DNA from: Eukaryota sp. GEM-RC1
Taxonomy: Eukaryota
Length of the DNA: 64,000 bases
Reading direction: 5' to 3'
NCBI GenBank assembly: GCA_040285855.1
Contig: JAUFOQ010000010.1
Span: 620,001 to 684,000, forward strand
Shown: in pieces, positions 1 to 64,000 of the stretch
How the letters are laid out: each line of letters begins with the position of its first letter
Position numbering within the stretch: the first letter of the stretch is position 1
The notes under the pieces: generated by a model
What the model was told of the DNA's origin: nothing
The model's input: the letters and a program-made list of their open reading frames with translations, nothing else
The model's database searches: none
Position numbers and translations under genes: made by a program

Positions 1-499
1 ATAAGTCACACATAAACAAATATCAAAGCAGTTTAGCAGTCGATCATACACAGATTGATTTTCAGTTTTACCCGGTAATTAAGACTCGTCATATCGAAAA
101 GTTCATTTGCTATTGTTTTCAACTACACCACGTATTAAATGGTATCTGGAAATGATGTAACATTATACTACATGTTTTGAAATGATTCGAATCACCGACA
201 CAGTGTCTCGTTATTAACACGGTTGTATTTTTTCTCAAAAAACAGCTTAATTGTCCATGAGTTGAGTGATGCTTTGATTATTCTTAGTGATTTATAAGAT
301 GTACAGTATCCTTTTGTATCTACTCCAAAGATATTTTAGTCATGGTAATTTATTAAATATTGGTCAAAATTAGGTTGTTCGTTAGATTCTGTTTTAGTGA
401 TCTGTGATTTAATTGGAAATCTTGTCACACAATTGTCCTAACATACAAAGTAGGTTTTTGTTTATCTTAAATTGAGTTTATTATCTAACATTATCTAAG

Positions 500-1132
500 C
501 TTCTCTTTACTGGATATGGGTTCTATGAACCGGCTAGCATTTCCGATTTCTATCTACATTACAACTCAACTGGTCCTGAAGGCGCTATTGCAATTGCTGA
601 AGCTTTGAAGGAGAATTCGTCTGTTTTTTCGATCAATCTAGGTAACAACTCAATTGGTAATGAAGGCGCTATTGCAATTGCTGAAGCTTTGAAGGTGAAT
701 TCGTCTGTTTCTACGATCAATCTAGGTAACAACTCAATTGGTAATGAAGGCGCTATTGCAATTGCTGAAGCTTTGAAGGTGAATTCGTCTGTTTTTTCGA
801 TCAATCTAGGTAACAACTCAATTGGTAATGAAGGCGCTATTGCAATTGCTGAAGCTTTGAAGGTGAATTCGTCTGTTTCTACGATCTATCTAGGTAACAA
901 CTCAATTGGTCCTGAAGGCGCTATTGCAATTGCTGAAGCTTTGAAGGTGAATTCGTCTGTTTCTACGATCAATCTAGGTAACAACTCAATTGGTAATGAA
1001 GGCGCTATTGCAATTGCTGAAGCTTTGAAGGTGAATTCGTCTGTTTCTTCGATTTATCTACATAGCAACTCAATTAACAGTCAAACACAACAGTCGTTAA
1101 AATCACTACACAAGAATAGAATTCATTTCTAA
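500..1132 (+). CDS. LRR cassette, unit 1 (5 extra 28-aa RI-class modules); no in-frame ATG
   Basis: Repeats of KVNSSVSTIxLxxNSIGxEGAIAIAEAL ending in NRIHF*. Frame is open back to TGA 473-475. Start is placed at the candidate splice acceptor, and expression is unproven. Confidence 0.7.
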   Translation, partial: LLFTGYGFYEPASISDFYLHYNSTGPEGAIAIAEALKENSSVFSINLGNNSIGNEGAIAIAEALKVNSSVSTINLGNNSIGNEGAIAIAEALKVNSSVFSINLGNNSIGNEGAIAIAEALKVNSSVSTIYLGNNSIGPEGAIAIAEALKVNSSVSTINLGNNSIGNEGAIAIAEALKVNSSVSSIYLHSNSINSQTQQSLKSLHKNRIHF

Positions 1133-1665
1133 AGATATTTTCCTCTGATAGAAAGATCACCCCATTATAAGTCACACATAAACAAATATCAAAGCAGTTT
1201 AGCAGTCGATCATACACAGATTGATTTTCAGTTTTACCCGGTAATTAAGACTCGTCATATCGAAAAGTTCATTTGCTATTGTTTTCAACAACACCACGTA
1301 TTAAATGGTATCTGGAAATGATGTAACATTATACTACATGTTTTGAAATGATTCGAATCACCGACACAGTGTCTCGTTATTAACACGGTTGTATTTTTTC
1401 TCAAAAAACAGCTTAATTGTCCATGAGTTGAGTGATGCTTTGATTATTCTTAGTGATTTATAAGATGTACAGTATCCTTTTGTATCTACTCCAAAGATAT
1501 TTTAGTCATGGTAATTTATTAAATATTGGTCAAAATTAGGTTGTTCGTTAGATTCTGTTTTAGTGATCTGTGATTTAATTGGAAATCTTGTCACACAATT
1601 GTCCTAACATACAAAGTAGGTTTTTGTTTATCTTAAATTGAGTTTATTATCTAACATTATCTAAG

Positions 1666-2718
1666 CTTCTCTTTACTGGATATGGGTTCTATGAACCGGC
1701 TAGCATTTCCGATTTCTATCTACATTACAACTCAACTGGTCCTGAAGGCGCTATTGCAATTGCTGAAGCTTTGAAGGTGAATTCGTCTGTTTTTTCGATC
1801 AATCTAGGTAACAACTCAATTGGTAATGAAGGCGCTATTGCAATTGCTGAAGCTTTGAAGGTGAATTCGTCTGTTTCTACGATCTATCTAGGTAACAACT
1901 CAATTGGTAATGAAGGCGCTATTGCAATTGCTGAAGCTTTGAAGGTGAATTCGTCTGTTTCTACGATCTATCTACATAACAACTCAATTGGTCCTGAAGG
2001 CGCTATTGCAATTGCTGAAGCTTTGAAGGTGAATTCTTCAGTTTCTACGATTTATCTACATTACAACTCAATTGGTCCTGAAGGCGCTACTGTAATTGCT
2101 GAAGCTTTGAAGGTGAATTCTTCACTTTCTAGAATCGATCTAGATGGCAACTTAATTGGTAATGAAGGCACTATTGCAATTGCCGAAGCTTTGAAGGTGA
2201 ATTCTTCACTTTCTAGAATCGATCTAAATAACAACTCAATTGGTAATGAAGGCGCTATTGCAATTGCTGAAGCTTTGAAGGTGAATTCGTCTGTTTTTTC
2301 GATCAATCTAGGTAACAACTCAATTGGTAATGAAGGCGCTATTGCAATTGCTGAAGCTTTGAAGGTGAATTCGTCTGTTTCTACGATCTATCTACATAAC
2401 AACTCAATTGGTCCTGAAGGCGCTATTGCAATTGCTGAAGCTTTGAAGGTGAATTCTTCAGTTTCTACGATTTATCTACATTACAACTCAATTGGTCCTG
2501 AAGGCGCTATTGCAATTGCTGAAGCTTTGAAGGTGAATTCGTCTGTTTCTACGATCAATCTAGGTAACAACTCAATTGGTAATGAAGGCGCTATTGCAAT
2601 TGCTGAAGCTTTGAAGGTGAATTCTTCTGTTTCTTCGATTTATCTACATAGCAACTCAATTAACAGTCAAACACAACAGTCGTTAAAATCACTACACAAG
2701 AATAGAATTCATTTCTAA
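1666..2718 (+). CDS. LRR cassette, unit 2 (10 extra modules)
   Basis: ORF track 1771-2718 (315 aa = 35 + 10x28), with the same ATG-less leader. Confidence 0.7.
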   Translation, partial: LLFTGYGFYEPASISDFYLHYNSTGPEGAIAIAEALKVNSSVFSINLGNNSIGNEGAIAIAEALKVNSSVSTIYLGNNSIGNEGAIAIAEALKVNSSVSTIYLHNNSIGPEGAIAIAEALKVNSSVSTIYLHYNSIGPEGATVIAEALKVNSSLSRIDLDGNLIGNEGTIAIAEALKVNSSLSRIDLNNNSIGNEGAIAIAEALKVNSSVFSINLGNNSIGNEGAIAIAEALKVNSSVSTIYLHNNSIGPEGAIAIAEALKVNSSVSTIYLHYNSIGPEGAIAIAEALKVNSSVSTINLGNNSIGNEGAIAIAEALKVNSSVSSIYLHSNSINSQTQQSLKSLHKNRIHF

Positions 2719-4743
2719 AGATATTTTCCTCTGATAGAAAGATCACCCCATTATAAGTCACACATAAACAAATATCAAAGCAGTTTAGCAGTCGATCATA
2801 CACAGATTGATTTTCAGTTTTACCCGGTAATTAAGACTCGTCATATCGAAAAGTTCATTTGCTATTGTTTTCAACAACACCACGTATTAAATGGTATCTG
2901 GAAATGATGTAACATTATACTACATGTTTTGAAATGATTCGAATCACCGACACAGTGTCTCGTTATTAACACGGTTGTATTTTTTCTCAAAAAACAGCTT
3001 AATTGTCCATGAGTTGAGTGATGCTTTGATTATTCTTAGTGATTTATAAGATGTACAGTATCCTTTTGTATCTACTCCAAAGATATTTTAGTCGTGGTAA
3101 TTTATTAAATATTGGTCAAAATTAGGTTGTTCGTTAGATTCTGTTTTAGTGATCTGTGATTTAATTGGAAATCTTGTCACACAATTGTCCTAACATACAA
3201 AGTAGGTTTTTGTTTATCTTAAATTGAGTTTATTATCTAACATTATCTAAGCTTCTCTTTACTGGATATGGGTTCTATGAACCGGCTAGCATTTCCGATT
3301 TCTATCTACATTACAACTCAACTGGTCCTGAAGGCGCTATTGCAATTGCTGAAGCTTTGAAGGTGAATTCTTCACTGTCTACGATTTATCTACGTAACAA
3401 CTCAATTAACAGTCAAACACAACAATCATTAAAATCACTACACAAGAATAGAATTCATTTCTAAAGATATTTTCCTCTGATAGAAAGATCACCCCATTAT
3501 AAGTCACACATAAACAAATATCAAAGCAGTTTAGCAGTCGATCATACACAGATTGATTTTCAGTTTTACCCGGTAATTAAGACTCGTCATATCGAAAAGT
3601 TCATTTGCTATTGTTTTCAACAACACCACGTATTAATTGGTATCTGGAAATGATGTAACATTATACTATATGTTTCGAAATGATTCGAATCACCGACACA
3701 GTGTCTCGCTGTTAACACGGTTGTATTTTTTCTCAAAAAACAGCTTAATTGTCCATGAGTTGAGTGATGCTTTGATTATTCTTAGTGATTTATAAGATGT
3801 ACAGTATCCTTTTGTATCTACTCCAAAGATATTTTAGTCGTGGTAATTTATTAAATATTGGTCAAAATTAGGTTGTTCGTTAGATTCTGTTTTAGTGATC
3901 TGTGATTTAATTGGAAATCTTGTCACACAATTGTCCTAACATACAAAGTAGGTTTTTGTTTATCTTAAATTGAGTTTATTATCTAACATTATCTAAGCTT
4001 CTCTTTACTGGATATGGGTTCTATGAACCGGCTAGCATTTCCGATTTCTATCTACATTACAACTCAACTGGTCCTGAAGGCGCTATTGCAATTGCTGAAG
4101 CTTTGAAGGTGAATTCTTCACTGTCTACGATTTATCTACGTAACAACTCAATTAACAGTCAAACACAACAATCATTAAAATCACTACACAAGAATAGAAT
4201 TCATTTCTAAAGATATTTTCCTCTGATAGAAAGATCACCCCATTATAAGTCACACATAAACAAATATCAAAGCAGTTTAGCAGTCGATCATACACAGATT
4301 GATTTTCAGTTTTACCCGGTAATTAAGACTCGTCATATCGAAAAGTTCATTTGCTATTGTTTTCAACAACACCACGTATTAAATGGTATCTGGAAATGAT
4401 GTAACATTATACTACATGTTTTGAAATGATTCGAATCACCGACACAGTGTCTCGTTATTAACACGGTTGTATTTTTTCTCAAAAAACAGCTTAATTGTCC
4501 ATGAGTTGAGTGATGCTTTGATTATTCTTAGTGATTTATAAGATGTACAGTATCCTTTTGTATCTACTCCAAAGATATTTTAGTCGTGGTAATTTATTAA
4601 ATATTGGTCAAAATTAGGTTGTTCGTTAGATTCTGTTTTAGTGATCTGTGATTTAATTGGAAATCTTGTCACACAATTGTCCTAACATACAAAGTAGGTT
4701 TTTGTTTATCTTAAATTGAGTTTATTATCTAACATTATCTAAG

Positions 4744-5376
4744 CTTCTCTTTACTGGATATGGGTTCTATGAACCGGCTAGCATTTCCGATTTCTATCTA
4801 CATTACAACTCAACTGGTCCTGAAGGCGCTATTGCAATTGCTGAAGCTTTGAAGGAGAATTCGTCTGTTTTTTCGATCAATCTAGGTAACAACTCAATTG
4901 GTAATGAAGGCGCTATTGCAATTGCTGAAGCTTTGAAGGTGAATTCGTCTGTTTCTACGATCAATCTAGGTAACAACTCAATTGGTAATGAAGGCGCTAT
5001 TGCAATTGCTGAAGCTTTGAAGGTGAATTCGTCTGTTTTTTCGATCAATCTAGGTAACAACTCAATTGGTAATGAAGGCGCTATTGCAATTGCTGAAGCT
5101 TTGAAGGTGAATTCGTCTGTTTCTACGATCTATCTAGGTAACAACTCAATTGGTCCTGAAGGCGCTATTGCAATTGCTGAAGCTTTGAAGGTGAATTCGT
5201 CTGTTTCTACGATCAATCTAGGTAACAACTCAATTGGTAATGAAGGCGCTATTGCAATTGCTGAAGCTTTGAAGGTGAATTCGTCTGTTTCTTCGATTTA
5301 TCTACATAGCAACTCAATTAACAGTCAAACACAACAGTCGTTAAAATCACTACACAAGAATAGAATTCATTTCTAA
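4744..5376 (+). CDS. LRR cassette, unit 5 (5 extra modules; same protein as unit 1)
   Basis: Identical translation to 605-1132, offset 4244 bp. Confidence 0.7.
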   Translation, partial: LLFTGYGFYEPASISDFYLHYNSTGPEGAIAIAEALKENSSVFSINLGNNSIGNEGAIAIAEALKVNSSVSTINLGNNSIGNEGAIAIAEALKVNSSVFSINLGNNSIGNEGAIAIAEALKVNSSVSTIYLGNNSIGPEGAIAIAEALKVNSSVSTINLGNNSIGNEGAIAIAEALKVNSSVSSIYLHSNSINSQTQQSLKSLHKNRIHF

Positions 5377-5909
5377 AGATATTTTCCTCTGATAGAAAGA
5401 TCACCCCATTATAAGTCACACATAAACAAATATCAAAGCAGTTTAGCAGTCGATCATACACAGATTGATTTTCAGTTTTACCCGGTAATTAAGACTCGTC
5501 ATATCGAAAAGTTCATTTGCTATTGTTTTCAACAACACCACGTATTAAATGGTATCTGGAAATGATGTAACATTATACTACATGTTTTGAAATGATTCGA
5601 ATCACCGACACAGTGTCTCGTTATTAACACGGTTGTATTTTTTCTCAAAAAACAGCTTAATTGTCCATGAGTTGAGTGATGCTTTGATTATTCTTAGTGA
5701 TTTATAAGATGTACAGTATCCTTTTGTATCTACTCCAAAGATATTTTAGTCATGGTAATTTATTAAATATTGGTCAAAATTAGGTTGTTCGTTAGATTCT
5801 GTTTTAGTGATCTGTGATTTAATTGGAAATCTTGTCACACAATTGTCCTAACATACAAAGTAGGTTTTTGTTTATCTTAAATTGAGTTTATTATCTAACA
5901 TTATCTAAG

Positions 5910-6962
5910 CTTCTCTTTACTGGATATGGGTTCTATGAACCGGCTAGCATTTCCGATTTCTATCTACATTACAACTCAACTGGTCCTGAAGGCGCTATTG
6001 CAATTGCTGAAGCTTTGAAGGTGAATTCGTCTGTTTTTTCGATCAATCTAGGTAACAACTCAATTGGTAATGAAGGCGCTATTGCAATTGCTGAAGCTTT
6101 GAAGGTGAATTCGTCTGTTTCTACGATCTATCTAGGTAACAACTCAATTGGTAATGAAGGCGCTATTGCAATTGCTGAAGCTTTGAAGGTGAATTCGTCT
6201 GTTTCTACGATCTATCTACATAACAACTCAATTGGTCCTGAAGGCGCTATTGCAATTGCTGAAGCTTTGAAGGTGAATTCTTCAGTTTCTACGATTTATC
6301 TACATTACAACTCAATTGGTCCTGAAGGCGCTACTGTAATTGCTGAAGCTTTGAAGGTGAATTCTTCACTTTCTAGAATCGATCTAGATGGCAACTTAAT
6401 TGGTAATGAAGGCACTATTGCAATTGCCGAAGCTTTGAAGGTGAATTCTTCACTTTCTAGAATCGATCTAAATAACAACTCAATTGGTAATGAAGGCGCT
6501 ATTGCAATTGCTGAAGCTTTGAAGGTGAATTCGTCTGTTTTTTCGATCAATCTAGGTAACAACTCAATTGGTAATGAAGGCGCTATTGCAATTGCTGAAG
6601 CTTTGAAGGTGAATTCGTCTGTTTCTACGATCTATCTACATAACAACTCAATTGGTCCTGAAGGCGCTATTGCAATTGCTGAAGCTTTGAAGGTGAATTC
6701 TTCAGTTTCTACGATTTATCTACATTACAACTCAATTGGTCCTGAAGGCGCTATTGCAATTGCTGAAGCTTTGAAGGTGAATTCGTCTGTTTCTACGATC
6801 AATCTAGGTAACAACTCAATTGGTAATGAAGGCGCTATTGCAATTGCTGAAGCTTTGAAGGTGAATTCTTCTGTTTCTTCGATTTATCTACATAGCAACT
6901 CAATTAACAGTCAAACACAACAGTCGTTAAAATCACTACACAAGAATAGAATTCATTTCTAA
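5910..6962 (+). CDS. LRR cassette, unit 6 (10 extra modules; same protein as unit 2)
   Basis: Identical translation to 1771-2718, offset 4244 bp. Confidence 0.7.
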   Translation, partial: LLFTGYGFYEPASISDFYLHYNSTGPEGAIAIAEALKVNSSVFSINLGNNSIGNEGAIAIAEALKVNSSVSTIYLGNNSIGNEGAIAIAEALKVNSSVSTIYLHNNSIGPEGAIAIAEALKVNSSVSTIYLHYNSIGPEGATVIAEALKVNSSLSRIDLDGNLIGNEGTIAIAEALKVNSSLSRIDLNNNSIGNEGAIAIAEALKVNSSVFSINLGNNSIGNEGAIAIAEALKVNSSVSTIYLHNNSIGPEGAIAIAEALKVNSSVSTIYLHYNSIGPEGAIAIAEALKVNSSVSTINLGNNSIGNEGAIAIAEALKVNSSVSSIYLHSNSINSQTQQSLKSLHKNRIHF

Positions 6963-9900
6963 AGATATTTTCCTCTGATAGAAAGATCACCCCATTATAA
7001 GTCACACATAAACAAATATCAAAGCAGTTTAGCAGTCGATCATACACAGATTGATTTTCAGTTTTACCCGGTAATTAAGACTCGTCATATCGAAAAGTTC
7101 ATTTGCTATTGTTTTCAACAACACCACGTATTAAATGGTATCTGGAAATGATGTAACATTATACTACATGTTTTGAAATGATTCGAATCACCGACACAGT
7201 GTCTCGTTATTAACACGGTTGTATTTTTTCTCAAAAAACAGCTTAATTGTCCATGAGTTGAGTGATGCTTTGATTATTCTTAGTGATTTATAAGATGTAC
7301 AGTATCCTTTTGTATCTACTCCAAAGATATTTTAGTCGTGGTAATTTATTAAATATTGGTCAAAATTAGGTTGTTCGTTAGATTCTGTTTTAGTGATCTG
7401 TGATTTAATTGGAAATCTTGTCACACAATTGTCCTAACATACAAAGTAGGTTTTTGTTTATCTTAAATTGAGTTTATTATCTAACATTATCTAAGCTTCT
7501 CTTTACTGGATATGGGTTCTATGAACCGGCTAGCATTTCCGATTTCTATCTACATTACAACTCAACTGGTCCTGAAGGCGCTATTGCAATTGCTGAAGCT
7601 TTGAAGGTGAATTCTTCACTGTCTACGATTTATCTACGTAACAACTCAATTAACAGTCAAACACAACAATCATTAAAATCACTACACAAGAATAGAATTC
7701 ATTTCTAAAGATATTTTCCTCTGATAGAAAGATCACCCCATTATAAGTCACACATAAACAAATATCAAAGCAGTTTAGCAGTCGATCATACACAGATTGA
7801 TTTTCAGTTTTACCCGGTAATTAAGACTCGTCATATCGAAAAGTTCATTTGCTATTGTTTTCAACAACACCACGTATTAATTGGTATCTGGAAATGATGT
7901 AACATTATACTATATGTTTCGAAATGATTCGAATCACCGACACAGTGTCTCGCTGTTAACACGGTTGTATTTTTTCTCAAAAACAGCTTAATTGTCCATG
8001 AGTTGAGTGATGCTTTGATTATTCTTAGTGATTTATAAGATGTACAGTATCCTTTTGTATCTACTCCAAAGATATTTTAGTCGTGGTAATTTATTAAATA
8101 TTGGTCAAAATTAGGTTGTTCGTTAGATTCTGTTTTAGTGATCTGTGATTTAATTGGAAATCTTGTCACACAATTGTCCTAACATACAAAGTAGGTTTTT
8201 GTTTATCTTAAATTGAGTTTATTATCTAACATTATCTAAGCTTCTCTTTACTGGATATGGGTTCTATGAACCGGCTAGCATTTCCGATTTCTATCTACAT
8301 TACAACTCAACTGGTCCTGAAGGCGCTATTGCAATTGCTGAAGCTTTGAAGGTGAATTCTTCACTGTCTACGATTTATCTACGTAACAACTCAATTAACA
8401 GTCAAACACAACAATCATTAAAATCACTACACAAGAATAGAATTCATTTCTAAAGATATTTTCCTCTGATAGAAAGATCACCCCATTATAAGTCACACAT
8501 AAACAAATATCAAAGCAGTTTAGCAGTCGATCATACACAGATTGATTTTCAGTTTTACCCGGTAATTAAGACTCGTCATATCGAAAAGTTCATTTGCTAT
8601 TGTTTTCAACAACACCACGTATTAAATGGTATCTGGAAATGATGTAACATTATACTACATGTTTTGAAATGATTCGAATCACCGACACAGTGTCTCGTTA
8701 TTAACACGGTTGTATTTTTTCTCAAAAAACAGCTTAATTGTCCATGAGTTGAGTGATGCTTTGATTATTCTTAGTGATTTATAAGATGTACAGTATCCTT
8801 TTGTATCTACTCCAAAGATATTTTAGTCGTGGTAATTTATTAAATATTGGTCAAAATTAGGTTGTTCGTTAGATTCTGTTTTAGTGATCTGTGATTTAAT
8901 TGGAAATCTTGTCACACAATTGTCCTAACATACAAAGTAGGTTTTTGTTTATCTTAAATTGAGTTTATTATCTAACATTATCTAAGCTTCTCTTTACTGG
9001 ATATGGGTTCTATGAACCGGCTAGCATTTCCGATTTCTATCTACATTACAACTCAACTGGTCCTGAAGGCGCTATTGCAATTGCTGAAGCTTTGAAGGTG
9101 AATTCTTCACTGTCTACGATTTATCTACGTAACAACTCAATTAACAGTCAAACACAACAATCATTAAAATCACTACACAAGAATAGAATTCATTTCTAAA
9201 GATATTTTCCTCTGATAGAAAGATCACCCCATTATAAGTCACACATAAACAAATATCAAAGCAGTTTAGCAGTCGATCATACACAGATTGATTTTCAGTT
9301 TTACCCGGTAATTAAGACTCGTCATATCGAAAAGTTCATTTGCTATTGTTTTCAACAACACCACGTATTAAATGGTATCTGGAAATGATGTAACATTATA
9401 CTACATGTTTTGAAATGATTCGAATCACCGACACAGTGTCTCGTTATTAACACGGTTGTATTTTTTCTCAAAAAACAGCTTAATTGTCCATGAGTTGAGT
9501 GATGCTTTGATTATTCTTAGTGATTTATAAGATGTACAGTATCCTTTTGTATCTACTCCAAAGATATTTTAGTCGTGGTAATTTATTAAATATTGGTCAA
9601 AATTAGGTTGTTCGTTAGATTCTGTTTTAGTGATCTGTGATTTAATTGGAAATCTTGTCACACAATTGTCCTAACATACAAAGTAGGTTTTTGTTTATCT
9701 TAAATTGAGTTTATTATCTAACATTATCTAAGCTTCTCTTTACTGGATATGGGTTCTATGAACCGGCTAGCATTTCCGATTTCTATCTACATTACAACTC
9801 AACTGGTCCTGAAGGCGCTATTGCAATTGCTGAAGCTTTGAAGGTGAATTCTTCACTGTCTACGATTTATCTACGTAACAACTCAATTAACAGTCAAACA

Positions 9901-12900
9901 CAACAATCATTAAAATCACTACACAAGAATAGAATTCATTTCTACAGATATTTTCCTCTGATAGAAAGATCACCCCATTATAAGTCACACATAAACAAAT
10001 ATCAAAGCAGTTTAGCAGTCGATCATACACAGATTGATTTTCAGTTTTACCCGGTAATTAAGACTCGTCATATCGAAAAGTTCATTTGCTATTGTTTTCA
10101 ACAACACCACCTATTAAATGGTATCTGGAAATGATGTAACATTATACTACATGTTTTGAAATGATTCGAATCACCGACACAGTGTCTCGTTATTAACACG
10201 GTTGTATTTTTTCTCAAAAAACAGCTTAATTGTCCATGAGTTGAGTGATGCTTTGATTATTCTTAGTGATTTATAAGATGTACAGTATCCTTTTGTATCT
10301 ACTCCAAAGATATTTTAGTCGTGGTAATTTATTAAATATTGGTCAAAATTAGGTTGTTCGTTAGATTCTGTTTTAGTGATCTGTGATTTAATTGGAAATC
10401 TTGTCACACAATTGTCTTAACATACAAAGTAGGTTTTTGTTTATCTTAAATTGAGTTTATTATCTAACATTATCTAAGCTTCTCTTTACGGGATATGGGT
10501 TCTATGAACCGGCTAGAATTTCCGATTTCTATCTACATTACAACTCAACTGGTCCTGAAGGCGCTATTGCAATTGCTGAAGGTTTGAAGGTGAATTCTTC
10601 ACTTTCTACGATCTATCTACGTAACAACTCAATTAACAGTCAAACACAACAATCATTAAAATCACTACACAAGAATAGAATTCATTTCTAAAGATATTTT
10701 CCTCTGATATAAAGATCACCCCATTATAAGTCACACATAAACAAATATCAAAGCAGTTTAGCAGTCGATCATACACAGATTGATTTTCAGTTTTACCCGG
10801 TAATTAAGACTCGTCATATCGAAAAGTTCATTTGCTATTGTTTTCAACAACACCACGTATTAAATGGTATCTGGAAATGATGTAACATTATACTACATGT
10901 TTTGAAATGATTCGAATCACCGACACAGTGTCTCGTTATTAACACGGTTGTATTTTTTCTCAAAAAACAGCTTAATTGTCCATGAGTTGAGTGATGCTTT
11001 GATTATTCTTAGTGATTTATAAGATGTACAGTATCCTTTTGTATCTACTCCAAAGATATTTTAGTCGTGGTAATTTATTAAATATTGGTCAAAATTAGGT
11101 TGTTCGTTAGATTCTGTTTTAGTGATCTGTGATTTAATTGGAAATCTTGTCACACAATTGTCCTAACATACAAAGTAGGTTTTTGTTTATCTTAAATTGA
11201 GTTTATTATCTAACATTATCTAAGCTTCTCTTTACTGGATATGGGTTCTATGAACCGGCTAGCATTTCCGATTTCTATCTACATTACAACTCAACTGGTC
11301 CTGAAGGCGCTATTGCAATTGCTGAAGCTTTGAAGGTGAATTCTTCACTGTCTACGATTTATCTACGTAACAACTCAATTAACAGTCAAACACAACAATC
11401 ATTAAAATCACTACACAAGAATAGAATTCATTTCTAAAGATATTTTCCTCTGATAGAAAGATCACCCCATTATAAGTCACACATAAACAAATATCAAAGC
11501 AGTTTAGCAGTCGATCATACACAGATTGATTTTCAGTTTTACCCGGTAATTAAGACTCGTCATATCGAAAAGTTCATTTGCTATTGTTTTCAACAACACC
11601 ACGTATTAAATGGTATCTGGAAATGATGTAACATTATACTACATGTTTTGAAATGATTCGAATCACCGACACAGTGTCTCGTTATTAACACGGTTGTATT
11701 TTTTCTCAAAAAACAGCTTAATTGTCCATGAGTTGAGTGATGCTTTGATTATTCTTAGTGATTTATAAGATGTACAGTATCCTTTTGTATCTACTCCAAA
11801 GATATTTTAGTCGTGGTAATTTATTAAATATTGGTCAAAATTAGGTTGTTCGTTAGATTCTGTTTTAGTGATCTGTGATTTAATTGGAAATCTTGTCACA
11901 CAATTGTCTTAACATACAAAGTAGGTTTTTGTTTATCTTAAATTGAGTTTATTATCTAACATTATCTAAGCTTCTCTTTACGGGATATGGGTTCTATGAA
12001 CCGGCTAGAATTTCCGATTTCTATCTACATTACAACTCAACTGGTCCTGAAGGCGCTATTGCAATTGCTGAAGGTTTGAAGGTGAATTCTTCACTTTCTA
12101 CGATCTATCTACGTAACAACTCAATTAACAGTCAAACACAACAATCATTAAAATCACTACACAAGAATAGAATTCATTTCTAAAGATATTTTCCTCTGAT
12201 ATAAAGATCACCCCATTATAAGTCACACATAAACAAATATCAAAGCAGTTTAGCAGTCGATCATACACAGATTGATTTTCAGTTTTACCCGGTAATTAAG
12301 ACTCGTCATATCGAAAAGTTCATTTGCTATTGTTTTCAACAACACCACGTATTAAATGGTATCTGGAAATGATGTAACATTATACTACATGTTTTGAAAT
12401 GATTCGAATCACCGACACAGTGTCTCGTTATTAACACGGTTGTATTTTTTCTCAAAAAACAGCTTAATTGTCCATGAGTTGAGTGATGCTTTGATTATTC
12501 TTAGTGATTTATAAGATGTACAGTATCCTTTTGTATCTACTCCAAAGATATTTTAGTCGTGGTAATTTATTAAATATTGGTCAAAATTAGGTTGTTCGTT
12601 AGATTCTGTTTTAGTGATCTGTGATTTAATTGGAAATCTTGTCACACAATTGTCCTAACATACAAAGTAGGTTTTTGTTTATCTTAAATTGAGTTTATTA
12701 TCTAACATTATCTAAGCTTCTCTTTACTGGATATGGGTTCTATGAACCGGCTAGCATTTCCGATTTCTATCTACATTACAACTCAACTGGTCCTGAAGGC
12801 GCTATTGCAATTGCTGAAGCTTTGAAGGTGAATTCTTCACTGTCTACGATTTATCTACGTAACAACTCAATTAACAGTCAAACACAACAATCATTAAAAT

Positions 12901-15900
12901 CACTACACAAGAATAGAATTCATTTCTAAAGATATTTTCCTCTGATAGAAAGATCACCCCATTATAAGTCACACATAAACAAATATCAAAGCAGTTTAGC
13001 AGTCGATCATACACAGATTGATTTTCAGTTTTACCCGGTAATTAAGACTCGTCATATCGAAAAGTTCATTTGCTATTGTTTTCAACAACACCACGTATTA
13101 AATGGTATCTGGAAATGATGTAACATTATACTACATGTTTTGAAATGATTCGAATCACCGACACAGTGTCTCGTTATTAACACGGTTGTATTTTTTCTCA
13201 AAAAACAGCTTAATTGTCCATGAGTTGAGTGATGCTTTGATTATTCTTAGTGATTTATAAGATGTACAGTATCCTTTTGTATCTACTCCAAAGATATTTT
13301 AGTCGTGGTAATTTATTAAATATTGGTCAAAATTAGGTTGTTCGTTAGATTCTGTTTTAGTGATCTGTGATTTAATTGGAAATCTTGTCACACAATTGTC
13401 CTAACATACAAAGTAGGTTTTTGTTTATCTTAAATTGAGTTTATTATCTAACATTATCTAAGCTTCTCTTTACTGGATATGGGTTCTATGAACCGGCTAG
13501 CATTTCCGATTTCTATCTACATTACAACTCAACTGATCCTGAAGGCGCTATTGCAATTGCTGAAGCTTTGAAGGTGAATTCTTCACTGTCTACGATTTTA
13601 TCTACGTAACAACTCAATTAACAGTCAAACACAACAATCATTAAAATCACTGCACAAGAATAGAATTCGTTTCTAAAGATATTTTCCTCTGATATAAAGA
13701 TCACCCCATTATAAGTCACACATGAACAAATATCAAAGCAGTTTAGCAGTCGATCATACACAGATTGATTTTCAGTTTTACCCGGTAATTAAGACTCGTC
13801 ATATCGAAAAGTTCATTTGCTATTGTTTTCAACAACACCACGTATTAAATGGTATCTGGAAATGATGTAACATTATACTACATGTTTTGAAATGATTCGA
13901 ATCACCGACACAGTGTCTCGTTATTAACACGGTTGTATTTTTTCTCAAAAAACAGCTTAATTGTCCATGAGTTGAGTGATGCTTTGATTATTCTTAGTGA
14001 TTTATAAGATGTACAGTATCCTTTTGTATCTACTCCAAAGATATTTTAGTCGTGGTAATTTATTAAATATTGGTCAAAATTAGGTTGTTCGTTAGATTCT
14101 GTTTTAGTGATCTGTGATTTAATTGGAAATCTTGTCACACAATTGTCCTAACATACAAAGTAGGTTTTTGTTTATCTTAAATTGAGTTTATTATCTAACA
14201 TTATCTAAGCTTCTCTTTACGGGATATGGGTTCTATGAACCGGCTAGAATTTCCGATTTCTATCTACATTACAACTCAACTGGTCCTGAAGGCGCTATTG
14301 CAATTGCTGAAGGTTTGAAGGTGAATTCTTCACTTTCTACGATCTATCTACGTAACAACTCAATTAACAGTCAAACACAACAATCATTAAAATCACTACA
14401 CAAGAATAGAATTCATTTCTAAAGATATTTTCCTCTGATAGAAAGATCACCCCATTATAAGTCACACATAAACAAATATCAAAGCAGTTTAGCAGTCGAT
14501 CATACACAGATTGATTTTCAGTTTTACCCGGTAATTAAGACTCGTCATATCGAAAAGTTCATTTGCTATTGTTTTCAACAACACCACGTATTAAATGGTA
14601 TCTGGAAATGATGTAACATTATACTACATGTTTTGAAATGATTCGAATCACCGACACAGTGTCTCGTTATTAACACGGTTGTATTTTTTCTCAAAAAACA
14701 GCTTAATTGTCGTTATGTTGAGTGATGCTTTGATTATTCTTAGTGATTTATAAGATGTACAGTATCCTTTTGTATCTATTCCAAAGATATTTTAGTCATG
14801 GTAATTTATTGAATATTGGTCAAAATTAGGTTATTCGTTAGATTCTGTTTTAGTGATCTGTAATTTAATTGGAAATCTTGTCACACAATTGTCTTAACAT
14901 ACAAAGTAGGTTTTTGTTTATCTTAAATTGAGTATATTATCTAACATTATCTAAGCTTCTCTTTACGGGATATGGGTTCTATGAACCGGCTAGAATTTCC
15001 GATTTCTATCTACATTACAACTCAACTGGTCCTGAAGGCGCTATTGCAATTGCTGAAGGTTTGAAGGTGAATTCTTCACTTTCTACGATCTATCTACGTA
15101 ACAACTCAATTAACAGTCAAACACAACAATCATTAAAATCACTACACAAGAATAGAATTCATTTCTAAAGATATTTTCCTCTGATAGAAAGATCACCCCA
15201 TTATAAGTCACACATAAACAAATATCAAAGCAGTTTAGCAGTCGATCATACACAGATTGATTTTCAGTTTTACCCGGTAATTAAGACTCGTCATATCGAA
15301 AAGTTCATTTGCTATTGTTTTCAACAACACCACGTATTAAATGGTATCTGGAAATGATGTAACATTATACTACATGTTTTGAAATGATTCGAATCACCGA
15401 CACAGTGTCTCGTTATTAACACGGTTGTATTTTTTCTCAAAAAACAGCTTAATTGTCCATGAGTTGAGTGATGCTTTGATTATTCTTAGTGATTTATAAG
15501 ATGTACAGTATCCTTTTGTATCTACTCCAAAGATATTTTAGTCGTGGTAATTTATTAAATATTGGTCAAAATTAGGTTGTTCGTTAGATTCTGTTTTAGT
15601 GATCTGTGATTTAATTGGAAATCTTGTCACACAATTGTCCTAACATACAAAGTAGGTTTTTGTTTATCTTAAATTGAGTTTATTATCTAACATTATCTAA
15701 GCTTCTCTTTACTGGATATGGGTTCTATGAACCGGCTAGCATTTCCGATTTCTATCTACATTACAACTCAACTGGTCCTGAAGGCGCTATTGCAATTGCT
15801 GAAGCTTTGAAGGTGAATTCTTCACTGTCTACGATTTATCTACGTAACAACTCAATTAACAGTCAAACACAACAATCATTAAAATCACTACACAAGAATA

Positions 15901-17406
15901 GAATTCATTTCTAAAGATATTTTCCTCTGATAGAAAGATCACCCCATTATAAGTCACACATAAACAAATATCAAAGCAGTTTAGCAGTCGATCATACACA
16001 GATTGATTTTCAGTTTTACCCGGTAATTAAGACTCGTCATATCGAAAAGTTCATTTGCTATTGTTTTCAACAACACCACGTATTAAATGGTATCTGGAAA
16101 TGATGTAACATTATACTACATGTTTTGAAATGATTCGAATCACCGACACAGTGTCTCGTTATTAACACGGTTGTATTTTTTCTCAAAAAACAGCTTAATT
16201 GTCCATGAGTTGAGTGATGCTTTGATTATTCTTAGTGATTTATAAGATGTACAGTATCCTTTTGTATCTACTCCAAAGATATTTTAGTCGTGGTAATTTA
16301 TTAAATATTGGTCAAAATTAGGTTGTTCGTTAGATTCTGTTTTAGTGATCTGTGATTTAATTGGAAATCTTGTCACACAATTGTCCTAACATACAAAGTA
16401 GGTTTTTGTTTATCTTAAATTGAGTTTATTATCTAACATTATCTAAGCTTCTCTTTACTGGATATGGGTTCTATGAACCGGCTAGCATTTCCGATTTCTA
16501 TCTACATTACAACTCAACTGGTCCTGAAGGCGCTATTGCAATTGCTGAAGCTTTGAAGGTGAATTCTTCACTGTCTACGATTTATCTACGTAACAACTCA
16601 ATTAACAGTCAAACACAACAATCATTAAAATCACTACACAAGAATAGAATTCATTTCTTAAGATATTTTCCTCTGATAGAAAGATCACCCCATTATAAGT
16701 CACACATAAACAAATATCAAAGCAGTTTAGCAGTCGATCATACACAGATTGATTTTCAGTTTTACCCGGTAATTAAGACTCGTCATATCGAAAAGTTCAT
16801 TTGCTATTGTTTTCAACAACACCACGTATTAAATGGTATCTGGAAATGATGTAACATTATACTACATGTTTTGAAATGATTCGAATCACCGACACAGTGT
16901 CTCGTTATTAACACGGTTGTATTTTTTCTCAAAAAACAGCTTAATTGTCCATGAGTTGAGTGATGCTTTGATTATTCTTAGTGATTTATAAGATGTACAG
17001 TATCCTTTTGTATCTACTCCAAAGATATTTTAGTCGTGGTAATTTATTAAATATTGGTCAAAATTAGGTTGTTCGTTAGATTCTGTTTTAGTGATCTGTG
17101 ATTTAATTGGAAATCTTGTCACACAATTGTCCTAACATACAAAGTAGGTTTTTGTTTATCTTAAATTGAGTTTATTATCTAACATTATCTAAGCTTCTCT
17201 TTACTGGATATGGGTTCTATGAACCGGCTAGCATTTCCGATTTCTATCTACATTACAACTCAACTGGTCCTGAAGGCGCTATTGCAATTGCTGAAGCTTT
17301 GAAGGTGAATTCTTCACTGTCTACGATTTATCTACGTAACAACTCAATTAACAGTCAAACACAACAATCATTAAAATCACTACACAAGAATAGAATTCAT
17401 TTCTAA
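6963..17406 (+). repeat. Run of 14 minimal ~746-bp units (units 7-20): leader half-module plus terminal module and cap only
   Basis: Each reads ...FYLHYNSTGPEGAIAIAE(A/G)LKVNSSLSTIYLRNNSINSQTQQSLKSLHKNRIHF. Unit 15 has a 1-nt insertion near 13599. Other minimal units are 3, 4, 22, 23 and 24. Confidence 0.95.
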
Positions 17407-17939
17407 AGATATTTTCCTCTGATAGAAAGATCACCCCATTATAAGTCACACATAAACAAATATCAAAGCAGTTTAGCAGTCGATCATACACAGATTGATT
17501 TTCAGTTTTACCCGGTAATTAAGACTCGTCATATCGAAAAGTTCATTTGCTATTGTTTTCAACAACACCACGTATTAAATGGTATCTGGAAATGATGTAA
17601 CATTATACTACATGTTTTGAAATGATTCGCATCACCGACACAGTGTCTCGTTATTAACACGGTTGTATTTTTTCTCAAAAAACAGCTTAATTGTCGTTAT
17701 GTTGAGTGATGCTTTGATTATTCTTAGTGATTTATAAGATGTACAGTATCCTTTTGTATCTATTCCAAAGATATTTTAGTCATGGTAATTTATTGAATAT
17801 TGGTCAAAATTAGGTTATTCGTTAGATTCTGTTTTAGTGATCTGTAATTTAATTGGAAATCTTGTCACACAATTGTCTTAACATACAAAGTAGGTTTTTG
17901 TTTATCTTAAATTGAGTTTATTATCTAACATTATCTAAG

Positions 17940-18404
17940 CTTCTCTTTACGGGATATGGGTTCTATGAACCGGCTAGAATTTCCGATTTCTATCTACATT
18001 ACAACTCAACTGGTCCTGAAGGCGCTATTGCAATTGCTGAAGGTTTGAAGGTGAATTCTTCACTTTCTACGATCTATCTATATAACAACTCAATTGGTAC
18101 TGAAGGCGCTATTGCAATTGCTGAAGCTTTGAAGGTGAATTCTTCACTTTCTATGATCGATCTACGTAACAACTCAATTGGTCCTGAAGGCGCTATTGCA
18201 ATTGCTGAAGCTTTGAAGGTGAATTCGTCTGTTTCTACGATCAATCTAAATAACAACTCAATTGGTAATGAAGGCGCTATTGCAATTGCTGAAGGTTTGA
18301 AGGTGAATTCGTCTGTTTCTTCGATTTATCTACATGGCAACTCAATTAACAGTCAAACACAACAGTCGTTAAAATCACTGCACAAGAATAGAATTCATTT
18401 CTAA
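17940..18404 (+). CDS. LRR cassette, unit 21 (3 extra modules)
   Basis: ORF track 18045-18404, 119 aa = 35 + 3x28. Confidence 0.65.
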   Translation, partial: LLFTGYGFYEPARISDFYLHYNSTGPEGAIAIAEGLKVNSSLSTIYLYNNSIGTEGAIAIAEALKVNSSLSMIDLRNNSIGPEGAIAIAEALKVNSSVSTINLNNNSIGNEGAIAIAEGLKVNSSVSSIYLHGNSINSQTQQSLKSLHKNRIHF

Positions 18405-21175
18405 AGATATTTTCCTCTGATATAAAGATCAGCCCATTATAAGTCACACATAAACAAATATCAAAGCAGTTTAGCAGTCGATCATACACAGATTGATTTT
18501 CAGTTTTACCCGGTAATTAAGACTCGTCATATCGAAAAGTTCATTTGCTATTGTTTTCAACAACACCACGTATTAAATGGTATCTGGAAATGATGTAACA
18601 TTATACTACATGTTTTGAAATGATTCGAATCACCGACACAGTGTCTCGTTATTAACACGGTTGTATTTTTTCTCAAAAAACAGCTTAATTGTCCATGAGT
18701 TGAGTGATGCTTTGATTATTCTTAGTGATTTATAAGATGTACAGTATCCTTTTGTATCTACTCCAAAGATATTTTAGTCGTGGTAATTTATTAAATATTG
18801 GTCAAAATTAGGTTGTTCGTTAGATTCTGTTTTAGTGATCTGTGATTTAATTGGAAATCTTGTCACACAATTGTCCTAACATACAAAGTAGGTTTTTGTT
18901 TATCTTAAATTGAGTTTATTATCTAACATTATCTAAGCTTCTCTTTACTGGATATGGGTTCTATGAACCGGCTAGCATTTCCGATTTCTATCTACATTAC
19001 AACTCAACTGGTCCTGAAGGCGCTATTGCAATTGCTGAAGCTTTGAAGGTGAATTCTTCACTGTCTACGATTTATCTACGTAACAACTCAATTAACAGTC
19101 AAACACAACAATCATTAAAATCACTACACAAGAATAGAATTCATTTCTAAAGATATTTTCCTCTGATAGAAAGATCACCCCATTATAAGTCACACATAAA
19201 CAAATATCAAAGCAGTTTAGCAGTCGATCATACACAGATTGATTTTCAGTTTTACCCGGTAATTAAGACTCGTCATATCGAAAAGTTCATTTGCTATTGT
19301 TTTCAACAACACCACGTATTAAATGGTATCTGGAAATGATGTAACATTATACTACATGTTTTGAAATGATTCGAATCACCGACACAGTGTCTCGTTATTA
19401 ACACGGTTGTATTTTTTCTCAAAAAACAGCTTAATTGTCCATGAGTTGAGTGATGCTTTGATTATTCTTAGTGATTTATAAGATGTACAGTATCCTTTTG
19501 TATCTACTCCAAAGATATTTTAGTCGTGGTAATTTATTAAATATTGGTCAAAATTAGGTTGTTCGTTAGATTCTGTTTTAGTGATCTGTGATTTAATTGG
19601 AAATCTTGTCACACAATTGTCCTAACATACAAAGTAGGTTTTTGTTTGTCTTAAATTGAGTTTATTATCTAACATTATCTAAGCTTCTCTTTACTGGATA
19701 TGGGTTCTATGAACCGGCTAGCATTTCCGATTTCTATCTACATTACAACTCAACTGGTCCTGAAGGCGCTATTGCAATTGCTGAAGCTTTGAAGGTGAAT
19801 TCTTCACTGTCTACGATTTATCTACGTAACAACTCAATTAACAGTCAAACACAACAATCATTAAAATCACTACACAAGAATAGAATTCATTTCTAAAGAT
19901 ATTTTCCTCTGATAGAAAGATCACCCCATTATAAGTCACACATAAACAAATATCAAAGCAGTTTAGCAGTCGATCATACACAGATTGATTTTCAGTTTTA
20001 CCCGGTAATTAAGACTCGTCATATCGAAAAGTTCATTTGCTATTGTTTTCAACAACACCACGTATTAAATGGTATCTGGAAATGATGTAACATTATACTA
20101 CATGTTTTGAAATGATTCGAATCACCGACACAGTGTCTCGTTATTAACACGGTTGTATTTTTTCTCAAAAAACAGCTTAATTGTCCATGAGTTGAGTGAT
20201 GCTTTGATTATTCTTAGTGATTTATAAGATGTACAGTATCCTTTTGTATCTACTCCAAAGATATTTTAGTCGTGGTAATTTATTAAATATTGGTCAAAAT
20301 TAGGTTGTTCGTTAGATTCTGTTTTAGTGATCTGTGATTTAATTGGAAATCTTGTCACACAATTGTCCTAACATACAAAGTAGGTTTTTGTTTATCTTAA
20401 ATTGAGTTTATTATCTAACATTATCTAAGCTTCTCTTTACTGGATATGGGTTCTATGAACCGGCTAGCATTTCCGATTTCTATCTACATTACAACTCAAC
20501 TGATCCTGAAGGCGCTATTGCAATTGCTGAAGCTTTGAAGGTGAATTCTTCACTGTCTACGATTTATCTACGTAACAACTCAATTAACAGTCAAACACAA
20601 CAATCATTAAAATCACTACACAAGAATAGAATTCATTTCTAAAGATATTTTCCTCTGATAGAAAGATCACCCCATTATAAGTCACACATAAACAAATATC
20701 AAAGCAGTTTAGCAGTCGATCATACACAGATTGATTTTCAGTTTTACCCGGTAATTAAGACTCGTCATATCGAAAAGTTCATTTGCTATTGTTTTCAACA
20801 ACACCACGTATTAAATGGTATCTGGAAATGATGTAACATTATACTACATGTTTTGAAATGATTCGAATCACCGACACAGTGTCTCGTTATTAACACGGTT
20901 GTATTTTTTCTCAAAAAACAGCTTAATTGTCGTTATGTTGAGTGATGCTTTGATTATTCTTAGTGATTTATAAGATGTACAGTATCCTTTTGTATCTATT
21001 CCAAAGATATTTTAGTCATGGTAATTTATTGAATATTGGTCAAAATTAGGTTATTCGTTAGATTCTGTTTTAGTGATCTGTAATTTAATTGGAAATCTTG
21101 TCACACAATTGTCTTAACATACAAAGTAGGTTTTTGTTTATCTTAAATTGAGTTTATTATCTAACATTATCTAAG

Positions 21176-21640
21176 CTTCTCTTTACGGGATATGGGTTCT
21201 ATGAACCGGCTAGAATTTCCGATTTCTATCTACATTACAACTCAACTGGTCCTGAAGGCGCTATTGCAATTGCTGAAGGTTTGAAGGTGAATTCTTCACT
21301 TTCTACGATCTATCTATATAACAACTCATTTGGTACTGAAGGCGCTATTGCAATTGCTGAAGCTTTGAAGGTGAATTCTTCACTTTCTATGATCGATCTA
21401 CGTAACAACTCAATTGGTCCTGAAGGCGCTATTGCAATTGCTGAAGCTTTGAAGGTGAATTCGTCTGTTTCTACGATCAATCTAAATAACAACTCAATTG
21501 GTAATGAAGGCGCTATTGCAATTGCTGAAGGTTTGAAGGTGAATTCGTCTGTTTCTTCGATTTATCTACATAGCAACTCAATTAACAGTCAAACACAACA
21601 GTCGTTAAAATCACTGCACAAGAATAGAATTCATTTCTAA
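21176..21640 (+). CDS. LRR cassette, unit 25 (3 extra modules)
   Basis: ORF track 21281-21640. Confidence 0.65.
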   Translation, partial: LLFTGYGFYEPARISDFYLHYNSTGPEGAIAIAEGLKVNSSLSTIYLYNNSFGTEGAIAIAEALKVNSSLSMIDLRNNSIGPEGAIAIAEALKVNSSVSTINLNNNSIGNEGAIAIAEGLKVNSSVSSIYLHSNSINSQTQQSLKSLHKNRIHF

Positions 21641-22173
21641 AGATATTTTCCTCTGATATAAAGATCACCCCATTATAAGTCACACATAAACAAATATCAA
21701 AGCAGTTTAGCAGTCGATCATACACAGATTGATTTTCAGTTTTACCCGGTAATTAAGACTCGTCATATCGAAAAGTTCATTTGCTATTGTTTTCAACAAC
21801 ACCACGTATTAAATGGTATCTGGAAATGATGTAACATTATACTACATGTTTTGAAATGATTCGAATCACCGACACAATGTCTCGTTATTAACACGGTTGT
21901 ATTTTTTCTCAAAAAACAGCTTAATTGTCGTTATGTTGAGTGATGCTTTGATTATTCTTAGTGATTTATAAGATGTACAGTATCCTTTTGTATCTACTCC
22001 AAAGATATTTTAGTCATGGTAATTTATTAAATATTGGTCAAAATTAGGTTGTTCGTTAGATTCTGTTTTAGTGATCTGTGATTTAATTGGAAATCTTGTC
22101 ACACAATTGTCCTAACATACAAAGTAGGTTTTTGTTTATCTTAAATTGAGTTTATTATCTAACATTATCTAAG

Positions 22174-23058
22174 CTTCTCTTTACGGGATATGGGTTCTAT
22201 GAACCGGCTAGCATTTCCGATTTCTATCTACATTACAACTCAACTGGTCCTGAAGGCGCTATTGCAATTGCTGAAGCTTTGAAGGTGAATTCGTTTGTTT
22301 CTACGATTGTTCTAGGTAACAACTCAATTGGTCCTGAAGGCGCTATTGCAATTGCTGAAGCTTTGAAGGTGAATTCGTCTGTTTCTTCGATTTATCTATA
22401 TAACAACTCAATTGGTCCTGAAGGTGCTATTGCAATTGCTGAAGCTTTGAAGGTGAATTCGTCTGTTTCTACGATCGATCTATTTAGCAACTCAATTGGT
22501 AATGAAGGCGCTATTGCAATTGCTGAAGCTTTGAAAGTGAATTCGTCTGTTTCTTCGATTTATCTATATAACAACTCAATTGGTAATGAAGGCGCTATTG
22601 CAATTGCTGCAGCTTTGAAAGTGAATTCGTCTGTTTCTTCGATTTATCTATATAACAACTCAATTGGTAATGAAGGCGCTATTGCAATTGCTGCAGCTTT
22701 GAAAGTGAATTCGTCTGTTTCTTCGATTTATCTATATAACAACTCAATTGGTAATGAAGGCGCTATTGCAATTGCTGAAGCTTTGAAGGTGAATTCTTCA
22801 GTTTCTACGATCAATCTACATAGCAACTCAATTGGTCCTGAAGGCGCTATTGCAATTGCTGAAGCTTTGAAGGTGAATTCGTCTGTTTCTACGATCAATC
22901 TAAATAACAACTCAATTGGTAATGAAGGCGCTATTGCAATTGCTGAAGGTTTGAAGGTGAATTCGTCTGTTTCTTCGATTTATCTACATAGCAACTCAAT
23001 TAACAGTCAAACACAACAGTCGTTAAAATCACTGCACAAGAATAGAATTCATTTCTAA
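22174..23058 (+). CDS. LRR cassette, unit 26 (8 extra modules, distinctive module set)
   Basis: ORF track 22279-23058, 259 aa. Includes STIVLGN, STIDLFS and SSIYLYN modules. Confidence 0.7.
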   Translation, partial: LLFTGYGFYEPASISDFYLHYNSTGPEGAIAIAEALKVNSFVSTIVLGNNSIGPEGAIAIAEALKVNSSVSSIYLYNNSIGPEGAIAIAEALKVNSSVSTIDLFSNSIGNEGAIAIAEALKVNSSVSSIYLYNNSIGNEGAIAIAAALKVNSSVSSIYLYNNSIGNEGAIAIAAALKVNSSVSSIYLYNNSIGNEGAIAIAEALKVNSSVSTINLHSNSIGPEGAIAIAEALKVNSSVSTINLNNNSIGNEGAIAIAEGLKVNSSVSSIYLHSNSINSQTQQSLKSLHKNRIHF

Positions 23059-23591
23059 AGATATTTTCCTCTGATATAAAGATCACCCCATTATAAGTCA
23101 CACATAAACAAATATCAAAGCAGTTTAGCAGTCGATCATACACAGATTGATTTTCAGTTTTACCCGGTAATTAAGACTCGTCATATCGAAAAGTTCATTT
23201 GCTATTGTTTTCAACAACACCACGTATTAAATGGTATCTGGAAATGATGTAACATTATACTACATGTTTTGAAATGATTCGAATCACCGACACAGTGTCT
23301 CGTTATTAACACGGTTGTATTTTTTCTCAAAAAACAGCTTAATTGTCGTTATGTTGAGTGATGCTTTGATTATTCTTAGTGATTTATAAGATGTACAGTA
23401 TCCTTTTGTATCTATTCCAAAGATATTTTAGTCATGGTAATTTATTGAATATTGGTCAAAATTAGGTTATTCGTTAGATTCTGTTTTAGTGATCTGTAAT
23501 TTAATTGGAAATCTTGTCACACAATTGTCTTAACATACAAAGTAGGTTTTTGTTTATCTTAAATTGAGTTTATTATCTAACATTATCTAAG

Positions 23592-24056
23592 CTTCTCTTT
23601 ACGGGATATGGGTTCTATGAACCGGCTAGAATTTCCGATTTCTATCTACATTACAACTCAACTGGTCCTGAAGGCGCTATTGCAATTGCTGAAGGTTTGA
23701 AGGTGAATTCTTCACTTTCTACGATCTATCTATATAACAACTCAATTGGTACTGAAGGCGCTATTGCAATTGCTGAAGCTTTGAAGGTGAATTCTTCACT
23801 TTCTATGATCGATCTACGTAACAACTCAATTGGTCCTGAAGGCGCTATTGCAATTGCTGAAGCTTTGAAGGTGAATTCGTCTGTTTCTACGATCAATCTA
23901 GGTAACAACTCAATTGGTAATGAAGGCGCTATTGCAATTGCTGAAGCTTTGAAGGTGAATTCGTCTGTTTCTTCGATTTATCTACATAGCAACTCAATTA
24001 ACAGTCAAACACAACAGTCGTTAAAATCACTACACAAGAATAGAATTCATTTCTAA
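23592..24056 (+). CDS. LRR cassette, unit 27 (3 extra modules)
   Basis: ORF track 23697-24056. Confidence 0.65.
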   Translation, partial: LLFTGYGFYEPARISDFYLHYNSTGPEGAIAIAEGLKVNSSLSTIYLYNNSIGTEGAIAIAEALKVNSSLSMIDLRNNSIGPEGAIAIAEALKVNSSVSTINLGNNSIGNEGAIAIAEALKVNSSVSSIYLHSNSINSQTQQSLKSLHKNRIHF

Positions 24057-24589
24057 AGATATTTTCCTCTGATATAAAGATCACCCCATTATAAGTCACA
24101 CATAAACAAATATCAAAGCAGTTTAGCAGTCGATCATACACAGATTGATTTTCAGTTTTACCCGGTAATTAAGACTCGTCATATCGAAAAGTTCATTTGC
24201 TATTGTTTTCAACAACACCACGTATTAAATGGTATCTGGAAATGATGTAACATTATACTACATGTTTTGAAATGATTCGAATCACCGACACAGTGTCTCG
24301 TTATTAACACGGTTGTATTTTTTCTCAAAAAACAGCTTAATTGTCGTTATGTTGAGTGATGCTTTGATTATTCTTAGTGATTTATAAGATGTACAGTATC
24401 CTTTTGTATCTATTCCAAAGATATTTTAGTCATGGTAATTTATTGAATATTGGTCAAAATTAGGTTATTCGTTAGATTCTGTTTTAGTGATCTGTAATTT
24501 AATTGGAAATCTTGTCACACAATTGTCTTAACATACAAAGTAGGTTTTTGTTTATCTTAAATTGAGTTTATTATCTAACATTATCTAAG

Positions 24590-25054
24590 CTTCTCTTTAC
24601 GGGATATGGGTTCTATAAACCGGCTAGAATTTCCGATTTCTATCTACATTACAACTCAACTGGTCCTGAAGGCGCTATTGCAATTGCTGAAAGTTTGAAG
24701 GTGAATTCTTCACTTTCTACGATCTATCTATATAACAACTCAATTGGTACTGAAGGCGCTATTGCAATTGCTGAAGCTTTGAAGGTGAATTCTTCACTTT
24801 CTATGATCGATCTACGTAACAACTCAATTGGTCCTGAAGGCGCTATTGCAATTGCTGAAGCTTTGAAGGTGAATTCGTCTGTTTCTACGATCAATCTAGG
24901 TAACAACTCAATTGGTAATGAAGGCGCTATTGCAATTGCTGAAGGTTTGAAGGTGAATTCGTCTGTTTCTTCGATTTATCTACATAGCAACTCAATTAAC
25001 AGTCAAACACAACAGTCGTTAAAATCACTACACAAGAATAGAATTCATTTCTAA
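24590..25054 (+). CDS. LRR cassette, unit 28 (3 extra modules)
   Basis: ORF track 24695-25054. Confidence 0.65.
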   Translation, partial: LLFTGYGFYKPARISDFYLHYNSTGPEGAIAIAESLKVNSSLSTIYLYNNSIGTEGAIAIAEALKVNSSLSMIDLRNNSIGPEGAIAIAEALKVNSSVSTINLGNNSIGNEGAIAIAEGLKVNSSVSSIYLHSNSINSQTQQSLKSLHKNRIHF

Positions 25055-25587
25055 AGATATTTTCCTCTGATATAAAGATCACCCCATTATAAGTCACACA
25101 TAAACAAATATCAAAGCAGTTTAGCAGTCGATCATACACAGATTGATTTTCAGTTTTACCCGGTAATTAAGACTCGTCATATCGAAAAGTTCATTTGCTA
25201 TTGTTTTCAACAACACCACGTATTAAATGGTATCTGGAAATGATGTAACATTATACTACATGTTTTGAAATGATTCGAATCACCGACACAGTGTCTCGTT
25301 ATTAACACGGTTGTATTTTTTCTCAAAAAACAGCTTAATTGTCGTTATGTTGAGTGATGCTTTGATTATTCTTAGTGATTTATAAGATGTACAGTATCCT
25401 TTTGTATCTATTCCAAAGATATTTTAGTCATGGTAATTTATTGAATATTGGTCAAAATTAGGTTATTCGTTAGATTCTGTTTTAGTGATCTGTAATTTAA
25501 TTGGAAATCTTGTCACACAATTGTCTTAACATACAAAGTAGGTTTTTGTTTATCTTAAATTGAGTTTATTATCTAACATTATCTAAG

Positions 25588-26052
25588 CTTCTCTTTACGG
25601 GATATGGGTTCTATGAACCGGCTAGAATTTCCGATTTCTATCTACATTACAACTCAACTGGTCCTGAAGGCGCTATTGCAATTGCTGAAGGTTTGAAGGT
25701 GAATTCTTCACTTTCTACGATCTATCTATATAACAACTCAATTGGTACTGAAGGCGCTATTGCAATTGCTGAAGCTTTGAAGGTGAATTCGTCTGTTTCT
25801 ACGATCAATCTAGGTAACAACTCAATTGGTCCTGAAGGCGCTATTGCAATTGCTGAAGCTTTGAAGGTGAATTCGTCTGTTTCTACGATCAATCTAGGTA
25901 ACAACTCAATTGGTAATGAAGGCGCTATTGCAATTGCTGAAGCTTTGAAGGTGAATTCGTCTGTTTCTTCGATTTATCTACATAGCAACTCAATTAACAG
26001 TCAAACACAACAGTCGTTAAAATCACTACACAAGAATAGAATTCATTTCTAA
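25588..26052 (+). CDS. LRR cassette, unit 29 (3 extra modules)
   Basis: ORF track 25693-26052. Confidence 0.65.
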   Translation, partial: LLFTGYGFYEPARISDFYLHYNSTGPEGAIAIAEGLKVNSSLSTIYLYNNSIGTEGAIAIAEALKVNSSVSTINLGNNSIGPEGAIAIAEALKVNSSVSTINLGNNSIGNEGAIAIAEALKVNSSVSSIYLHSNSINSQTQQSLKSLHKNRIHF

Positions 26053-26585
26053 AGATATTTTCCTCTGATATAAAGATCACCCCATTATAAGTCACACATA
26101 AACAAATATCAAAGCAGTTTAGCAGTCGATCATACACAGATTGATTTTCAGTTTTACCCGGTAATTAAGACTCGTCATATCGAAAAGTTCATTTGCTATT
26201 GTTTTCAACAACACCACGTATTAAATGGTATCTGGAAATGATGTAACATTATACTACATGTTTTGAAATGATTCGAATCACCGACACAGTGTCTCGTTAT
26301 TAACACGGTTGTATTTTTTCTCAAAAAACAGCTTAATTGTCGTTATGTTGAGTGATGCTTTGATTATTCTTAGTGATTTATAAGATGTACAGTATCCTTT
26401 TGTATCTATTCCAAAGATATTTTAGTCATGGTAATTTATTGAATATTGGTCAAAATTAGGTTATTCGTTAGATTCTGTTTTAGTGATCTGTAATTTAATT
26501 GGAAATCTTGTCACACAATTGTCTTAACATACAAAGTAGGTTTTTGTTTATCTTAAATTGAGTTTATTATCTAACATTATCTAAG

Positions 26586-26882
26586 CTTCTCTTTACGGGA
26601 TATGGGTTCTATGAACCGGCTAGAATTTCCGATTTCTATCTACATTACAACTCAACTGGTCCTGAAGGCGCTATTGCAATTGCTGAAGCTTTGAAGGTGA
26701 AATCGTTTGTTTCTACGGTTGGTCTAGGTAACAACTCAATTGATGATGAAGGCGCTATTGCAATTGCTGAAGCTTTGAAGGTAAATTCGTCTGTTTCTAC
26801 GATTTATCTACATAGCAACTCAATTAACAGTCAAACACAACAGTCGTTAAAATCACTACACAAGAATAGAATTCATTTCTAA
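26586..26882 (+). CDS. LRR cassette, unit 30 (1 extra module)
   Basis: ORF track 26691-26882, 63 aa = 35 + 28. Confidence 0.6.
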   Translation, partial: LLFTGYGFYEPARISDFYLHYNSTGPEGAIAIAEALKVKSFVSTVGLGNNSIDDEGAIAIAEALKVNSSVSTIYLHSNSINSQTQQSLKSLHKNRIHF

Positions 26883-27499
26883 AGATATTTTCCTCTGATA
26901 TAAAGATCACCCCATTATAAGTCACACATAAACAAATATCAAAGCAGTTTAGCAGTCGATCATACACAGATTGATTTTCAGTTTTACCCGGTAATTAAGA
27001 CTCGTCATATCGAAAAGTTCATTTGCTATTGTTTTCAACAACACCACGTATTAATTGGTATCTGGAAATGATGTAACATTATACTATATGTTTCGAAATA
27101 TTTCGAATCACCGACACAGTGTCTCGCTGTTAACACGGTTGTATTTTTTCTCAAAAAACAGCTTAATTGTCCTTGAGTTGAGTGATGCTTTGATTATTCT
27201 CAGTGATATATAAGATGTACAGTATCCTTTTGTATGTGTTCCATAGATATTTTAGTCATGGTAATTTATTGAATATTGGTCAAAATTAGGTTGTTCGTTA
27301 GATTCTATTTTAGTGATCTGTAATTTTATTGGAAATCTTGTCGCACAATTGTCTTAACATACAAAGTAGGTCTTTGCTTATCTTAAATTGAGTGTGTTAT
27401 CTAACGTTATCTAAGCTTCTTTTTAATAGATTTGTGTTCTATAAACCGGCTAGAATTTCTGACTTCTATCTACATAACAACTCAATTGGTACTGAAGGC
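26883..27499 (+). pseudogene. Diverged terminal array unit, truncated inside its first LRR module
   Basis: Spacer carries many private substitutions. Homology stops abruptly after ...ggtactgaaggc at 27499. Confidence 0.85.
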
Positions 27500-28562
27500 T
27501 TCCGTTGCACTGGATGCGACGTCAACAATTTTGGCAGTAAAGAGTGCTTGCAATGGAAGTTCGTATCCTTCATGGTTTGGACGGGGTGTGGATTCCAACG
27601 GTTTTTCAGTAATTCTTGAACTGCAGGGAGGTCGAGAAGTACCACGCCGTCGGATAGAAGTTGTTGTTTTAGTACTTCTTTCCATTAACAAAGTCAAATG
27701 ATTGATTGTATAGTATTGATGGCAAATGACACAAGTTATTTCATGTTGCGTCACAAGTGTTTACGTGACGTGCGTCACAACGAGACTCACTGATAATTAT
27801 AGGAAATAATTAAGCTTGTAATACTTGTACATATTAAAACATTACTAGAAAGTACATCTACCTAAAAAAATAAACCGATTAGAAGTGAGAAGTTTCAAAT
27901 GTTCCATTTGGATTATGAGGATATTTGTTTGCATATGTATGTTTTTGTAAACAACTTTGACTTTTATAAAACAGAAACAGCCAAAAAAAATCTAGAACTC
28001 AATATCATTGAAGCAACATTCTTTGTCATTGAATTTAACAAAAGATTGTAAAGGAAATACGATTCAACCCTTTTGATCAAACATTTTGTAACTACTTTTT
28101 CAAAGTGAGAGAGAAAACAAAAAACATCATTGTCAAATGTATCTACAGTGTTGTGTTGTTGTTTATCCAGCTACACTAAATGTGTTTGTTTGGAAAAACG
28201 ACTACCATTTTACTTGATGATAATCATGATACTCATTGAAAAGTATGCGAGAATTTGAGTTTTTCCTAATCAACAGTTTTAAAGTCAATTGGGTTATCAC
28301 AAAGAACAATCTCAGTAATCGTACAGTTCCTTCTTAAAGCATCTTTCAAAGCCAAAACACCTTCAGAGCAAAAGAGTTGCCACTTAGATTAATAGTACAG
28401 TAGCAATCAAGGAATTCGTTTACAAAATTTTAGAAAGCGCTACAGTGATGCTGGAGATTAATACTTGTACTTTATACTTAAGCATTGAGGATGTAACTTT
28501 AAAATGTAAAACAAACTTCTAGGTAGTAGTAAAATGCCATACTAAAGAAAAACTTAAGGGCA

Positions 28563-29583
28563 TTACTCAAGTTGTTCTATTCCCACTATTGAAACTCTAC
28601 AATTAACTTTTAACGCCTCTGCCAAAGCTCCAGCACCTTCATCTCCAATCGAGTTGTTCCACAGATTAACACGGGTAAGTGTAGTGTTAACTGTCAACGC
28701 ATTTGCCAAAGCTCTAGCACCCGCATCTCCAGTTTCATTGGAACCTAAATCAAGAATTGCAACTCCAGAATTGATTTGTAAAGCATTTGCCAAAGCTTTA
28801 GTACCTTCACATTCAATGAAATTCACTCTCAGACAGATTCTTGTTACTGTACTATTGACTTTCAATGCATCTGCCAAAGCTATAGCACCATTATATCCAA
28901 AATAGTTGAAACTGAAAACAACACTGGTAACTGTAGTATTAACTTTTAACAGCTCCATCAACAGAAATGGCAGAAGACACATCAACATGAAGCTGCTGAA
29001 GACAGGGAAAGAACAAGAAAGACTTGTTAAGAAACTCCAAGTCATTGTAGTGTTGTATGTTAAATTTCAATCCTAAAATTATATTAGAATAATCAAGATA
29101 ATCTTCAACTTCAAAGGTTTCTTTTACCTCCAAGAAAATAGAAGTTACATGAGCTCCAAATAAAGCAGCAACTGAATATAATTGACAAATTTCTTTAGAT
29201 TCCAGATACAGCGTGTTTGGTTGAAGAAACACCCCAACTGCTTGAAAAGCAGATTCAAAGAAATGACGACTTAAATAGCCAACATTGTTCAAGAATGTAG
29301 GTAGATCTCTCTTTAAAATGAGAAAAGAATAACAAGGTTCGTTATGATTCCTCGTGTTAGAAGTGTTTAGAAGTCGTCGTAACAAGTGAAGATGGATCGA
29401 AATCAACAGAGATTGTTGAAAATGTATGGACTTTTTACTCTTGTCAGGACTTTCCGTGGAAGAGTGGTTGGAGGGTGGAGGAAGAGAAGATGAAGATAGC
29501 TTTGTCCTCCCAGCGGAGAGTGAACATTGATCTGGGTCTTGGAGAGAAGTAGAGGGTTTCGCGTCGTCAAGAGTGGGATTCAT
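28563..29583 (-). pseudogene. Family N-terminal domain plus 4 RI-class LRRs, frameshifted near 28960
   Basis: ORF 28939-29583 has HFQQSLL / VGYLSRHFFES / NDLEFLNKS as in the intact paralogues. LRRs continue in another frame (LMELLKVNTT...). The break may be a real lesion or an assembly indel. More degenerate LRR fragments lie at about 28320-28500. Confidence 0.85.
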
Positions 29584-29799
29584 GATACTTTCGTCGTCAG
29601 AAGGTGGTAAGTTGGGGAGATCTGAGAGTCTCGTTCGGAGGCTTTAGACACAAAGGATTTTGCTATAGAAATCAGTTGAGCAAATGATTTCATTACTTTG
29701 GTGGATTCTGGTTCCTGAGCAGAACTGTTGAATCTAGAAGTTGTTGGATGGATTAGAATGATGATGGTACTGTGAATTGCATTTGTGTTGCATACTACT

Positions 29800-30970
29800 T
29801 AGGGCTGTTAATGGGAGATGGGAGTTTCTCCCACTCCCAACACGTGTTCTCCCACTACCACTCCCACCTCCCACTTGTCATAGGTGAGACTCCCACTCCC
29901 ACTCCCACTCCCAACAAATTCTCCCAACTCCCACCCAACTCCCATTTTTGTATCTTCTAGTACAATGACACTTTACTTTATAAACATAACAATCACTAAC
30001 TCTATCTCTGATTCATGAACAACTCTCTCATCTCCCGACCTTTGAACCATGATTTCAAACAAAGGACTACTTCAATAGAATCACTACTCAAGGAAGCTCG
30101 TAACTTCGTAACAACACACCCTGCCTGAGAAAATAACTGTTCACTTGGAACTGATGAGGCTTGTGTTGTCATAAAGTTCTTAGCATACAATGTATGCGGA
30201 TAGTCGTGAATACCTGTTGAAACACAACACATTTTGTATTTTAAACCAAATTCAGTAATAATTTCTTCCACAGCATCGGCAATGTTGATGGCAGTGTGGT
30301 TTTCTTTCAGGTGCTTAAAACCGTGGACGTACATTGTAAATGTTTAAATTCCAGTCTTCAATACAGTGAACTGTTACCCCATTAAAATGCTTGTTTGTAT
30401 TCGATCTCCATCTATCAATCCTAATAGATACTTTAGAAGAATTACACACATTTTTGAATTTATCTATCAAGTATCCTTTAAATGACTCATAAACATTCAA
30501 CATATCATTTCTTATCGTGGTTCTTTTTGGAATTTTGAAACTGAAAGAGAGGAAACAAATTCAATAAAATCAGGATGTTTAAACAGACCAGAGTTTTCAG
30601 GATCTTCAGATAAATCAAGCGATGACATTGGTTGAAATTTACAGATAAACAACCACGCTCTTTATAAAACGAAAATAAATAAAACAAAACAAAGACAGTA
30701 AAAATGTAATACACCTAGTCCTATTAATATTCTAGAAAAATTATAACTGTATTTGTCTAGCTAGCTTGTTTCTGTTTTAAATTGAAGTTAGAGTTGTGTC
30801 TGTAAATGGGAGATGGGAGATTTTGGGAGTTCCCACCTCCCAACGGAGAGCTCCCACTCCCACTCCCACTCCCAAAAATTGCTACTGAAGCTCCCACTCC
30901 CACTCCCAAGGGTCATGGGAGATGGGAGTTGGGTGGGAGTTGGGAGAAATGGGAGAAATTGACAGCCCTA
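29800..30970 (-). mobile_element. Internally deleted hAT DNA transposon
   Basis: TIRs TAGGGCTGT(T/C)AA and perfect 8-bp TSD ATACTACT (29792-29799, 30971-30978). ACTCCC subterminal repeats. Transposase remnants VSIRIDRW..., HTAINIA and ASSVPSEQLFSQAG...LRASLS (hAT C-terminal dimerisation motif). Confidence 0.95.
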
Positions 30971-33900
30971 ATACTACTAGTAGTACTACTAGTAGTCTGG
31001 TACACTTCCAAATCTGACTTTTCACATTTCTTGGTCTTTCACATTTTCTTGTATCTTGGTTTCTCGTCCTAACTACATCATGAGCTTCACATATAACACA
31101 CTGTCGGTCTCGATGTTGGTTTTAGGACTTTTGGTTTCAATTCATCAAGAGATATGATCTACCGAGCAGTCCTCACTTAATGTATACATCCGCCCGTTTC
31201 CCGCTGAGATGCAGGTGTTTTCTCTGATCCAAACTCACATGGATAAAGTTGAATCTTGATGCTGTACTATTGGTAATGATTACCAAGGTCATCATTTCTT
31301 TATTAGTAGTTCCTATAAACTAAGATGTAGCTGTTTCATCAGTTCAATACAACAGTCTACAAATCAGATACATACCGAATGCTTGTCGAACACTTTACTC
31401 TCTCTTCACATTCCTCACCTCATTCGTCATCATTTAGAGTATATCAAACGACTGACTTGTGGCAGATACTACACCACAGTGTCTCTGGGATCAGTTCTTG
31501 GTCGTATTGTTGTGTCTTCCCTCTAGAGGTGATAGGACCATATGTAGATGTGTATTTTGAATATAGTCTAGGTGCAATCATTTCACTTGCAGATGACTAT
31601 TTGCTTGTCTCATCGAATGATTATTGTGTTCATTTGTATAAAGATGCTTTCCTGATGCATGTTCTTTCGTTTGTACTACTGATTTTGTTGGGTATAATCA
31701 CACCCAATGTAACATGTGTATTACACACTCTACATGTGTTCAAGGTTGTCGATCAGGGGACATTGAATTTATATATACAGATTCCTTAAGAAGTAAAGAC
31801 CTCATTCAAGGAAATATACAGTTCTGTCAAGATTCTAGCAAAAGAAAGAATTTGTCGAGATTCTAGTCTGCTATCAAGAGCAGAGACAGTTTTGTCAAGA
31901 TTGTAGTTGAACAAACACCAATACTTCTGCTCTCGATAACAGAGATGGGCTCACAACCAAAGCAGCATGAGCTTGTCTGTCGTTTGAGGTCGATTCTATC
32001 CACTGGGTATTAGCTGATTTTCGTGTGAAGGAACAAGAAAAAATTACAGTATTGTGAAAAGTAGAAAATGAAATTGTATGGAAATGCTCTTGTGATGAAA
32101 ATGACTGTAGTATGGAATTTGATTGTGAGTCGCACAATTTGTAACAAACCGTTCATGCAGGGGTGGGAAAACAATATTGGTCAATATACTTCAAGTTGTT
32201 CGTTTCGTTGTTTTGCATCAGTTTACAGTGTTTCGCGGCTATGTGCCCACGTCTGATGTAGAAAGTGTAACGAAGAATGCGATGAAAAACTTCGAAGCAG
32301 TAACATCAATTAAATCAAGATTTGAAATGGACTTGTTTTGGGCAAAATTTACATATTTTGGATAGAATTTAAACACAAAATCTAATTATGTACTAATAAT
32401 GAATTACATAAAAACGACAACTTCTAAAACAATAGCGAAGAAATTGTGGAACAGTGAAACACAACCTTCAAATGTTCATCAAACGCGACGTTTAATCAAC
32501 AATGGTTTATTTATCTTAAGAAACGTATCACTGAAACTTTTCAATTCAAGTAGTTAAAGCAACAAACAATGACAAAGTTCCTTCAACATCAGTTTAAAAT
32601 TATTACTTTAAATAACTTATTTTTTTTCTTTGGTATTTAATCACAAGGTCCAGCAATATAACAGACAACACAATTGTCCAAGTACACCTCTCCAAATTTA
32701 AATAATCCAAATTTGCGTACATAAATGGGTGTGAAATTATGGAGGGTTCATTACAGTGGTCTTTTTGGATTTGTTTATCAATAAAGGAGTTTAATTTAAC
32801 TCTATGTCTATTTGGATTATAATCATTTTCTCATGACTGTATAGTGCACCTGTTTATAATATAGATGATATTGATATACAAAACGAAGACAAAGAAGTCT
32901 GGATAAAACATTTAGCATCTAACATTTATACTCAGTAGCAAGTGCTCCAAAAGTGCTTCTGTGTGTGATGATAACACCCATTCTTGAAAAGAAAAATAGT
33001 TGAGTTGCGGACAGAATTGTTAGTGATTGAGAACATAGTTGTACTTCACAAATCGCACTGTGATCTGTGTTCACAAAAGCCAAGCAAAGGTCGGATATCA
33101 CAATTAAATCTATATTGGTTTACTGCTGATGGAGATACAGTTAACATTCACGCCGCTGACCTTATACGAGTAATAAACGAGTTACTTACTAACTCTAAGT
33201 TGTTGAAATTTCATTCCATTGGTGTTAAATGATTTTGCTTCTCTTGACTTGGAATAATCATTGATCTTAAGTTGAGTATTCAAAAATCAATCACAGCCAG
33301 CCAAATGGCTTCAACAATGTAAAGCTAAATGGTTTAAGTCATGAACTGTCACCTGGTTTGCATACGCACTCTTCCTATGTTTCAACGATTACTCGAAAAA
33401 CGCGGCAAGTTTCTTATGGTTGTTAACAGTGATGTGTACACTACTAGGATTGGGCGAATTATCAAATTGAATGAAAAAGCTGTTCTCATCGAAACTATCG
33501 GTCTTGTGTGTAGGCTTAGAAAGTGCTCACATTTGGATTGCTACTGATAGTTTCGTGACTTCGTGTACTCGTGTCCTTTCAAAAAAATGAATGCTAAGAA
33601 ACAACTAATTTATCAATGATGATGAACAAATATTTTTTGAATTACTGTATGTTGATGCATCTACACATCTTCTAAAGTCTACAGCAGTTGATAGTGGAGT
33701 AGCTGGATTGGATGATATATTGAAACACCAGATAAGATACACAAACCATAAACATAGATGAAGATGCTTGCAAATGGCCTCCTGAAGAACTGTTCAAACA
33801 GAAAAAATGAAAGGATGTGTAGAAAATGTTGATAGAAATGCACAACGTGACATGCTAGATATCTAACCATGTGGAACTGAAACTCTAGAAACTACATGTA

Positions 33901-34619
33901 AATCCATTGTAACTTGGTAAAGGTTTTTTCAATCAAAAAATACACAACCACAGAAACCATATGTTGAAGATGGTTCACCTACTGTTTTTCTTGGTGTACA
34001 GTAGATCTATCCACTGAATCTAAGAATGACCTTCTTTCAGAATTTACAAAAGATTGATCCGAATAGTCAAACTGATTTTTAGATGAGATTGCCACTGATT
34101 TTGTATTTGGTTTCAAAAATATAGAAACATAAGATGGTTTAGTAGCTTGATCACCCAATCATTCGTCACAATTCAGTAGTGATCAACAACAATTTTACAC
34201 TGTTACATTGTAAATTATTCTGGTTGACGAGATCAGCAGTTTAGGTTCCAGTAGTATGTCCCCTTTCAACTTGTATCCCAAAAAGAAAGCATTGAAATAC
34301 AGGAAAAATTTGTAAAGAACATTACTTTCTCTACAGAATAGACTCATGGATAAAAAATAGTAAAAAATAGTACTAATGGGGACTAAAACCCTTGAGCAGT
34401 TTATACGAAATCATCGGATGTAACATTGGCAACAATATCTACCGAAATGCACAAATGGTGGTAAAAATCGTATTACCGCAAATAACTAATGTAAAACACA
34501 TACACGTTGCCAAGATCGAATACGAACTTTTGAAATGTTTTGTAACTCAACAGAATTTTTTTACTAAATTAGTACAATTAATTGAGTAAATATACTGAAG
34601 GCCAAAAGGCAATTCCTAT

Positions 34620-35613
34620 GTTCATTTAGTAGCCAATGAATTTCCCCAAAGATTGACTCTAGTCAAAGTAGAATTCAAGAGACAAAGCTAAAGCTACATC
34701 ATTTCCAATACAGTTATTCCGAAGATCGATGTCAATAAGAGTTAAACAAGTAAATTACGATAACTGTCTAAGCATAAGCTATTGGTAATTGAACAAATAA
34801 CTTTCAATGCTTCAGCCAATGCAATTGTCCCTTCAGTTCGAATATAATTCCACCCTAAATGAATTCTAATAACTGTAGTATTTAATCTTAACCACGAACC
34901 TAAAGCTACTGCACCTTTAGGACCAATAATGTTTCTACTGAGATTAATGTCAGTAATAGTAGTATTAAACAACAGTGATTCACTCAATACAATGATTTGG
35001 TGATCAGAATCTGTATCAAAATCATTTTCTTCATCAACAAAGAGGTCCAGATGTTCGGGTTGTGGAAAGAAATAAGGAGAAGAAAAGTTTAAAAAGTTGA
35101 AGTCTGAAGTAAGCTCAATATTCAACTTTAATCCTGAAATCACGTGACTTAATGAGAAAAGAGCTTCAGGGTCGAAGCAGCTGTCCACGTGTAAGAAAAG
35201 AGATCAAACATTTGCATCAAAGAAAGGAGCAAGTGAGAGTAGCTGAGAAAGATGTTTAGAAGCAGAAGCAATCAGAAACGTGTTTGTTTCAAAGAACACT
35301 TGTAGTGATGGAAAATAGAATCAAAGAAACGTTGACTCACGTAATCAAGGTTTTCAAAGAATGAGGGAAGTTCCTTTGTTAAAAGAAGGAAGGAAAAACT
35401 GGGATCCCAAAGGTCTTCCTCAAGAGAAGACGTGAAGATTCGTTTGATGAAGTGATAGTTGACAGGTACAGAAAGAGAGAAGCATTGGCGAGGATCAACA
35501 GAAGAGACCCCAAGATCGTTGTATAGATACAGTATATGTATAGATTCACAAGCTTCGCAGTCTACAAAAGCCTTAGCACAACAAATTGGACATAAAGCAA
35601 AGACAGTGCTCAA
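34620..35613 (-). pseudogene. Degenerate paralogue of the N-terminal-domain + LRR family
   Basis: Fragments LDYVSQRFFDS, ISGLKLNI and NTTITDINLSRNIIGPKGA lie in different frames, with stops and frameshifts. Confidence 0.8.
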
Positions 35614-37635
35614 TTACAGTAGTATTGTTTGATCAAACATAACGGTTTCACATCAATTCACGATTTAGAGAGATGTTGGTTTTTATATGGGTAATTGTCA
35701 GAGTCTCACTACAATGTAGCACACATGCAGTGTTTGGAAAATGTTCGTTCATACTTTTCATCGGGATAGGCTAAATACACACCCCCACGGACGACATTTT
35801 CTTTCTCGCACAACAATTCTTTTCCTTGGTTGCCGTTGTTCTCTCCATCTACTTTCCCTGCAAACATAGACTTTCCTTTATTGATATTGTTATACATTAT
35901 GTTATCTCATCTGTTTCTTTCTTCTTTCCTCTGTAACAGTAATTGCTTATTGTTCTCACTATTTCCTCGTTGTTCTTAGCGGCATTCACTATTTCAGGTT
36001 TTGAACTCGTAAATTGAGATCCTACTTTTCTTCAACAACAGCTTGATAGGTATTCCTAAGTGCCCCTGTGGATGATAGTCATCAGTAAGTAGTCAACAGC
36101 ATGGCTAGGGCTTTTAAGAAACAAGCCTGACACATTTGACGTACCGATAGACATCACTTCTCAAAAAGGAAGTTATCAGCTTTCAATGGAAGACTACAAG
36201 CTTGAATTTAATAAATTGCAACGTACATCATAATTAAAGTCAGTTGTTGTACCTGGTGTATGGACAGTATGATCTGCATGATATAAGACACATTTATCTG
36301 CATCAATAAACCAAACATGTTCTACTCTTTCTGCTAACTTCTCCATGAGTCAAATGTGGGAAGCAGGTGTCACAGGGCAATCTTACAGTAACTAGAGTAT
36401 CACTAAATTTCCGTTGTCTTCTGATCATAGAGCGATAGGTCACAATGTCTGAGCTCTGGGAAAGAGTTGTAATAAAATGGAAGCCAATATATTAATGCTT
36501 GCTGAACACGTTCGCTTAAGTAAACACTACTCCTAAAAGAAAACACAGAGTGTAATGCATTGAGGAAAACATGTACGGGATAGATGGATTGAGATGAGAA
36601 GGAATCAATCAGGGGAAGAATTGTTGTGTCAAGGAAAAATTGACGTCCGTGACCACACGTTGAAAGCACTTTGTTTGGTGTAAGTACTGTAAAATGTGAT
36701 AGTTTTGGTTACAACAACCGAGTTGAACGAATAAAAGCAGAGACGTATTCAAACATTACGTGTCTTAGTATAAACAAAGTATTCTGAAGAGTCATCCTAA
36801 AAGTCAATCTGTAGAATGTGTAAAAGCAGACATGATTTATGGTTTTTTGTTGATATCTAAATGGACTAGAACCTCACCAATGATCACAAAAAGTACAACA
36901 GGGGTTTATGATCAATCAAGGAAATAAATGCTTTTTCAAATAACAACTAAAAGACACCAACTAAAGTTTCTAAACCACAACCCTTCTCTCAAAAATCACT
37001 ACAACACTTAACTAAAGTTGAAACAAAACATCTCTGCACAGAACTAAACAACACAAACGTTGACCTACTCAACCAAAAATTTTCATTGAAAACTTTACCG
37101 TCCTCAAATTTGTATTCTGCTAGCTGTTGGTTTCTCCAAATTTTCTGTTTTCCTTGATTGATCATAAACCCCTGTTGTACTTTTTGTGAAGATAAACAGT
37201 TTTTCCAATCCACAAAAAACAAACAAGACGGAATTATTTACCTTAATACCACTATTCGTTTAGAAAAATCCAAGTCATTTAAGCCATAAAAAACACAACT
37301 TTGACAAAGCATTCATTTAGCTGATTGATCGTAAACCCCCTTTTTCAAATAGACCGGATGTTAACCAAAACAATTCAGTAGTGAATGATGTGTGAAAAAC
37401 ACTAAAATATGAGATGGGCGTCCATCAGTTGTACAACAGATCAAGAAACAAAACAGACATCGAGTTTTCCATATCATTCCATGTTGTAAGTTGTATAGTA
37501 CAAAGTGAATTAGTGAAGAACTCACTACAAACATATGGTCCAAATACTGGGATATGCACAAGATGTTGTTAGGCGTGATGTTCGATTTGTCCTGTCAACG
37601 TTGATATTTTCCTTTTCAGCATTTCTCTACAATCA

Positions 37636-38164
37636 ATGCAACTTATCGTGATCTTTCTTCTTGTTTTGACCATTGTTTGGGCTGATTGCCGTTGCCCAGG
37701 TCGGTGTGGTAGTGGTTTTAGAGGTACTGCTGCCCAATGTTACTGCTATTGTCAAGAAACGGCCAAAGAATTAGATGTTTCTCCCAATGCTCGCTGCACT
37801 TACGTTGCTCATGCACATTTTGTTCCTGGAAGTTGTAGCCTCTGCGACGTTTACATCTCCCCCTCAAGCTGATGGTAGCACCAGTGTCGCCGAAGCTTTC
37901 GAACGATCTTTGTCCGAAGCCATTCTTCCCATTGTTGATGCTAATGCAGATCTCATCTTTCCTCTATACAGATGTAAATGTCCCGGACGGTGTGAAAGTG
38001 GTTATAGAGGATCTTTGAGTCAATGTTCAAAATGGGCACGTGATGAGCGACATCTCTTTGTAAATGAACAATTCAAGATCCATTATTTCCCTAGTGGAGG
38101 TTTTAGTAGAGGTGGTTGTTCTGTGTGTGGAAAGACTGATCCGTGTAAAGAGTTTCCACTTTGA
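37636..38164 (+). CDS. Secreted cysteine-rich protein, copy 1: signal peptide plus two homologous Cys domains separated by a frame break near 37860
   Basis: Hydrophobic leader MQLIVIFLLVLTIVWA. CRCPGRCGSGFRG..QC..GSCSLC lies in 37636-37872 and CKCPGRCESGYRG..QC..GGCSVC in the +1 frame ending at 38164. Confidence 0.8.
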
Positions 38165-39291
38165 GAGGAAACAACATTGTCATTTATTACTGAAGTATAT
38201 AGTTTATAAAGATTGTGTATTTTCACTGTTTCTACACCAAACAACAATATCATTAGTTTGTTCAACACAAATATTTACGAGATTCTTCAAATGATGTATT
38301 CAGATGTGACCACACGTTGAAAGCACTTTGTTTGGTGTAAGTACTGTAAAATGTGATAGTTTTGGTTACAACAACCGAGTTGAACGAATAAAAGCAGAGA
38401 CGTATTCAAACATTACGTGTCTTAGTAGAAACAAAGTATTCTGAAGAGTCATCCTAAAAGTCAATCTGTAGAATGTGTAAAAGCAGACATGATTTATGGT
38501 TTTTGTTGATATCTAAATGGACTAGAACCTCACCAATGATCACAAAAAGTACAACAGGGGTTTATGATCAATCAAGGAAATAAATGCTTTTTCAAATAAC
38601 AACTAAAAGACACCAACTAAAGTTTCTAAACCACAACCCTTCTCTCAAAAATCACTACAACACTTAACTAAAGTTGAAACAAAACATCTCTGCACAGAAC
38701 TAAACAACACAAACGTTGACCTACTCAACCAAAAATTTTCATTGAAAACTTTACCGTACTCAAATTTGTATTCTGCTAGCTGTTGGTTTCTCCAAATTTT
38801 CTGTTTTCCTTGATTGATCATAAACCCCTGTAGTTCTTTTTGTGAAGATAAACAGTTTTTCCAATCCACAAAAAACAAACAAGACGGAATTATTTACCGT
38901 AATACCACTAGTCGTTTAGAAAAATCCAAGTCATTTAAGCCATAAAAACCACAACTTTGACAAAGCATTCATTTAGCTGACTGATCGTAAACCCCCTTTT
39001 TCAAATAGAACGGATGTTAACCAAAACAATTCAGTAGTAAATGATGTGTGAAAAACACTAAAATATGAGATCGGCGTCAATCAGTTTTATAACAGATCAA
39101 GAAACAAAACAGACATTGAGTATTCCATATCATTCCATATTGTAAGTTGTATAGTACAAAGTGAATTAGTGAAGAACTCACTACAAACATATGGTCCAAA
39201 TACTGGGATATGCACAAGATGTTGTTAGGCGTGATGTTCGATTTGTCCTGTCAACGTTGATATTTTCCTTTTCAGCATTTCTCTACAATCA

Positions 39292-39820
39292 ATGCAACTT
39301 ATCGTGATCTTTCTTCTTGTTTTGACCATTGTTTGGGCTGATTGCCGTTGCCCAGGTCGGTGTGGTAATGGTTTTAGAGGTACTGCTGCCCAATGTTACT
39401 GCTATTGTCAAGAAACGGCCAAAGAATTAGATGTTTCTCCCAATGCTCGCTGCACTTACGTTGCTCATGCACATTTTGTTCCTGGAAGTTGTAGCCTCTG
39501 CGACGTTTACATCTCCCCCTCAAGCTGATGGTAGCACCAGTGTCGCCGAAGCTTTCGAACGATCTTTGTCCGAAGCCATTCTTCCCATTGTTGATGCTAA
39601 TGCAGATCTCATCTTTCCTCTATACAGATGTAAATGTCCCGGACGGTGTGAAAGTGGTTATAGAGGATCTTTGAGTCAATGTTCAAAATGGGCACGTGAT
39701 GAGCGACATCTCTTTGTAAATGAACAGTTCAAGATCCATTATTTCCCTAGTGGAGGTTTTAGTAGAGGTGGATGTTCTGTATGTGGAAAGACTGATCCTT
39801 GTAAAGAGTTTCCACTTTGA
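39292..39820 (+). CDS. Secreted cysteine-rich protein, copy 2
   Basis: One S>N change and otherwise synonymous differences from copy 1, with the same frame break. Confidence 0.8.
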
Positions 39821-40398
39821 GAGGAAACAACATTGTCATTTATTACTGAAGTATATAGTTCATAAAAATTGTGAAAGACTGTTTAGTCGTGCCAAGTTGG
39901 ATGTTGAAATTCTTCGTCCAAAACTGTATAGCAAGTCTAGACAAACAACGATTATTGATGTACAATGTATAACACTAATCTACAGTGATACTGTTCGCAA
40001 GTTACTTAATACTTACTTCTGACTTGGACAATGAAGAAGATTTAAAAATTAGTCGCCAAAACAAGATATCATTAAATTACGTAGAAATATTGCCAATATT
40101 ATTGTATATTTGAGGTTAAATTTGTCAGAACAAAAACAAATTTATTTATTGTTGGTCACAAAAATAACAATTTACATTGTACAATCCTAATCTACAGTAT
40201 TTATTTTCTTCGTATCAAATAATTTATTTAAATATTTTTGTAAAGGTTTTCTCTTTTATTATAACTGCATTTTTTTGTAATTTATTTTTATTGACAACAA
40301 CACTACAGTGTACATACATCTAATAATCAATATCCTCAAAGTCCATGTATTTTTTTGACATGACATCCCTATTATCAATTATAACAGTGAATCATAAC

Positions 40399-40907
40399 TT
40401 GGGCCTGGAAAACAATCATTGGGCAACCAATAATTGCCAATTGCAATAATTGCAATAATTGTTTTTTATATTGTCGACAATTGTCAATTAATTGATAATT
40501 GGACAACATCACAGTTACCGTAAAATAAACATAGCTGACAATGTTTTTACGGTCTTACCGGACAAACTCTTACCCCTCTCTAATGACCGAAAAGAACTCT
40601 GTCTTTCTTTCTGTAAACCCGACACAACATTGGATATATGGGACCTAATAGCCTTTCGTACAGTCTGTGAGACCCACTGGGACCCAGATGATGAAATAGC
40701 AGATTTATAGATTTAAAGAATGTGCTCACCCAATGAAATTTTCTAGGGTAGTTTTTGGTGAGTTTCTACTCTACAAATAGAACTTATATATAGTTTATAC
40801 TGCATGACAATTGAATAATTGGCTCAATTAATTGGAACAATTGCAATGATTGATTTTAAGAATTTTTTCAAACCAATTAATTGCCAATTCAATTATTCTA
40901 GGCCCTG
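40399..40907. mobile_element. Degenerate hAT-type non-autonomous element
   Basis: Ends TTGGGCCTGGAA / TTCTAGGCCCTG with CAATTG-rich subterminal arrays. No direct TSD (flanks ATCATAAC / CTTATGAT). Confidence 0.5.
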
Positions 40908-41420
40908 CTTATGATTCATAAGCATCATGTTACATCTTGATCACCGGACTAACAAAATCACCACACTTTGGATGGAAAATTCTTCCAACATCAGGTCGCG
41001 CTCATCTTTCGCATTTATAGAAACATCGAAATAGTTGCAATTGTAGTCACAACTTTTAAATCTAGCCTTTCAAAAGTGTTACCGCGGAGGAACCACAATC
41101 ACAGGCAGCAAGCACCAAAAGGTTGGTGAGAAACAGTGGTCAGTGAATTGCGAAAAACTCGCCGTAGCATCTAGACTGTGGATAACTGTGTGTTCATGAA
41201 GATATTTGTACACAGCGATCGCTTCCGCGACGTGTTGGAGTGGCGCTTTTTGCTCGAAAGAACAAGAGGAACATGCACAATTCCCCGCAAAGGAAGAACG
41301 CACATGTACAGATGTCGACAATACTCTACAGAAGATTTATTAACGAGAGAATGGAAGAATGGAGATTATCGTAATTGATCAACGTTGTAGAAGAAAATTG
41401 CTCTTACAAATGCTATTAGA

Positions 41421-43025
41421 ATGATCCCTCCTCAAGATCTTGTCTCAATCTCAACACTTACTGAAGATGTAAGTAAGGGAATTGTCTCACTGGACGACAC
41501 ATCATCCACCAGTTCACAAGAGCTAGGGATAGGAAAAGAAATCACTGTCTGCTCAATTTCTGTCGAGAAGATATCACAATCTGCCCGATCCTCCACCTCT
41601 TCCCCAATCAAAACTTCTTACACAGGAGCAAACTGTTTACGAATTCAGCAGTCCTTGTTGATTTTGGTCCACCTCCACTTGTTGAAACGTTTCTCCAAAG
41701 CTTCTTGCGAAGACACTAATGATTACCATCTTCTCCTCCTCACTTTGATACAGCGTTTACACACATTTGCAAAGAAAGTTGGCTATGTGAGTCGTCATTT
41801 CTTTGAATCTGCTCTTCTAGCAATCAAACAGTTTTTCCAAACAAACACGTTTGACATATTCCCTGAAAATCTTCCCCATCTCTGTTCATTTGCTTCTTTC
41901 TTTGGAGCCAAAGTACAGTCCGTTTTCGTTTATGTATATGGGAGCTTTAACGTTGAACAATTTTCCCATTGTTTTAACTTAATTTCAGGGCTGCAATTGA
42001 ATTTAGATAACCACAATGACTTGGAGTTTCTTAACAAGGCGTCTTATTACTTTCCACGTCTTAAACAGCTTGATGTTATTGCTTCTATTTCCAATTCAAT
42101 TTCTATCCCTTTAATAGAATTGTTGAAAGTCAATACTACCATTACATGTTTGTGTTTGTGGAACAATTCTCTTGAAGATAAAGGTGTACGGGCTTTAGCA
42201 GATGCGTTGAAAGTCAATACCACATTGACAAGTGTTAATCTGTGTGAAAACTCAATTGGAGCTAATGGTGCTAAAGCTTTGGCAGATACGTTGAAAGTCA
42301 ATACCACATTGACACGTGTTGACCTGGAGAACAATTCTATTGGAGATGAAGGTGCTACAGCTTTAGCTGACGCGTTGAAAGTAAATGATAGGTTGACAAG
42401 AATTGGTCTGTATATGAACTATATTGGAGATGAAGGTGCTATAGCTTTGGCAGAGGCGTTAAAAGTTAATAACACAGTTACAACTGTTAATCTGGGTCAA
42501 AACTCAATTGGAGCTGAAGGTGCTAAAGCTTTAGCAGATGCGTTGAAAGTCAATACCACATTGACAAGTGTTAATCTGTATATGAACTTTATTGGAGATG
42601 AAGGTGCAAGAACTCTGGCAGAGGCTTTAACAGTTAATATCGCAGTTACATGTGTTGATTTGTGTAACAACTCTATTGGATTTGAAGGTGTTAAATCTTT
42701 ATCTGAGGCGTTGAAAATCAATAACTCAGTGGTAGAACTTTGTCTAGGTGCTAACTCTATTGGAGATCACGGTGCTAAAGCGTTGGCGGCTACATTGAAA
42801 ATTAATAATAAGCTGACAAACATTTCTTTGTTTTATGCGTTAATTGGAGATGAAGGTGCTATAGCATTGGCAAATGCATTGAAATGCAATTCTACAGTTT
42901 CAAGTATTGATATTGGGAACAATACAATCGGCGATGAAGGTGTTAGAGCATTTGCAGAGACAATGACCATTAATGGTATAGTTACAATAGAAGGTGTAGA
43001 TCTACCCGTAAATGTAATAAATTAA
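41421..43025 (+). CDS. Ser-rich N-terminus, family domain and 10 RI-class LRRs (534 aa)
   Basis: Intact ATG-TAA ORF with IQQSLL / VGYVSRHFFESAL / LCSFASFFGA motifs and 28-aa NSIGDEGAxALAEALKVN repeats. Confidence 0.92.
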   Translation: MIPPQDLVSISTLTEDVSKGIVSLDDTSSTSSQELGIGKEITVCSISVEKISQSARSSTSSPIKTSYTGANCLRIQQSLLILVHLHLLKRFSKASCEDTNDYHLLLLTLIQRLHTFAKKVGYVSRHFFESALLAIKQFFQTNTFDIFPENLPHLCSFASFFGAKVQSVFVYVYGSFNVEQFSHCFNLISGLQLNLDNHNDLEFLNKASYYFPRLKQLDVIASISNSISIPLIELLKVNTTITCLCLWNNSLEDKGVRALADALKVNTTLTSVNLCENSIGANGAKALADTLKVNTTLTRVDLENNSIGDEGATALADALKVNDRLTRIGLYMNYIGDEGAIALAEALKVNNTVTTVNLGQNSIGAEGAKALADALKVNTTLTSVNLYMNFIGDEGARTLAEALTVNIAVTCVDLCNNSIGFEGVKSLSEALKINNSVVELCLGANSIGDHGAKALAATLKINNKLTNISLFYALIGDEGAIALANALKCNSTVSSIDIGNNTIGDEGVRAFAETMTINGIVTIEGVDLPVNVIN

Positions 43026-43683
43026 TATATTCATTACTCATTTATTTATTCAAGAAAAAAGGTGATGTTGTTCAGGCAGTGGCATCAAACTTGACGAAAT
43101 TTTGTTCCCATTGAAAATTTTGATCAGTACCTTGGAAGTATAAAATTATCAACAGAATTGGACGAACACCAAATTGAATCTGAATGTGTATCATTAGTAA
43201 ATCATTGTTTATTTGCGATCTGCTGTACTTCTTGATCTATCTCACACTCCTTGATCCTCCTGCTGCCCCACCCCCGCAAAAGTTCAGCCGTGAGCTTTTT
43301 CAAAACAATTCCAATTCCCATTTTTCGATTCAATCTCAGTCGTATTTGGTACAAAGGTTGTTATCGGGAGTTATTGGTTCATGATTTTGTAAGCAGTAGA
43401 GCTCTGTAACAATACAAACTCAATCACAAAGGGTTCAGAACAATAAACTGGACTGAATCCAATCCGGTTGACCCAAAATCTCTTGTAATTACAATATATT
43501 GTACCAGTAGCGTACTGAATTGTTGGTATGACACGGATGGCTTAATGTAACTGGGAAAAATTGAAGTTATAGAGTAAGTCAATCCGTTCACACTAAATTT
43601 AGAACTGTCATTTATTTGTTCCGAACTACACTCAGCTACTGGTAAAACAACTTAAATGACATGGAGTTGAACGAAATAATTTC

Positions 43684-44378
43684 CAGTGTTTTTGGAGTTC
43701 GTGTACGTACAAATTTGTTAAGTACGTACTTCTTTGTAAATACGTACTCGTACGTACTTCACGTACTTTCCTGTTCTGAAGTCTAATCTGTATTAATTGA
43801 CCCCTTTTGTTCTCAAGATAAGGGGTCATAACAACACCAATATTGTATGAACATTTATTGAACTCATAAAACACTTTATCATCATCTTGAAAAAAACACA
43901 CCAGTTCAAAGTCTGCAGCAGAAATCAGGATGTGGAACTGTACTTGTCTTAAGAAGGGGTTCTTCAACGGCTAAGCAAGTCCTTTTTTCAGACGTCAGGA
44001 GGTGTATCAGTAGGTTTGATTCCAATGTTAGATAATTGCCTCAGTAAGAGGTGTTATAAAAGCAGATGTTTACAAAAGTTTTATGTGTACCGTGAGAAAT
44101 AAACTCCACTTGACTAACAGTGTGCTAAGTCGCTTGAACAGAACGCCTGGGTACCAAACTAAGAAGATAATTAGGAGCACTGGTGTAAATGGAGGTGGAT
44201 GAACGACTCAGAACAAATGAAACGTATTGCACAACAGGATTCTATGAAGAAACAGAGATGATGAGCATAAGAATGTAGGTGGGTTAGAGAAGTACGATAA
44301 GTACGGGAAATACATACTTAACTTAGAAGTTCAAATACGGCGTATTTAGGCTGAAGTACGCGTATTTCCGAAACACTG
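43684..44378. mobile_element. Non-autonomous hAT element
   Basis: TIRs CAGTGTTT / AAACACTG, perfect 8-bp TSD ATAATTTC (43676-43683, 44379-44386) and GTACGTAC subterminal repeats. Confidence 0.88.
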
Positions 44379-44405
44379 ATAATTTCATAGAGTATACCTT
44401 ATGTA

Positions 44406-45157
44406 CAGGACTCTTTAGTATTGGATTGCAATATAATGGTATTGGTTTTTACCCTTCCAATCAATAATGGATATCGACCAATATATTCGTAAATATTGCA
44501 ATGTAGTTGAAACTGTCAAACATAGAAAATTTATCAAGATATACTTCTGAAATATTAAAAATAAATCAAACTAAATTTGAAGTGCTGTAATTGTTTTTGT
44601 TAATTTTTGACATAAACAATACATTAAGAGTAAAATTTCAAGACTTATCAATTTAGTTAAACAAGCTCATCTTCTGGGGACCAATTGACAACGAAAGTCG
44701 TACGAACAGTTCCACCATCCCATGGTCCTCAGTTGTAATTCAACCAAAGTTGAGCTTCCAAACAGCTATTGTACAAAGAATAGCGAGTCATTCCATACGC
44801 AAGTTTGACGTGGAATTGAGGGTAAAAACGGAGACACAGATTGTTCTATCATCTGTCATAAGTCGACTACGTTTAAGTTAGAAGTAGAGAATCTCAACAA
44901 TAGACTTCTTATGTTGATGTGACAGATTTTCTAGTTAAGTATATGAATTGTTGGCTGAATTGATGCTAGGAAGCGCAATAAATGAGTAGTTGACAGACAC
45001 TGATATACAATGTCCCGAATAGAATGTTTCACAATACCTGAACATCTGTAATGACCAATATTGTCAATATATTGGTATTGGTTTTTCACCAAACAATCCA
45101 TATTGGTACATATTTATTGGCAATACTGTAATAGCAATTCAATGTTACATAGCCCTG
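44406..45157. mobile_element. Older non-autonomous hAT element
   Basis: Imperfect TIRs CAGGACTCTTTAG / TTACATAGCCCTG, TSD CTTATGTA / CTTATATA (7 of 8) and TATTGG/CCAATA subterminal repeats. Confidence 0.65.
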
Positions 45158-45559
45158 CTTATATATAAGGTATAGAACAAAAAAAACTTGGTACTTCGAG
45201 GAAGCAGACAACATAAGACAAGGTACTTTACTATTATACCTCTGTTGACAGTTCGAGCAAGAACTCCAAATTTAAGTACTGTAGTAGAGTCTGCCATCTG
45301 AATAGTCAAAAAGTTTGAACAACTAAAGAGGAGTTTCAGAAGAAGCGTTCCTTAAGGGTGTATTGTTGCAAACATCCACAGACACTACATCGACGACATA
45401 CAATATGTCTGCAGAAGACGACATTTTCTTTTACCATAAAACCATATCAGTTAATTCCAATACTATAAAGGACTTACATCAATTATATCTCATCTATACT
45501 ATATAATCTGTACCCAAATGTGATCTTGATTTGTCAAAAACTACATAGCCATTATAGTT

Positions 45560-45695
45560 GGAACTGATGAAGTATCAACACCAGACCAAAGTTCAGTTTT
45601 GTGTTCACTGTCTGTGATATTATCTGATAATTCCATGAACCAATCTAGGATCTTAACCAAGGGTGTTCCTCAGAATTTACGGAAGCAATTCCTCT
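45560..45695 (-). pseudogene. Degenerate fragment of the gypsy pol 3' end
   Basis: Aligns by eye to 57544-57666 (ggaactgatgaagtatca...atctaggatcttaacca...gaagcaatt). Confidence 0.8.
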
Positions 45696-45699
45696 GTAA

Positions 45700-45953
45700 T
45701 GATGTATTTCAATGTACATGTTGAGTACAAATTAAGTCCTTTTGCGATTTCAATTTATGGTCGACTCGGCAGAGATACTCTTTGTTTTCTCTCTGATTTT
45801 GATAAAGTTGTCAAAAAAATAATGAACAAGAAATTTGATTTCCAGTTTTGGTTGAATCGTATTGTTTTTACGATATTTAAAACAATTCCTGTCATGATGT
45901 CAAAGGCTCTATTAGCTCTCTCTATTTTTTATGAAAAAAACAAGCTGTTGTGA
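45700..45953 (+). pseudogene. 3' fragment of an RLE-type non-LTR retrotransposon ORF
   Basis: SPFAISIYGRLG...FWLNRIVF matches HPFAISLYGKFG...YWRGRLSF at 48650-48800. Confidence 0.75.
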
Positions 45954-46612
45954 CTTTTAATGGCAATGATTGTTGCTTTAATGATATTGAGTTCTAGTAT
46001 TTGTGTTTATCTTAGTGTTTTTGTTCCATACATCACGAACATCAAAACAAAATCATCAAATGTATATGTAATGTGAATTAATACTGTTCTTTTGATCTGT
46101 GTAATTTACTTGATTCGTATATAGACTTCTGTTGTGTCAACGTAGATTAGACTAGTATATATGTCTAAATGCAGTGTTTCAATAAATCATTAGGGATGTG
46201 TTACCTACAAGTGACATAGACTTAGTATACGTGTAATTAGTACAATAATTGGTACTAGAACACTGCCACGTTATAACACATGTGGCTTACACATGCAGTT
46301 ATTTTCATCCCAAGTGAATTTTCACACAATGTCATTTTCTAACTTTCACAATAAGATTCATTATCGTGTCAAACAGTCCACTACACCGGCGACGATACTT
46401 ACTCTCACTGAGACTAGTTACGAGACTCCTTTTTTATTCCAAAACCATTAATAGTCTCACCGAGACTCACTACGAAGTGAGACTATATGTGGTAGAGAAC
46501 AATTAGTCTCACAACAATATTCTTACCAACATTCATACTGTACATGTATTATGACCAACATAATGATTTATTCTAATTCTACCTAATCAATCTCGTTTTT
46601 TTTCTTCATCTC

Positions 46613-48870
46613 ATGGCACCAATAATATCTAAACCAGCTAAACCTCCTCCTCGAAATAAATCAAGTGGTCTCCGCAGTCTTCCAAGAAAATGTAGCTGTT
46701 GTTCTTCAACAACTCATGATAAACGACACTGTCCTGTTTGTTTTGAAGCAGAAGATGCTGCTGCCACTGTGGCTGCTTGTAAGTCCATCCCTGCCGAGAG
46801 GTCTCCATTGTTTGATACTGATGTTTTCGATGTGCATTCCTTCTTCGGAGTCTGTAACTTCTCGTACTTGTCTCTTTTGCCTTTCTCCAATTACAGGGAC
46901 TAATTCTTCAGGTAGACCTTTGCTTTGTTGTTCGTCGTGTTCCACACATGATGTACCTCGTCCCCCTTTTTCAATTCCTTTGTCTGTTAATCCTCTGCAT
47001 GCTTCTTCTTTGGCATCAACTGTTCTATCTTTGACGTATCCTCTCAGAAATGGTTCGTGGAATCCTGCCCCTTTGTGGGGGTTCTTTCTATATCATGGGA
47101 AAGGTAAAACTTCTCGATCTCAGTCTAAGTCGTCTAACAATTCTAAAAGGAGTCTGTGTCGCTCTTTAGTTTTCCGGGGTCAGTTTTCATCTGTTATCTC
47201 CCTCCTGGATGGAACTGATCTAGCTCAAAATTCATTAGAAACTGTCAGGAAGTTGGAGTTGCTGCATCCAGTTGAACCTCCTTTTATTATTGAGAAGACT
47301 ACTTCAAATTTTTGGTTAGATTCTCCTATCACAAAGAATGAAGTGTCAAATGCCATTTTAAAAGCTAAAGGTGGTAAAGCTGCAGGTCCGTCAGCGCTGA
47401 GTTTTGATCACTTAAAAGCAACCATCTCACATTCTACTGAAATTTGTGACGATTTAGCTGTTTTTTACAATCTAATTTGTCAGTGTCCAGTTAAGTGCCC
47501 TCATGCTCTGAAATCTAGCCGCTTGGTTGCATTGAACAAGAATGATGGAGGTGTTAGACCTATTGCTGTTGGTGAAGTTAGTCATCCGTCTTTTTGCTAC
47601 TATTTGTTTCGACAGAATTAAAGACAAAGCTGTGTCGTTCTTCAGACCTTTTCAGTATTGTATTGGTATCGTTGATGGTACTAATTGTGCCAGTTTAATG
47701 ACGGATCTTTTCCTAAACAGTGATGTCAACAACTTGGTTCTTAATGTTGATTATAAGAATGCTTTTAATTGTGTTTTTCGTTCTGAAATTTATAAGGATT
47801 TATTCGCTCATGTTCCTGAGCTGATTTCATACTTTAATTTAATGTATGGTTCTTATACTTCTCTATTATTCAATGAACACACTATTTCGTCTTCTCGTGG
47901 TGTTAAACAGGGTGACCCTTTGGGCCCTTTCTTGTTTTGTCTTCCCTTACAAAGAATTCTTCGTATTTTTTCTTTAAAATTTCCTAATATCAAGTTAACT
48001 TCGTATGCTGATGACACTTCATTAGTAGGACCATTGGATGCTCTGAAATCTAGTTTTGCTCATTTCGTTTCCTTATCGAAAGCTAAAATCGAGAGTCCCG
48101 CTTTTTGTGCTTTTTTGAAAGACATTTCTAGTGATGAGGCTTCTACTTTGATTACTCGATATCCTCAAAGATATAGTTTCAACTTAAAAGATCATGAATG
48201 GCTTATCAACATTCGTTTGAGGTTGGGTTTATGGCCTGTTGGTCTCCTACAAAAGTCTACTTGTGTGTGTGGTTCTTCTTTAGCCTCTTTCCATCATGTG
48301 GTCAAATGTCATAAGTTTATTCATTTAAGATCAATTATTCACAACAGTTTACGTGATCAATGTTTAGAATTGTTTCAGAGCAATGGTTTTCATGGGAAAA
48401 TCGAACCAGTTTTAAATACTTTGTCTGACTCAATCATGAGGGATAAGAGTAGAGGTGATTTGATTGATGCTTGGTTGTCCTCTCAAGAAATAATTATGGA
48501 CTTTACTACGATTGATCCTTGTAACTCAACTTCCGTTAACAAAATTTCAGACGAAAACTATTCAGCTCTTGAAACTGCTGAAAGGAAAAAATTAGATCGT
48601 TATGACGAATTAATTTCCAAGATGAATTCTCGCCGACACAATCCTTTTGTTTTCCATCCTTTTGCTATTTCTCTTTATGGTAAGTTTGGTTGCTTTGGTC
48701 AACAATTTCTCACAGATTTTGGCAAATTGTGTAAGCAGTATGGAAAGAATTTTAATGAAAGTTACTGGAGAGGAAGGTTGTCGTTTTCCCTTTTCAAAGC
48801 ATTGTTTAGATATTTCGATTCAATTTTGAACCGTCTCTTGGCATTGAGACATAAATTTGAGATGATGTAG
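46613..48870 (+). pseudogene. Non-LTR retrotransposon ORF: zinc knuckle, RT, CCHC and restriction-like endonuclease (CRE/R2-type architecture); frameshifted and internally deleted
   Basis: Motifs CSCCSSTTHDKRHC, GKAAGPS, GGVRPIAVGE, DYKNAFN, GVKQGDPLGPFLF, YADD, IRLRLGL, CVC..H..C..HN and RGD..DFT. Frame changes near 46850 and 47580. Sequence jumps from just after YADD to the C-terminal region near 48085. Confidence 0.9.
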
Positions 48871-49339
48871 ATGTATTGGTCTCTCATTTGTTAATATTGA
48901 TGATAGTTTGTAATTGTAAGAGTATATAAAAGGCGTTTTTTATCAATCTCATTTTCTTCAGCAACTTGTTCATCCTGATACTCGTTTACCTCCACATTTT
49001 CAGGATTCTCACTTTCCTCACATAACAATGGATCTCTTCCACTCAAATATTGTCGATTCTTGTTGGTAACACTCTGCAATTTCAACAGAGAATTGGATCT
49101 CATGCAAATGTTTTTGTCACATCCAAAGCTAGTCCCCTCGAATTCCAACGAATCATCCCCTTTCTTGCATATGATACACCGTTTTCGTTCGTCATTACAT
49201 TGAACCTTCTCACTGATTCAGCTGCCAATTTTAAAAAGAAAGAAGCGAAAACTCCCAAAAACACACAGTTTATGAAAATAAAACAAAAACCACAATCAAC
49301 AAAACCAATTCCACAACCAAAAACAAATATAACAGGAAA

Positions 49340-49610
49340 CTTATCTAGTTTTCTTATCATGAAAATCGAATTAAAACGATTGAATTCGCAAAAAAACGAA
49401 GAGATACTGGTACTACAAGAACAATTGAGTTTTGGGTCTAAGATGGAGCTCCAAGTCTTCCTGCATCAATATGCCTTACAAATAAACATGGAATTTTGTT
49501 ATGTGCATAATAACAATCGCACAAGACATGAGGTAAGATGCAGTGGTGAAGACTGTCCATTTAAAGTGACATCGAAATGCATCAGAGATTTGGAAGGATT
49601 CCTGAATTAG
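49340..49610 (+). pseudogene. MuDR/MULE-type N-terminal DNA-binding domain fragment
   Basis: FGSKMELQVFLHQYAL...EF...RHEVRCSGEDCPFKV resembles the F.s..e....l..ya...C....CpfrV pattern of Mutator transposase N-termini. No DDE core is visible. Confidence 0.6.
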
Positions 49611-50239
49611 GACTCCACTCGTTTTTCATAATTTTCTTCAGCGTATATTCCTCCCAAAAGAACGCCCTTATTTCTTTGATCTTTTGAATCACAAAGGAAA
49701 CCGCTGGTTGAGTTAAATGTGTTCGCAGAAAGAAAGCGCACTTCTGCCTCAGTTGCAGACAACTTCTCCCTAATATTCACACCACTATTTGGGTCTAGAG
49801 AGTAGCTTGGTGCGCTATCACAATAAATCACAGTTGTTCTACCAAATCTGTCCTTCTTGAAAATCATCATGTACTAATTAGATACAGTAAAGTGTAGTTT
49901 GTTTTACTTACACAAACATAAAATGACTTTTATTGGTCTCAAATGTTTTTAGGTACATAATTTGGTGAACAGATCTGGAAAAGAGATCACCATTATTAGT
50001 CTCACTGAGACTAAATGTCAACTGAGACTAATTATTGTCACCGATGTACTTGCGAGCTCTCAACATCTAGATTCGTTCCCTGATGCAAACACGTGCCATA
50101 TATGCGTTATCTTTTCTTTTGCCAGGAAACAAACAAAACCCTTGAAAATCAAAATAATGTATGTATTCTTCAATGAATCAGCACCAACAGCAACTGAACA
50201 AGCCCACTTATTGAAGATGTTTCTTTATAAAGCAGCAAT

Positions 50240-50920
50240 CAATGCCAATTTTGTGTTTCATCCGGATTCAGCCTTTGAAGCGAACTCCTACTCTCTTGAA
50301 AATGGTACACATCATCTCCTTGGTTCCATTGATAGTTGTCCAAGTGGTTGTGTCATTTGCTTACTTTCTGTGGTGCTCAATGGCCAGTCAGATAGAGGCA
50401 GTAATGATCGATTCCATTTGTTTAATAGTTTTCCGTCAGTTGAAGAAAGCGGCGAAACTCGTTTCATTGAGATTTAAAAGCTGACTTACAACAGAGTTAT
50501 CAGTAAACAGTGATTAGTGTATACAATGATTAATGATTCAACCTGCTGATCCTTTCGATATTTATAAAGTCAAGTCTATTTGGTTGAACCTATGGAATGA
50601 AAAGTAAACATAAACTGTGTCAAAATCGGAAATGACGGGTCGCCAGTTTCGTCGACGTCACGTCACGTCGATGCCCTTAATACTGTTTATGTTGGGTCAC
50701 GTTCGTTGATTTTTTAATGATCCGTCGTGACCCGCCACTTACTCCCCTTGACTTCTCGGGTTCAATAATGTAGTCCTGTAATTATTGATAAACCCCTAAT
50801 TTTTTACGTTTGTAGAAAACTCCAAACTCCAGTGTATTCTTTGTAAGCAGGATTCCAAAACCACTCCTTACTCGAAGCCGTCGACACAATGAGGGATCAT
50901 ATGAACTCTCAACATCCAAA
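50240..50920 (+). pseudogene. Highly degenerate hAT transposase remnants
   Basis: BED-finger-like KLQCILCKQ...ST/MRDHMNSQHP across a frameshift at about 50820-50915. Dimerisation-like LLKMVHIISLVP/DSCPS at about 50280-50350. Confidence 0.4.
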
Positions 50921-51908
50921 AAAAGAGCAGCGTACAAGCAGTACAAGATGTTCTTCCCGATTTTTCTTCCCCCACTAGACTGCTGTTCCAAAGTTAAGGA
51001 TGATATCGTCCGTAGCTGGTTCTGATGACGTCATCCGCTTAAGACGATATCGTAAGGAACTCTGTGTTTTTCATTGGAAGAGGGATTGGAACTAGTTGGT
51101 ATTGGTGAATTTGTCCTTGTTACATTCTTGTCTGATAAAGAAGACTTACCCAATCCTCTTGATGCTTTTGAAGAATCCTAATAATGAAACTTACTTTCAC
51201 AATCGTATTGAACTAAAACTAATACTAGAAACAAATATCAATAATTAAAGAGAAGTTAATGACCGTATCATCAAGTATATATAATACAAATATCCTGAAT
51301 CAGAATAGTGATTCAGATTAATAAATGACCATGAAAATATTTCAAACAAAAAACCATGATTGGTCTTGAACTTGTCTTCGTAAATGTTACATTGTATTTA
51401 AAGACTATCTTCTGCACCTTCATTAGAAATCCAGAAACAGTACTGGATACGTATACCTCTGCAAAATTGATTCATGACAGAATTGTACTTTACTCGATAC
51501 GGCAAGTGTATGATTTCAGACTAATTGTTGTGAAGAGTGTAGCAATGGATTAGAAAATGACTCATAAAGAACTAAAAGAAAGAAACACCAAAGAGCTGAT
51601 GATAAACAAAATAGTAGACAAGAAGAATCGTTTCATTGATCACGTCATCATGTATCACGTCATCAAATAATACTAGGTTCAGTGAAAGTACTTGTATAAA
51701 GAACAACAACCGCCAATTCACGAGTACCGATGAGCAAGACTTGAAAAAGCAGAGAAAGACAAAAGACAGAATGATCACGTCATCATAAGGAAAGAGAGAT
51801 TGATAGTCAAGGTGATGACACAAAGAGAAGTAGATACAGATGAAGAAAAACTATTGGAAGTAGGAAAACCGTCCTAACTCATAAGGATAAGATCAATTGT
51901 CGAAGTAT

Positions 51909-53873
51909 ATGAACATTAAGGATCTACAAGTACATGAACGAGGAAAGGTTCATGTTGCTTCTGAAACGAGTTCATTGTTGATGATTTCAGCCATGAGGCC
52001 ATTTCCCTCACCAAACATGACTTACATGTGTTGCAATCCTCAATTGGAGGATAATGTTTCAGTTACTGACGTTCTTGTGTTCAATGGATCCTCTTCCGTC
52101 TCCTCCTCCCTCACTCCTAGCTCTAATGTGCCATCTCATTCATGCTCTTCCACTCTTTCTCCTTTCAATCACTTACACTTCCAACAGTCCCTCCTTACTT
52201 TGATACATCTCCATTTCCTCAGTCATTTGTCGGTACTTTCGCCTGAACTGAATCGTTACGAACCTCGTCTTGCTTTGTGTAACTTGCAGGATGACTTGCT
52301 TACCTTCTTCAAGAAAGTTGGCTATGTAAGCCATCATTTCTTTGAATCTGCTCTTCTAGCAACCAAGGTGTTTTTCCACACAAACACGTTCCATGTAACA
52401 CCTCAAGATCTTCCTCAACTCTGTTCATTTGCGTCTTTCTTTGGAGCAGAAATTCAGTCTGTTTTCTTACATGTTGGTGGGAACTTTAATGTTGAAGATT
52501 TTCTCAATTATTCTAGTGTAATTTCAGGATTAGAGCTGACATTGAGAAACCACAATGACTTGGAGTTTGTCAACAAGTCTTCCTTGTTCTTTCCACGTCT
52601 TAAGCAGCTTCATGTAGCTGTGGATGCTGCTTCCAATCTTTCTAAGTCATTTATCGAAATTTTAAAACACAACAATATAGTCACAAGTGTTGATCTATAT
52701 GAAAATTTTATTGGAGATGAGGGTACCCGAGCATTGGCAGCTGCTTTAAAAGTAAATACTGCAATTACTAGTGTTAACCTGGGATGCAACTCTTTTGAAT
52801 CTGAAGGTGTTAGGGCATTGGCAGAGGCGTTAAAAGTTAATGCTACTGTTACATGTATTCATTTAGATGAAAACTCTATCGGAGATGAAGGTGCTCGAGC
52901 ATTGGTGGAAGCTTTAAATGTTAATACTACCATTACAAGTATTGACCTGAGTGATTCTTCTATTGGAGCTGAAGGTACTAGGACACTGGCAGAGGCGTTA
53001 AAATCTAATGTTAGTCTTACAAGTATTAATCTGCGGTTCAACTCTATTGGACCTGAAGGTATTAGCGCTTTGGCAGATGCATTGAAAGTCAATACCACAA
53101 TTACAAATGTTGATCTTGGTTGGAACAGTATTGGTGATGAAGGTGCTCGTACTTTGGCAGAAGCGTTGAAAGTTAATGAAACAGTTACAAGCATTATGCT
53201 GGGACGGAATTCTATTGGTGATGAAGGCGCTAGAGCGTTGGCAGAAGCATTGAAATTTAATAATACTTTAACATGTGTTGATCTACAATGGAACTCTATT
53301 AGAACTGAAGGTGCTAAAGTGTTGGCAGAGATGTTGAAAGTTAATACTACAGTTTCAAGTATTGACCTGTGGAACAACTCTATTAGAGCTGAAGGTGCTA
53401 GAGATTTAGCAGATGCGTTAAAGGTTAATACTACAATTACAAGTCTTAATTTGATGTGTAACTTTATCGAAAATGAAGGTGCTAAAGCATTTTCAGATGT
53501 GTTGAAGGTGAATACTTCAGTTACAAATATTGACCTGTGGAACAACTCTATTAGAGCTGAAGGTGCTAGACATTTAGCAGATGCGTTAAAGGTTAATTCT
53601 ACCATTATAACCATTGATCTTATGAGTAACGCTATTGGAGATGAAGGCGCTATTGCATTAGCTGATGCGTTGAAGTTTAATTCTGCAGTTACAACTATTA
53701 GTATGAGAAACAACTCTATTGGAGATGCTGGTGCTAGAGCATTGTTAGATGCGTTGAAGATTAACAACACAGTTACAAGTCTTGATTTAGGGGAAAACAA
53801 TATTGAAAATGAAGTTGTTATAGATCTGGTAGATGCGTTAACAGTTAGTAGCATTTGTAAAATACACTTTTAA
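51909..53873 (+). CDS. Ser-rich N-terminus, family domain and 14 RI-class LRRs
   Basis: Intact ORF, first ATG at 51909. Motifs HFQQSLL / VGYVSHHFFESAL / LCSFASFFGA. Ends CKIHF*, like the array cap NRIHF*. Confidence 0.92.
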   Translation: MNIKDLQVHERGKVHVASETSSLLMISAMRPFPSPNMTYMCCNPQLEDNVSVTDVLVFNGSSSVSSSLTPSSNVPSHSCSSTLSPFNHLHFQQSLLTLIHLHFLSHLSVLSPELNRYEPRLALCNLQDDLLTFFKKVGYVSHHFFESALLATKVFFHTNTFHVTPQDLPQLCSFASFFGAEIQSVFLHVGGNFNVEDFLNYSSVISGLELTLRNHNDLEFVNKSSLFFPRLKQLHVAVDAASNLSKSFIEILKHNNIVTSVDLYENFIGDEGTRALAAALKVNTAITSVNLGCNSFESEGVRALAEALKVNATVTCIHLDENSIGDEGARALVEALNVNTTITSIDLSDSSIGAEGTRTLAEALKSNVSLTSINLRFNSIGPEGISALADALKVNTTITNVDLGWNSIGDEGARTLAEALKVNETVTSIMLGRNSIGDEGARALAEALKFNNTLTCVDLQWNSIRTEGAKVLAEMLKVNTTVSSIDLWNNSIRAEGARDLADALKVNTTITSLNLMCNFIENEGAKAFSDVLKVNTSVTNIDLWNNSIRAEGARHLADALKVNSTIITIDLMSNAIGDEGAIALADALKFNSAVTTISMRNNSIGDAGARALLDALKINNTVTSLDLGENNIENEVVIDLVDALTVSSICKIHF

Positions 53874-53949
53874 AATATTTGAAGTAATACATATACGTTT
53901 GACCTAATACAGTATGTCTTCATGCCCTTCTCATTTGTTGATTGTAATA

Positions 53950-56574
53950 AATTAGATGGGAATCATTTCCTTGTAACAGGTCAGACAATTTCGAAGATGC
54001 TTCACAATAATACTATCAGAAATTCAGTAGCGAAATACTACTGGTATCAGTATATGATAAAGGTGTTCATAAACTCCAAGTGCTGGAAAATACTTATGTT
54101 TTGTATCAATCTACTAATGAAATTCCTGAAGAAGAAGCTTTCCTAGACTTCTATACAGCTAAGATGAATGTAGAGCTATATCGTTTCCTATTTTCTGGTT
54201 CTTTATCTGCTTATAACCAATTTATTGACTTTAGAATAGAGCTGTCAAACGGTTCGGCTCAAGTCGTAAACCGAACGACTTGAGCCAAGTCATATCGAAA
54301 TTTGGTTCGGCTTACTCAAATGGCTCAAGCCAAAGCCGAACCAGTTTGGATTTCTCCAAACCAAACCATTCGGCTCAAGCCGCGGCTTGAACTTACTTCG
54401 AACAATATAAATAGTAAACGAACAAGTTAACCAAGTTCATTACATACATCGATTCATAAGACGTACAAACAAATACAAAAAGTTATAGAAATACCGCTAG
54501 CACACTCATAATTGTGATCATTACTAATAAATTCTTACCATTGTAGATTTACTGCTTCTCTCTCTCATGACAGAAAATTCACAAAGGATTCTTACGTTTC
54601 CCATCACTGCCCCAGATGGTTATGAGGTTATAGTGGAAGAAGATCAATTTCAAAGGTACAAGAGTTTGTATCCAAACGATATTAAATCATGTCAGCTTGT
54701 ACAGTGGAAATTGCACAGTAAAGAATATCCTTCTTTGGCAGAGATTTTCTGATCGTTGCTGTAAGTTCAATTCCCTGTGAAAGGGTTTTTTCCGTTGCTG
54801 ACCATATCAAGTGCAAAACAACTTCATCACTTGAAGACGAACCTTTAACTTCGTTAATGTTTAAAGGATTGTCTCAATTATGGCTATCAATTAGTTTATT
54901 GTAGTGATGACGAAAACGATGAATCTGCTCATTCTTTAGATTCACAAGACATCAAGGCATTCATCCACCTTTGTAAAACGACAGTAGTTTGTGATAAGTT
55001 TCTTCAATAGAAACAATTACAAAATATTTGTTCATTCAAACCGAAAAAATATCGGTTTGGCTCGGCTTCAAGTCGACTTGTCACTTTGGTTCGGTTTACT
55101 CAAATGGCTCAAGCCAAAGTCGAACCAGTTTGGAATTTTACAAGCCAAACCATTCGGCTCAAGCCGTTGACAGCTCTACTTTAGAACTAGTATGGCCAAT
55201 CAAATTTCCAAAATATTGAAAATATTGGATGGTGTCAAAAATCCCAACCATCCTCTCAATAAGGATGCAGTTGCTGTTATCGAGAACTCCATCACGTCAT
55301 CTCTTCAGTTAGTACAACAAATGTTCAAACTACAAGACATTGTTACTGTAATCTCAGCCAATGCTCACAACTTGAATTCTCCCGTATTTAATTCATTGGA
55401 AAACCTTCAGCGGGACGTTGTTAATATTACTTCCACTGATACCTTATTCTATTTGAGCCAAGAAGGTTCAATTTAAACAATTCTAACAAATACGACTTAT
55501 GATTTAAAACATCGAAGTTCTGCCGCCCAGCATGAGCTCTCCTATCACGTCATCATGGGTCGTGATTACCTAACTTCTATTGAGGAATTTGAAAGGATTT
55601 ACCTAGATGAGCCAATGGAAGTTTTGATCACGTCAACTATTCGTGATGTTCATGGCCTTCAAGGAGGAATAATGGCTGGGGTTGTTGATGTTAGTTTTAC
55701 AGTGGCTCCGGTAGTTGTACTGACTTTAATAGTGTATATCATGTTCACATTGACTCCTGTGGAGAAGCTCGCGAGTCACGTCAAGCAGATAATCAGATTG
55801 GTCACGATGGAGAAGTTCCACAATCAATCACTATATGCTCTTTCCTGATTGGGAATTTCAGTTGTCATCTTCTTTACATATGCATTATTTTCAACTTTAA
55901 TGGTACAAACATGGCCTGAACAACTTCAGCTCGCTGGTCAACGTGCCTCTACTATATATGAAGTTGGAGCTGACGTTTTTTCCGCCTTTATTTACCCTGA
56001 ATCACGTGATGAATACTGTAATAGATTAGAAACCAATGTCATTAAGCTATTTAACATCCATGCATCGCTACAATATAGATCTTCTTCAAACTTTCTTGGG
56101 CCAGTTGCTGGTCGTTATCCCAACCAAAACGATCTTGTATATGGAACAAACTTCAACAAGGACCTGGTCAATGTTTATGTAAATGAAACAAGTGGTTTGG
56201 ATTATCTGCTTCATCGTTATGTAAACTTAGTTACAGCAGTAATGTATCAAGAATCTCACGTGATTTGGGATATTAACTCGCCATTGATTGAGGAAATTCT
56301 TGATACTAGCTATAGACTTGCGCATTTGTGTCTGGATTCAATTGATGTATTTCATTCTGAGCTGTCGTCATCAGTTTCTCTTAATCGAACTCTAATTGTT
56401 TTGTTGATGTTATTTGTATTTTCTGTTACGTTAGTGATTTATATTCTGTTGTTCCGAAAAATATCAAAAACTCTTGTTGAAGAAGAAGATGTCAGTTATC
56501 AATTGTTTTCAATGATTCTCAATAGCGTCGTGGCCTCTAATGAGATTATTCGAAATTTTGTACGGAATTATTGA
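53950..56574 (+). pseudogene. Disrupted multi-pass membrane protein, TmcB/TmcC-like C-terminal region
   Basis: Removing the hAT plus one TSD restores ...FIDFR-TSMANQISK in frame. In-frame stops occur at 55476 and 55848. There are three hydrophobic segments and LAGQRAS / SGLDYLL / EEEDVSYQLFSMI motifs. Family label is from motif memory, and the 5' limit is approximate. Confidence 0.6.
54237..55178 (+). mobile_element. Internally deleted hAT DNA transposon
   Basis: Perfect TIRs TAGAGCTGTCAA and perfect TSD CTTTAGAA (54229-54236, 55179-55186). GGCTCAAG subterminal repeats. Transposase remnant WKLHSKEYPSLA...SSIPCERVFS. Confidence 0.95.
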
Positions 56575-56933
56575 TTATAGTTTTACATTTTAGTTTTAGC
56601 ATTATACTATAAACCCTCATATCAAAGTTTTTCTCTGTATTGTACAACAGTGTTCGAAGACACGCGTGGACACATCTTGTCAAAAACACGCAAAAGCACG
56701 CCACATGTCTACCTGTTTCTTTGTACAAAAAACCTAGACAACTTCACAAGTACCCTTTTATTTCCGTATATAGTTTTTGACTTGAACGTTTTATATAAGT
56801 TATACTACAATATATACAATGCCAGCAAAAATTTGTTAAAAATACTGACAAAATGCGGTCTCAAACACCAATTCAACTCAACAAAACCACACAATCCTGT
56901 ATTCAGTGACGTCAGAAGAAGGCAAGAATTGTA

Positions 56934-57071
56934 CACTGGTCACAATATTTACTCTCAGTGGAAAATTAGTCTCACTGAGACTAATTTATGTTTTGTCCCT
57001 TTTGGCACTTTTGGAGGCAAATTTCGTCAGATGAAAATTAGTCTCAGTGAGACTAATTGTTGTGACCAGTG
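56934..57071. mobile_element. 138-bp MITE
   Basis: Perfect 12-bp TIRs CACTGGTCACAA / TTGTGACCAGTG flanked by TA, with two AATTAGTCTCA-S-TGAGACTAATT palindromes. Superfamily unresolved (CACTG/EnSpm-like or Tc1/mariner-like). Confidence 0.9.
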
Positions 57072-57193
57072 TAGTTGTAAAACACCTTCTCTTATATTTC
57101 AATGATAACGAAACTAAGTGTACTTCTGCAGCAGCTAAGAATGCGCTGCAAAAGTACTAGTGAGTAATCTCACTTTGACACGTAGAGTAGACA

Positions 57194-57335
57194 TGTTACA
57201 GTGGTGTTTCTGATTTGGGGATTCACACGTCAGTTTCTATTATTTAATACCTAAAGGTGCAAAGGGGAAGGTAAAGGGTGTTTATAAATCAAATTATACG
57301 TACTAGTAACACTTCACTAACACCTGTGGCTAACA
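57194..57335 (-). repeat. Putative 3' LTR (142 bp, TGTTA...TAACA)
   Basis: Starts with TG three bases after the PPT, with an inverted pentamer at 57194. The distal boundary is uncertain. Confidence 0.65.
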
Positions 57336-60300
57336 TTACCTCTTCTCTCTTCTTGAGCTCCTTGTCCTCTTAGCTACAGGTGTCTTAACTACAGACGATG
57401 ACTTTGGAATACTCATACTACTTGAGGTACGTTTAAGCTTAGTGGGTTTACTCTTAGCTACGTTTCTACTATTACAAAATAAATCTACATTTTCTAATTT
57501 TACAAATTCACTATACGCCTTGGTGTTCTTGATGTCCTTGGTGGGAACTGATGAAGTATCACCACCAAACCAAAGTACAGTACAATGTTCACCATCGGGT
57601 GTATTGAACCTATCTAGGATCTTAACCACGATGTGTTCTTCAGAATCCCCAGAAGCAATTGCTCTGTGGAGATCATGATCAGCAGGTAGATCTGATTGAA
57701 AGATCTTACATTGATGAATGCTAGTCTTACTAACATATCCAGTGATCAGATTCTTTAAGGAAACTGACGATTTCGAATCAATTGAGACAACTAAATAAGG
57801 TCCCGTGTAATTACCATGAAGCTTACTAGTTTTGGATGCTTTTAAAACAAGGTCTCCAACATTGAATGATTGACTGGGGCCAGACTTCTTCTTTGGCTTG
57901 AGTCTTGATTGACGAACCTCTGCCTCTTCTCTCTTTTTAGTAAGACGATCCAGTTTCATTTTAATGTCGTTAATAAACGGAACATTCTTTGTTGATTTCT
58001 CAACAGCAGCTAGTAAATTACTAGGATCTGCACCAGGACTTATGTCACTACCAAACATCAATTCATAAGGTGAGTGCCCAGTCACAGAACTATTCGTTGC
58101 GTTGATTTGCAATTGTACAGTTGGAATGTACGTTGACCAATTGTCATAATCATTGAAGTCCACAAGAAGACGACGTAGGCTTTGCAGAACGTCTCTGTGA
58201 CGTCGTTCCACCAGTCCATTACTCTGGGAGAAATGAGGAATCGAACGACTTACTTCAATCGCCAGTAGGTTACATATTGCCTCGAAAATAGCATTGGCAA
58301 ACTCGGTACCATTATCACTATGGATACAAAACGGTATTCCAAAGATAGCAATCACATCCCACACAAGACGATATGCTACTTCTCTACTGTTAAGTTCTTC
58401 GAGGGGGCTCAAAATGGTGTATCTGGTGAAAGAATCTACAAACACCAATAGGAATTGGTTTCCATTTTGATCTTTTGGAAGTGGACCAATTGTGTCGACA
58501 TTAAGTCTAGCAAAAGGTCTATCAGCCCATAGAGAACCCGTCGATTCAATTATCTTTTTAGGGACAGGTGCCGTTTTCTGACACGCAGGGCATTGCATAA
58601 CATGTTTGACCATGTCAACTTTCATACTTGGCCAAAAGTAACCACTATTGAACAATATTTCCAAACTTCGTTTCTTGTTTGGATGTCCTGACTGGACTAA
58701 TCCATGTAGCATGTAAAGAACTTTCGTTCTCAAACTAGATGGAATCAAAATCTTGTTCTTGGAGTTGATGTATACATTGCTCATAGTACACAGTGTTGAA
58801 TCCTGAAACAGTTGATCTCCTTCATTGATAGCTTTATGTTGTTCAGCTCGAATGGTTGACAACCAAGAATCAAATAAAGGCAATTTATTGTATGATGAGA
58901 GGTCTTGTAGACTCTTGATAGCTAGTATGTTGGTGTTACAAGGAAGCATCTCAACGTAATCAGCTTCATCATAGATTAACCCTTCGTGAGAAAGAATTAT
59001 ATCATTTCTGATGGTATGATTTGAGATCAACAGAGATTTGATTGTTTCAACTGGGCGACGGTCAATGACACGTGATAACATGTCAGCCCATTGATTGTTT
59101 GTACCAGCTACATGCTCTATCTCAAAATCAAACTCCGAGAAAATTGGAATCCATCGTTTGACAATACGATTCTTCTCTGGAGCTGAAATCAGATAAGCAA
59201 GGTTCCTATGATCTGTAAAGATCGTCAAATGCCTACTTAATAGGAAACCTTCTAAACTAGATTCGGTCAGAATCAAGAGAATGGCATACAGCTCTTTCTG
59301 GATAGCTGCCCAATTCTGTTGACTATCATTGAGTAAACGGCTATAAAAAGATACAGGTCTAACTCTACGTTCTTCTAACGGAGTTCCTGGAGGAGCTGGA
59401 GGATTTTCTTCCTGCCAGATCACACCACCAACTGCAATGTCGGGTGCATCTGTGGATATGACAATGTTCTTATCAGTATCAGGTAAGTCTAAAGCCATAT
59501 GGTTTATTATTTCAGTTTTAATTTTGTCTAATAAAGCATCATGGTCTTTTGTCCAAGCAATTCTCTTGGGTTTACCACGAGTCAGTTCATTGATTGATGC
59601 AGTCAAGTTCGAGTAGTTTGGAATCCATTCGCGAACATAATTTAAAGCACCAAGTAAACTTCTTACTTCAGGTAAAGTTGAAGGAGCAGGTAACTCAATC
59701 AACGCCGAAACTCTTTTATCATCTATGCAACGGGTTTTATTACAAAAGTTGCTGCCCAGAATCTTATTAGGATGTCTAGAAGTGGTGAACCTACACTTCT
59801 TCAATCCAATCCGTACTCTAAAACGTTCTGCTCGTTCCAGTACTAGATTTATTCTTGAAATAAACTCTTCAAAGGTATTGCCTACAACAATTATATCATC
59901 AATATAAATGAAAACACCTTCGACATGGAAAATTTCCATCATGATGTTTTGAAAGATTGCTGGTACGTTTTTCAATCCAAAACATGCTCGTTTAAAGCTA
60001 ATTGACATTCCAGGTATAGACACACTGGTCTTCTCGACATCTTCTTCAGCTACATTTAGCTGCCAGAATGCTTTAGGAAGGTCAAGTGTTCCAATGAAAT
60101 TAGCTTTCGAAAGGAACTCTAGAACATCACAGATCCGAGGTAAATTTGGTTTCACCGGTCTGGTATTAGCATTAATCCCATCAGGTCCACTGAAATCTCC
60201 AGTTAAACGAGGCTTACGGTGATCATTATATACCACCAAGACTATGGGACTACTGAACTTACCAGTTGATGGTACGGCCCATCCTTGTCGTATAAGTTCA

Positions 60301-61352
60301 TTAAAAATTTCTTCGGCTATACGCTGTTTTTCAGGGTTAAGCCTTCTAGGAGGACGAAATACAGTGACAGATTCATCATAAAATGGAATTGTCATGGGTG
60401 GACAATCAATACCATCAGGATGTATGTCTTCTGAAAAGACTTGTTTGTATTTACTGAGTAGGCTCAGAAGCTCCGTTCTTCTTGTAGGATCATCCAATTC
60501 TATCGTGCAACCAGAGTTGTCAATGGTTTCTTCAAACAGATTTATATCTAATTCAGTGTTACCGTACTGATCAATAGGAAAATGTGTTGAATGTTGATTT
60601 ATTGAACATTTTGATTGAACTCTATTAATCGAAATTGATGGAGACCTCATTCTCTCATCAAATTCACTCTCTGCATTGAGAATAGTGCGATGTTCTTTAT
60701 CTAATCTGATGACTAGACCATCATCCGAAAGCAACCCCAGTTCTTCTTGCAAATCTCTACCAATGAGGAGAATTTTCGTTCCAGGAACTACAGGTAGAGT
60801 ATGCTTAACATGAATCTGGTTGGCCAAGCTGCCGACGTTGAACGTCAGAACACCAATTGCACTACCTAAGGAAGTAGCACGAATATTATTCGCTGAGATG
60901 TATTCAATACAACTATCAGTAGTTGTCATCTCACAGTAGCGTATCAAATCTTGAGAAATGACTGAACAAGATGCTGCTGAGTCAAATTCTCCTACTACTG
61001 GTACATTGTTGATTAACAATCGAATACATAAAGGACCGTTACCTTTAGATTCGAACCCTAGGTTCTGGTTGAGACTACGAATTGTTTCAACTGATGATGT
61101 ACTTCTACCCATACTTGATTGTGTGATCAAAGTAGCCAAAGGGTTAGTGTATTTGAGTGGTGTAGTGTTTTTGTTTGAATTATGTTGTGCATTATCAATT
61201 TTGAAAATGTATCTAGGAGATTTATGATTTTTAAAACTACGAGAACGACTATCAGGACGACTATCACCAGACCTACGCTTATTGGACTTTGCATTATCCT
61301 GAGATTTACGACAATCAGGAGCATAATGGCCTTTTTGCCACATTTGAAACAT
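57336..61352 (-). CDS. pol: Pol polyprotein: protease, RT, RNase H, integrase, GPY/F and chromodomain-like tail
   Basis: Motifs FDSAASCS, LDLPKAFWQ, FGLKN, YIDD, TDAPDIAVGG, FTDHRNL, H..GH..CPAC, DTIGP, SDNGTEF, SNGLVER, YTGPYLV and IVVKILD..VLWFG. Confidence 0.97.
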   Translation of the reverse strand: MFQMWQKGHYAPDCRKSQDNAKSNKRRSGDSRPDSRSRSFKNHKSPRYIFKIDNAQHNSNKNTTPLKYTNPLATLITQSSMGRSTSSVETIRSLNQNLGFESKGNGPLCIRLLINNVPVVGEFDSAASCSVISQDLIRYCEMTTTDSCIEYISANNIRATSLGSAIGVLTFNVGSLANQIHVKHTLPVVPGTKILLIGRDLQEELGLLSDDGLVIRLDKEHRTILNAESEFDERMRSPSISINRVQSKCSINQHSTHFPIDQYGNTELDINLFEETIDNSGCTIELDDPTRRTELLSLLSKYKQVFSEDIHPDGIDCPPMTIPFYDESVTVFRPPRRLNPEKQRIAEEIFNELIRQGWAVPSTGKFSSPIVLVVYNDHRKPRLTGDFSGPDGINANTRPVKPNLPRICDVLEFLSKANFIGTLDLPKAFWQLNVAEEDVEKTSVSIPGMSISFKRACFGLKNVPAIFQNIMMEIFHVEGVFIYIDDIIVVGNTFEEFISRINLVLERAERFRVRIGLKKCRFTTSRHPNKILGSNFCNKTRCIDDKRVSALIELPAPSTLPEVRSLLGALNYVREWIPNYSNLTASINELTRGKPKRIAWTKDHDALLDKIKTEIINHMALDLPDTDKNIVISTDAPDIAVGGVIWQEENPPAPPGTPLEERRVRPVSFYSRLLNDSQQNWAAIQKELYAILLILTESSLEGFLLSRHLTIFTDHRNLAYLISAPEKNRIVKRWIPIFSEFDFEIEHVAGTNNQWADMLSRVIDRRPVETIKSLLISNHTIRNDIILSHEGLIYDEADYVEMLPCNTNILAIKSLQDLSSYNKLPLFDSWLSTIRAEQHKAINEGDQLFQDSTLCTMSNVYINSKNKILIPSSLRTKVLYMLHGLVQSGHPNKKRSLEILFNSGYFWPSMKVDMVKHVMQCPACQKTAPVPKKIIESTGSLWADRPFARLNVDTIGPLPKDQNGNQFLLVFVDSFTRYTILSPLEELNSREVAYRLVWDVIAIFGIPFCIHSDNGTEFANAIFEAICNLLAIEVSRSIPHFSQSNGLVERRHRDVLQSLRRLLVDFNDYDNWSTYIPTVQLQINATNSSVTGHSPYELMFGSDISPGADPSNLLAAVEKSTKNVPFINDIKMKLDRLTKKREEAEVRQSRLKPKKKSGPSQSFNVGDLVLKASKTSKLHGNYTGPYLVVSIDSKSSVSLKNLITGYVSKTSIHQCKIFQSDLPADHDLHRAIASGDSEEHIVVKILDRFNTPDGEHCTVLWFGGDTSSVPTKDIKNTKAYSEFVKLENVDLFCNSRNVAKSKPTKLKRTSSSMSIPKSSSVVKTPVAKRTRSSRREKR

Positions 61353-63940
61353 TCTACGTCAGTGGACTTACCATCAGAGGGTTTAGAGTACCTCTGGTTG
61401 AAGGACTTTCTAGGAAAACGAGAATTTCCACGGGAATGGTCACGAGACCTTCTTTGAGAGTTTGAAAACGATGTCGTTGGCATCGAACGCTTGTAATCGA
61501 TCCAAGCTGTCTTTACTTCACTCAAAAATTCAGGAAGCAAATGTTCATTGTTCTTTAAAGTGTGTTCCCACTTAACTTGGAGATCGTTTAGAGCAGCAAT
61601 TTCTTTCTGAGGATTGAGTGTACATAACACTAAGTCGGCTGAGATGCTAGCTGGGAGAAAAGTTCTACCAGTACCTAGGGAAATGGCTGTCGAACATTTT
61701 AAAATGTTGATAACAAGCTTTAGGTACCGATTCATTACAGTGGATGGATCATTAGATTGACTAAGTCTAAGATTCTTCAGATCATCCATAGCTTGAGTAG
61801 TAGAAGTGTATTGGCTCAGGAGAACCAATCTGAACCAAAGGTCTTTTTCAGTTATGTTTGAATCTGGACCTGGAACATTTAGAAGCTTCCAGTCACTCAG
61901 CAATTGACGATCAATGAATTCGGAAACACCAGTAGGATCAATCTCTAACAAAGTGAGTCTTACGAGATCAAATTTGTTGATTGGAGCGATACCTAAACGA
62001 GTGTCAAAGTCTTTACGATTTGATTGTTTCCGGACATGAATTGCCCAATAACTAAATTCATGGATGAACTTAATTATGTCCTCGCGACTCTCGGATTTGA
62101 GGCAGCTGGGTCTTGATTTCTTTGAAATGGACTTTTTCTTTGTTCGATCTTTTCTTTGAGGGACACCAGACAAAATGATGGGAGTATCAGCCAAAACGTT
62201 AGGTTCTTCGTCTTCAGATGAGCTATCTTCAGACATAGAGTCAGTGACATCAGAAAGTTCTGCCAAAGGTGATTTTGATTGAGAAGTTAGATCACTTATC
62301 TCGATCGAATTTGATCGTTTAGGAGTTTTTCTACTTCTGGTCATGTGAGCAACATGATTTTTTCTATTTTGAGCAAGCTGTTCTGAGGAGAGAGCCATGG
62401 ACATAGATTCATCACAACCTTTAGCAAAGCCTTCTGGCTTACGATAAACACTTTCATGTTCTTCTAAGCTGATGAATCTTTCTTCACCACCAAATTGAGC
62501 TTCAAAATTTTGGGTAGAGATACCATCTCTAAGACCGTGTGTAAATCTATCAACCTGCTCAGGTCTGTAAACTTCACCAGGGAAGAATCTTTGAACACTA
62601 TCTAAGCCATTTAAATCAGAAAGGTTCGGAGCAAATGTAGCTTTTTCACACATAGCTTGAGAAGCTAATGGGAGTACCAATTGGGAACCACCAATTCCAG
62701 AAAAAGGTTGAACAGGGACAGAGTCAACATCTTGTGGTGAAGTTGACAAACTATCCAGAACTCTTGTCGCCGCAGGTAAATGACTATACTGATGACCAGT
62801 AGGGAGCCATTCGGTACTTACAGAAACGTTGTGATATAACTTGCGTTTATTGTTCAACGAATGTAAGTACCAGGCGGAGTATTCATATGAAACTGACTGA
62901 CCATCAGCACTGAATATCTGGACTAAAGGTTCAATGATGATACCATGTCTAGGATCCCAAGAGTAGGTGGAAGGAAACCTATAAGTATCACCAGCTCTAC
63001 TATCATATAAGTCACCCAAAAACTGTTTTATGGCTTGAGGAGACGTGCCAGGAGGAACATTTTTCAGCAAGTAATGTCTTCCAGCAGGCATTCTATGACG
63101 CAAAGTGGGATGCCAGGGAGCAAATTTGGCAAGATGCCACAAGTCGTAGTCAGAGATGGAGACACTCTGATCGTACGGACTTACAAACGGGATGAGATCG
63201 TTGGGAACTGCATCTCTATGAGGTCTAGACACATAACCGGTTTGTTGTTCTACAGCTAGAGCTCTCTCAGTCATGGAAAGATTGGCTGTTTTTTGCTGTT
63301 GCTCCAGAAGCTGTCGTTTTGCTTCTTCTGCCCTGGTCTTATGCTGAGCTAGGACTGTTTGAAGTTGCCTAAGGCTCTCTTCAACCTCTCTAGACAGAGG
63401 AACTGAAGGATCAACGTTATCTTTATTTAATAAACTACTAACTAACAAGGAAGAATCAGAAACACGATGAGAGGGCAATGATGTTGGTGGAACTACAGAC
63501 GAAGTAGCATTACCCACAACATTGTCTCCCGGAGTACTAGTGGTATCTGAAGAGATAACGGGGACTCCGTATTTCTCCAGAACCTTCTTGATTCCAAGAG
63601 GATCTTCCTGTTCTGGTCCAATGGATGACTCCAAAGGACCAGGGTTGCCGCCAGACTCCGAAGAGCCCAAGGGTCTTATACCAGTCGTTTCGCCGGCTTC
63701 CGAAGAAGCCAAGGAACTTCCATCAACGTTTGAAGATGGGCTCTCGTGTGAGGAGAGACTCTCGGGTGAGGAGAGTTCGGACACAAAGTCCTCTTCATCT
63801 ACTGAGGATTCAGTAGGCACTTCGATCGGGGTGGCAGAGCTCTTCGATACTCTGGTGTTTTTGACAGACCTACTTGGCTGTCTGCGGTTAGTAACTCCTT
63901 TCTTAGGAGCAGCTGTAGTAAGATTCCTCTTTTTTACCAT
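61127..63940 (-). CDS. gag: Long Gag-like ORF; zinc knuckle completed only in the pol frame
   Basis: ATG at 63940, just inside the terminal repeat and upstream of pol. CFKCGKK + GHYAPDC forms CX2CX4HX4C across the frame change near 61335. Confidence 0.88.
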   Translation of the reverse strand: MVKKRNLTTAAPKKGVTNRRQPSRSVKNTRVSKSSATPIEVPTESSVDEEDFVSELSSPESLSSHESPSSNVDGSSLASSEAGETTGIRPLGSSESGGNPGPLESSIGPEQEDPLGIKKVLEKYGVPVISSDTTSTPGDNVVGNATSSVVPPTSLPSHRVSDSSLLVSSLLNKDNVDPSVPLSREVEESLRQLQTVLAQHKTRAEEAKRQLLEQQQKTANLSMTERALAVEQQTGYVSRPHRDAVPNDLIPFVSPYDQSVSISDYDLWHLAKFAPWHPTLRHRMPAGRHYLLKNVPPGTSPQAIKQFLGDLYDSRAGDTYRFPSTYSWDPRHGIIIEPLVQIFSADGQSVSYEYSAWYLHSLNNKRKLYHNVSVSTEWLPTGHQYSHLPAATRVLDSLSTSPQDVDSVPVQPFSGIGGSQLVLPLASQAMCEKATFAPNLSDLNGLDSVQRFFPGEVYRPEQVDRFTHGLRDGISTQNFEAQFGGEERFISLEEHESVYRKPEGFAKGCDESMSMALSSEQLAQNRKNHVAHMTRSRKTPKRSNSIEISDLTSQSKSPLAELSDVTDSMSEDSSSEDEEPNVLADTPIILSGVPQRKDRTKKKSISKKSRPSCLKSESREDIIKFIHEFSYWAIHVRKQSNRKDFDTRLGIAPINKFDLVRLTLLEIDPTGVSEFIDRQLLSDWKLLNVPGPDSNITEKDLWFRLVLLSQYTSTTQAMDDLKNLRLSQSNDPSTVMNRYLKLVINILKCSTAISLGTGRTFLPASISADLVLCTLNPQKEIAALNDLQVKWEHTLKNNEHLLPEFLSEVKTAWIDYKRSMPTTSFSNSQRRSRDHSRGNSRFPRKSFNQRYSKPSDGKSTDVECFKCGKKAIMLLIVVNLRIMQSPISVGLVIVVLIVVLVVLKIINLLDTFSKLIMHNIIQTKTLHHSNTLTLWLL

Positions 63941-64000
63941 GAGGATAATAATTATTAATACCTAAAGGTGCAAAGGGGAAGGTAAAGGGTGTTTATAAAT

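What the first reader, a model, noticed from the sequence alone, without database searches (positions are those of the whole stretch)
1..27499. Array of 30 variable-length LRR cassettes: candidate recombining repertoire of binding modules
Seen: each unit has a constant spacer, constant leader half-module, 0-10 exchangeable 84-bp LRR modules and a constant cap with stop. All 11 multi-module cassettes stay in frame, and modules recur in different orders in different units. Cassettes resemble the 3' half of the full-length LRR genes at 41421 and 51909 but lack their N-terminal domain. Established analogues: lamprey VLR donor cassettes, Borrelia vls and trypanosome VSG silent donors, Ectocarpus ROCO LRR exon shuffling, Podospora HNWD repeats. 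Inference: the units could be silent gene-conversion donors, alternative last exons, a tandem family of small LRR-only proteins, or just a satellite derived from a gene 3' end.
Basis: partly seen in the sequence, partly recalled or inferred. Interest (0 to 1): 0.88.

Follow-up and report, generated by a model that had tools for sequence, protein, structure and literature searches.

The report
Headless LRR tails of TRIM-like ligases
Thirty tandem, headless copies of the variable binding end of a predicted ubiquitin-ligase gene family sit in an anaerobic protist genome, likely multiplied by unequal crossing-over and likely trading binding modules with the full genes as a passive reservoir rather than a programmed immune-like system.

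Summary
The array is real: 30 units (746-1586 bp) plus a truncated, diverged 31st, each a ~595-bp spacer, a short leader, 1-11 84-bp LRR modules and a cap with stop. The source is a RING/B-box/B-box/coiled-coil (TRIM-like)-LRR family annotated in Eukaryota sp. GEM-RC1 (Skoliomonas): two members carry the identical cap and exact runs of up to 72 residues, and different units share diagnostic modules with different members. The leader comes from a second, dispersed family of headless LRR models, to which unit 31 is closest. Variation sits at the strand positions (pN 0.36, pS 0.04; framework 0.04, 0.10), and units are recombinant. But 19 of 30 units are near-identical one-module copies, three cassettes are damaged, and family paralogs reshuffle modules with no array known. 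Best reading: a tail array born by unequal crossing-over that likely exchanges modules with the family, as in Podospora HNWD genes. Programmed donor use is not shown; no reads or genome were available.

The parts
1..27499 (+). Tandem array of headless LRR tails, 30 full units plus truncated unit 31; begins inside a spacer, so it probably continues left of the window
1..8487 (+). Higher-order repeat: units 1-4 (1-4244) and 5-8 (4245-8487), 3 differences
1705..2718 (+). Unit 2 cassette, 11 modules (unit 6 identical); shares a 67-residue internal run and a 72-residue C-terminal run exactly with P0015
22213..23058 (+). Unit 26 cassette, 9 modules; shares 26- and 27-residue exact runs with P0004 that hold the AAAL and STINLHS variants; folds as a ribonuclease-inhibitor-type LRR (pLDDT 87.8)
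3291..3464 (+). Unit 3 cassette, type of the 19 one-module units (8 wholly identical)
13502..13676 (+). Unit 15 cassette: 1-bp insertion; its cap reads NRIRF like the dispersed leader family
24803..25054 (+). 83-aa Met-started piece of unit 28 that is on record as a protein (P0230)
26053..26624 (+). Spacer (example between units 29 and 30): 3' flank of the cap, then the region that the dispersed gene models read as a MYSILL exon plus a 138-nt intron; an invariant in-frame TGA follows in all 30 units; no protein, RNA-family, inverted-repeat or G4 signal found
26562..26660 (+). Leader (example unit 30), LTLSKLL...ISDFYLHYNST; shared with the dispersed 143-aa LRR-only models P0229, P0349-P0351; disordered in the model
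26817..26882 (+). Cap NSINSQTQQSLKSLHKNRIHF* (example unit 30), identical to the C-terminus of P0004 and P0015
26917..27499 (+). Unit 31: most diverged spacer, leader closest to the dispersed family (27 of 32 residues against 21-22 of 32 for units 3 and 30), cut off in mid-module; likely the ancestral seed copy

Best explanation
The array is a run of 30 headless copies of the LRR tail of a RING/B-box/coiled-coil (TRIM-like)-LRR gene family, likely multiplied by unequal crossing-over and likely trading binding-face modules with the full genes as a passive reservoir, not as a programmed cassette system. Steps. (1) Shown: each unit is leader + modules + cap + spacer with no start codon in frame; cap and modules match P0004 and P0015; the leader matches a dispersed family of headless LRR models. 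(2) Inferred: a gene with the NRIHF cap once lay upstream of one such orphan tail (now unit 31); out-of-register crossover between an 84-bp module of the gene and the first module of the orphan made the first hybrid unit [orphan leader + gene modules k..n + gene cap + spacer], with k free, hence the variable module number and the automatic frame. (3) Shown: units have since recombined and amplified in blocks. (4) Shown for pattern, inferred for cause: module diversity lies at the strand positions and is non-synonymous, so it was likely selected in working genes and copied into the array. (5) Inferred, untested: the same homology lets a full gene pick up a new tail or module from the array, so the array would act as an archive of binding faces for predicted substrate-recognising E3 ligases.
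For: Exact cap in P0004 and P0015 only, apart from the window's own P0230, among 354 fetched proteins; 19 of 354 carry the cap-family motif, 18 labelled GEMRC1. Modules 96% identical to P0004/P0015 against 58-60% to the in-window genes. Units 2/6 share SRIDLDG only with P0015, unit 26 shares STINLHS only with P0004, so more than one gene has fed or drawn on the array. P0004/P0015 N-termini align to residues 220-343 of the RING-B-box protein P0121; Pfam finds RING and two B-box stretches in P0019 and P0034; PDB hits of the N-terminal half are TRIM28, TRIM2, TRIM3, TRIM25, TRIM21; AlphaFold gives long helices at 165-220 and 244-280. Leader shared with 4 sequences (5 accessions) of 143-aa models, unit 31 closest. 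Recombination: 79 of 253 pairs incompatible, Rm at least 4; neighbours more alike (Mantel rho 0.29, p 0.001). pN/pS 0.362/0.040 at codons 5, 23, 25, 27, 28 against 0.044/0.103 elsewhere; positional entropy tracks that of family members with other caps (rho 0.45, p 0.017). Paralog pairs with 98.5% and 97.6% identical N-termini share 1 and 0 strand types. A gene model on another contig (P0231) joins two identical tails, so tail duplication recurs. P0230 is listed with the same longest-contig length as P0004, P0015 and the leader family, which fits linkage in cis.
Against: The left end of the array, where the model predicts a full gene, is outside the window and no genome was held. No DNA of P0004/P0015 was available, so shared modules cannot be given a direction and could reflect descent from one long ancestor. 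P0004 and P0015 as annotated lack RING and B-boxes; they may be split models or truncated genes. 13 of 19 strand types in the array were not found in the 9 family proteins compared (one of them, STIYLYN, turned up later in the leader family), so their source is unseen. The five 'exposed' codons were picked partly from the data and hold few synonymous sites; pairwise pN/pS on recombining repeats is not a formal selection test. If the assembly is Nanopore with short-read polishing, as for the named relative (PMC11316075), fine-scale mosaics, the three damaged cassettes and the four-unit repeat may include errors.
Confidence: 0.55

Rival explanations
1. A maintained silent-donor system (vls/pilS/VLR-like): the array is kept to convert one or a few expressed TRIM-like-LRR genes, giving cell-to-cell diversity of binding faces.
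For: Cassettes are 5'-less; 19 strand types in the array against 7 in P0004 and P0015 together; diversity is non-synonymous at strand positions; all 11 long cassettes open; candidate recipients exist and may be in cis.
Against: 19 of 30 units are near-identical one-module copies; array-only framework changes (I>T in every first module, G>D, I>F, N>K, S>F, two lost stops, one frameshift) suggest relaxed selection; no cis signal seen (no long inverted repeat, no G4); paralogs on other contigs reshuffle just as much with no array known.
Confidence: 0.17
2. A dead satellite, partly inflated by assembly: one old amplification of a gene 3' end with no further exchange; shared modules are inherited from a single long ancestor.
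For: Higher-order repeat with 3 differences, 8 identical units, local homogenisation; neighbourhood rich in transposons and broken genes; the named relative's genome is 48% repetitive (PMC11316075).
Against: Two cap haplotypes differing at two synonymous sites, unit-specific sharing with two different genes, and the leader-family cap allele in unit 15 point to several inputs; different module numbers and orders are hard to make by polishing.
Confidence: 0.13
3. A tandem family of small spliced LRR-only genes: each unit is transcribed and an intron in the spacer joins an upstream ATG to the cassette, as in the dispersed 143-aa models, whose hydrophobic N-terminus could be a signal peptide.
For: Five dispersed gene models use a MYSILL first exon whose ATG is present in the units; unit 31 has a GTATGT donor there; 14, 15 and 28 other single GT-AG introns would open the frame in units 3, 30 and 31; N-terminal hydropathy about 2.5.
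Against: The model's own splice runs into a TGA in the 3 units tested, invariant in all 30; the donor is GTATCT in units 3 and 30; the models are predictions; one-module units could not form an LRR domain; the leader is disordered in the fold.
Confidence: 0.1
4. Alternative last exons: a gene left of the window splices into any cassette through the AG just before ISDF.
For: An AG precedes ISDF in all 31 units and lines up with the start of the first strand of the full genes.
Against: The two full LRR genes in the window are unbroken ORFs of 1.6 and 2.0 kb; the one skoliomonad intron I could see is about 27-30 nt (supplement row); every unit has its own stop and 3' flank, so distal units would need read-through over many kb.
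Confidence: 0.05

Closest known systems
Podospora anserina HNWD/NWD NLR family (het-d, het-e; PMC1805685, passages read)
   Same: Intracellular receptor family with near-identical repeat modules that evolve in concert within and between loci by unequal crossing-over or conversion; a few interface codons per repeat diversify; pseudogenes keep intact repeats.
   Different: WD40 behind NACHT there, 28-aa LRR behind RING/B-box/coiled coil here; their pseudogenes are whole dispersed genes, not a tandem array of 30 headless tails; function there is genetically shown, here unknown.
Tetrahymena 90-bp-exon LRR genes (PMC6564038, passages) and brown-algal ROCO LRR exons (PMC11378527, abstract)
   Same: Protist or algal LRR families with variable module number from ectopic recombination, near retroelements; proposed immune role.
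   Different: There each module is an exon inside a gene; here modules are intron-less and the repeated unit is a whole tail with cap, stop and flank.
Neisseria pilS/pilE and Borrelia vls/vlsE (PMC4534519, passages)
   Same: Tandem 5'-less copies with conserved and variable parts that match an expressible gene.
   Different: Those are directional, high-frequency, measured conversion systems for surface antigens of pathogens, with non-redundant cassettes; here most units are redundant, the protein is predicted intracellular, and direction and rate are untested.
Lamprey VLR donor cassettes (PMC12264053, passages)
   Same: LRR-coding pieces that cannot be expressed alone.
   Different: VLR has an incomplete germline gene filled stepwise in lymphocytes with cytidine deaminases; here candidate recipients already hold full LRR tracts, the LRR class differs, and no somatic assembly is shown.
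TRIM/RBCC E3 ligases (PDB hits TRIM28, TRIM2, TRIM3, TRIM25, TRIM21)
   Same: RING, two B-boxes and a long helical region in that order in the parent family.
   Different: C-terminal domain is a fast-changing RI-type LRR; I recall no animal TRIM class with this ending (recalled, not from a call); ligase activity untested.

Membership tests
Silent-cassette gene-conversion system (vls, pilS, VSG) | Donors lack 5' end or start and cannot be expressed alone | tested here: met
   No in-frame Met in 30 of 30 leaders; invariant upstream TGA; splicing-in not excluded
Silent-cassette gene-conversion system (vls, pilS, VSG) | A full gene with the same scaffold exists | tested here: inconclusive
   P0004 and P0015 have the exact cap and modules but lack RING/B-box as annotated; expression unknown
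Silent-cassette gene-conversion system (vls, pilS, VSG) | Donor set is mostly non-redundant and kept intact | tested here: not met
   19 of 30 near-identical one-module units, 8 identical, 3 damaged
Silent-cassette gene-conversion system (vls, pilS, VSG) | Directional, frequent donor-to-recipient transfer within a clone | not testable with these tools
   No genome and no reads
Lamprey VLR-type assembly | Incomplete germline gene with a non-coding intervening stretch | tested here: not met
   Candidate recipients carry complete LRR tracts and cap; an unannotated incomplete gene cannot be excluded
Lamprey VLR-type assembly | Deaminase-driven somatic assembly | not testable with these tools
   No genome held
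HNWD-like concerted repeat shuffling | High internal repeat identity within and between loci | tested here: met
   Modules 88-96% identical to five family proteins; exact runs of 67 and 72 residues
HNWD-like concerted repeat shuffling | Few interface codons diversify on a conserved framework | tested here: met
   pN/pS 0.362/0.040 against 0.044/0.103; positions 23-28 fall on or just after the strands; not a formal codon model
HNWD-like concerted repeat shuffling | Close paralogs differ in repeat number and order | tested here: met
   P0121/P0224 9 against 11 strands, P0019/P0353 6 against 8
HNWD-like concerted repeat shuffling | NACHT-WD40 architecture and non-self recognition | tested here: not met
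   RING/B-box/LRR instead; function not tested; it works like, but is not, an HNWD family
TRIM/RBCC ligases (parent genes) | RING followed by one or two B-boxes | tested here: met
   Pfam in P0019, P0034; PDB TRIM hits
TRIM/RBCC ligases (parent genes) | Coiled coil after B-box 2 | tested here: inconclusive
   Long helices 165-220 and 244-280 at pLDDT about 50-73 in a monomer model; TRIM3 hit over residues 125-230
TRIM/RBCC ligases (parent genes) | E3 ubiquitin ligase activity | not testable with these tools
   needs an assay
Exon-shuffled LRR genes (Tetrahymena, ROCO) | One module per exon | tested here: not met
   Modules are contiguous 84-bp coding repeats with no introns

The most novel reading that the evidence does not exclude
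A free-living anaerobic flagellate keeps a bank of silent LRR tails that re-arm TRIM-like ubiquitin ligases by gene conversion or tail swapping: an intracellular, heritable, cassette-fed recognition repertoire in a single-celled non-parasite, convergent with VLR and vls systems.
Probability: 0.17. Interest if true: 0.88.

Novelty: new variant of a known kind. Interest (0 to 1): 0.56.

Why it matters
Repeat-shuffling receptor families are known from fungi, brown algae and ciliates. This locus adds a metamonad case with an unusual effector (a TRIM-like RING/B-box head on a fast-changing LRR) and catches the turnover in the act: a tandem store of whole tails that holds more binding-face variants than the two matching gene models together. 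It is also a plausible intermediate between neutral tail duplication and a true silent-cassette system, which bears on how such systems arise. The named relative is in culture and has long reads and RNA reads (PMC11316075), so direction and rate of exchange can be tested at once.

Tried and rejected
Whole genome: none held. Sequencing runs: none was listed for 26700-28200, no RNA holder listed; no reads were laid. Spacer as a decayed N-terminal domain of the in-window LRR family: no significant tblastn or HMM match (best 0.4 bits, p 0.31 against shuffles). Spacer as decayed LRR repeats: p 0.09, not accepted. Spacer frame read through its stops against 1.84 billion representatives: 0 hits. Leader as a relic of the family's N-cap helix: p 0.43 (unit 31; the unit 3 control there was read in the wrong frame and is void), rejected. 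Stop-codon reassignment: long ORFs in the window end in TAA, TAG and TGA, rejected. TRIM N-terminal exons in the window: none. Rfam: one match at E 0.65, below threshold. Promoter scan (bacterial type, of little relevance): at chance level. Inverted repeats in a unit: only 10-18-nt imperfect pairs; no G4, no telomere repeats. Cap pattern in metagenomes 0; module scaffold in viral contigs 0; P0015 in metagenomes gave 2 distant LRR loci (L001, L002, 38-43%) with no DNA match to a unit. Earlier scan notes: nothing by place or sequence. In one search the handling of unit 15 created one false module; counts are taken from one search, which leaves unit 15 out. Expression of the candidate recipients: not found in the readable supplements of PMC11316075 (gene ids there follow another scheme, so the blank says nothing; the main supplementary PDF was too large and one file was a scan).
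Full report
Observation. The array is as described. Anchors in the spacer, leader and cap give 30 full units from 1 to 26916 and a 31st cut off at 27499. A unit is about 595 bp of spacer, a short leader, 1-11 modules of 84 bp and a 66-bp cap with stop; 84 modules in all. Spacers of units 1-30 are 98.9% identical, unit 31 93.7%. All 11 multi-module cassettes are open. Nineteen units have one module, 8 are identical, units 1-4 and 5-8 differ at 3 of 4244 bases, two units have lost the stop and one has a 1-bp insertion. No leader has an in-frame Met (30 of 30). AlphaFold models the unit 26 cassette as a ribonuclease-inhibitor-type LRR (pLDDT 87.8, leader below 50); Foldseek's best matches are axonemal LRR proteins, NOD2 (TM 0.85 on the query) and ribonuclease inhibitor.

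Parents. The two full LRR genes in the window are not the source: 58-60% identity per module, other C-termini, and the spacer does not match their N-terminal domain. A protein search with the unit 26 cassette returned many proteins labelled Eukaryota sp. GEM-RC1, a skoliomonad metamonad (PMC11316075). Two, P0004 and P0015, end in the identical cap and have modules 96% identical to the array's. Their N-termini (94% alike) align to residues 220-343 of P0121, one of a family with RING and two B-boxes (Pfam), TRIM hits in the PDB and long predicted helices. So the cassettes are tails of a TRIM-like-LRR family. As annotated, P0004 and P0015 themselves lack the RING and B-boxes; they may be split models (that assembly's predictions have 9.6% fragmented BUSCOs against 3.0% in its transcriptome) or truncated genes. 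Of 354 proteins fetched, 19 carry the cap-family motif; 18 are GEMRC1-labelled and one is window-encoded. The window's organism is likely this species or close kin. The window-encoded piece P0230 (unit 28) is listed with the same longest-contig length as P0004 and P0015, which fits linkage; P0004 also occurs on a second contig.

Second input. A search among shorter proteins found four 143-aa LRR-only models (five accessions, scattered locus numbers) that carry the cassette leader and a spacer-derived MYSILL start. Unit 31 matches their leader at 27 of 32 residues, units 3 and 30 at 21 and 22. Their cap ends NRIRF; so does unit 15, by one base (one base could be error or chance). Their predicted splice (138-nt intron) runs into a TGA in the three units tested, and that TGA is invariant in all 30, though other GT-AG pairs could open the frame. 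The array is thus a hybrid: leader from a dispersed orphan family, cap and long tracts from the P0004/P0015 subfamily.

Exchange and selection. Units 2 and 6 share a 67-residue internal run with P0015, and its SRIDLDG motif occurs in no other of the 354 proteins; units 1, 2, 5, 6, 27, 29 share 72 C-terminal residues with it; unit 26 alone shares STINLHS with P0004 alone. Among units, 79 of 253 informative site pairs fail the four-gamete test (at least 4 crossovers), and neighbours are more alike. The array holds 19 strand types; 5 are exact in P0004/P0015, 1 in P0121, 13 in none of the 9 proteins compared (one appears in the leader family). Among 31 distinct modules pN/pS is 0.362/0.040 at codons 5, 23, 25, 27, 28 and 0.044/0.103 elsewhere, and the variable positions track those of family members with other caps (rho 0.45, p 0.017). 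That codons 23-28 face the ligand follows from established LRR structure and the strand positions. The codons were chosen partly from the data, so this is a pattern, not a formal test. Against upkeep of the array itself: changes at framework positions not seen in the 48 family modules compared (I>T in all first modules, G>D, I>F, N>K, S>F), two lost stops and a frameshift. Paralog pairs with 98.5% and 97.6% identical N-termini share 1 and 0 strand types and differ in module number, so the family reshuffles fast whether or not an array is near; P0231 joins two identical tails on another contig, so tail duplication recurs.

Mechanism. Most likely (0.55): a gene with the NRIHF cap lay upstream of an orphan tail; out-of-register crossover between 84-bp modules made hybrid units of free length and fixed frame; further crossover amplified them in blocks; unit 31 is the diverged end copy, later cut. 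Homology keeps the array in exchange with the family, so it stores binding faces selected elsewhere and can return them. Anatomy, sharing and recombination are shown; the origin event, the head gene, direction of transfer and any function are inferred. Rivals: maintained donor system 0.17, dead satellite partly inflated by assembly 0.13, small spliced genes 0.10, alternative last exons 0.05. A caution for all fine-scale results: the named relative's assembly is Nanopore R9.4 with short-read polishing and was repeat-masked before gene calling, so some mosaics and lesions may be errors and array-adjacent genes may be unannotated.

Comparison. It works most like Podospora HNWD genes, where repeats evolve in concert between genes and pseudogenes and four codons diversify (PMC1805685, passages), and like Tetrahymena and brown-algal LRR shuffling (PMC6564038 passages; PMC11378527 abstract). 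The layout recalls pilS and vls (PMC4534519 passages) and VLR (PMC12264053 passages), but the non-redundant donor set and the incomplete germline gene were tested and not met, and direction could not be tested. I found no description of this array or of the TRIM-like-LRR family: a search for Skoliomonas listed 9 papers, none on it by title or abstract start; the genome preprint has no 'leucine-rich' in its text; of the published version I read passages, section 6 and parts of the supplements (the main supplementary PDF was too large); searches gave nothing on it. The library lacks most subscription papers.

Verdict. Real, a new variant of a known kind, with an unreported-looking parent family; interest 0.56. 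The cassette-fed repertoire reading is open at about 0.17.

Noticed in passing
relatives P0121, P0224, P0019, P0353, P0034: A family of RING-B-box-B-box-helical-LRR proteins whose close paralogs keep the N-terminus (97.6-98.5%) but replace nearly all LRR strands; worth study in its own right as a fast-changing substrate-receptor repertoire.
   Followed up: partly
relatives P0151/P0225, P0013, P0125: Related LRR tails with a similar N-cap are fused to other heads in the same labelled organism: BTB (PF00651), protein kinase (PF00069) and reticulon (PF02453).
   Followed up: no
relative P0231: Gene model made of two identical MVRNE + one module + cap tails, a sign of another tail duplication on a different contig.
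   Followed up: no
window 27482-27760 (-): The array ends in mid-module, joined directly to a 92-codon minus-strand frame (MERSTK...) with no Pfam match and no second copy in the window.
   Followed up: partly
window 29800-30970: hAT-like non-autonomous element: 9-bp terminal inverted repeats, 8-bp target duplication ATACTACT, broken transposase with the dimerisation domain.
   Followed up: partly
window 28563-29643 (-) and 34742-35613 (-): Two broken members of the N-domain LRR family of the genes at 41391 and 51891 (frameshifts, one stop); real decay or assembly indels.
   Followed up: partly
window 36649-38217 and 38306-39873: Tandem duplication, 98.4% identical; each copy holds a small cysteine-rich, signal-peptide-like gene split by the same frameshift at a C run.
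   Followed up: no
window 46626-48870 (+): Non-LTR retroelement-like reverse transcriptase in two overlapping frames (RVT_1).
   Followed up: no
window 54011-56574 (+): Membrane-protein-like gene in pieces with in-frame stops, interrupted by an insert bounded by 82-bp direct repeats (54301-54382, 55085-55166).
   Followed up: no
window 57239-64000 (-): LTR retrotransposon with open 944-aa gag-like and 1340-aa pol frames (RT, RNase H, integrase) and a 51-bp repeat at both ends; looks recent.
   Followed up: no

What the first reader, a model, noticed from the sequence alone, without database searches (positions are those of the whole stretch)
605..26882. Hypervariability confined to four codons, all readable as AAT/AAC with only the first two bases changed
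Seen: in ...I-X1-L-X2-X3-N-S-I-G-X4-E..., X1 = AAT/TAT/GAT/GTT/GGT, X2 = AAT/GGT/CAT/GAT/CGT/TAT/TTT, X3 = AAC/TAC/GGC/AGC and X4 = AAT/CCT/ACT/GAT. The third base never changes, and the helix scaffold is almost invariant even at synonymous sites. A fifth codon, before the I, varies as ACG/TCG/AGA/ATG. Established: X1-X3 are exposed concave-face positions of the LxxLxLxxN motif, and AAY targeting is the signature of diversity-generating retroelements. Against a DGR: synonymous adenines (CTA, GCA, GAA) do not vary, and neither RT in the window is DGR-class. Inference: most likely diversifying selection plus concerted evolution, though targeted mutagenesis is not excluded.
Basis: partly seen in the sequence, partly recalled or inferred. 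Interest (0 to 1): 0.75.

Follow-up and report, generated by a model that had tools for sequence, protein, structure and literature searches.

The report
Shuffled hypervariable LRR cassettes, not DGR
A 27-kb tandem array in what is likely a protist genome holds headless copies of a leucine-rich-repeat domain whose predicted binding-face codons are hypervariable, likely from selection plus repeat shuffling in related TRIM-like ligase genes, not adenine-targeted mutagenesis.

Summary
The codon lists are right, but the AAY pattern is not a DGR signature. Window 1-27499 is 30 head-to-tail units plus a broken 31st. Each has a 541-bp leader with no in-frame ATG, ribonuclease-inhibitor-type 84-bp LRR modules and a C-cap. 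Among 24 distinct internal modules, X1-X4 show 16 non-synonymous and 0 synonymous steps, against 11 and 7 in the scaffold (P=3.5e-4). Five synonymous adenines never change (0/120, against 80/192 at X adenines), and 11/29 variable sites lack an A allele. The all-A module occurs only as a coding module. Close paralogues carry Trp, Gln and Glu at X2. The same positions vary in 24 other high-identity LRR proteins. The closest full-length relatives are RING-B-box-coiled-coil-LRR (TRIM-like) proteins labelled with a metamonad protist name. P0005, a shorter member of that family, shares the array's cap and a rare module pair. Best reading: the regime of fungal NWD receptors (concerted evolution plus diversifying selection), on a predicted E3-ligase recognition domain, with the array a probably silent spin-off that may exchange modules. 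A small third-base/Lys deficit remains (P about 0.02-0.06).

The parts
1..27499 (+). Tandem array of 30 complete units (746+84n bp; n = 0-10 internal modules) plus a truncated 31st; probably continues upstream of the window
1167..1707 (+). Example of the 541-bp leader (unit 2): stops in all frames, no in-frame ATG; the LRR frame opens 21 codons before the first module; no protein homology found except to P0121-type short gene models
542..1132 (+). Unit 1 LRR frame: divergent first module, 5 internal modules, C-cap and stop
1708..2718 (+). Unit 2 LRR frame (10 internal modules); predicted RI-type solenoid, mean pLDDT 86.5, leader residues disordered; identical copy in unit 6 (5952-6962)
629..631 (+). 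X0 codon (example, module 626-709): strand residue before the first Ile
635..637 (+). X1 codon (example): strand residue between Ile and Leu
641..646 (+). X2 and X3 codons (example): end of strand and following turn
659..661 (+). X4 codon (example): at or beside the start of the helix, not on the strand
2128..2295 (+). Rare module pair (first module has private scaffold changes at codons 9 and 15), found in the same order in protein P0005; second copy 6372-6539
18234..18317 (+). Module with AAY at all of X1-X4; in-frame coding module, not a separate template (also 21470-21553, 22888-22971)
22216..23058 (+). Unit 26 LRR frame (8 internal modules, 7 distinct)
26917..27499 (+). Truncated unit 31: more diverged leader resembling P0121-type models; the first module breaks off after 14 codons, ending the array

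Best explanation
The region is a tandem array of headless 84-bp LRR-module cassettes whose variable codons sit at the predicted exposed strand positions and likely owe their diversity to ordinary point mutation filtered by diversifying selection and spread by repeat shuffling within a family of TRIM-like RING-B-box-coiled-coil-LRR proteins. Shown: the unit anatomy, the non-synonymous excess at X0-X4, recombinant allele combinations, and a cap and rare modules shared with family member P0005. Inferred: (1) selection acts on expressed full-length genes, predicted ubiquitin ligases whose LRR face picks variable targets such as microbial or viral proteins; (2) unequal crossing-over and gene conversion homogenise the scaffold and reshuffle the selected codons within and between loci; (3) the array arose when an LRR 3' half was joined to an unrelated leader and amplified in tandem, is probably untranslated, and takes part in the exchange passively; (4) the AAY look is a by-product of an Asn-rich ancestral module, shallow divergence, low synonymous diversity and a surface preference for Tyr/Asp/His/Asn/Ser/Gly.
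For: X1-X4: 16 non-synonymous and 0 synonymous steps; scaffold 11 and 7; binomial P=3.5e-4; zero synonymous changes at X has P=0.46. Allele networks are all single-base steps at X1-X4. Four-gamete test positive in 54 of 114 site pairs, including a synonymous-only pair. Module number 0-10 per unit, with reshuffled order. In models of P0360 and unit 2, X0 and X1 (often X2) lie on the strand and X4 at or beside the helix start. The folds found are RI/NOD2-type LRRs. RING and B-box are found in 5 of 8 relatives scanned, with predicted long helices at 163-282 and TRIM28/TRIM3 hits. P0005 holds the rare module pair in order, and P0003/P0005 have the identical 28-aa cap. In 24 other high-identity LRR proteins, the same positions (plus codon 9) are the variable ones. 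In an unrelated GC-rich locus, L001, 15 of 16 X1-X4 codons end in C. Dictyostelium hypervariable LRR sites are dominated by Y/D/H/N (PMC10392669, passages). The regime, including intact repeats in pseudogenes, is described for Podospora NWD genes (PMC1805685, passages).
Against: Third-base constancy in the window is mildly improbable under a neutral stepwise null (P=0.016-0.045). Lys, one step from AAY, is absent family-wide (P=0.02-0.06). K/E/Q/M/W fill 3 of 292 X1-X4 positions in window plus family, against 98 of 820 in the 24 control proteins (modules not independent; at allele level 3 of 27 against 4.2-5.3 expected, P=0.17-0.36). The X codons were picked because they vary, so the P=3.5e-4 is partly post hoc. 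No codon-model test was run. Only protein sequence was available for paralogues, so exchange versus recent common descent cannot be separated. The array frames have no premature stop in 54 internal, 30 first and 30 cap modules (one +1 base in unit 15), and 12 single-intron readings could give an open frame, so silence is not proven. Assembly or polishing errors could create some recombinant modules. Ligase activity and immune role are untested.
Confidence: 0.72

Rival explanations
1. The array is a maintained silent cassette archive that donates LRR modules by gene conversion to expressed TRIM-like genes, in the manner of antigenic-variation or lamprey VLR cassettes (families recalled, not tested).
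For: Units have no in-frame ATG and no RING/B-box, yet keep open, foldable modules. They hold 24 distinct modules, more than the 11 or fewer in any single close relative. The rare module pair and the cap are shared with P0005/P0003, while the leader is shared with different P0121-type models that have another cap.
Against: Only 4 of 23 distinct window modules occur in the 19 close relatives. 19 of 30 units have no internal module, and 8 of these are identical. Direction of transfer is unknown. Passive participation of pseudogene repeats explains the same data. No conversion machinery was identified.
Confidence: 0.15
2. The units are expressed, spliced or non-ATG short LRR proteins (decoys or adaptors) that are themselves under diversifying selection.
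For: Frames are open and fold. Related loci are annotated as 143-aa genes with the same leader (P0121, P0361-P0363). 12 single-intron readings give an open frame.
Against: The P0121-type reading meets an in-frame stop in all 31 units. Six rare changes in the first module are non-synonymous, some at otherwise near-invariant Gly and Asn. Two units have lost the stop and one has a +1 base. There is no N-cap helix, unlike P0360.
Confidence: 0.1
3. Adenine-targeted mutagenesis (DGR-like retrohoming from an AAY template) rewrites the X codons.
For: AAY is present at all four sites, no third-base change occurs in the window, all of A>G, A>C and A>T occur, and there is a small Lys/third-base deficit.
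Against: 0 of 120 non-A at five synonymous adenines against 80 of 192 at X adenines, whereas DGR RT misincorporates at template adenines generally, 52% on average and also at introduced ones (PMC7826257, passages). 11 of 29 variable sites have no A allele, and no separate template was found on either strand. W/Q/E occur at X2 and W/Q/E/M at X0 in relatives. A few alleles recur (X4 is N/P/S in all 74 full family modules) instead of fresh random draws. The RTs are R2-like and Ty3-like.
Confidence: 0.02

Closest known systems
Fungal NWD/HNWD receptors (het-d, het-e) and other high-internal-conservation NLR repeats
   Same: Near-identical repeats, four diversifying codons per repeat on the interaction surface, repeat-number variation, exchange within and between loci, intact repeats in pseudogenes (PMC1805685, PMC4986451, PMC12222747; passages)
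   Different: The repeat is an RI-type LRR, not WD40/ANK/TPR. The full-length partners have RING-B-box-coiled coil and no NACHT hit. The headless copies form a 27-kb tandem array.
Ectocarpus ROCO LRR exons
   Same: Shuffled LRR units with positive selection at sites 15, 17, 19 and 20, which correspond to X0, X1, X2 and X3 if the numbering follows the printed consensus; scattered LRRs proposed as a diversity source (PMC3341825, passages)
   Different: There each repeat is an exon of 24 aa, linked to a GTPase; here modules are contiguous 28-aa repeats linked to an RBCC head.
TRIM E3 ligases, such as the expanded fish TRIMs (PMC2657112, search listing only) and TRIM5 (recalled)
   Same: RING-B-box-coiled coil followed by a variable C-terminal domain
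   Different: The C-terminal domain is a modular LRR. None of 147 other RBCC relatives carried such modules. The window's units lack the RBCC head.
Flavobacterium tandem LRR loci and Dictyostelium purpureum hypervariable LRR proteins
   Same: Tandem genes and fragments with variable repeat number; hypervariable residues rich in Y/D/H/N (PMC10392669, passages)
   Different: Different LRR classes; the Flavobacterium proteins carry secretion signals; no ligase head described.
Diversity-generating retroelements
   Same: AAY codons at variable surface sites on a fixed scaffold
   Different: Synonymous adenines are untouched, non-A sites vary, and there is no template and no DGR-class RT in the window.

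Membership tests
DGR | Every template adenine is mutable, synonymous ones included | tested here: not met
   0/120 against 80/192; property from PMC7826257
DGR | Variation confined to positions that are A in one template | tested here: not met
   11 of 29 segregating sites have no A allele; W/Q/E at X2 in relatives
DGR | Separate invariant template repeat | tested here: not met
   31 matches within 3 mismatches, all in-register coding modules on +, none on -; window only
DGR | DGR-class reverse transcriptase | tested here: not met
   Best solved-structure hits R2-type (E 0.006) and Ty3 (E 1.6e-60); window only, no genome held
DGR | AAY codons at variable sites | tested here: met
   but also seen in unrelated L001
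DGR | Avd accessory gene and IMH/hairpin elements | not tested
   not searched
High-internal-conservation repeat regime (NWD type) | Near-identical repeat scaffold | tested here: met
   scaffold pN 0.022-0.024; 0.96-0.97 scaffold identity in P0003/P0360/P0365
High-internal-conservation repeat regime (NWD type) | A few diversifying codons on the interaction surface | tested here: met
   counting test P=3.5e-4; predicted strand positions; no codon site model run
High-internal-conservation repeat regime (NWD type) | Repeat shuffling and exchange between loci | tested here: inconclusive
   four-gamete 54/114 and shared rare modules; no paralogue DNA or reads to exclude recent descent or assembly mixing
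High-internal-conservation repeat regime (NWD type) | Repeat-number polymorphism between isolates | not testable with these tools
   varies between units; no population data
NLR (STAND) receptor | NACHT or NB-ARC domain | tested here: not met
   no such Pfam hit in unit 2 or in 8 relatives
TRIM (full-length relatives) | RING, B-box, coiled coil in order | tested here: met
   P0360: RING 6-43, B-boxes to 159, helices 163-282
TRIM (window units) | RING, B-box, coiled coil in order | tested here: not met
   leader has stops in all frames and no homology to the family heads
TRIM | E3 ubiquitin ligase activity | not testable with these tools
   needs an assay
Silent-cassette conversion systems (VLR, vlsE-type; recalled) | Non-expressed partial copies | tested here: inconclusive
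   no in-frame ATG, but 12 single-intron readings are open
Silent-cassette conversion systems (VLR, vlsE-type; recalled) | Directional, elevated conversion into an expression locus | not testable with these tools
   needs clonal or population DNA

The most novel reading that the evidence does not exclude
A single-celled eukaryote keeps a tandem archive of silent LRR cassettes that are copied into TRIM-like ubiquitin-ligase genes, building a combinatorial intracellular receptor repertoire, a protist analogue of lamprey VLR assembly coupled directly to degradation.
Probability: 0.15. Interest if true: 0.82.

Novelty: new variant of a known kind. Interest (0 to 1): 0.42.

Why it matters
Little is known about cell-autonomous immunity in free-living protists. 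A TRIM-like ligase family whose target-binding domain is a modular, rapidly reshuffled LRR would join recognition and ubiquitin tagging in one chain. It would also extend the fungal concerted-evolution-plus-selection regime to metamonads and to LRRs. No paper on this architecture came up in my searches (listings only), and passages of the genome paper for the organisms named on the closest relatives had 0 hits for 'leucine' or 'LRR' (its supplements were not seen). The result is also a caution for genome scans: AAY-like variable codons arise without any DGR in Asn-rich repeats.

Tried and rejected
No whole genome is held, so the genome-wide module alignment and RT search could not be run. No sequencing run was listed, no RNA holder either; this is no evidence on expression. 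An exact 23-base pattern found 0 stretches in metagenome contigs, a degenerate pattern found 0 in viral contigs, and the related-locus scan gave 2 distant loci (38-43% identity). I suspected by eye that the leader was a decayed P0009-type N-terminal domain. tblastn, local alignments against 48 relatives (best z about 5, as high on the opposite strand), a profile search swamped by LRR hits and a frameshift-aware alignment (score 30 against shuffled 31 +/- 4) did not support it. No Rfam match in the window. The bacterial promoter scan was at shuffle level and is not apt for a eukaryote. A deaminase-type mutator was rejected because A>G, A>C and A>T all occur at X sites (32, 26, 22). The Capsaspora control was dropped because my pattern caught only 5 modules. 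Earlier-findings look-ups returned nothing. The Atlas gave B-box/RING clusters at 0.90-0.91 and B-box+LRR_4 clusters at 0.86, leads only. No complex was predicted.
Full report
Anatomy. Bases 1-27499 are 30 head-to-tail units of 746+84n bp and a truncated 31st. Each unit has a 541-bp leader (540 in one), a divergent first module, 0-10 internal modules, and a terminal module with C-cap and stop. The modules are 28-aa LRR_6 repeats. The leader has stops in all three frames and no in-frame ATG; the LRR frame opens 21 codons before the first module in all 31 units. 19 of 30 units have no internal module. Units 2 and 6 are identical, 8 short units are identical, and bases 1-3498 recur at 4245 with 2 mismatches, so the array has been amplified recently or is partly over-assembled. 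No reads were available to tell which.

Observation. There are 54 internal modules, 24 distinct as DNA and 23 as protein. Variation is concentrated but not confined: 22 of 28 codons are polymorphic, and synonymous variation is common at codons 3, 26 and 27. Pairwise pN is 0.33-0.36 at X1-X4 (pS 0), against scaffold pN 0.022-0.024 and pS 0.07-0.09; leader diversity is 0.011-0.015. Counting distinct steps gives 16 non-synonymous and 0 synonymous at X1-X4, and 11 and 7 in the other 23 codons: omega about 4.7 against 0.57, binomial P=3.5e-4. The sites were chosen post hoc, but the same positions are independently the variable ones in other organisms (below). All X1-X4 alleles connect by single-base steps, and 54 of 114 informative site pairs show all four gametes, including a synonymous-only pair, which points to recombination among modules.

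DGR test. The five synonymous adenines (codons 5, 9, 13, 17, 20) are A in 120 of 120 observations, while the eight X adenines differ in 80 of 192. DGR RT misincorporates at template adenines in general, 52% on average and also at newly introduced ones (PMC7826257, passages), and selection cannot purge synonymous changes. 11 of 29 segregating sites have no A allele. The all-AAY module exists only as an in-frame coding module, and no out-of-register or minus-strand copy lies within 3 mismatches. The window's RTs are a non-LTR element closest to R2 and a Ty3/gypsy element. I chose 19 close relatives from the 367 proteins fetched by then, by cap and scaffold identity. In their 74 full modules, X2 is W, W, Q or E in 4 and X0 is K/E/Q/M/W in 8; X1, X3 and X4 have none. 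These residues need a purine at the third base, so strict AAY-to-NNY confinement fails.

What remains of the AAY pattern. Zero synonymous changes at X is expected (P=0.46). Zero non-synonymous third-base steps in 16 has P=0.016-0.045 by simulation with three mutation spectra. Family-wide, 3 of 27 non-Asn alleles are K/E/Q/M/W against 4.2-5.3 expected (P=0.17-0.36), and Lys is absent (P=0.02-0.06). At module level the deficit is 3/292 against 98/820 in control proteins, but modules are not independent. X1 and X4 are also poor in these residues in 153 diverged LRR modules from similarly labelled proteins (9 and 1). An unrelated GC-rich locus has 15 of 16 X codons ending in C (L001, 4 modules). 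Dictyostelium hypervariable LRR sites favour Y, D, H and N (PMC10392669, passages). I read the residue as amino-acid preference plus shallow divergence from an Asn-rich module (inference).

Family. The closest relatives (81-92% identity over the matched part) carry the source label Eukaryota sp. GEM-RC1. A paper on free-living metamonads treats an organism of nearly that name as Skoliomonas sp. GEM-RC (bioRxiv 10.1101/2023.05.03.539051, passages). I take the window's organism to be the same or a very close protist, by sequence identity alone. Five of 8 relatives scanned have RING and B-box domains before the LRR. The model of P0360 (mean pLDDT 68, LRR part about 85-98) adds long helices at 163-282, and sequence hits include TRIM28 and TRIM3: a TRIM-like architecture ending in an LRR. 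P0003, P0005 and several others begin inside the coiled-coil/linker region. None of 147 further RBCC relatives carried these LRR modules. In the models, X0 and X1 (often X2) are on the strand, X3 in the following turn and X4 at or beside the helix start; that the strand forms the concave binding face is established LRR knowledge. P0005 contains the array's rare module pair in order, with private changes seen in 1 of 74 family modules, and P0003/P0005 share the 28-aa cap exactly. The leader instead matches four P0121-type short gene models that have a different cap. The units are therefore chimeric. Only 4 of 23 window modules were found in the 19 relatives, which is a partial sample of the family.

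Generality. Among the other proteins fetched, 24 have scaffold identity of 0.85 or more. They include proteins labelled Mortierella, Linnemannia, Acropora and Skeletonema, and unnamed NACHT-LRRs. Their within-protein entropy peaks at X0-X4 and codon 9. The regime matches Podospora NWD genes: four selected codons per repeat, concerted evolution, intact repeats in pseudogenes (PMC1805685, PMC4986451, PMC12222747; passages). It also matches Ectocarpus LRR exons (PMC3341825, passages).

Is the array expressed? Against: no ATG; a stop in the P0121-type reading; six rare non-synonymous changes in first modules, including an AAT-to-AAA change at a scaffold Asn; two lost stops; one +1 base that lies in a T run and may be a sequencing error. 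For: no premature stops, a good fold (pLDDT 86.5) and 12 possible single-intron readings. Unresolved; probably silent.

Verdict. The hypervariability is real. The DGR reading is rejected within the window. The best reading is selection plus repeat shuffling in a TRIM-like LRR family, with a headless array as passive participant (0.72); an active cassette archive is the bold alternative (0.15). New variant of a known kind; interest 0.42.

Noticed in passing
window 46665-48870 (+): Non-LTR retrotransposon split over two overlapping ORFs; RVT_1 domain, weakly closest to R2 RTs
   Followed up: partly
window 57244-64000 (-): Ty3/gypsy LTR retrotransposon: 937-aa gag-like ORF, 1338-aa pol, identical 46-bp repeat at 57244 and at the window end
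   Followed up: partly
window 41421-43025 (+), 51897-53873 (+), 28563-29643 (-), 34742-35203 (-): A second, diverged RI-type LRR family with a shared N-terminal domain of no Pfam family; X codons here use all third bases; two copies look broken
   Followed up: partly
window 36649-40022: 1656-bp tandem duplication with two identical 129-aa cysteine-rich ORFs (37775, 39431) that have a hydrophobic N-terminus and no Pfam hit, each preceded by an element with 41-bp inverted ends, MITE-like
   Followed up: no
window 30002-30343 (-) and 49050-49610 (+): hAT dimerisation and MuDR transposase fragments
   Followed up: no
P0123: A gene model that reads through two head-to-tail short LRR units, hinting at other tandem arrays of this family
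   Followed up: no
P0370, P0372, P0373, P0375, P0379: Related RING-B-box heads joined to other C-terminal domains without a Pfam hit, suggesting domain swapping on one TRIM-like head
   Followed up: partly
P0241-P0360 (one search list): High-identity RI-type LRR arrays with the same hypervariable positions in Mortierellaceae, corals, a diatom and unnamed NACHT-LRR proteins; a broad comparative set worth a study
   Followed up: partly
L001:2127-2462: Unrelated GC-rich gene with four near-identical LRR modules whose variable codons nearly all end in C
   Followed up: partly
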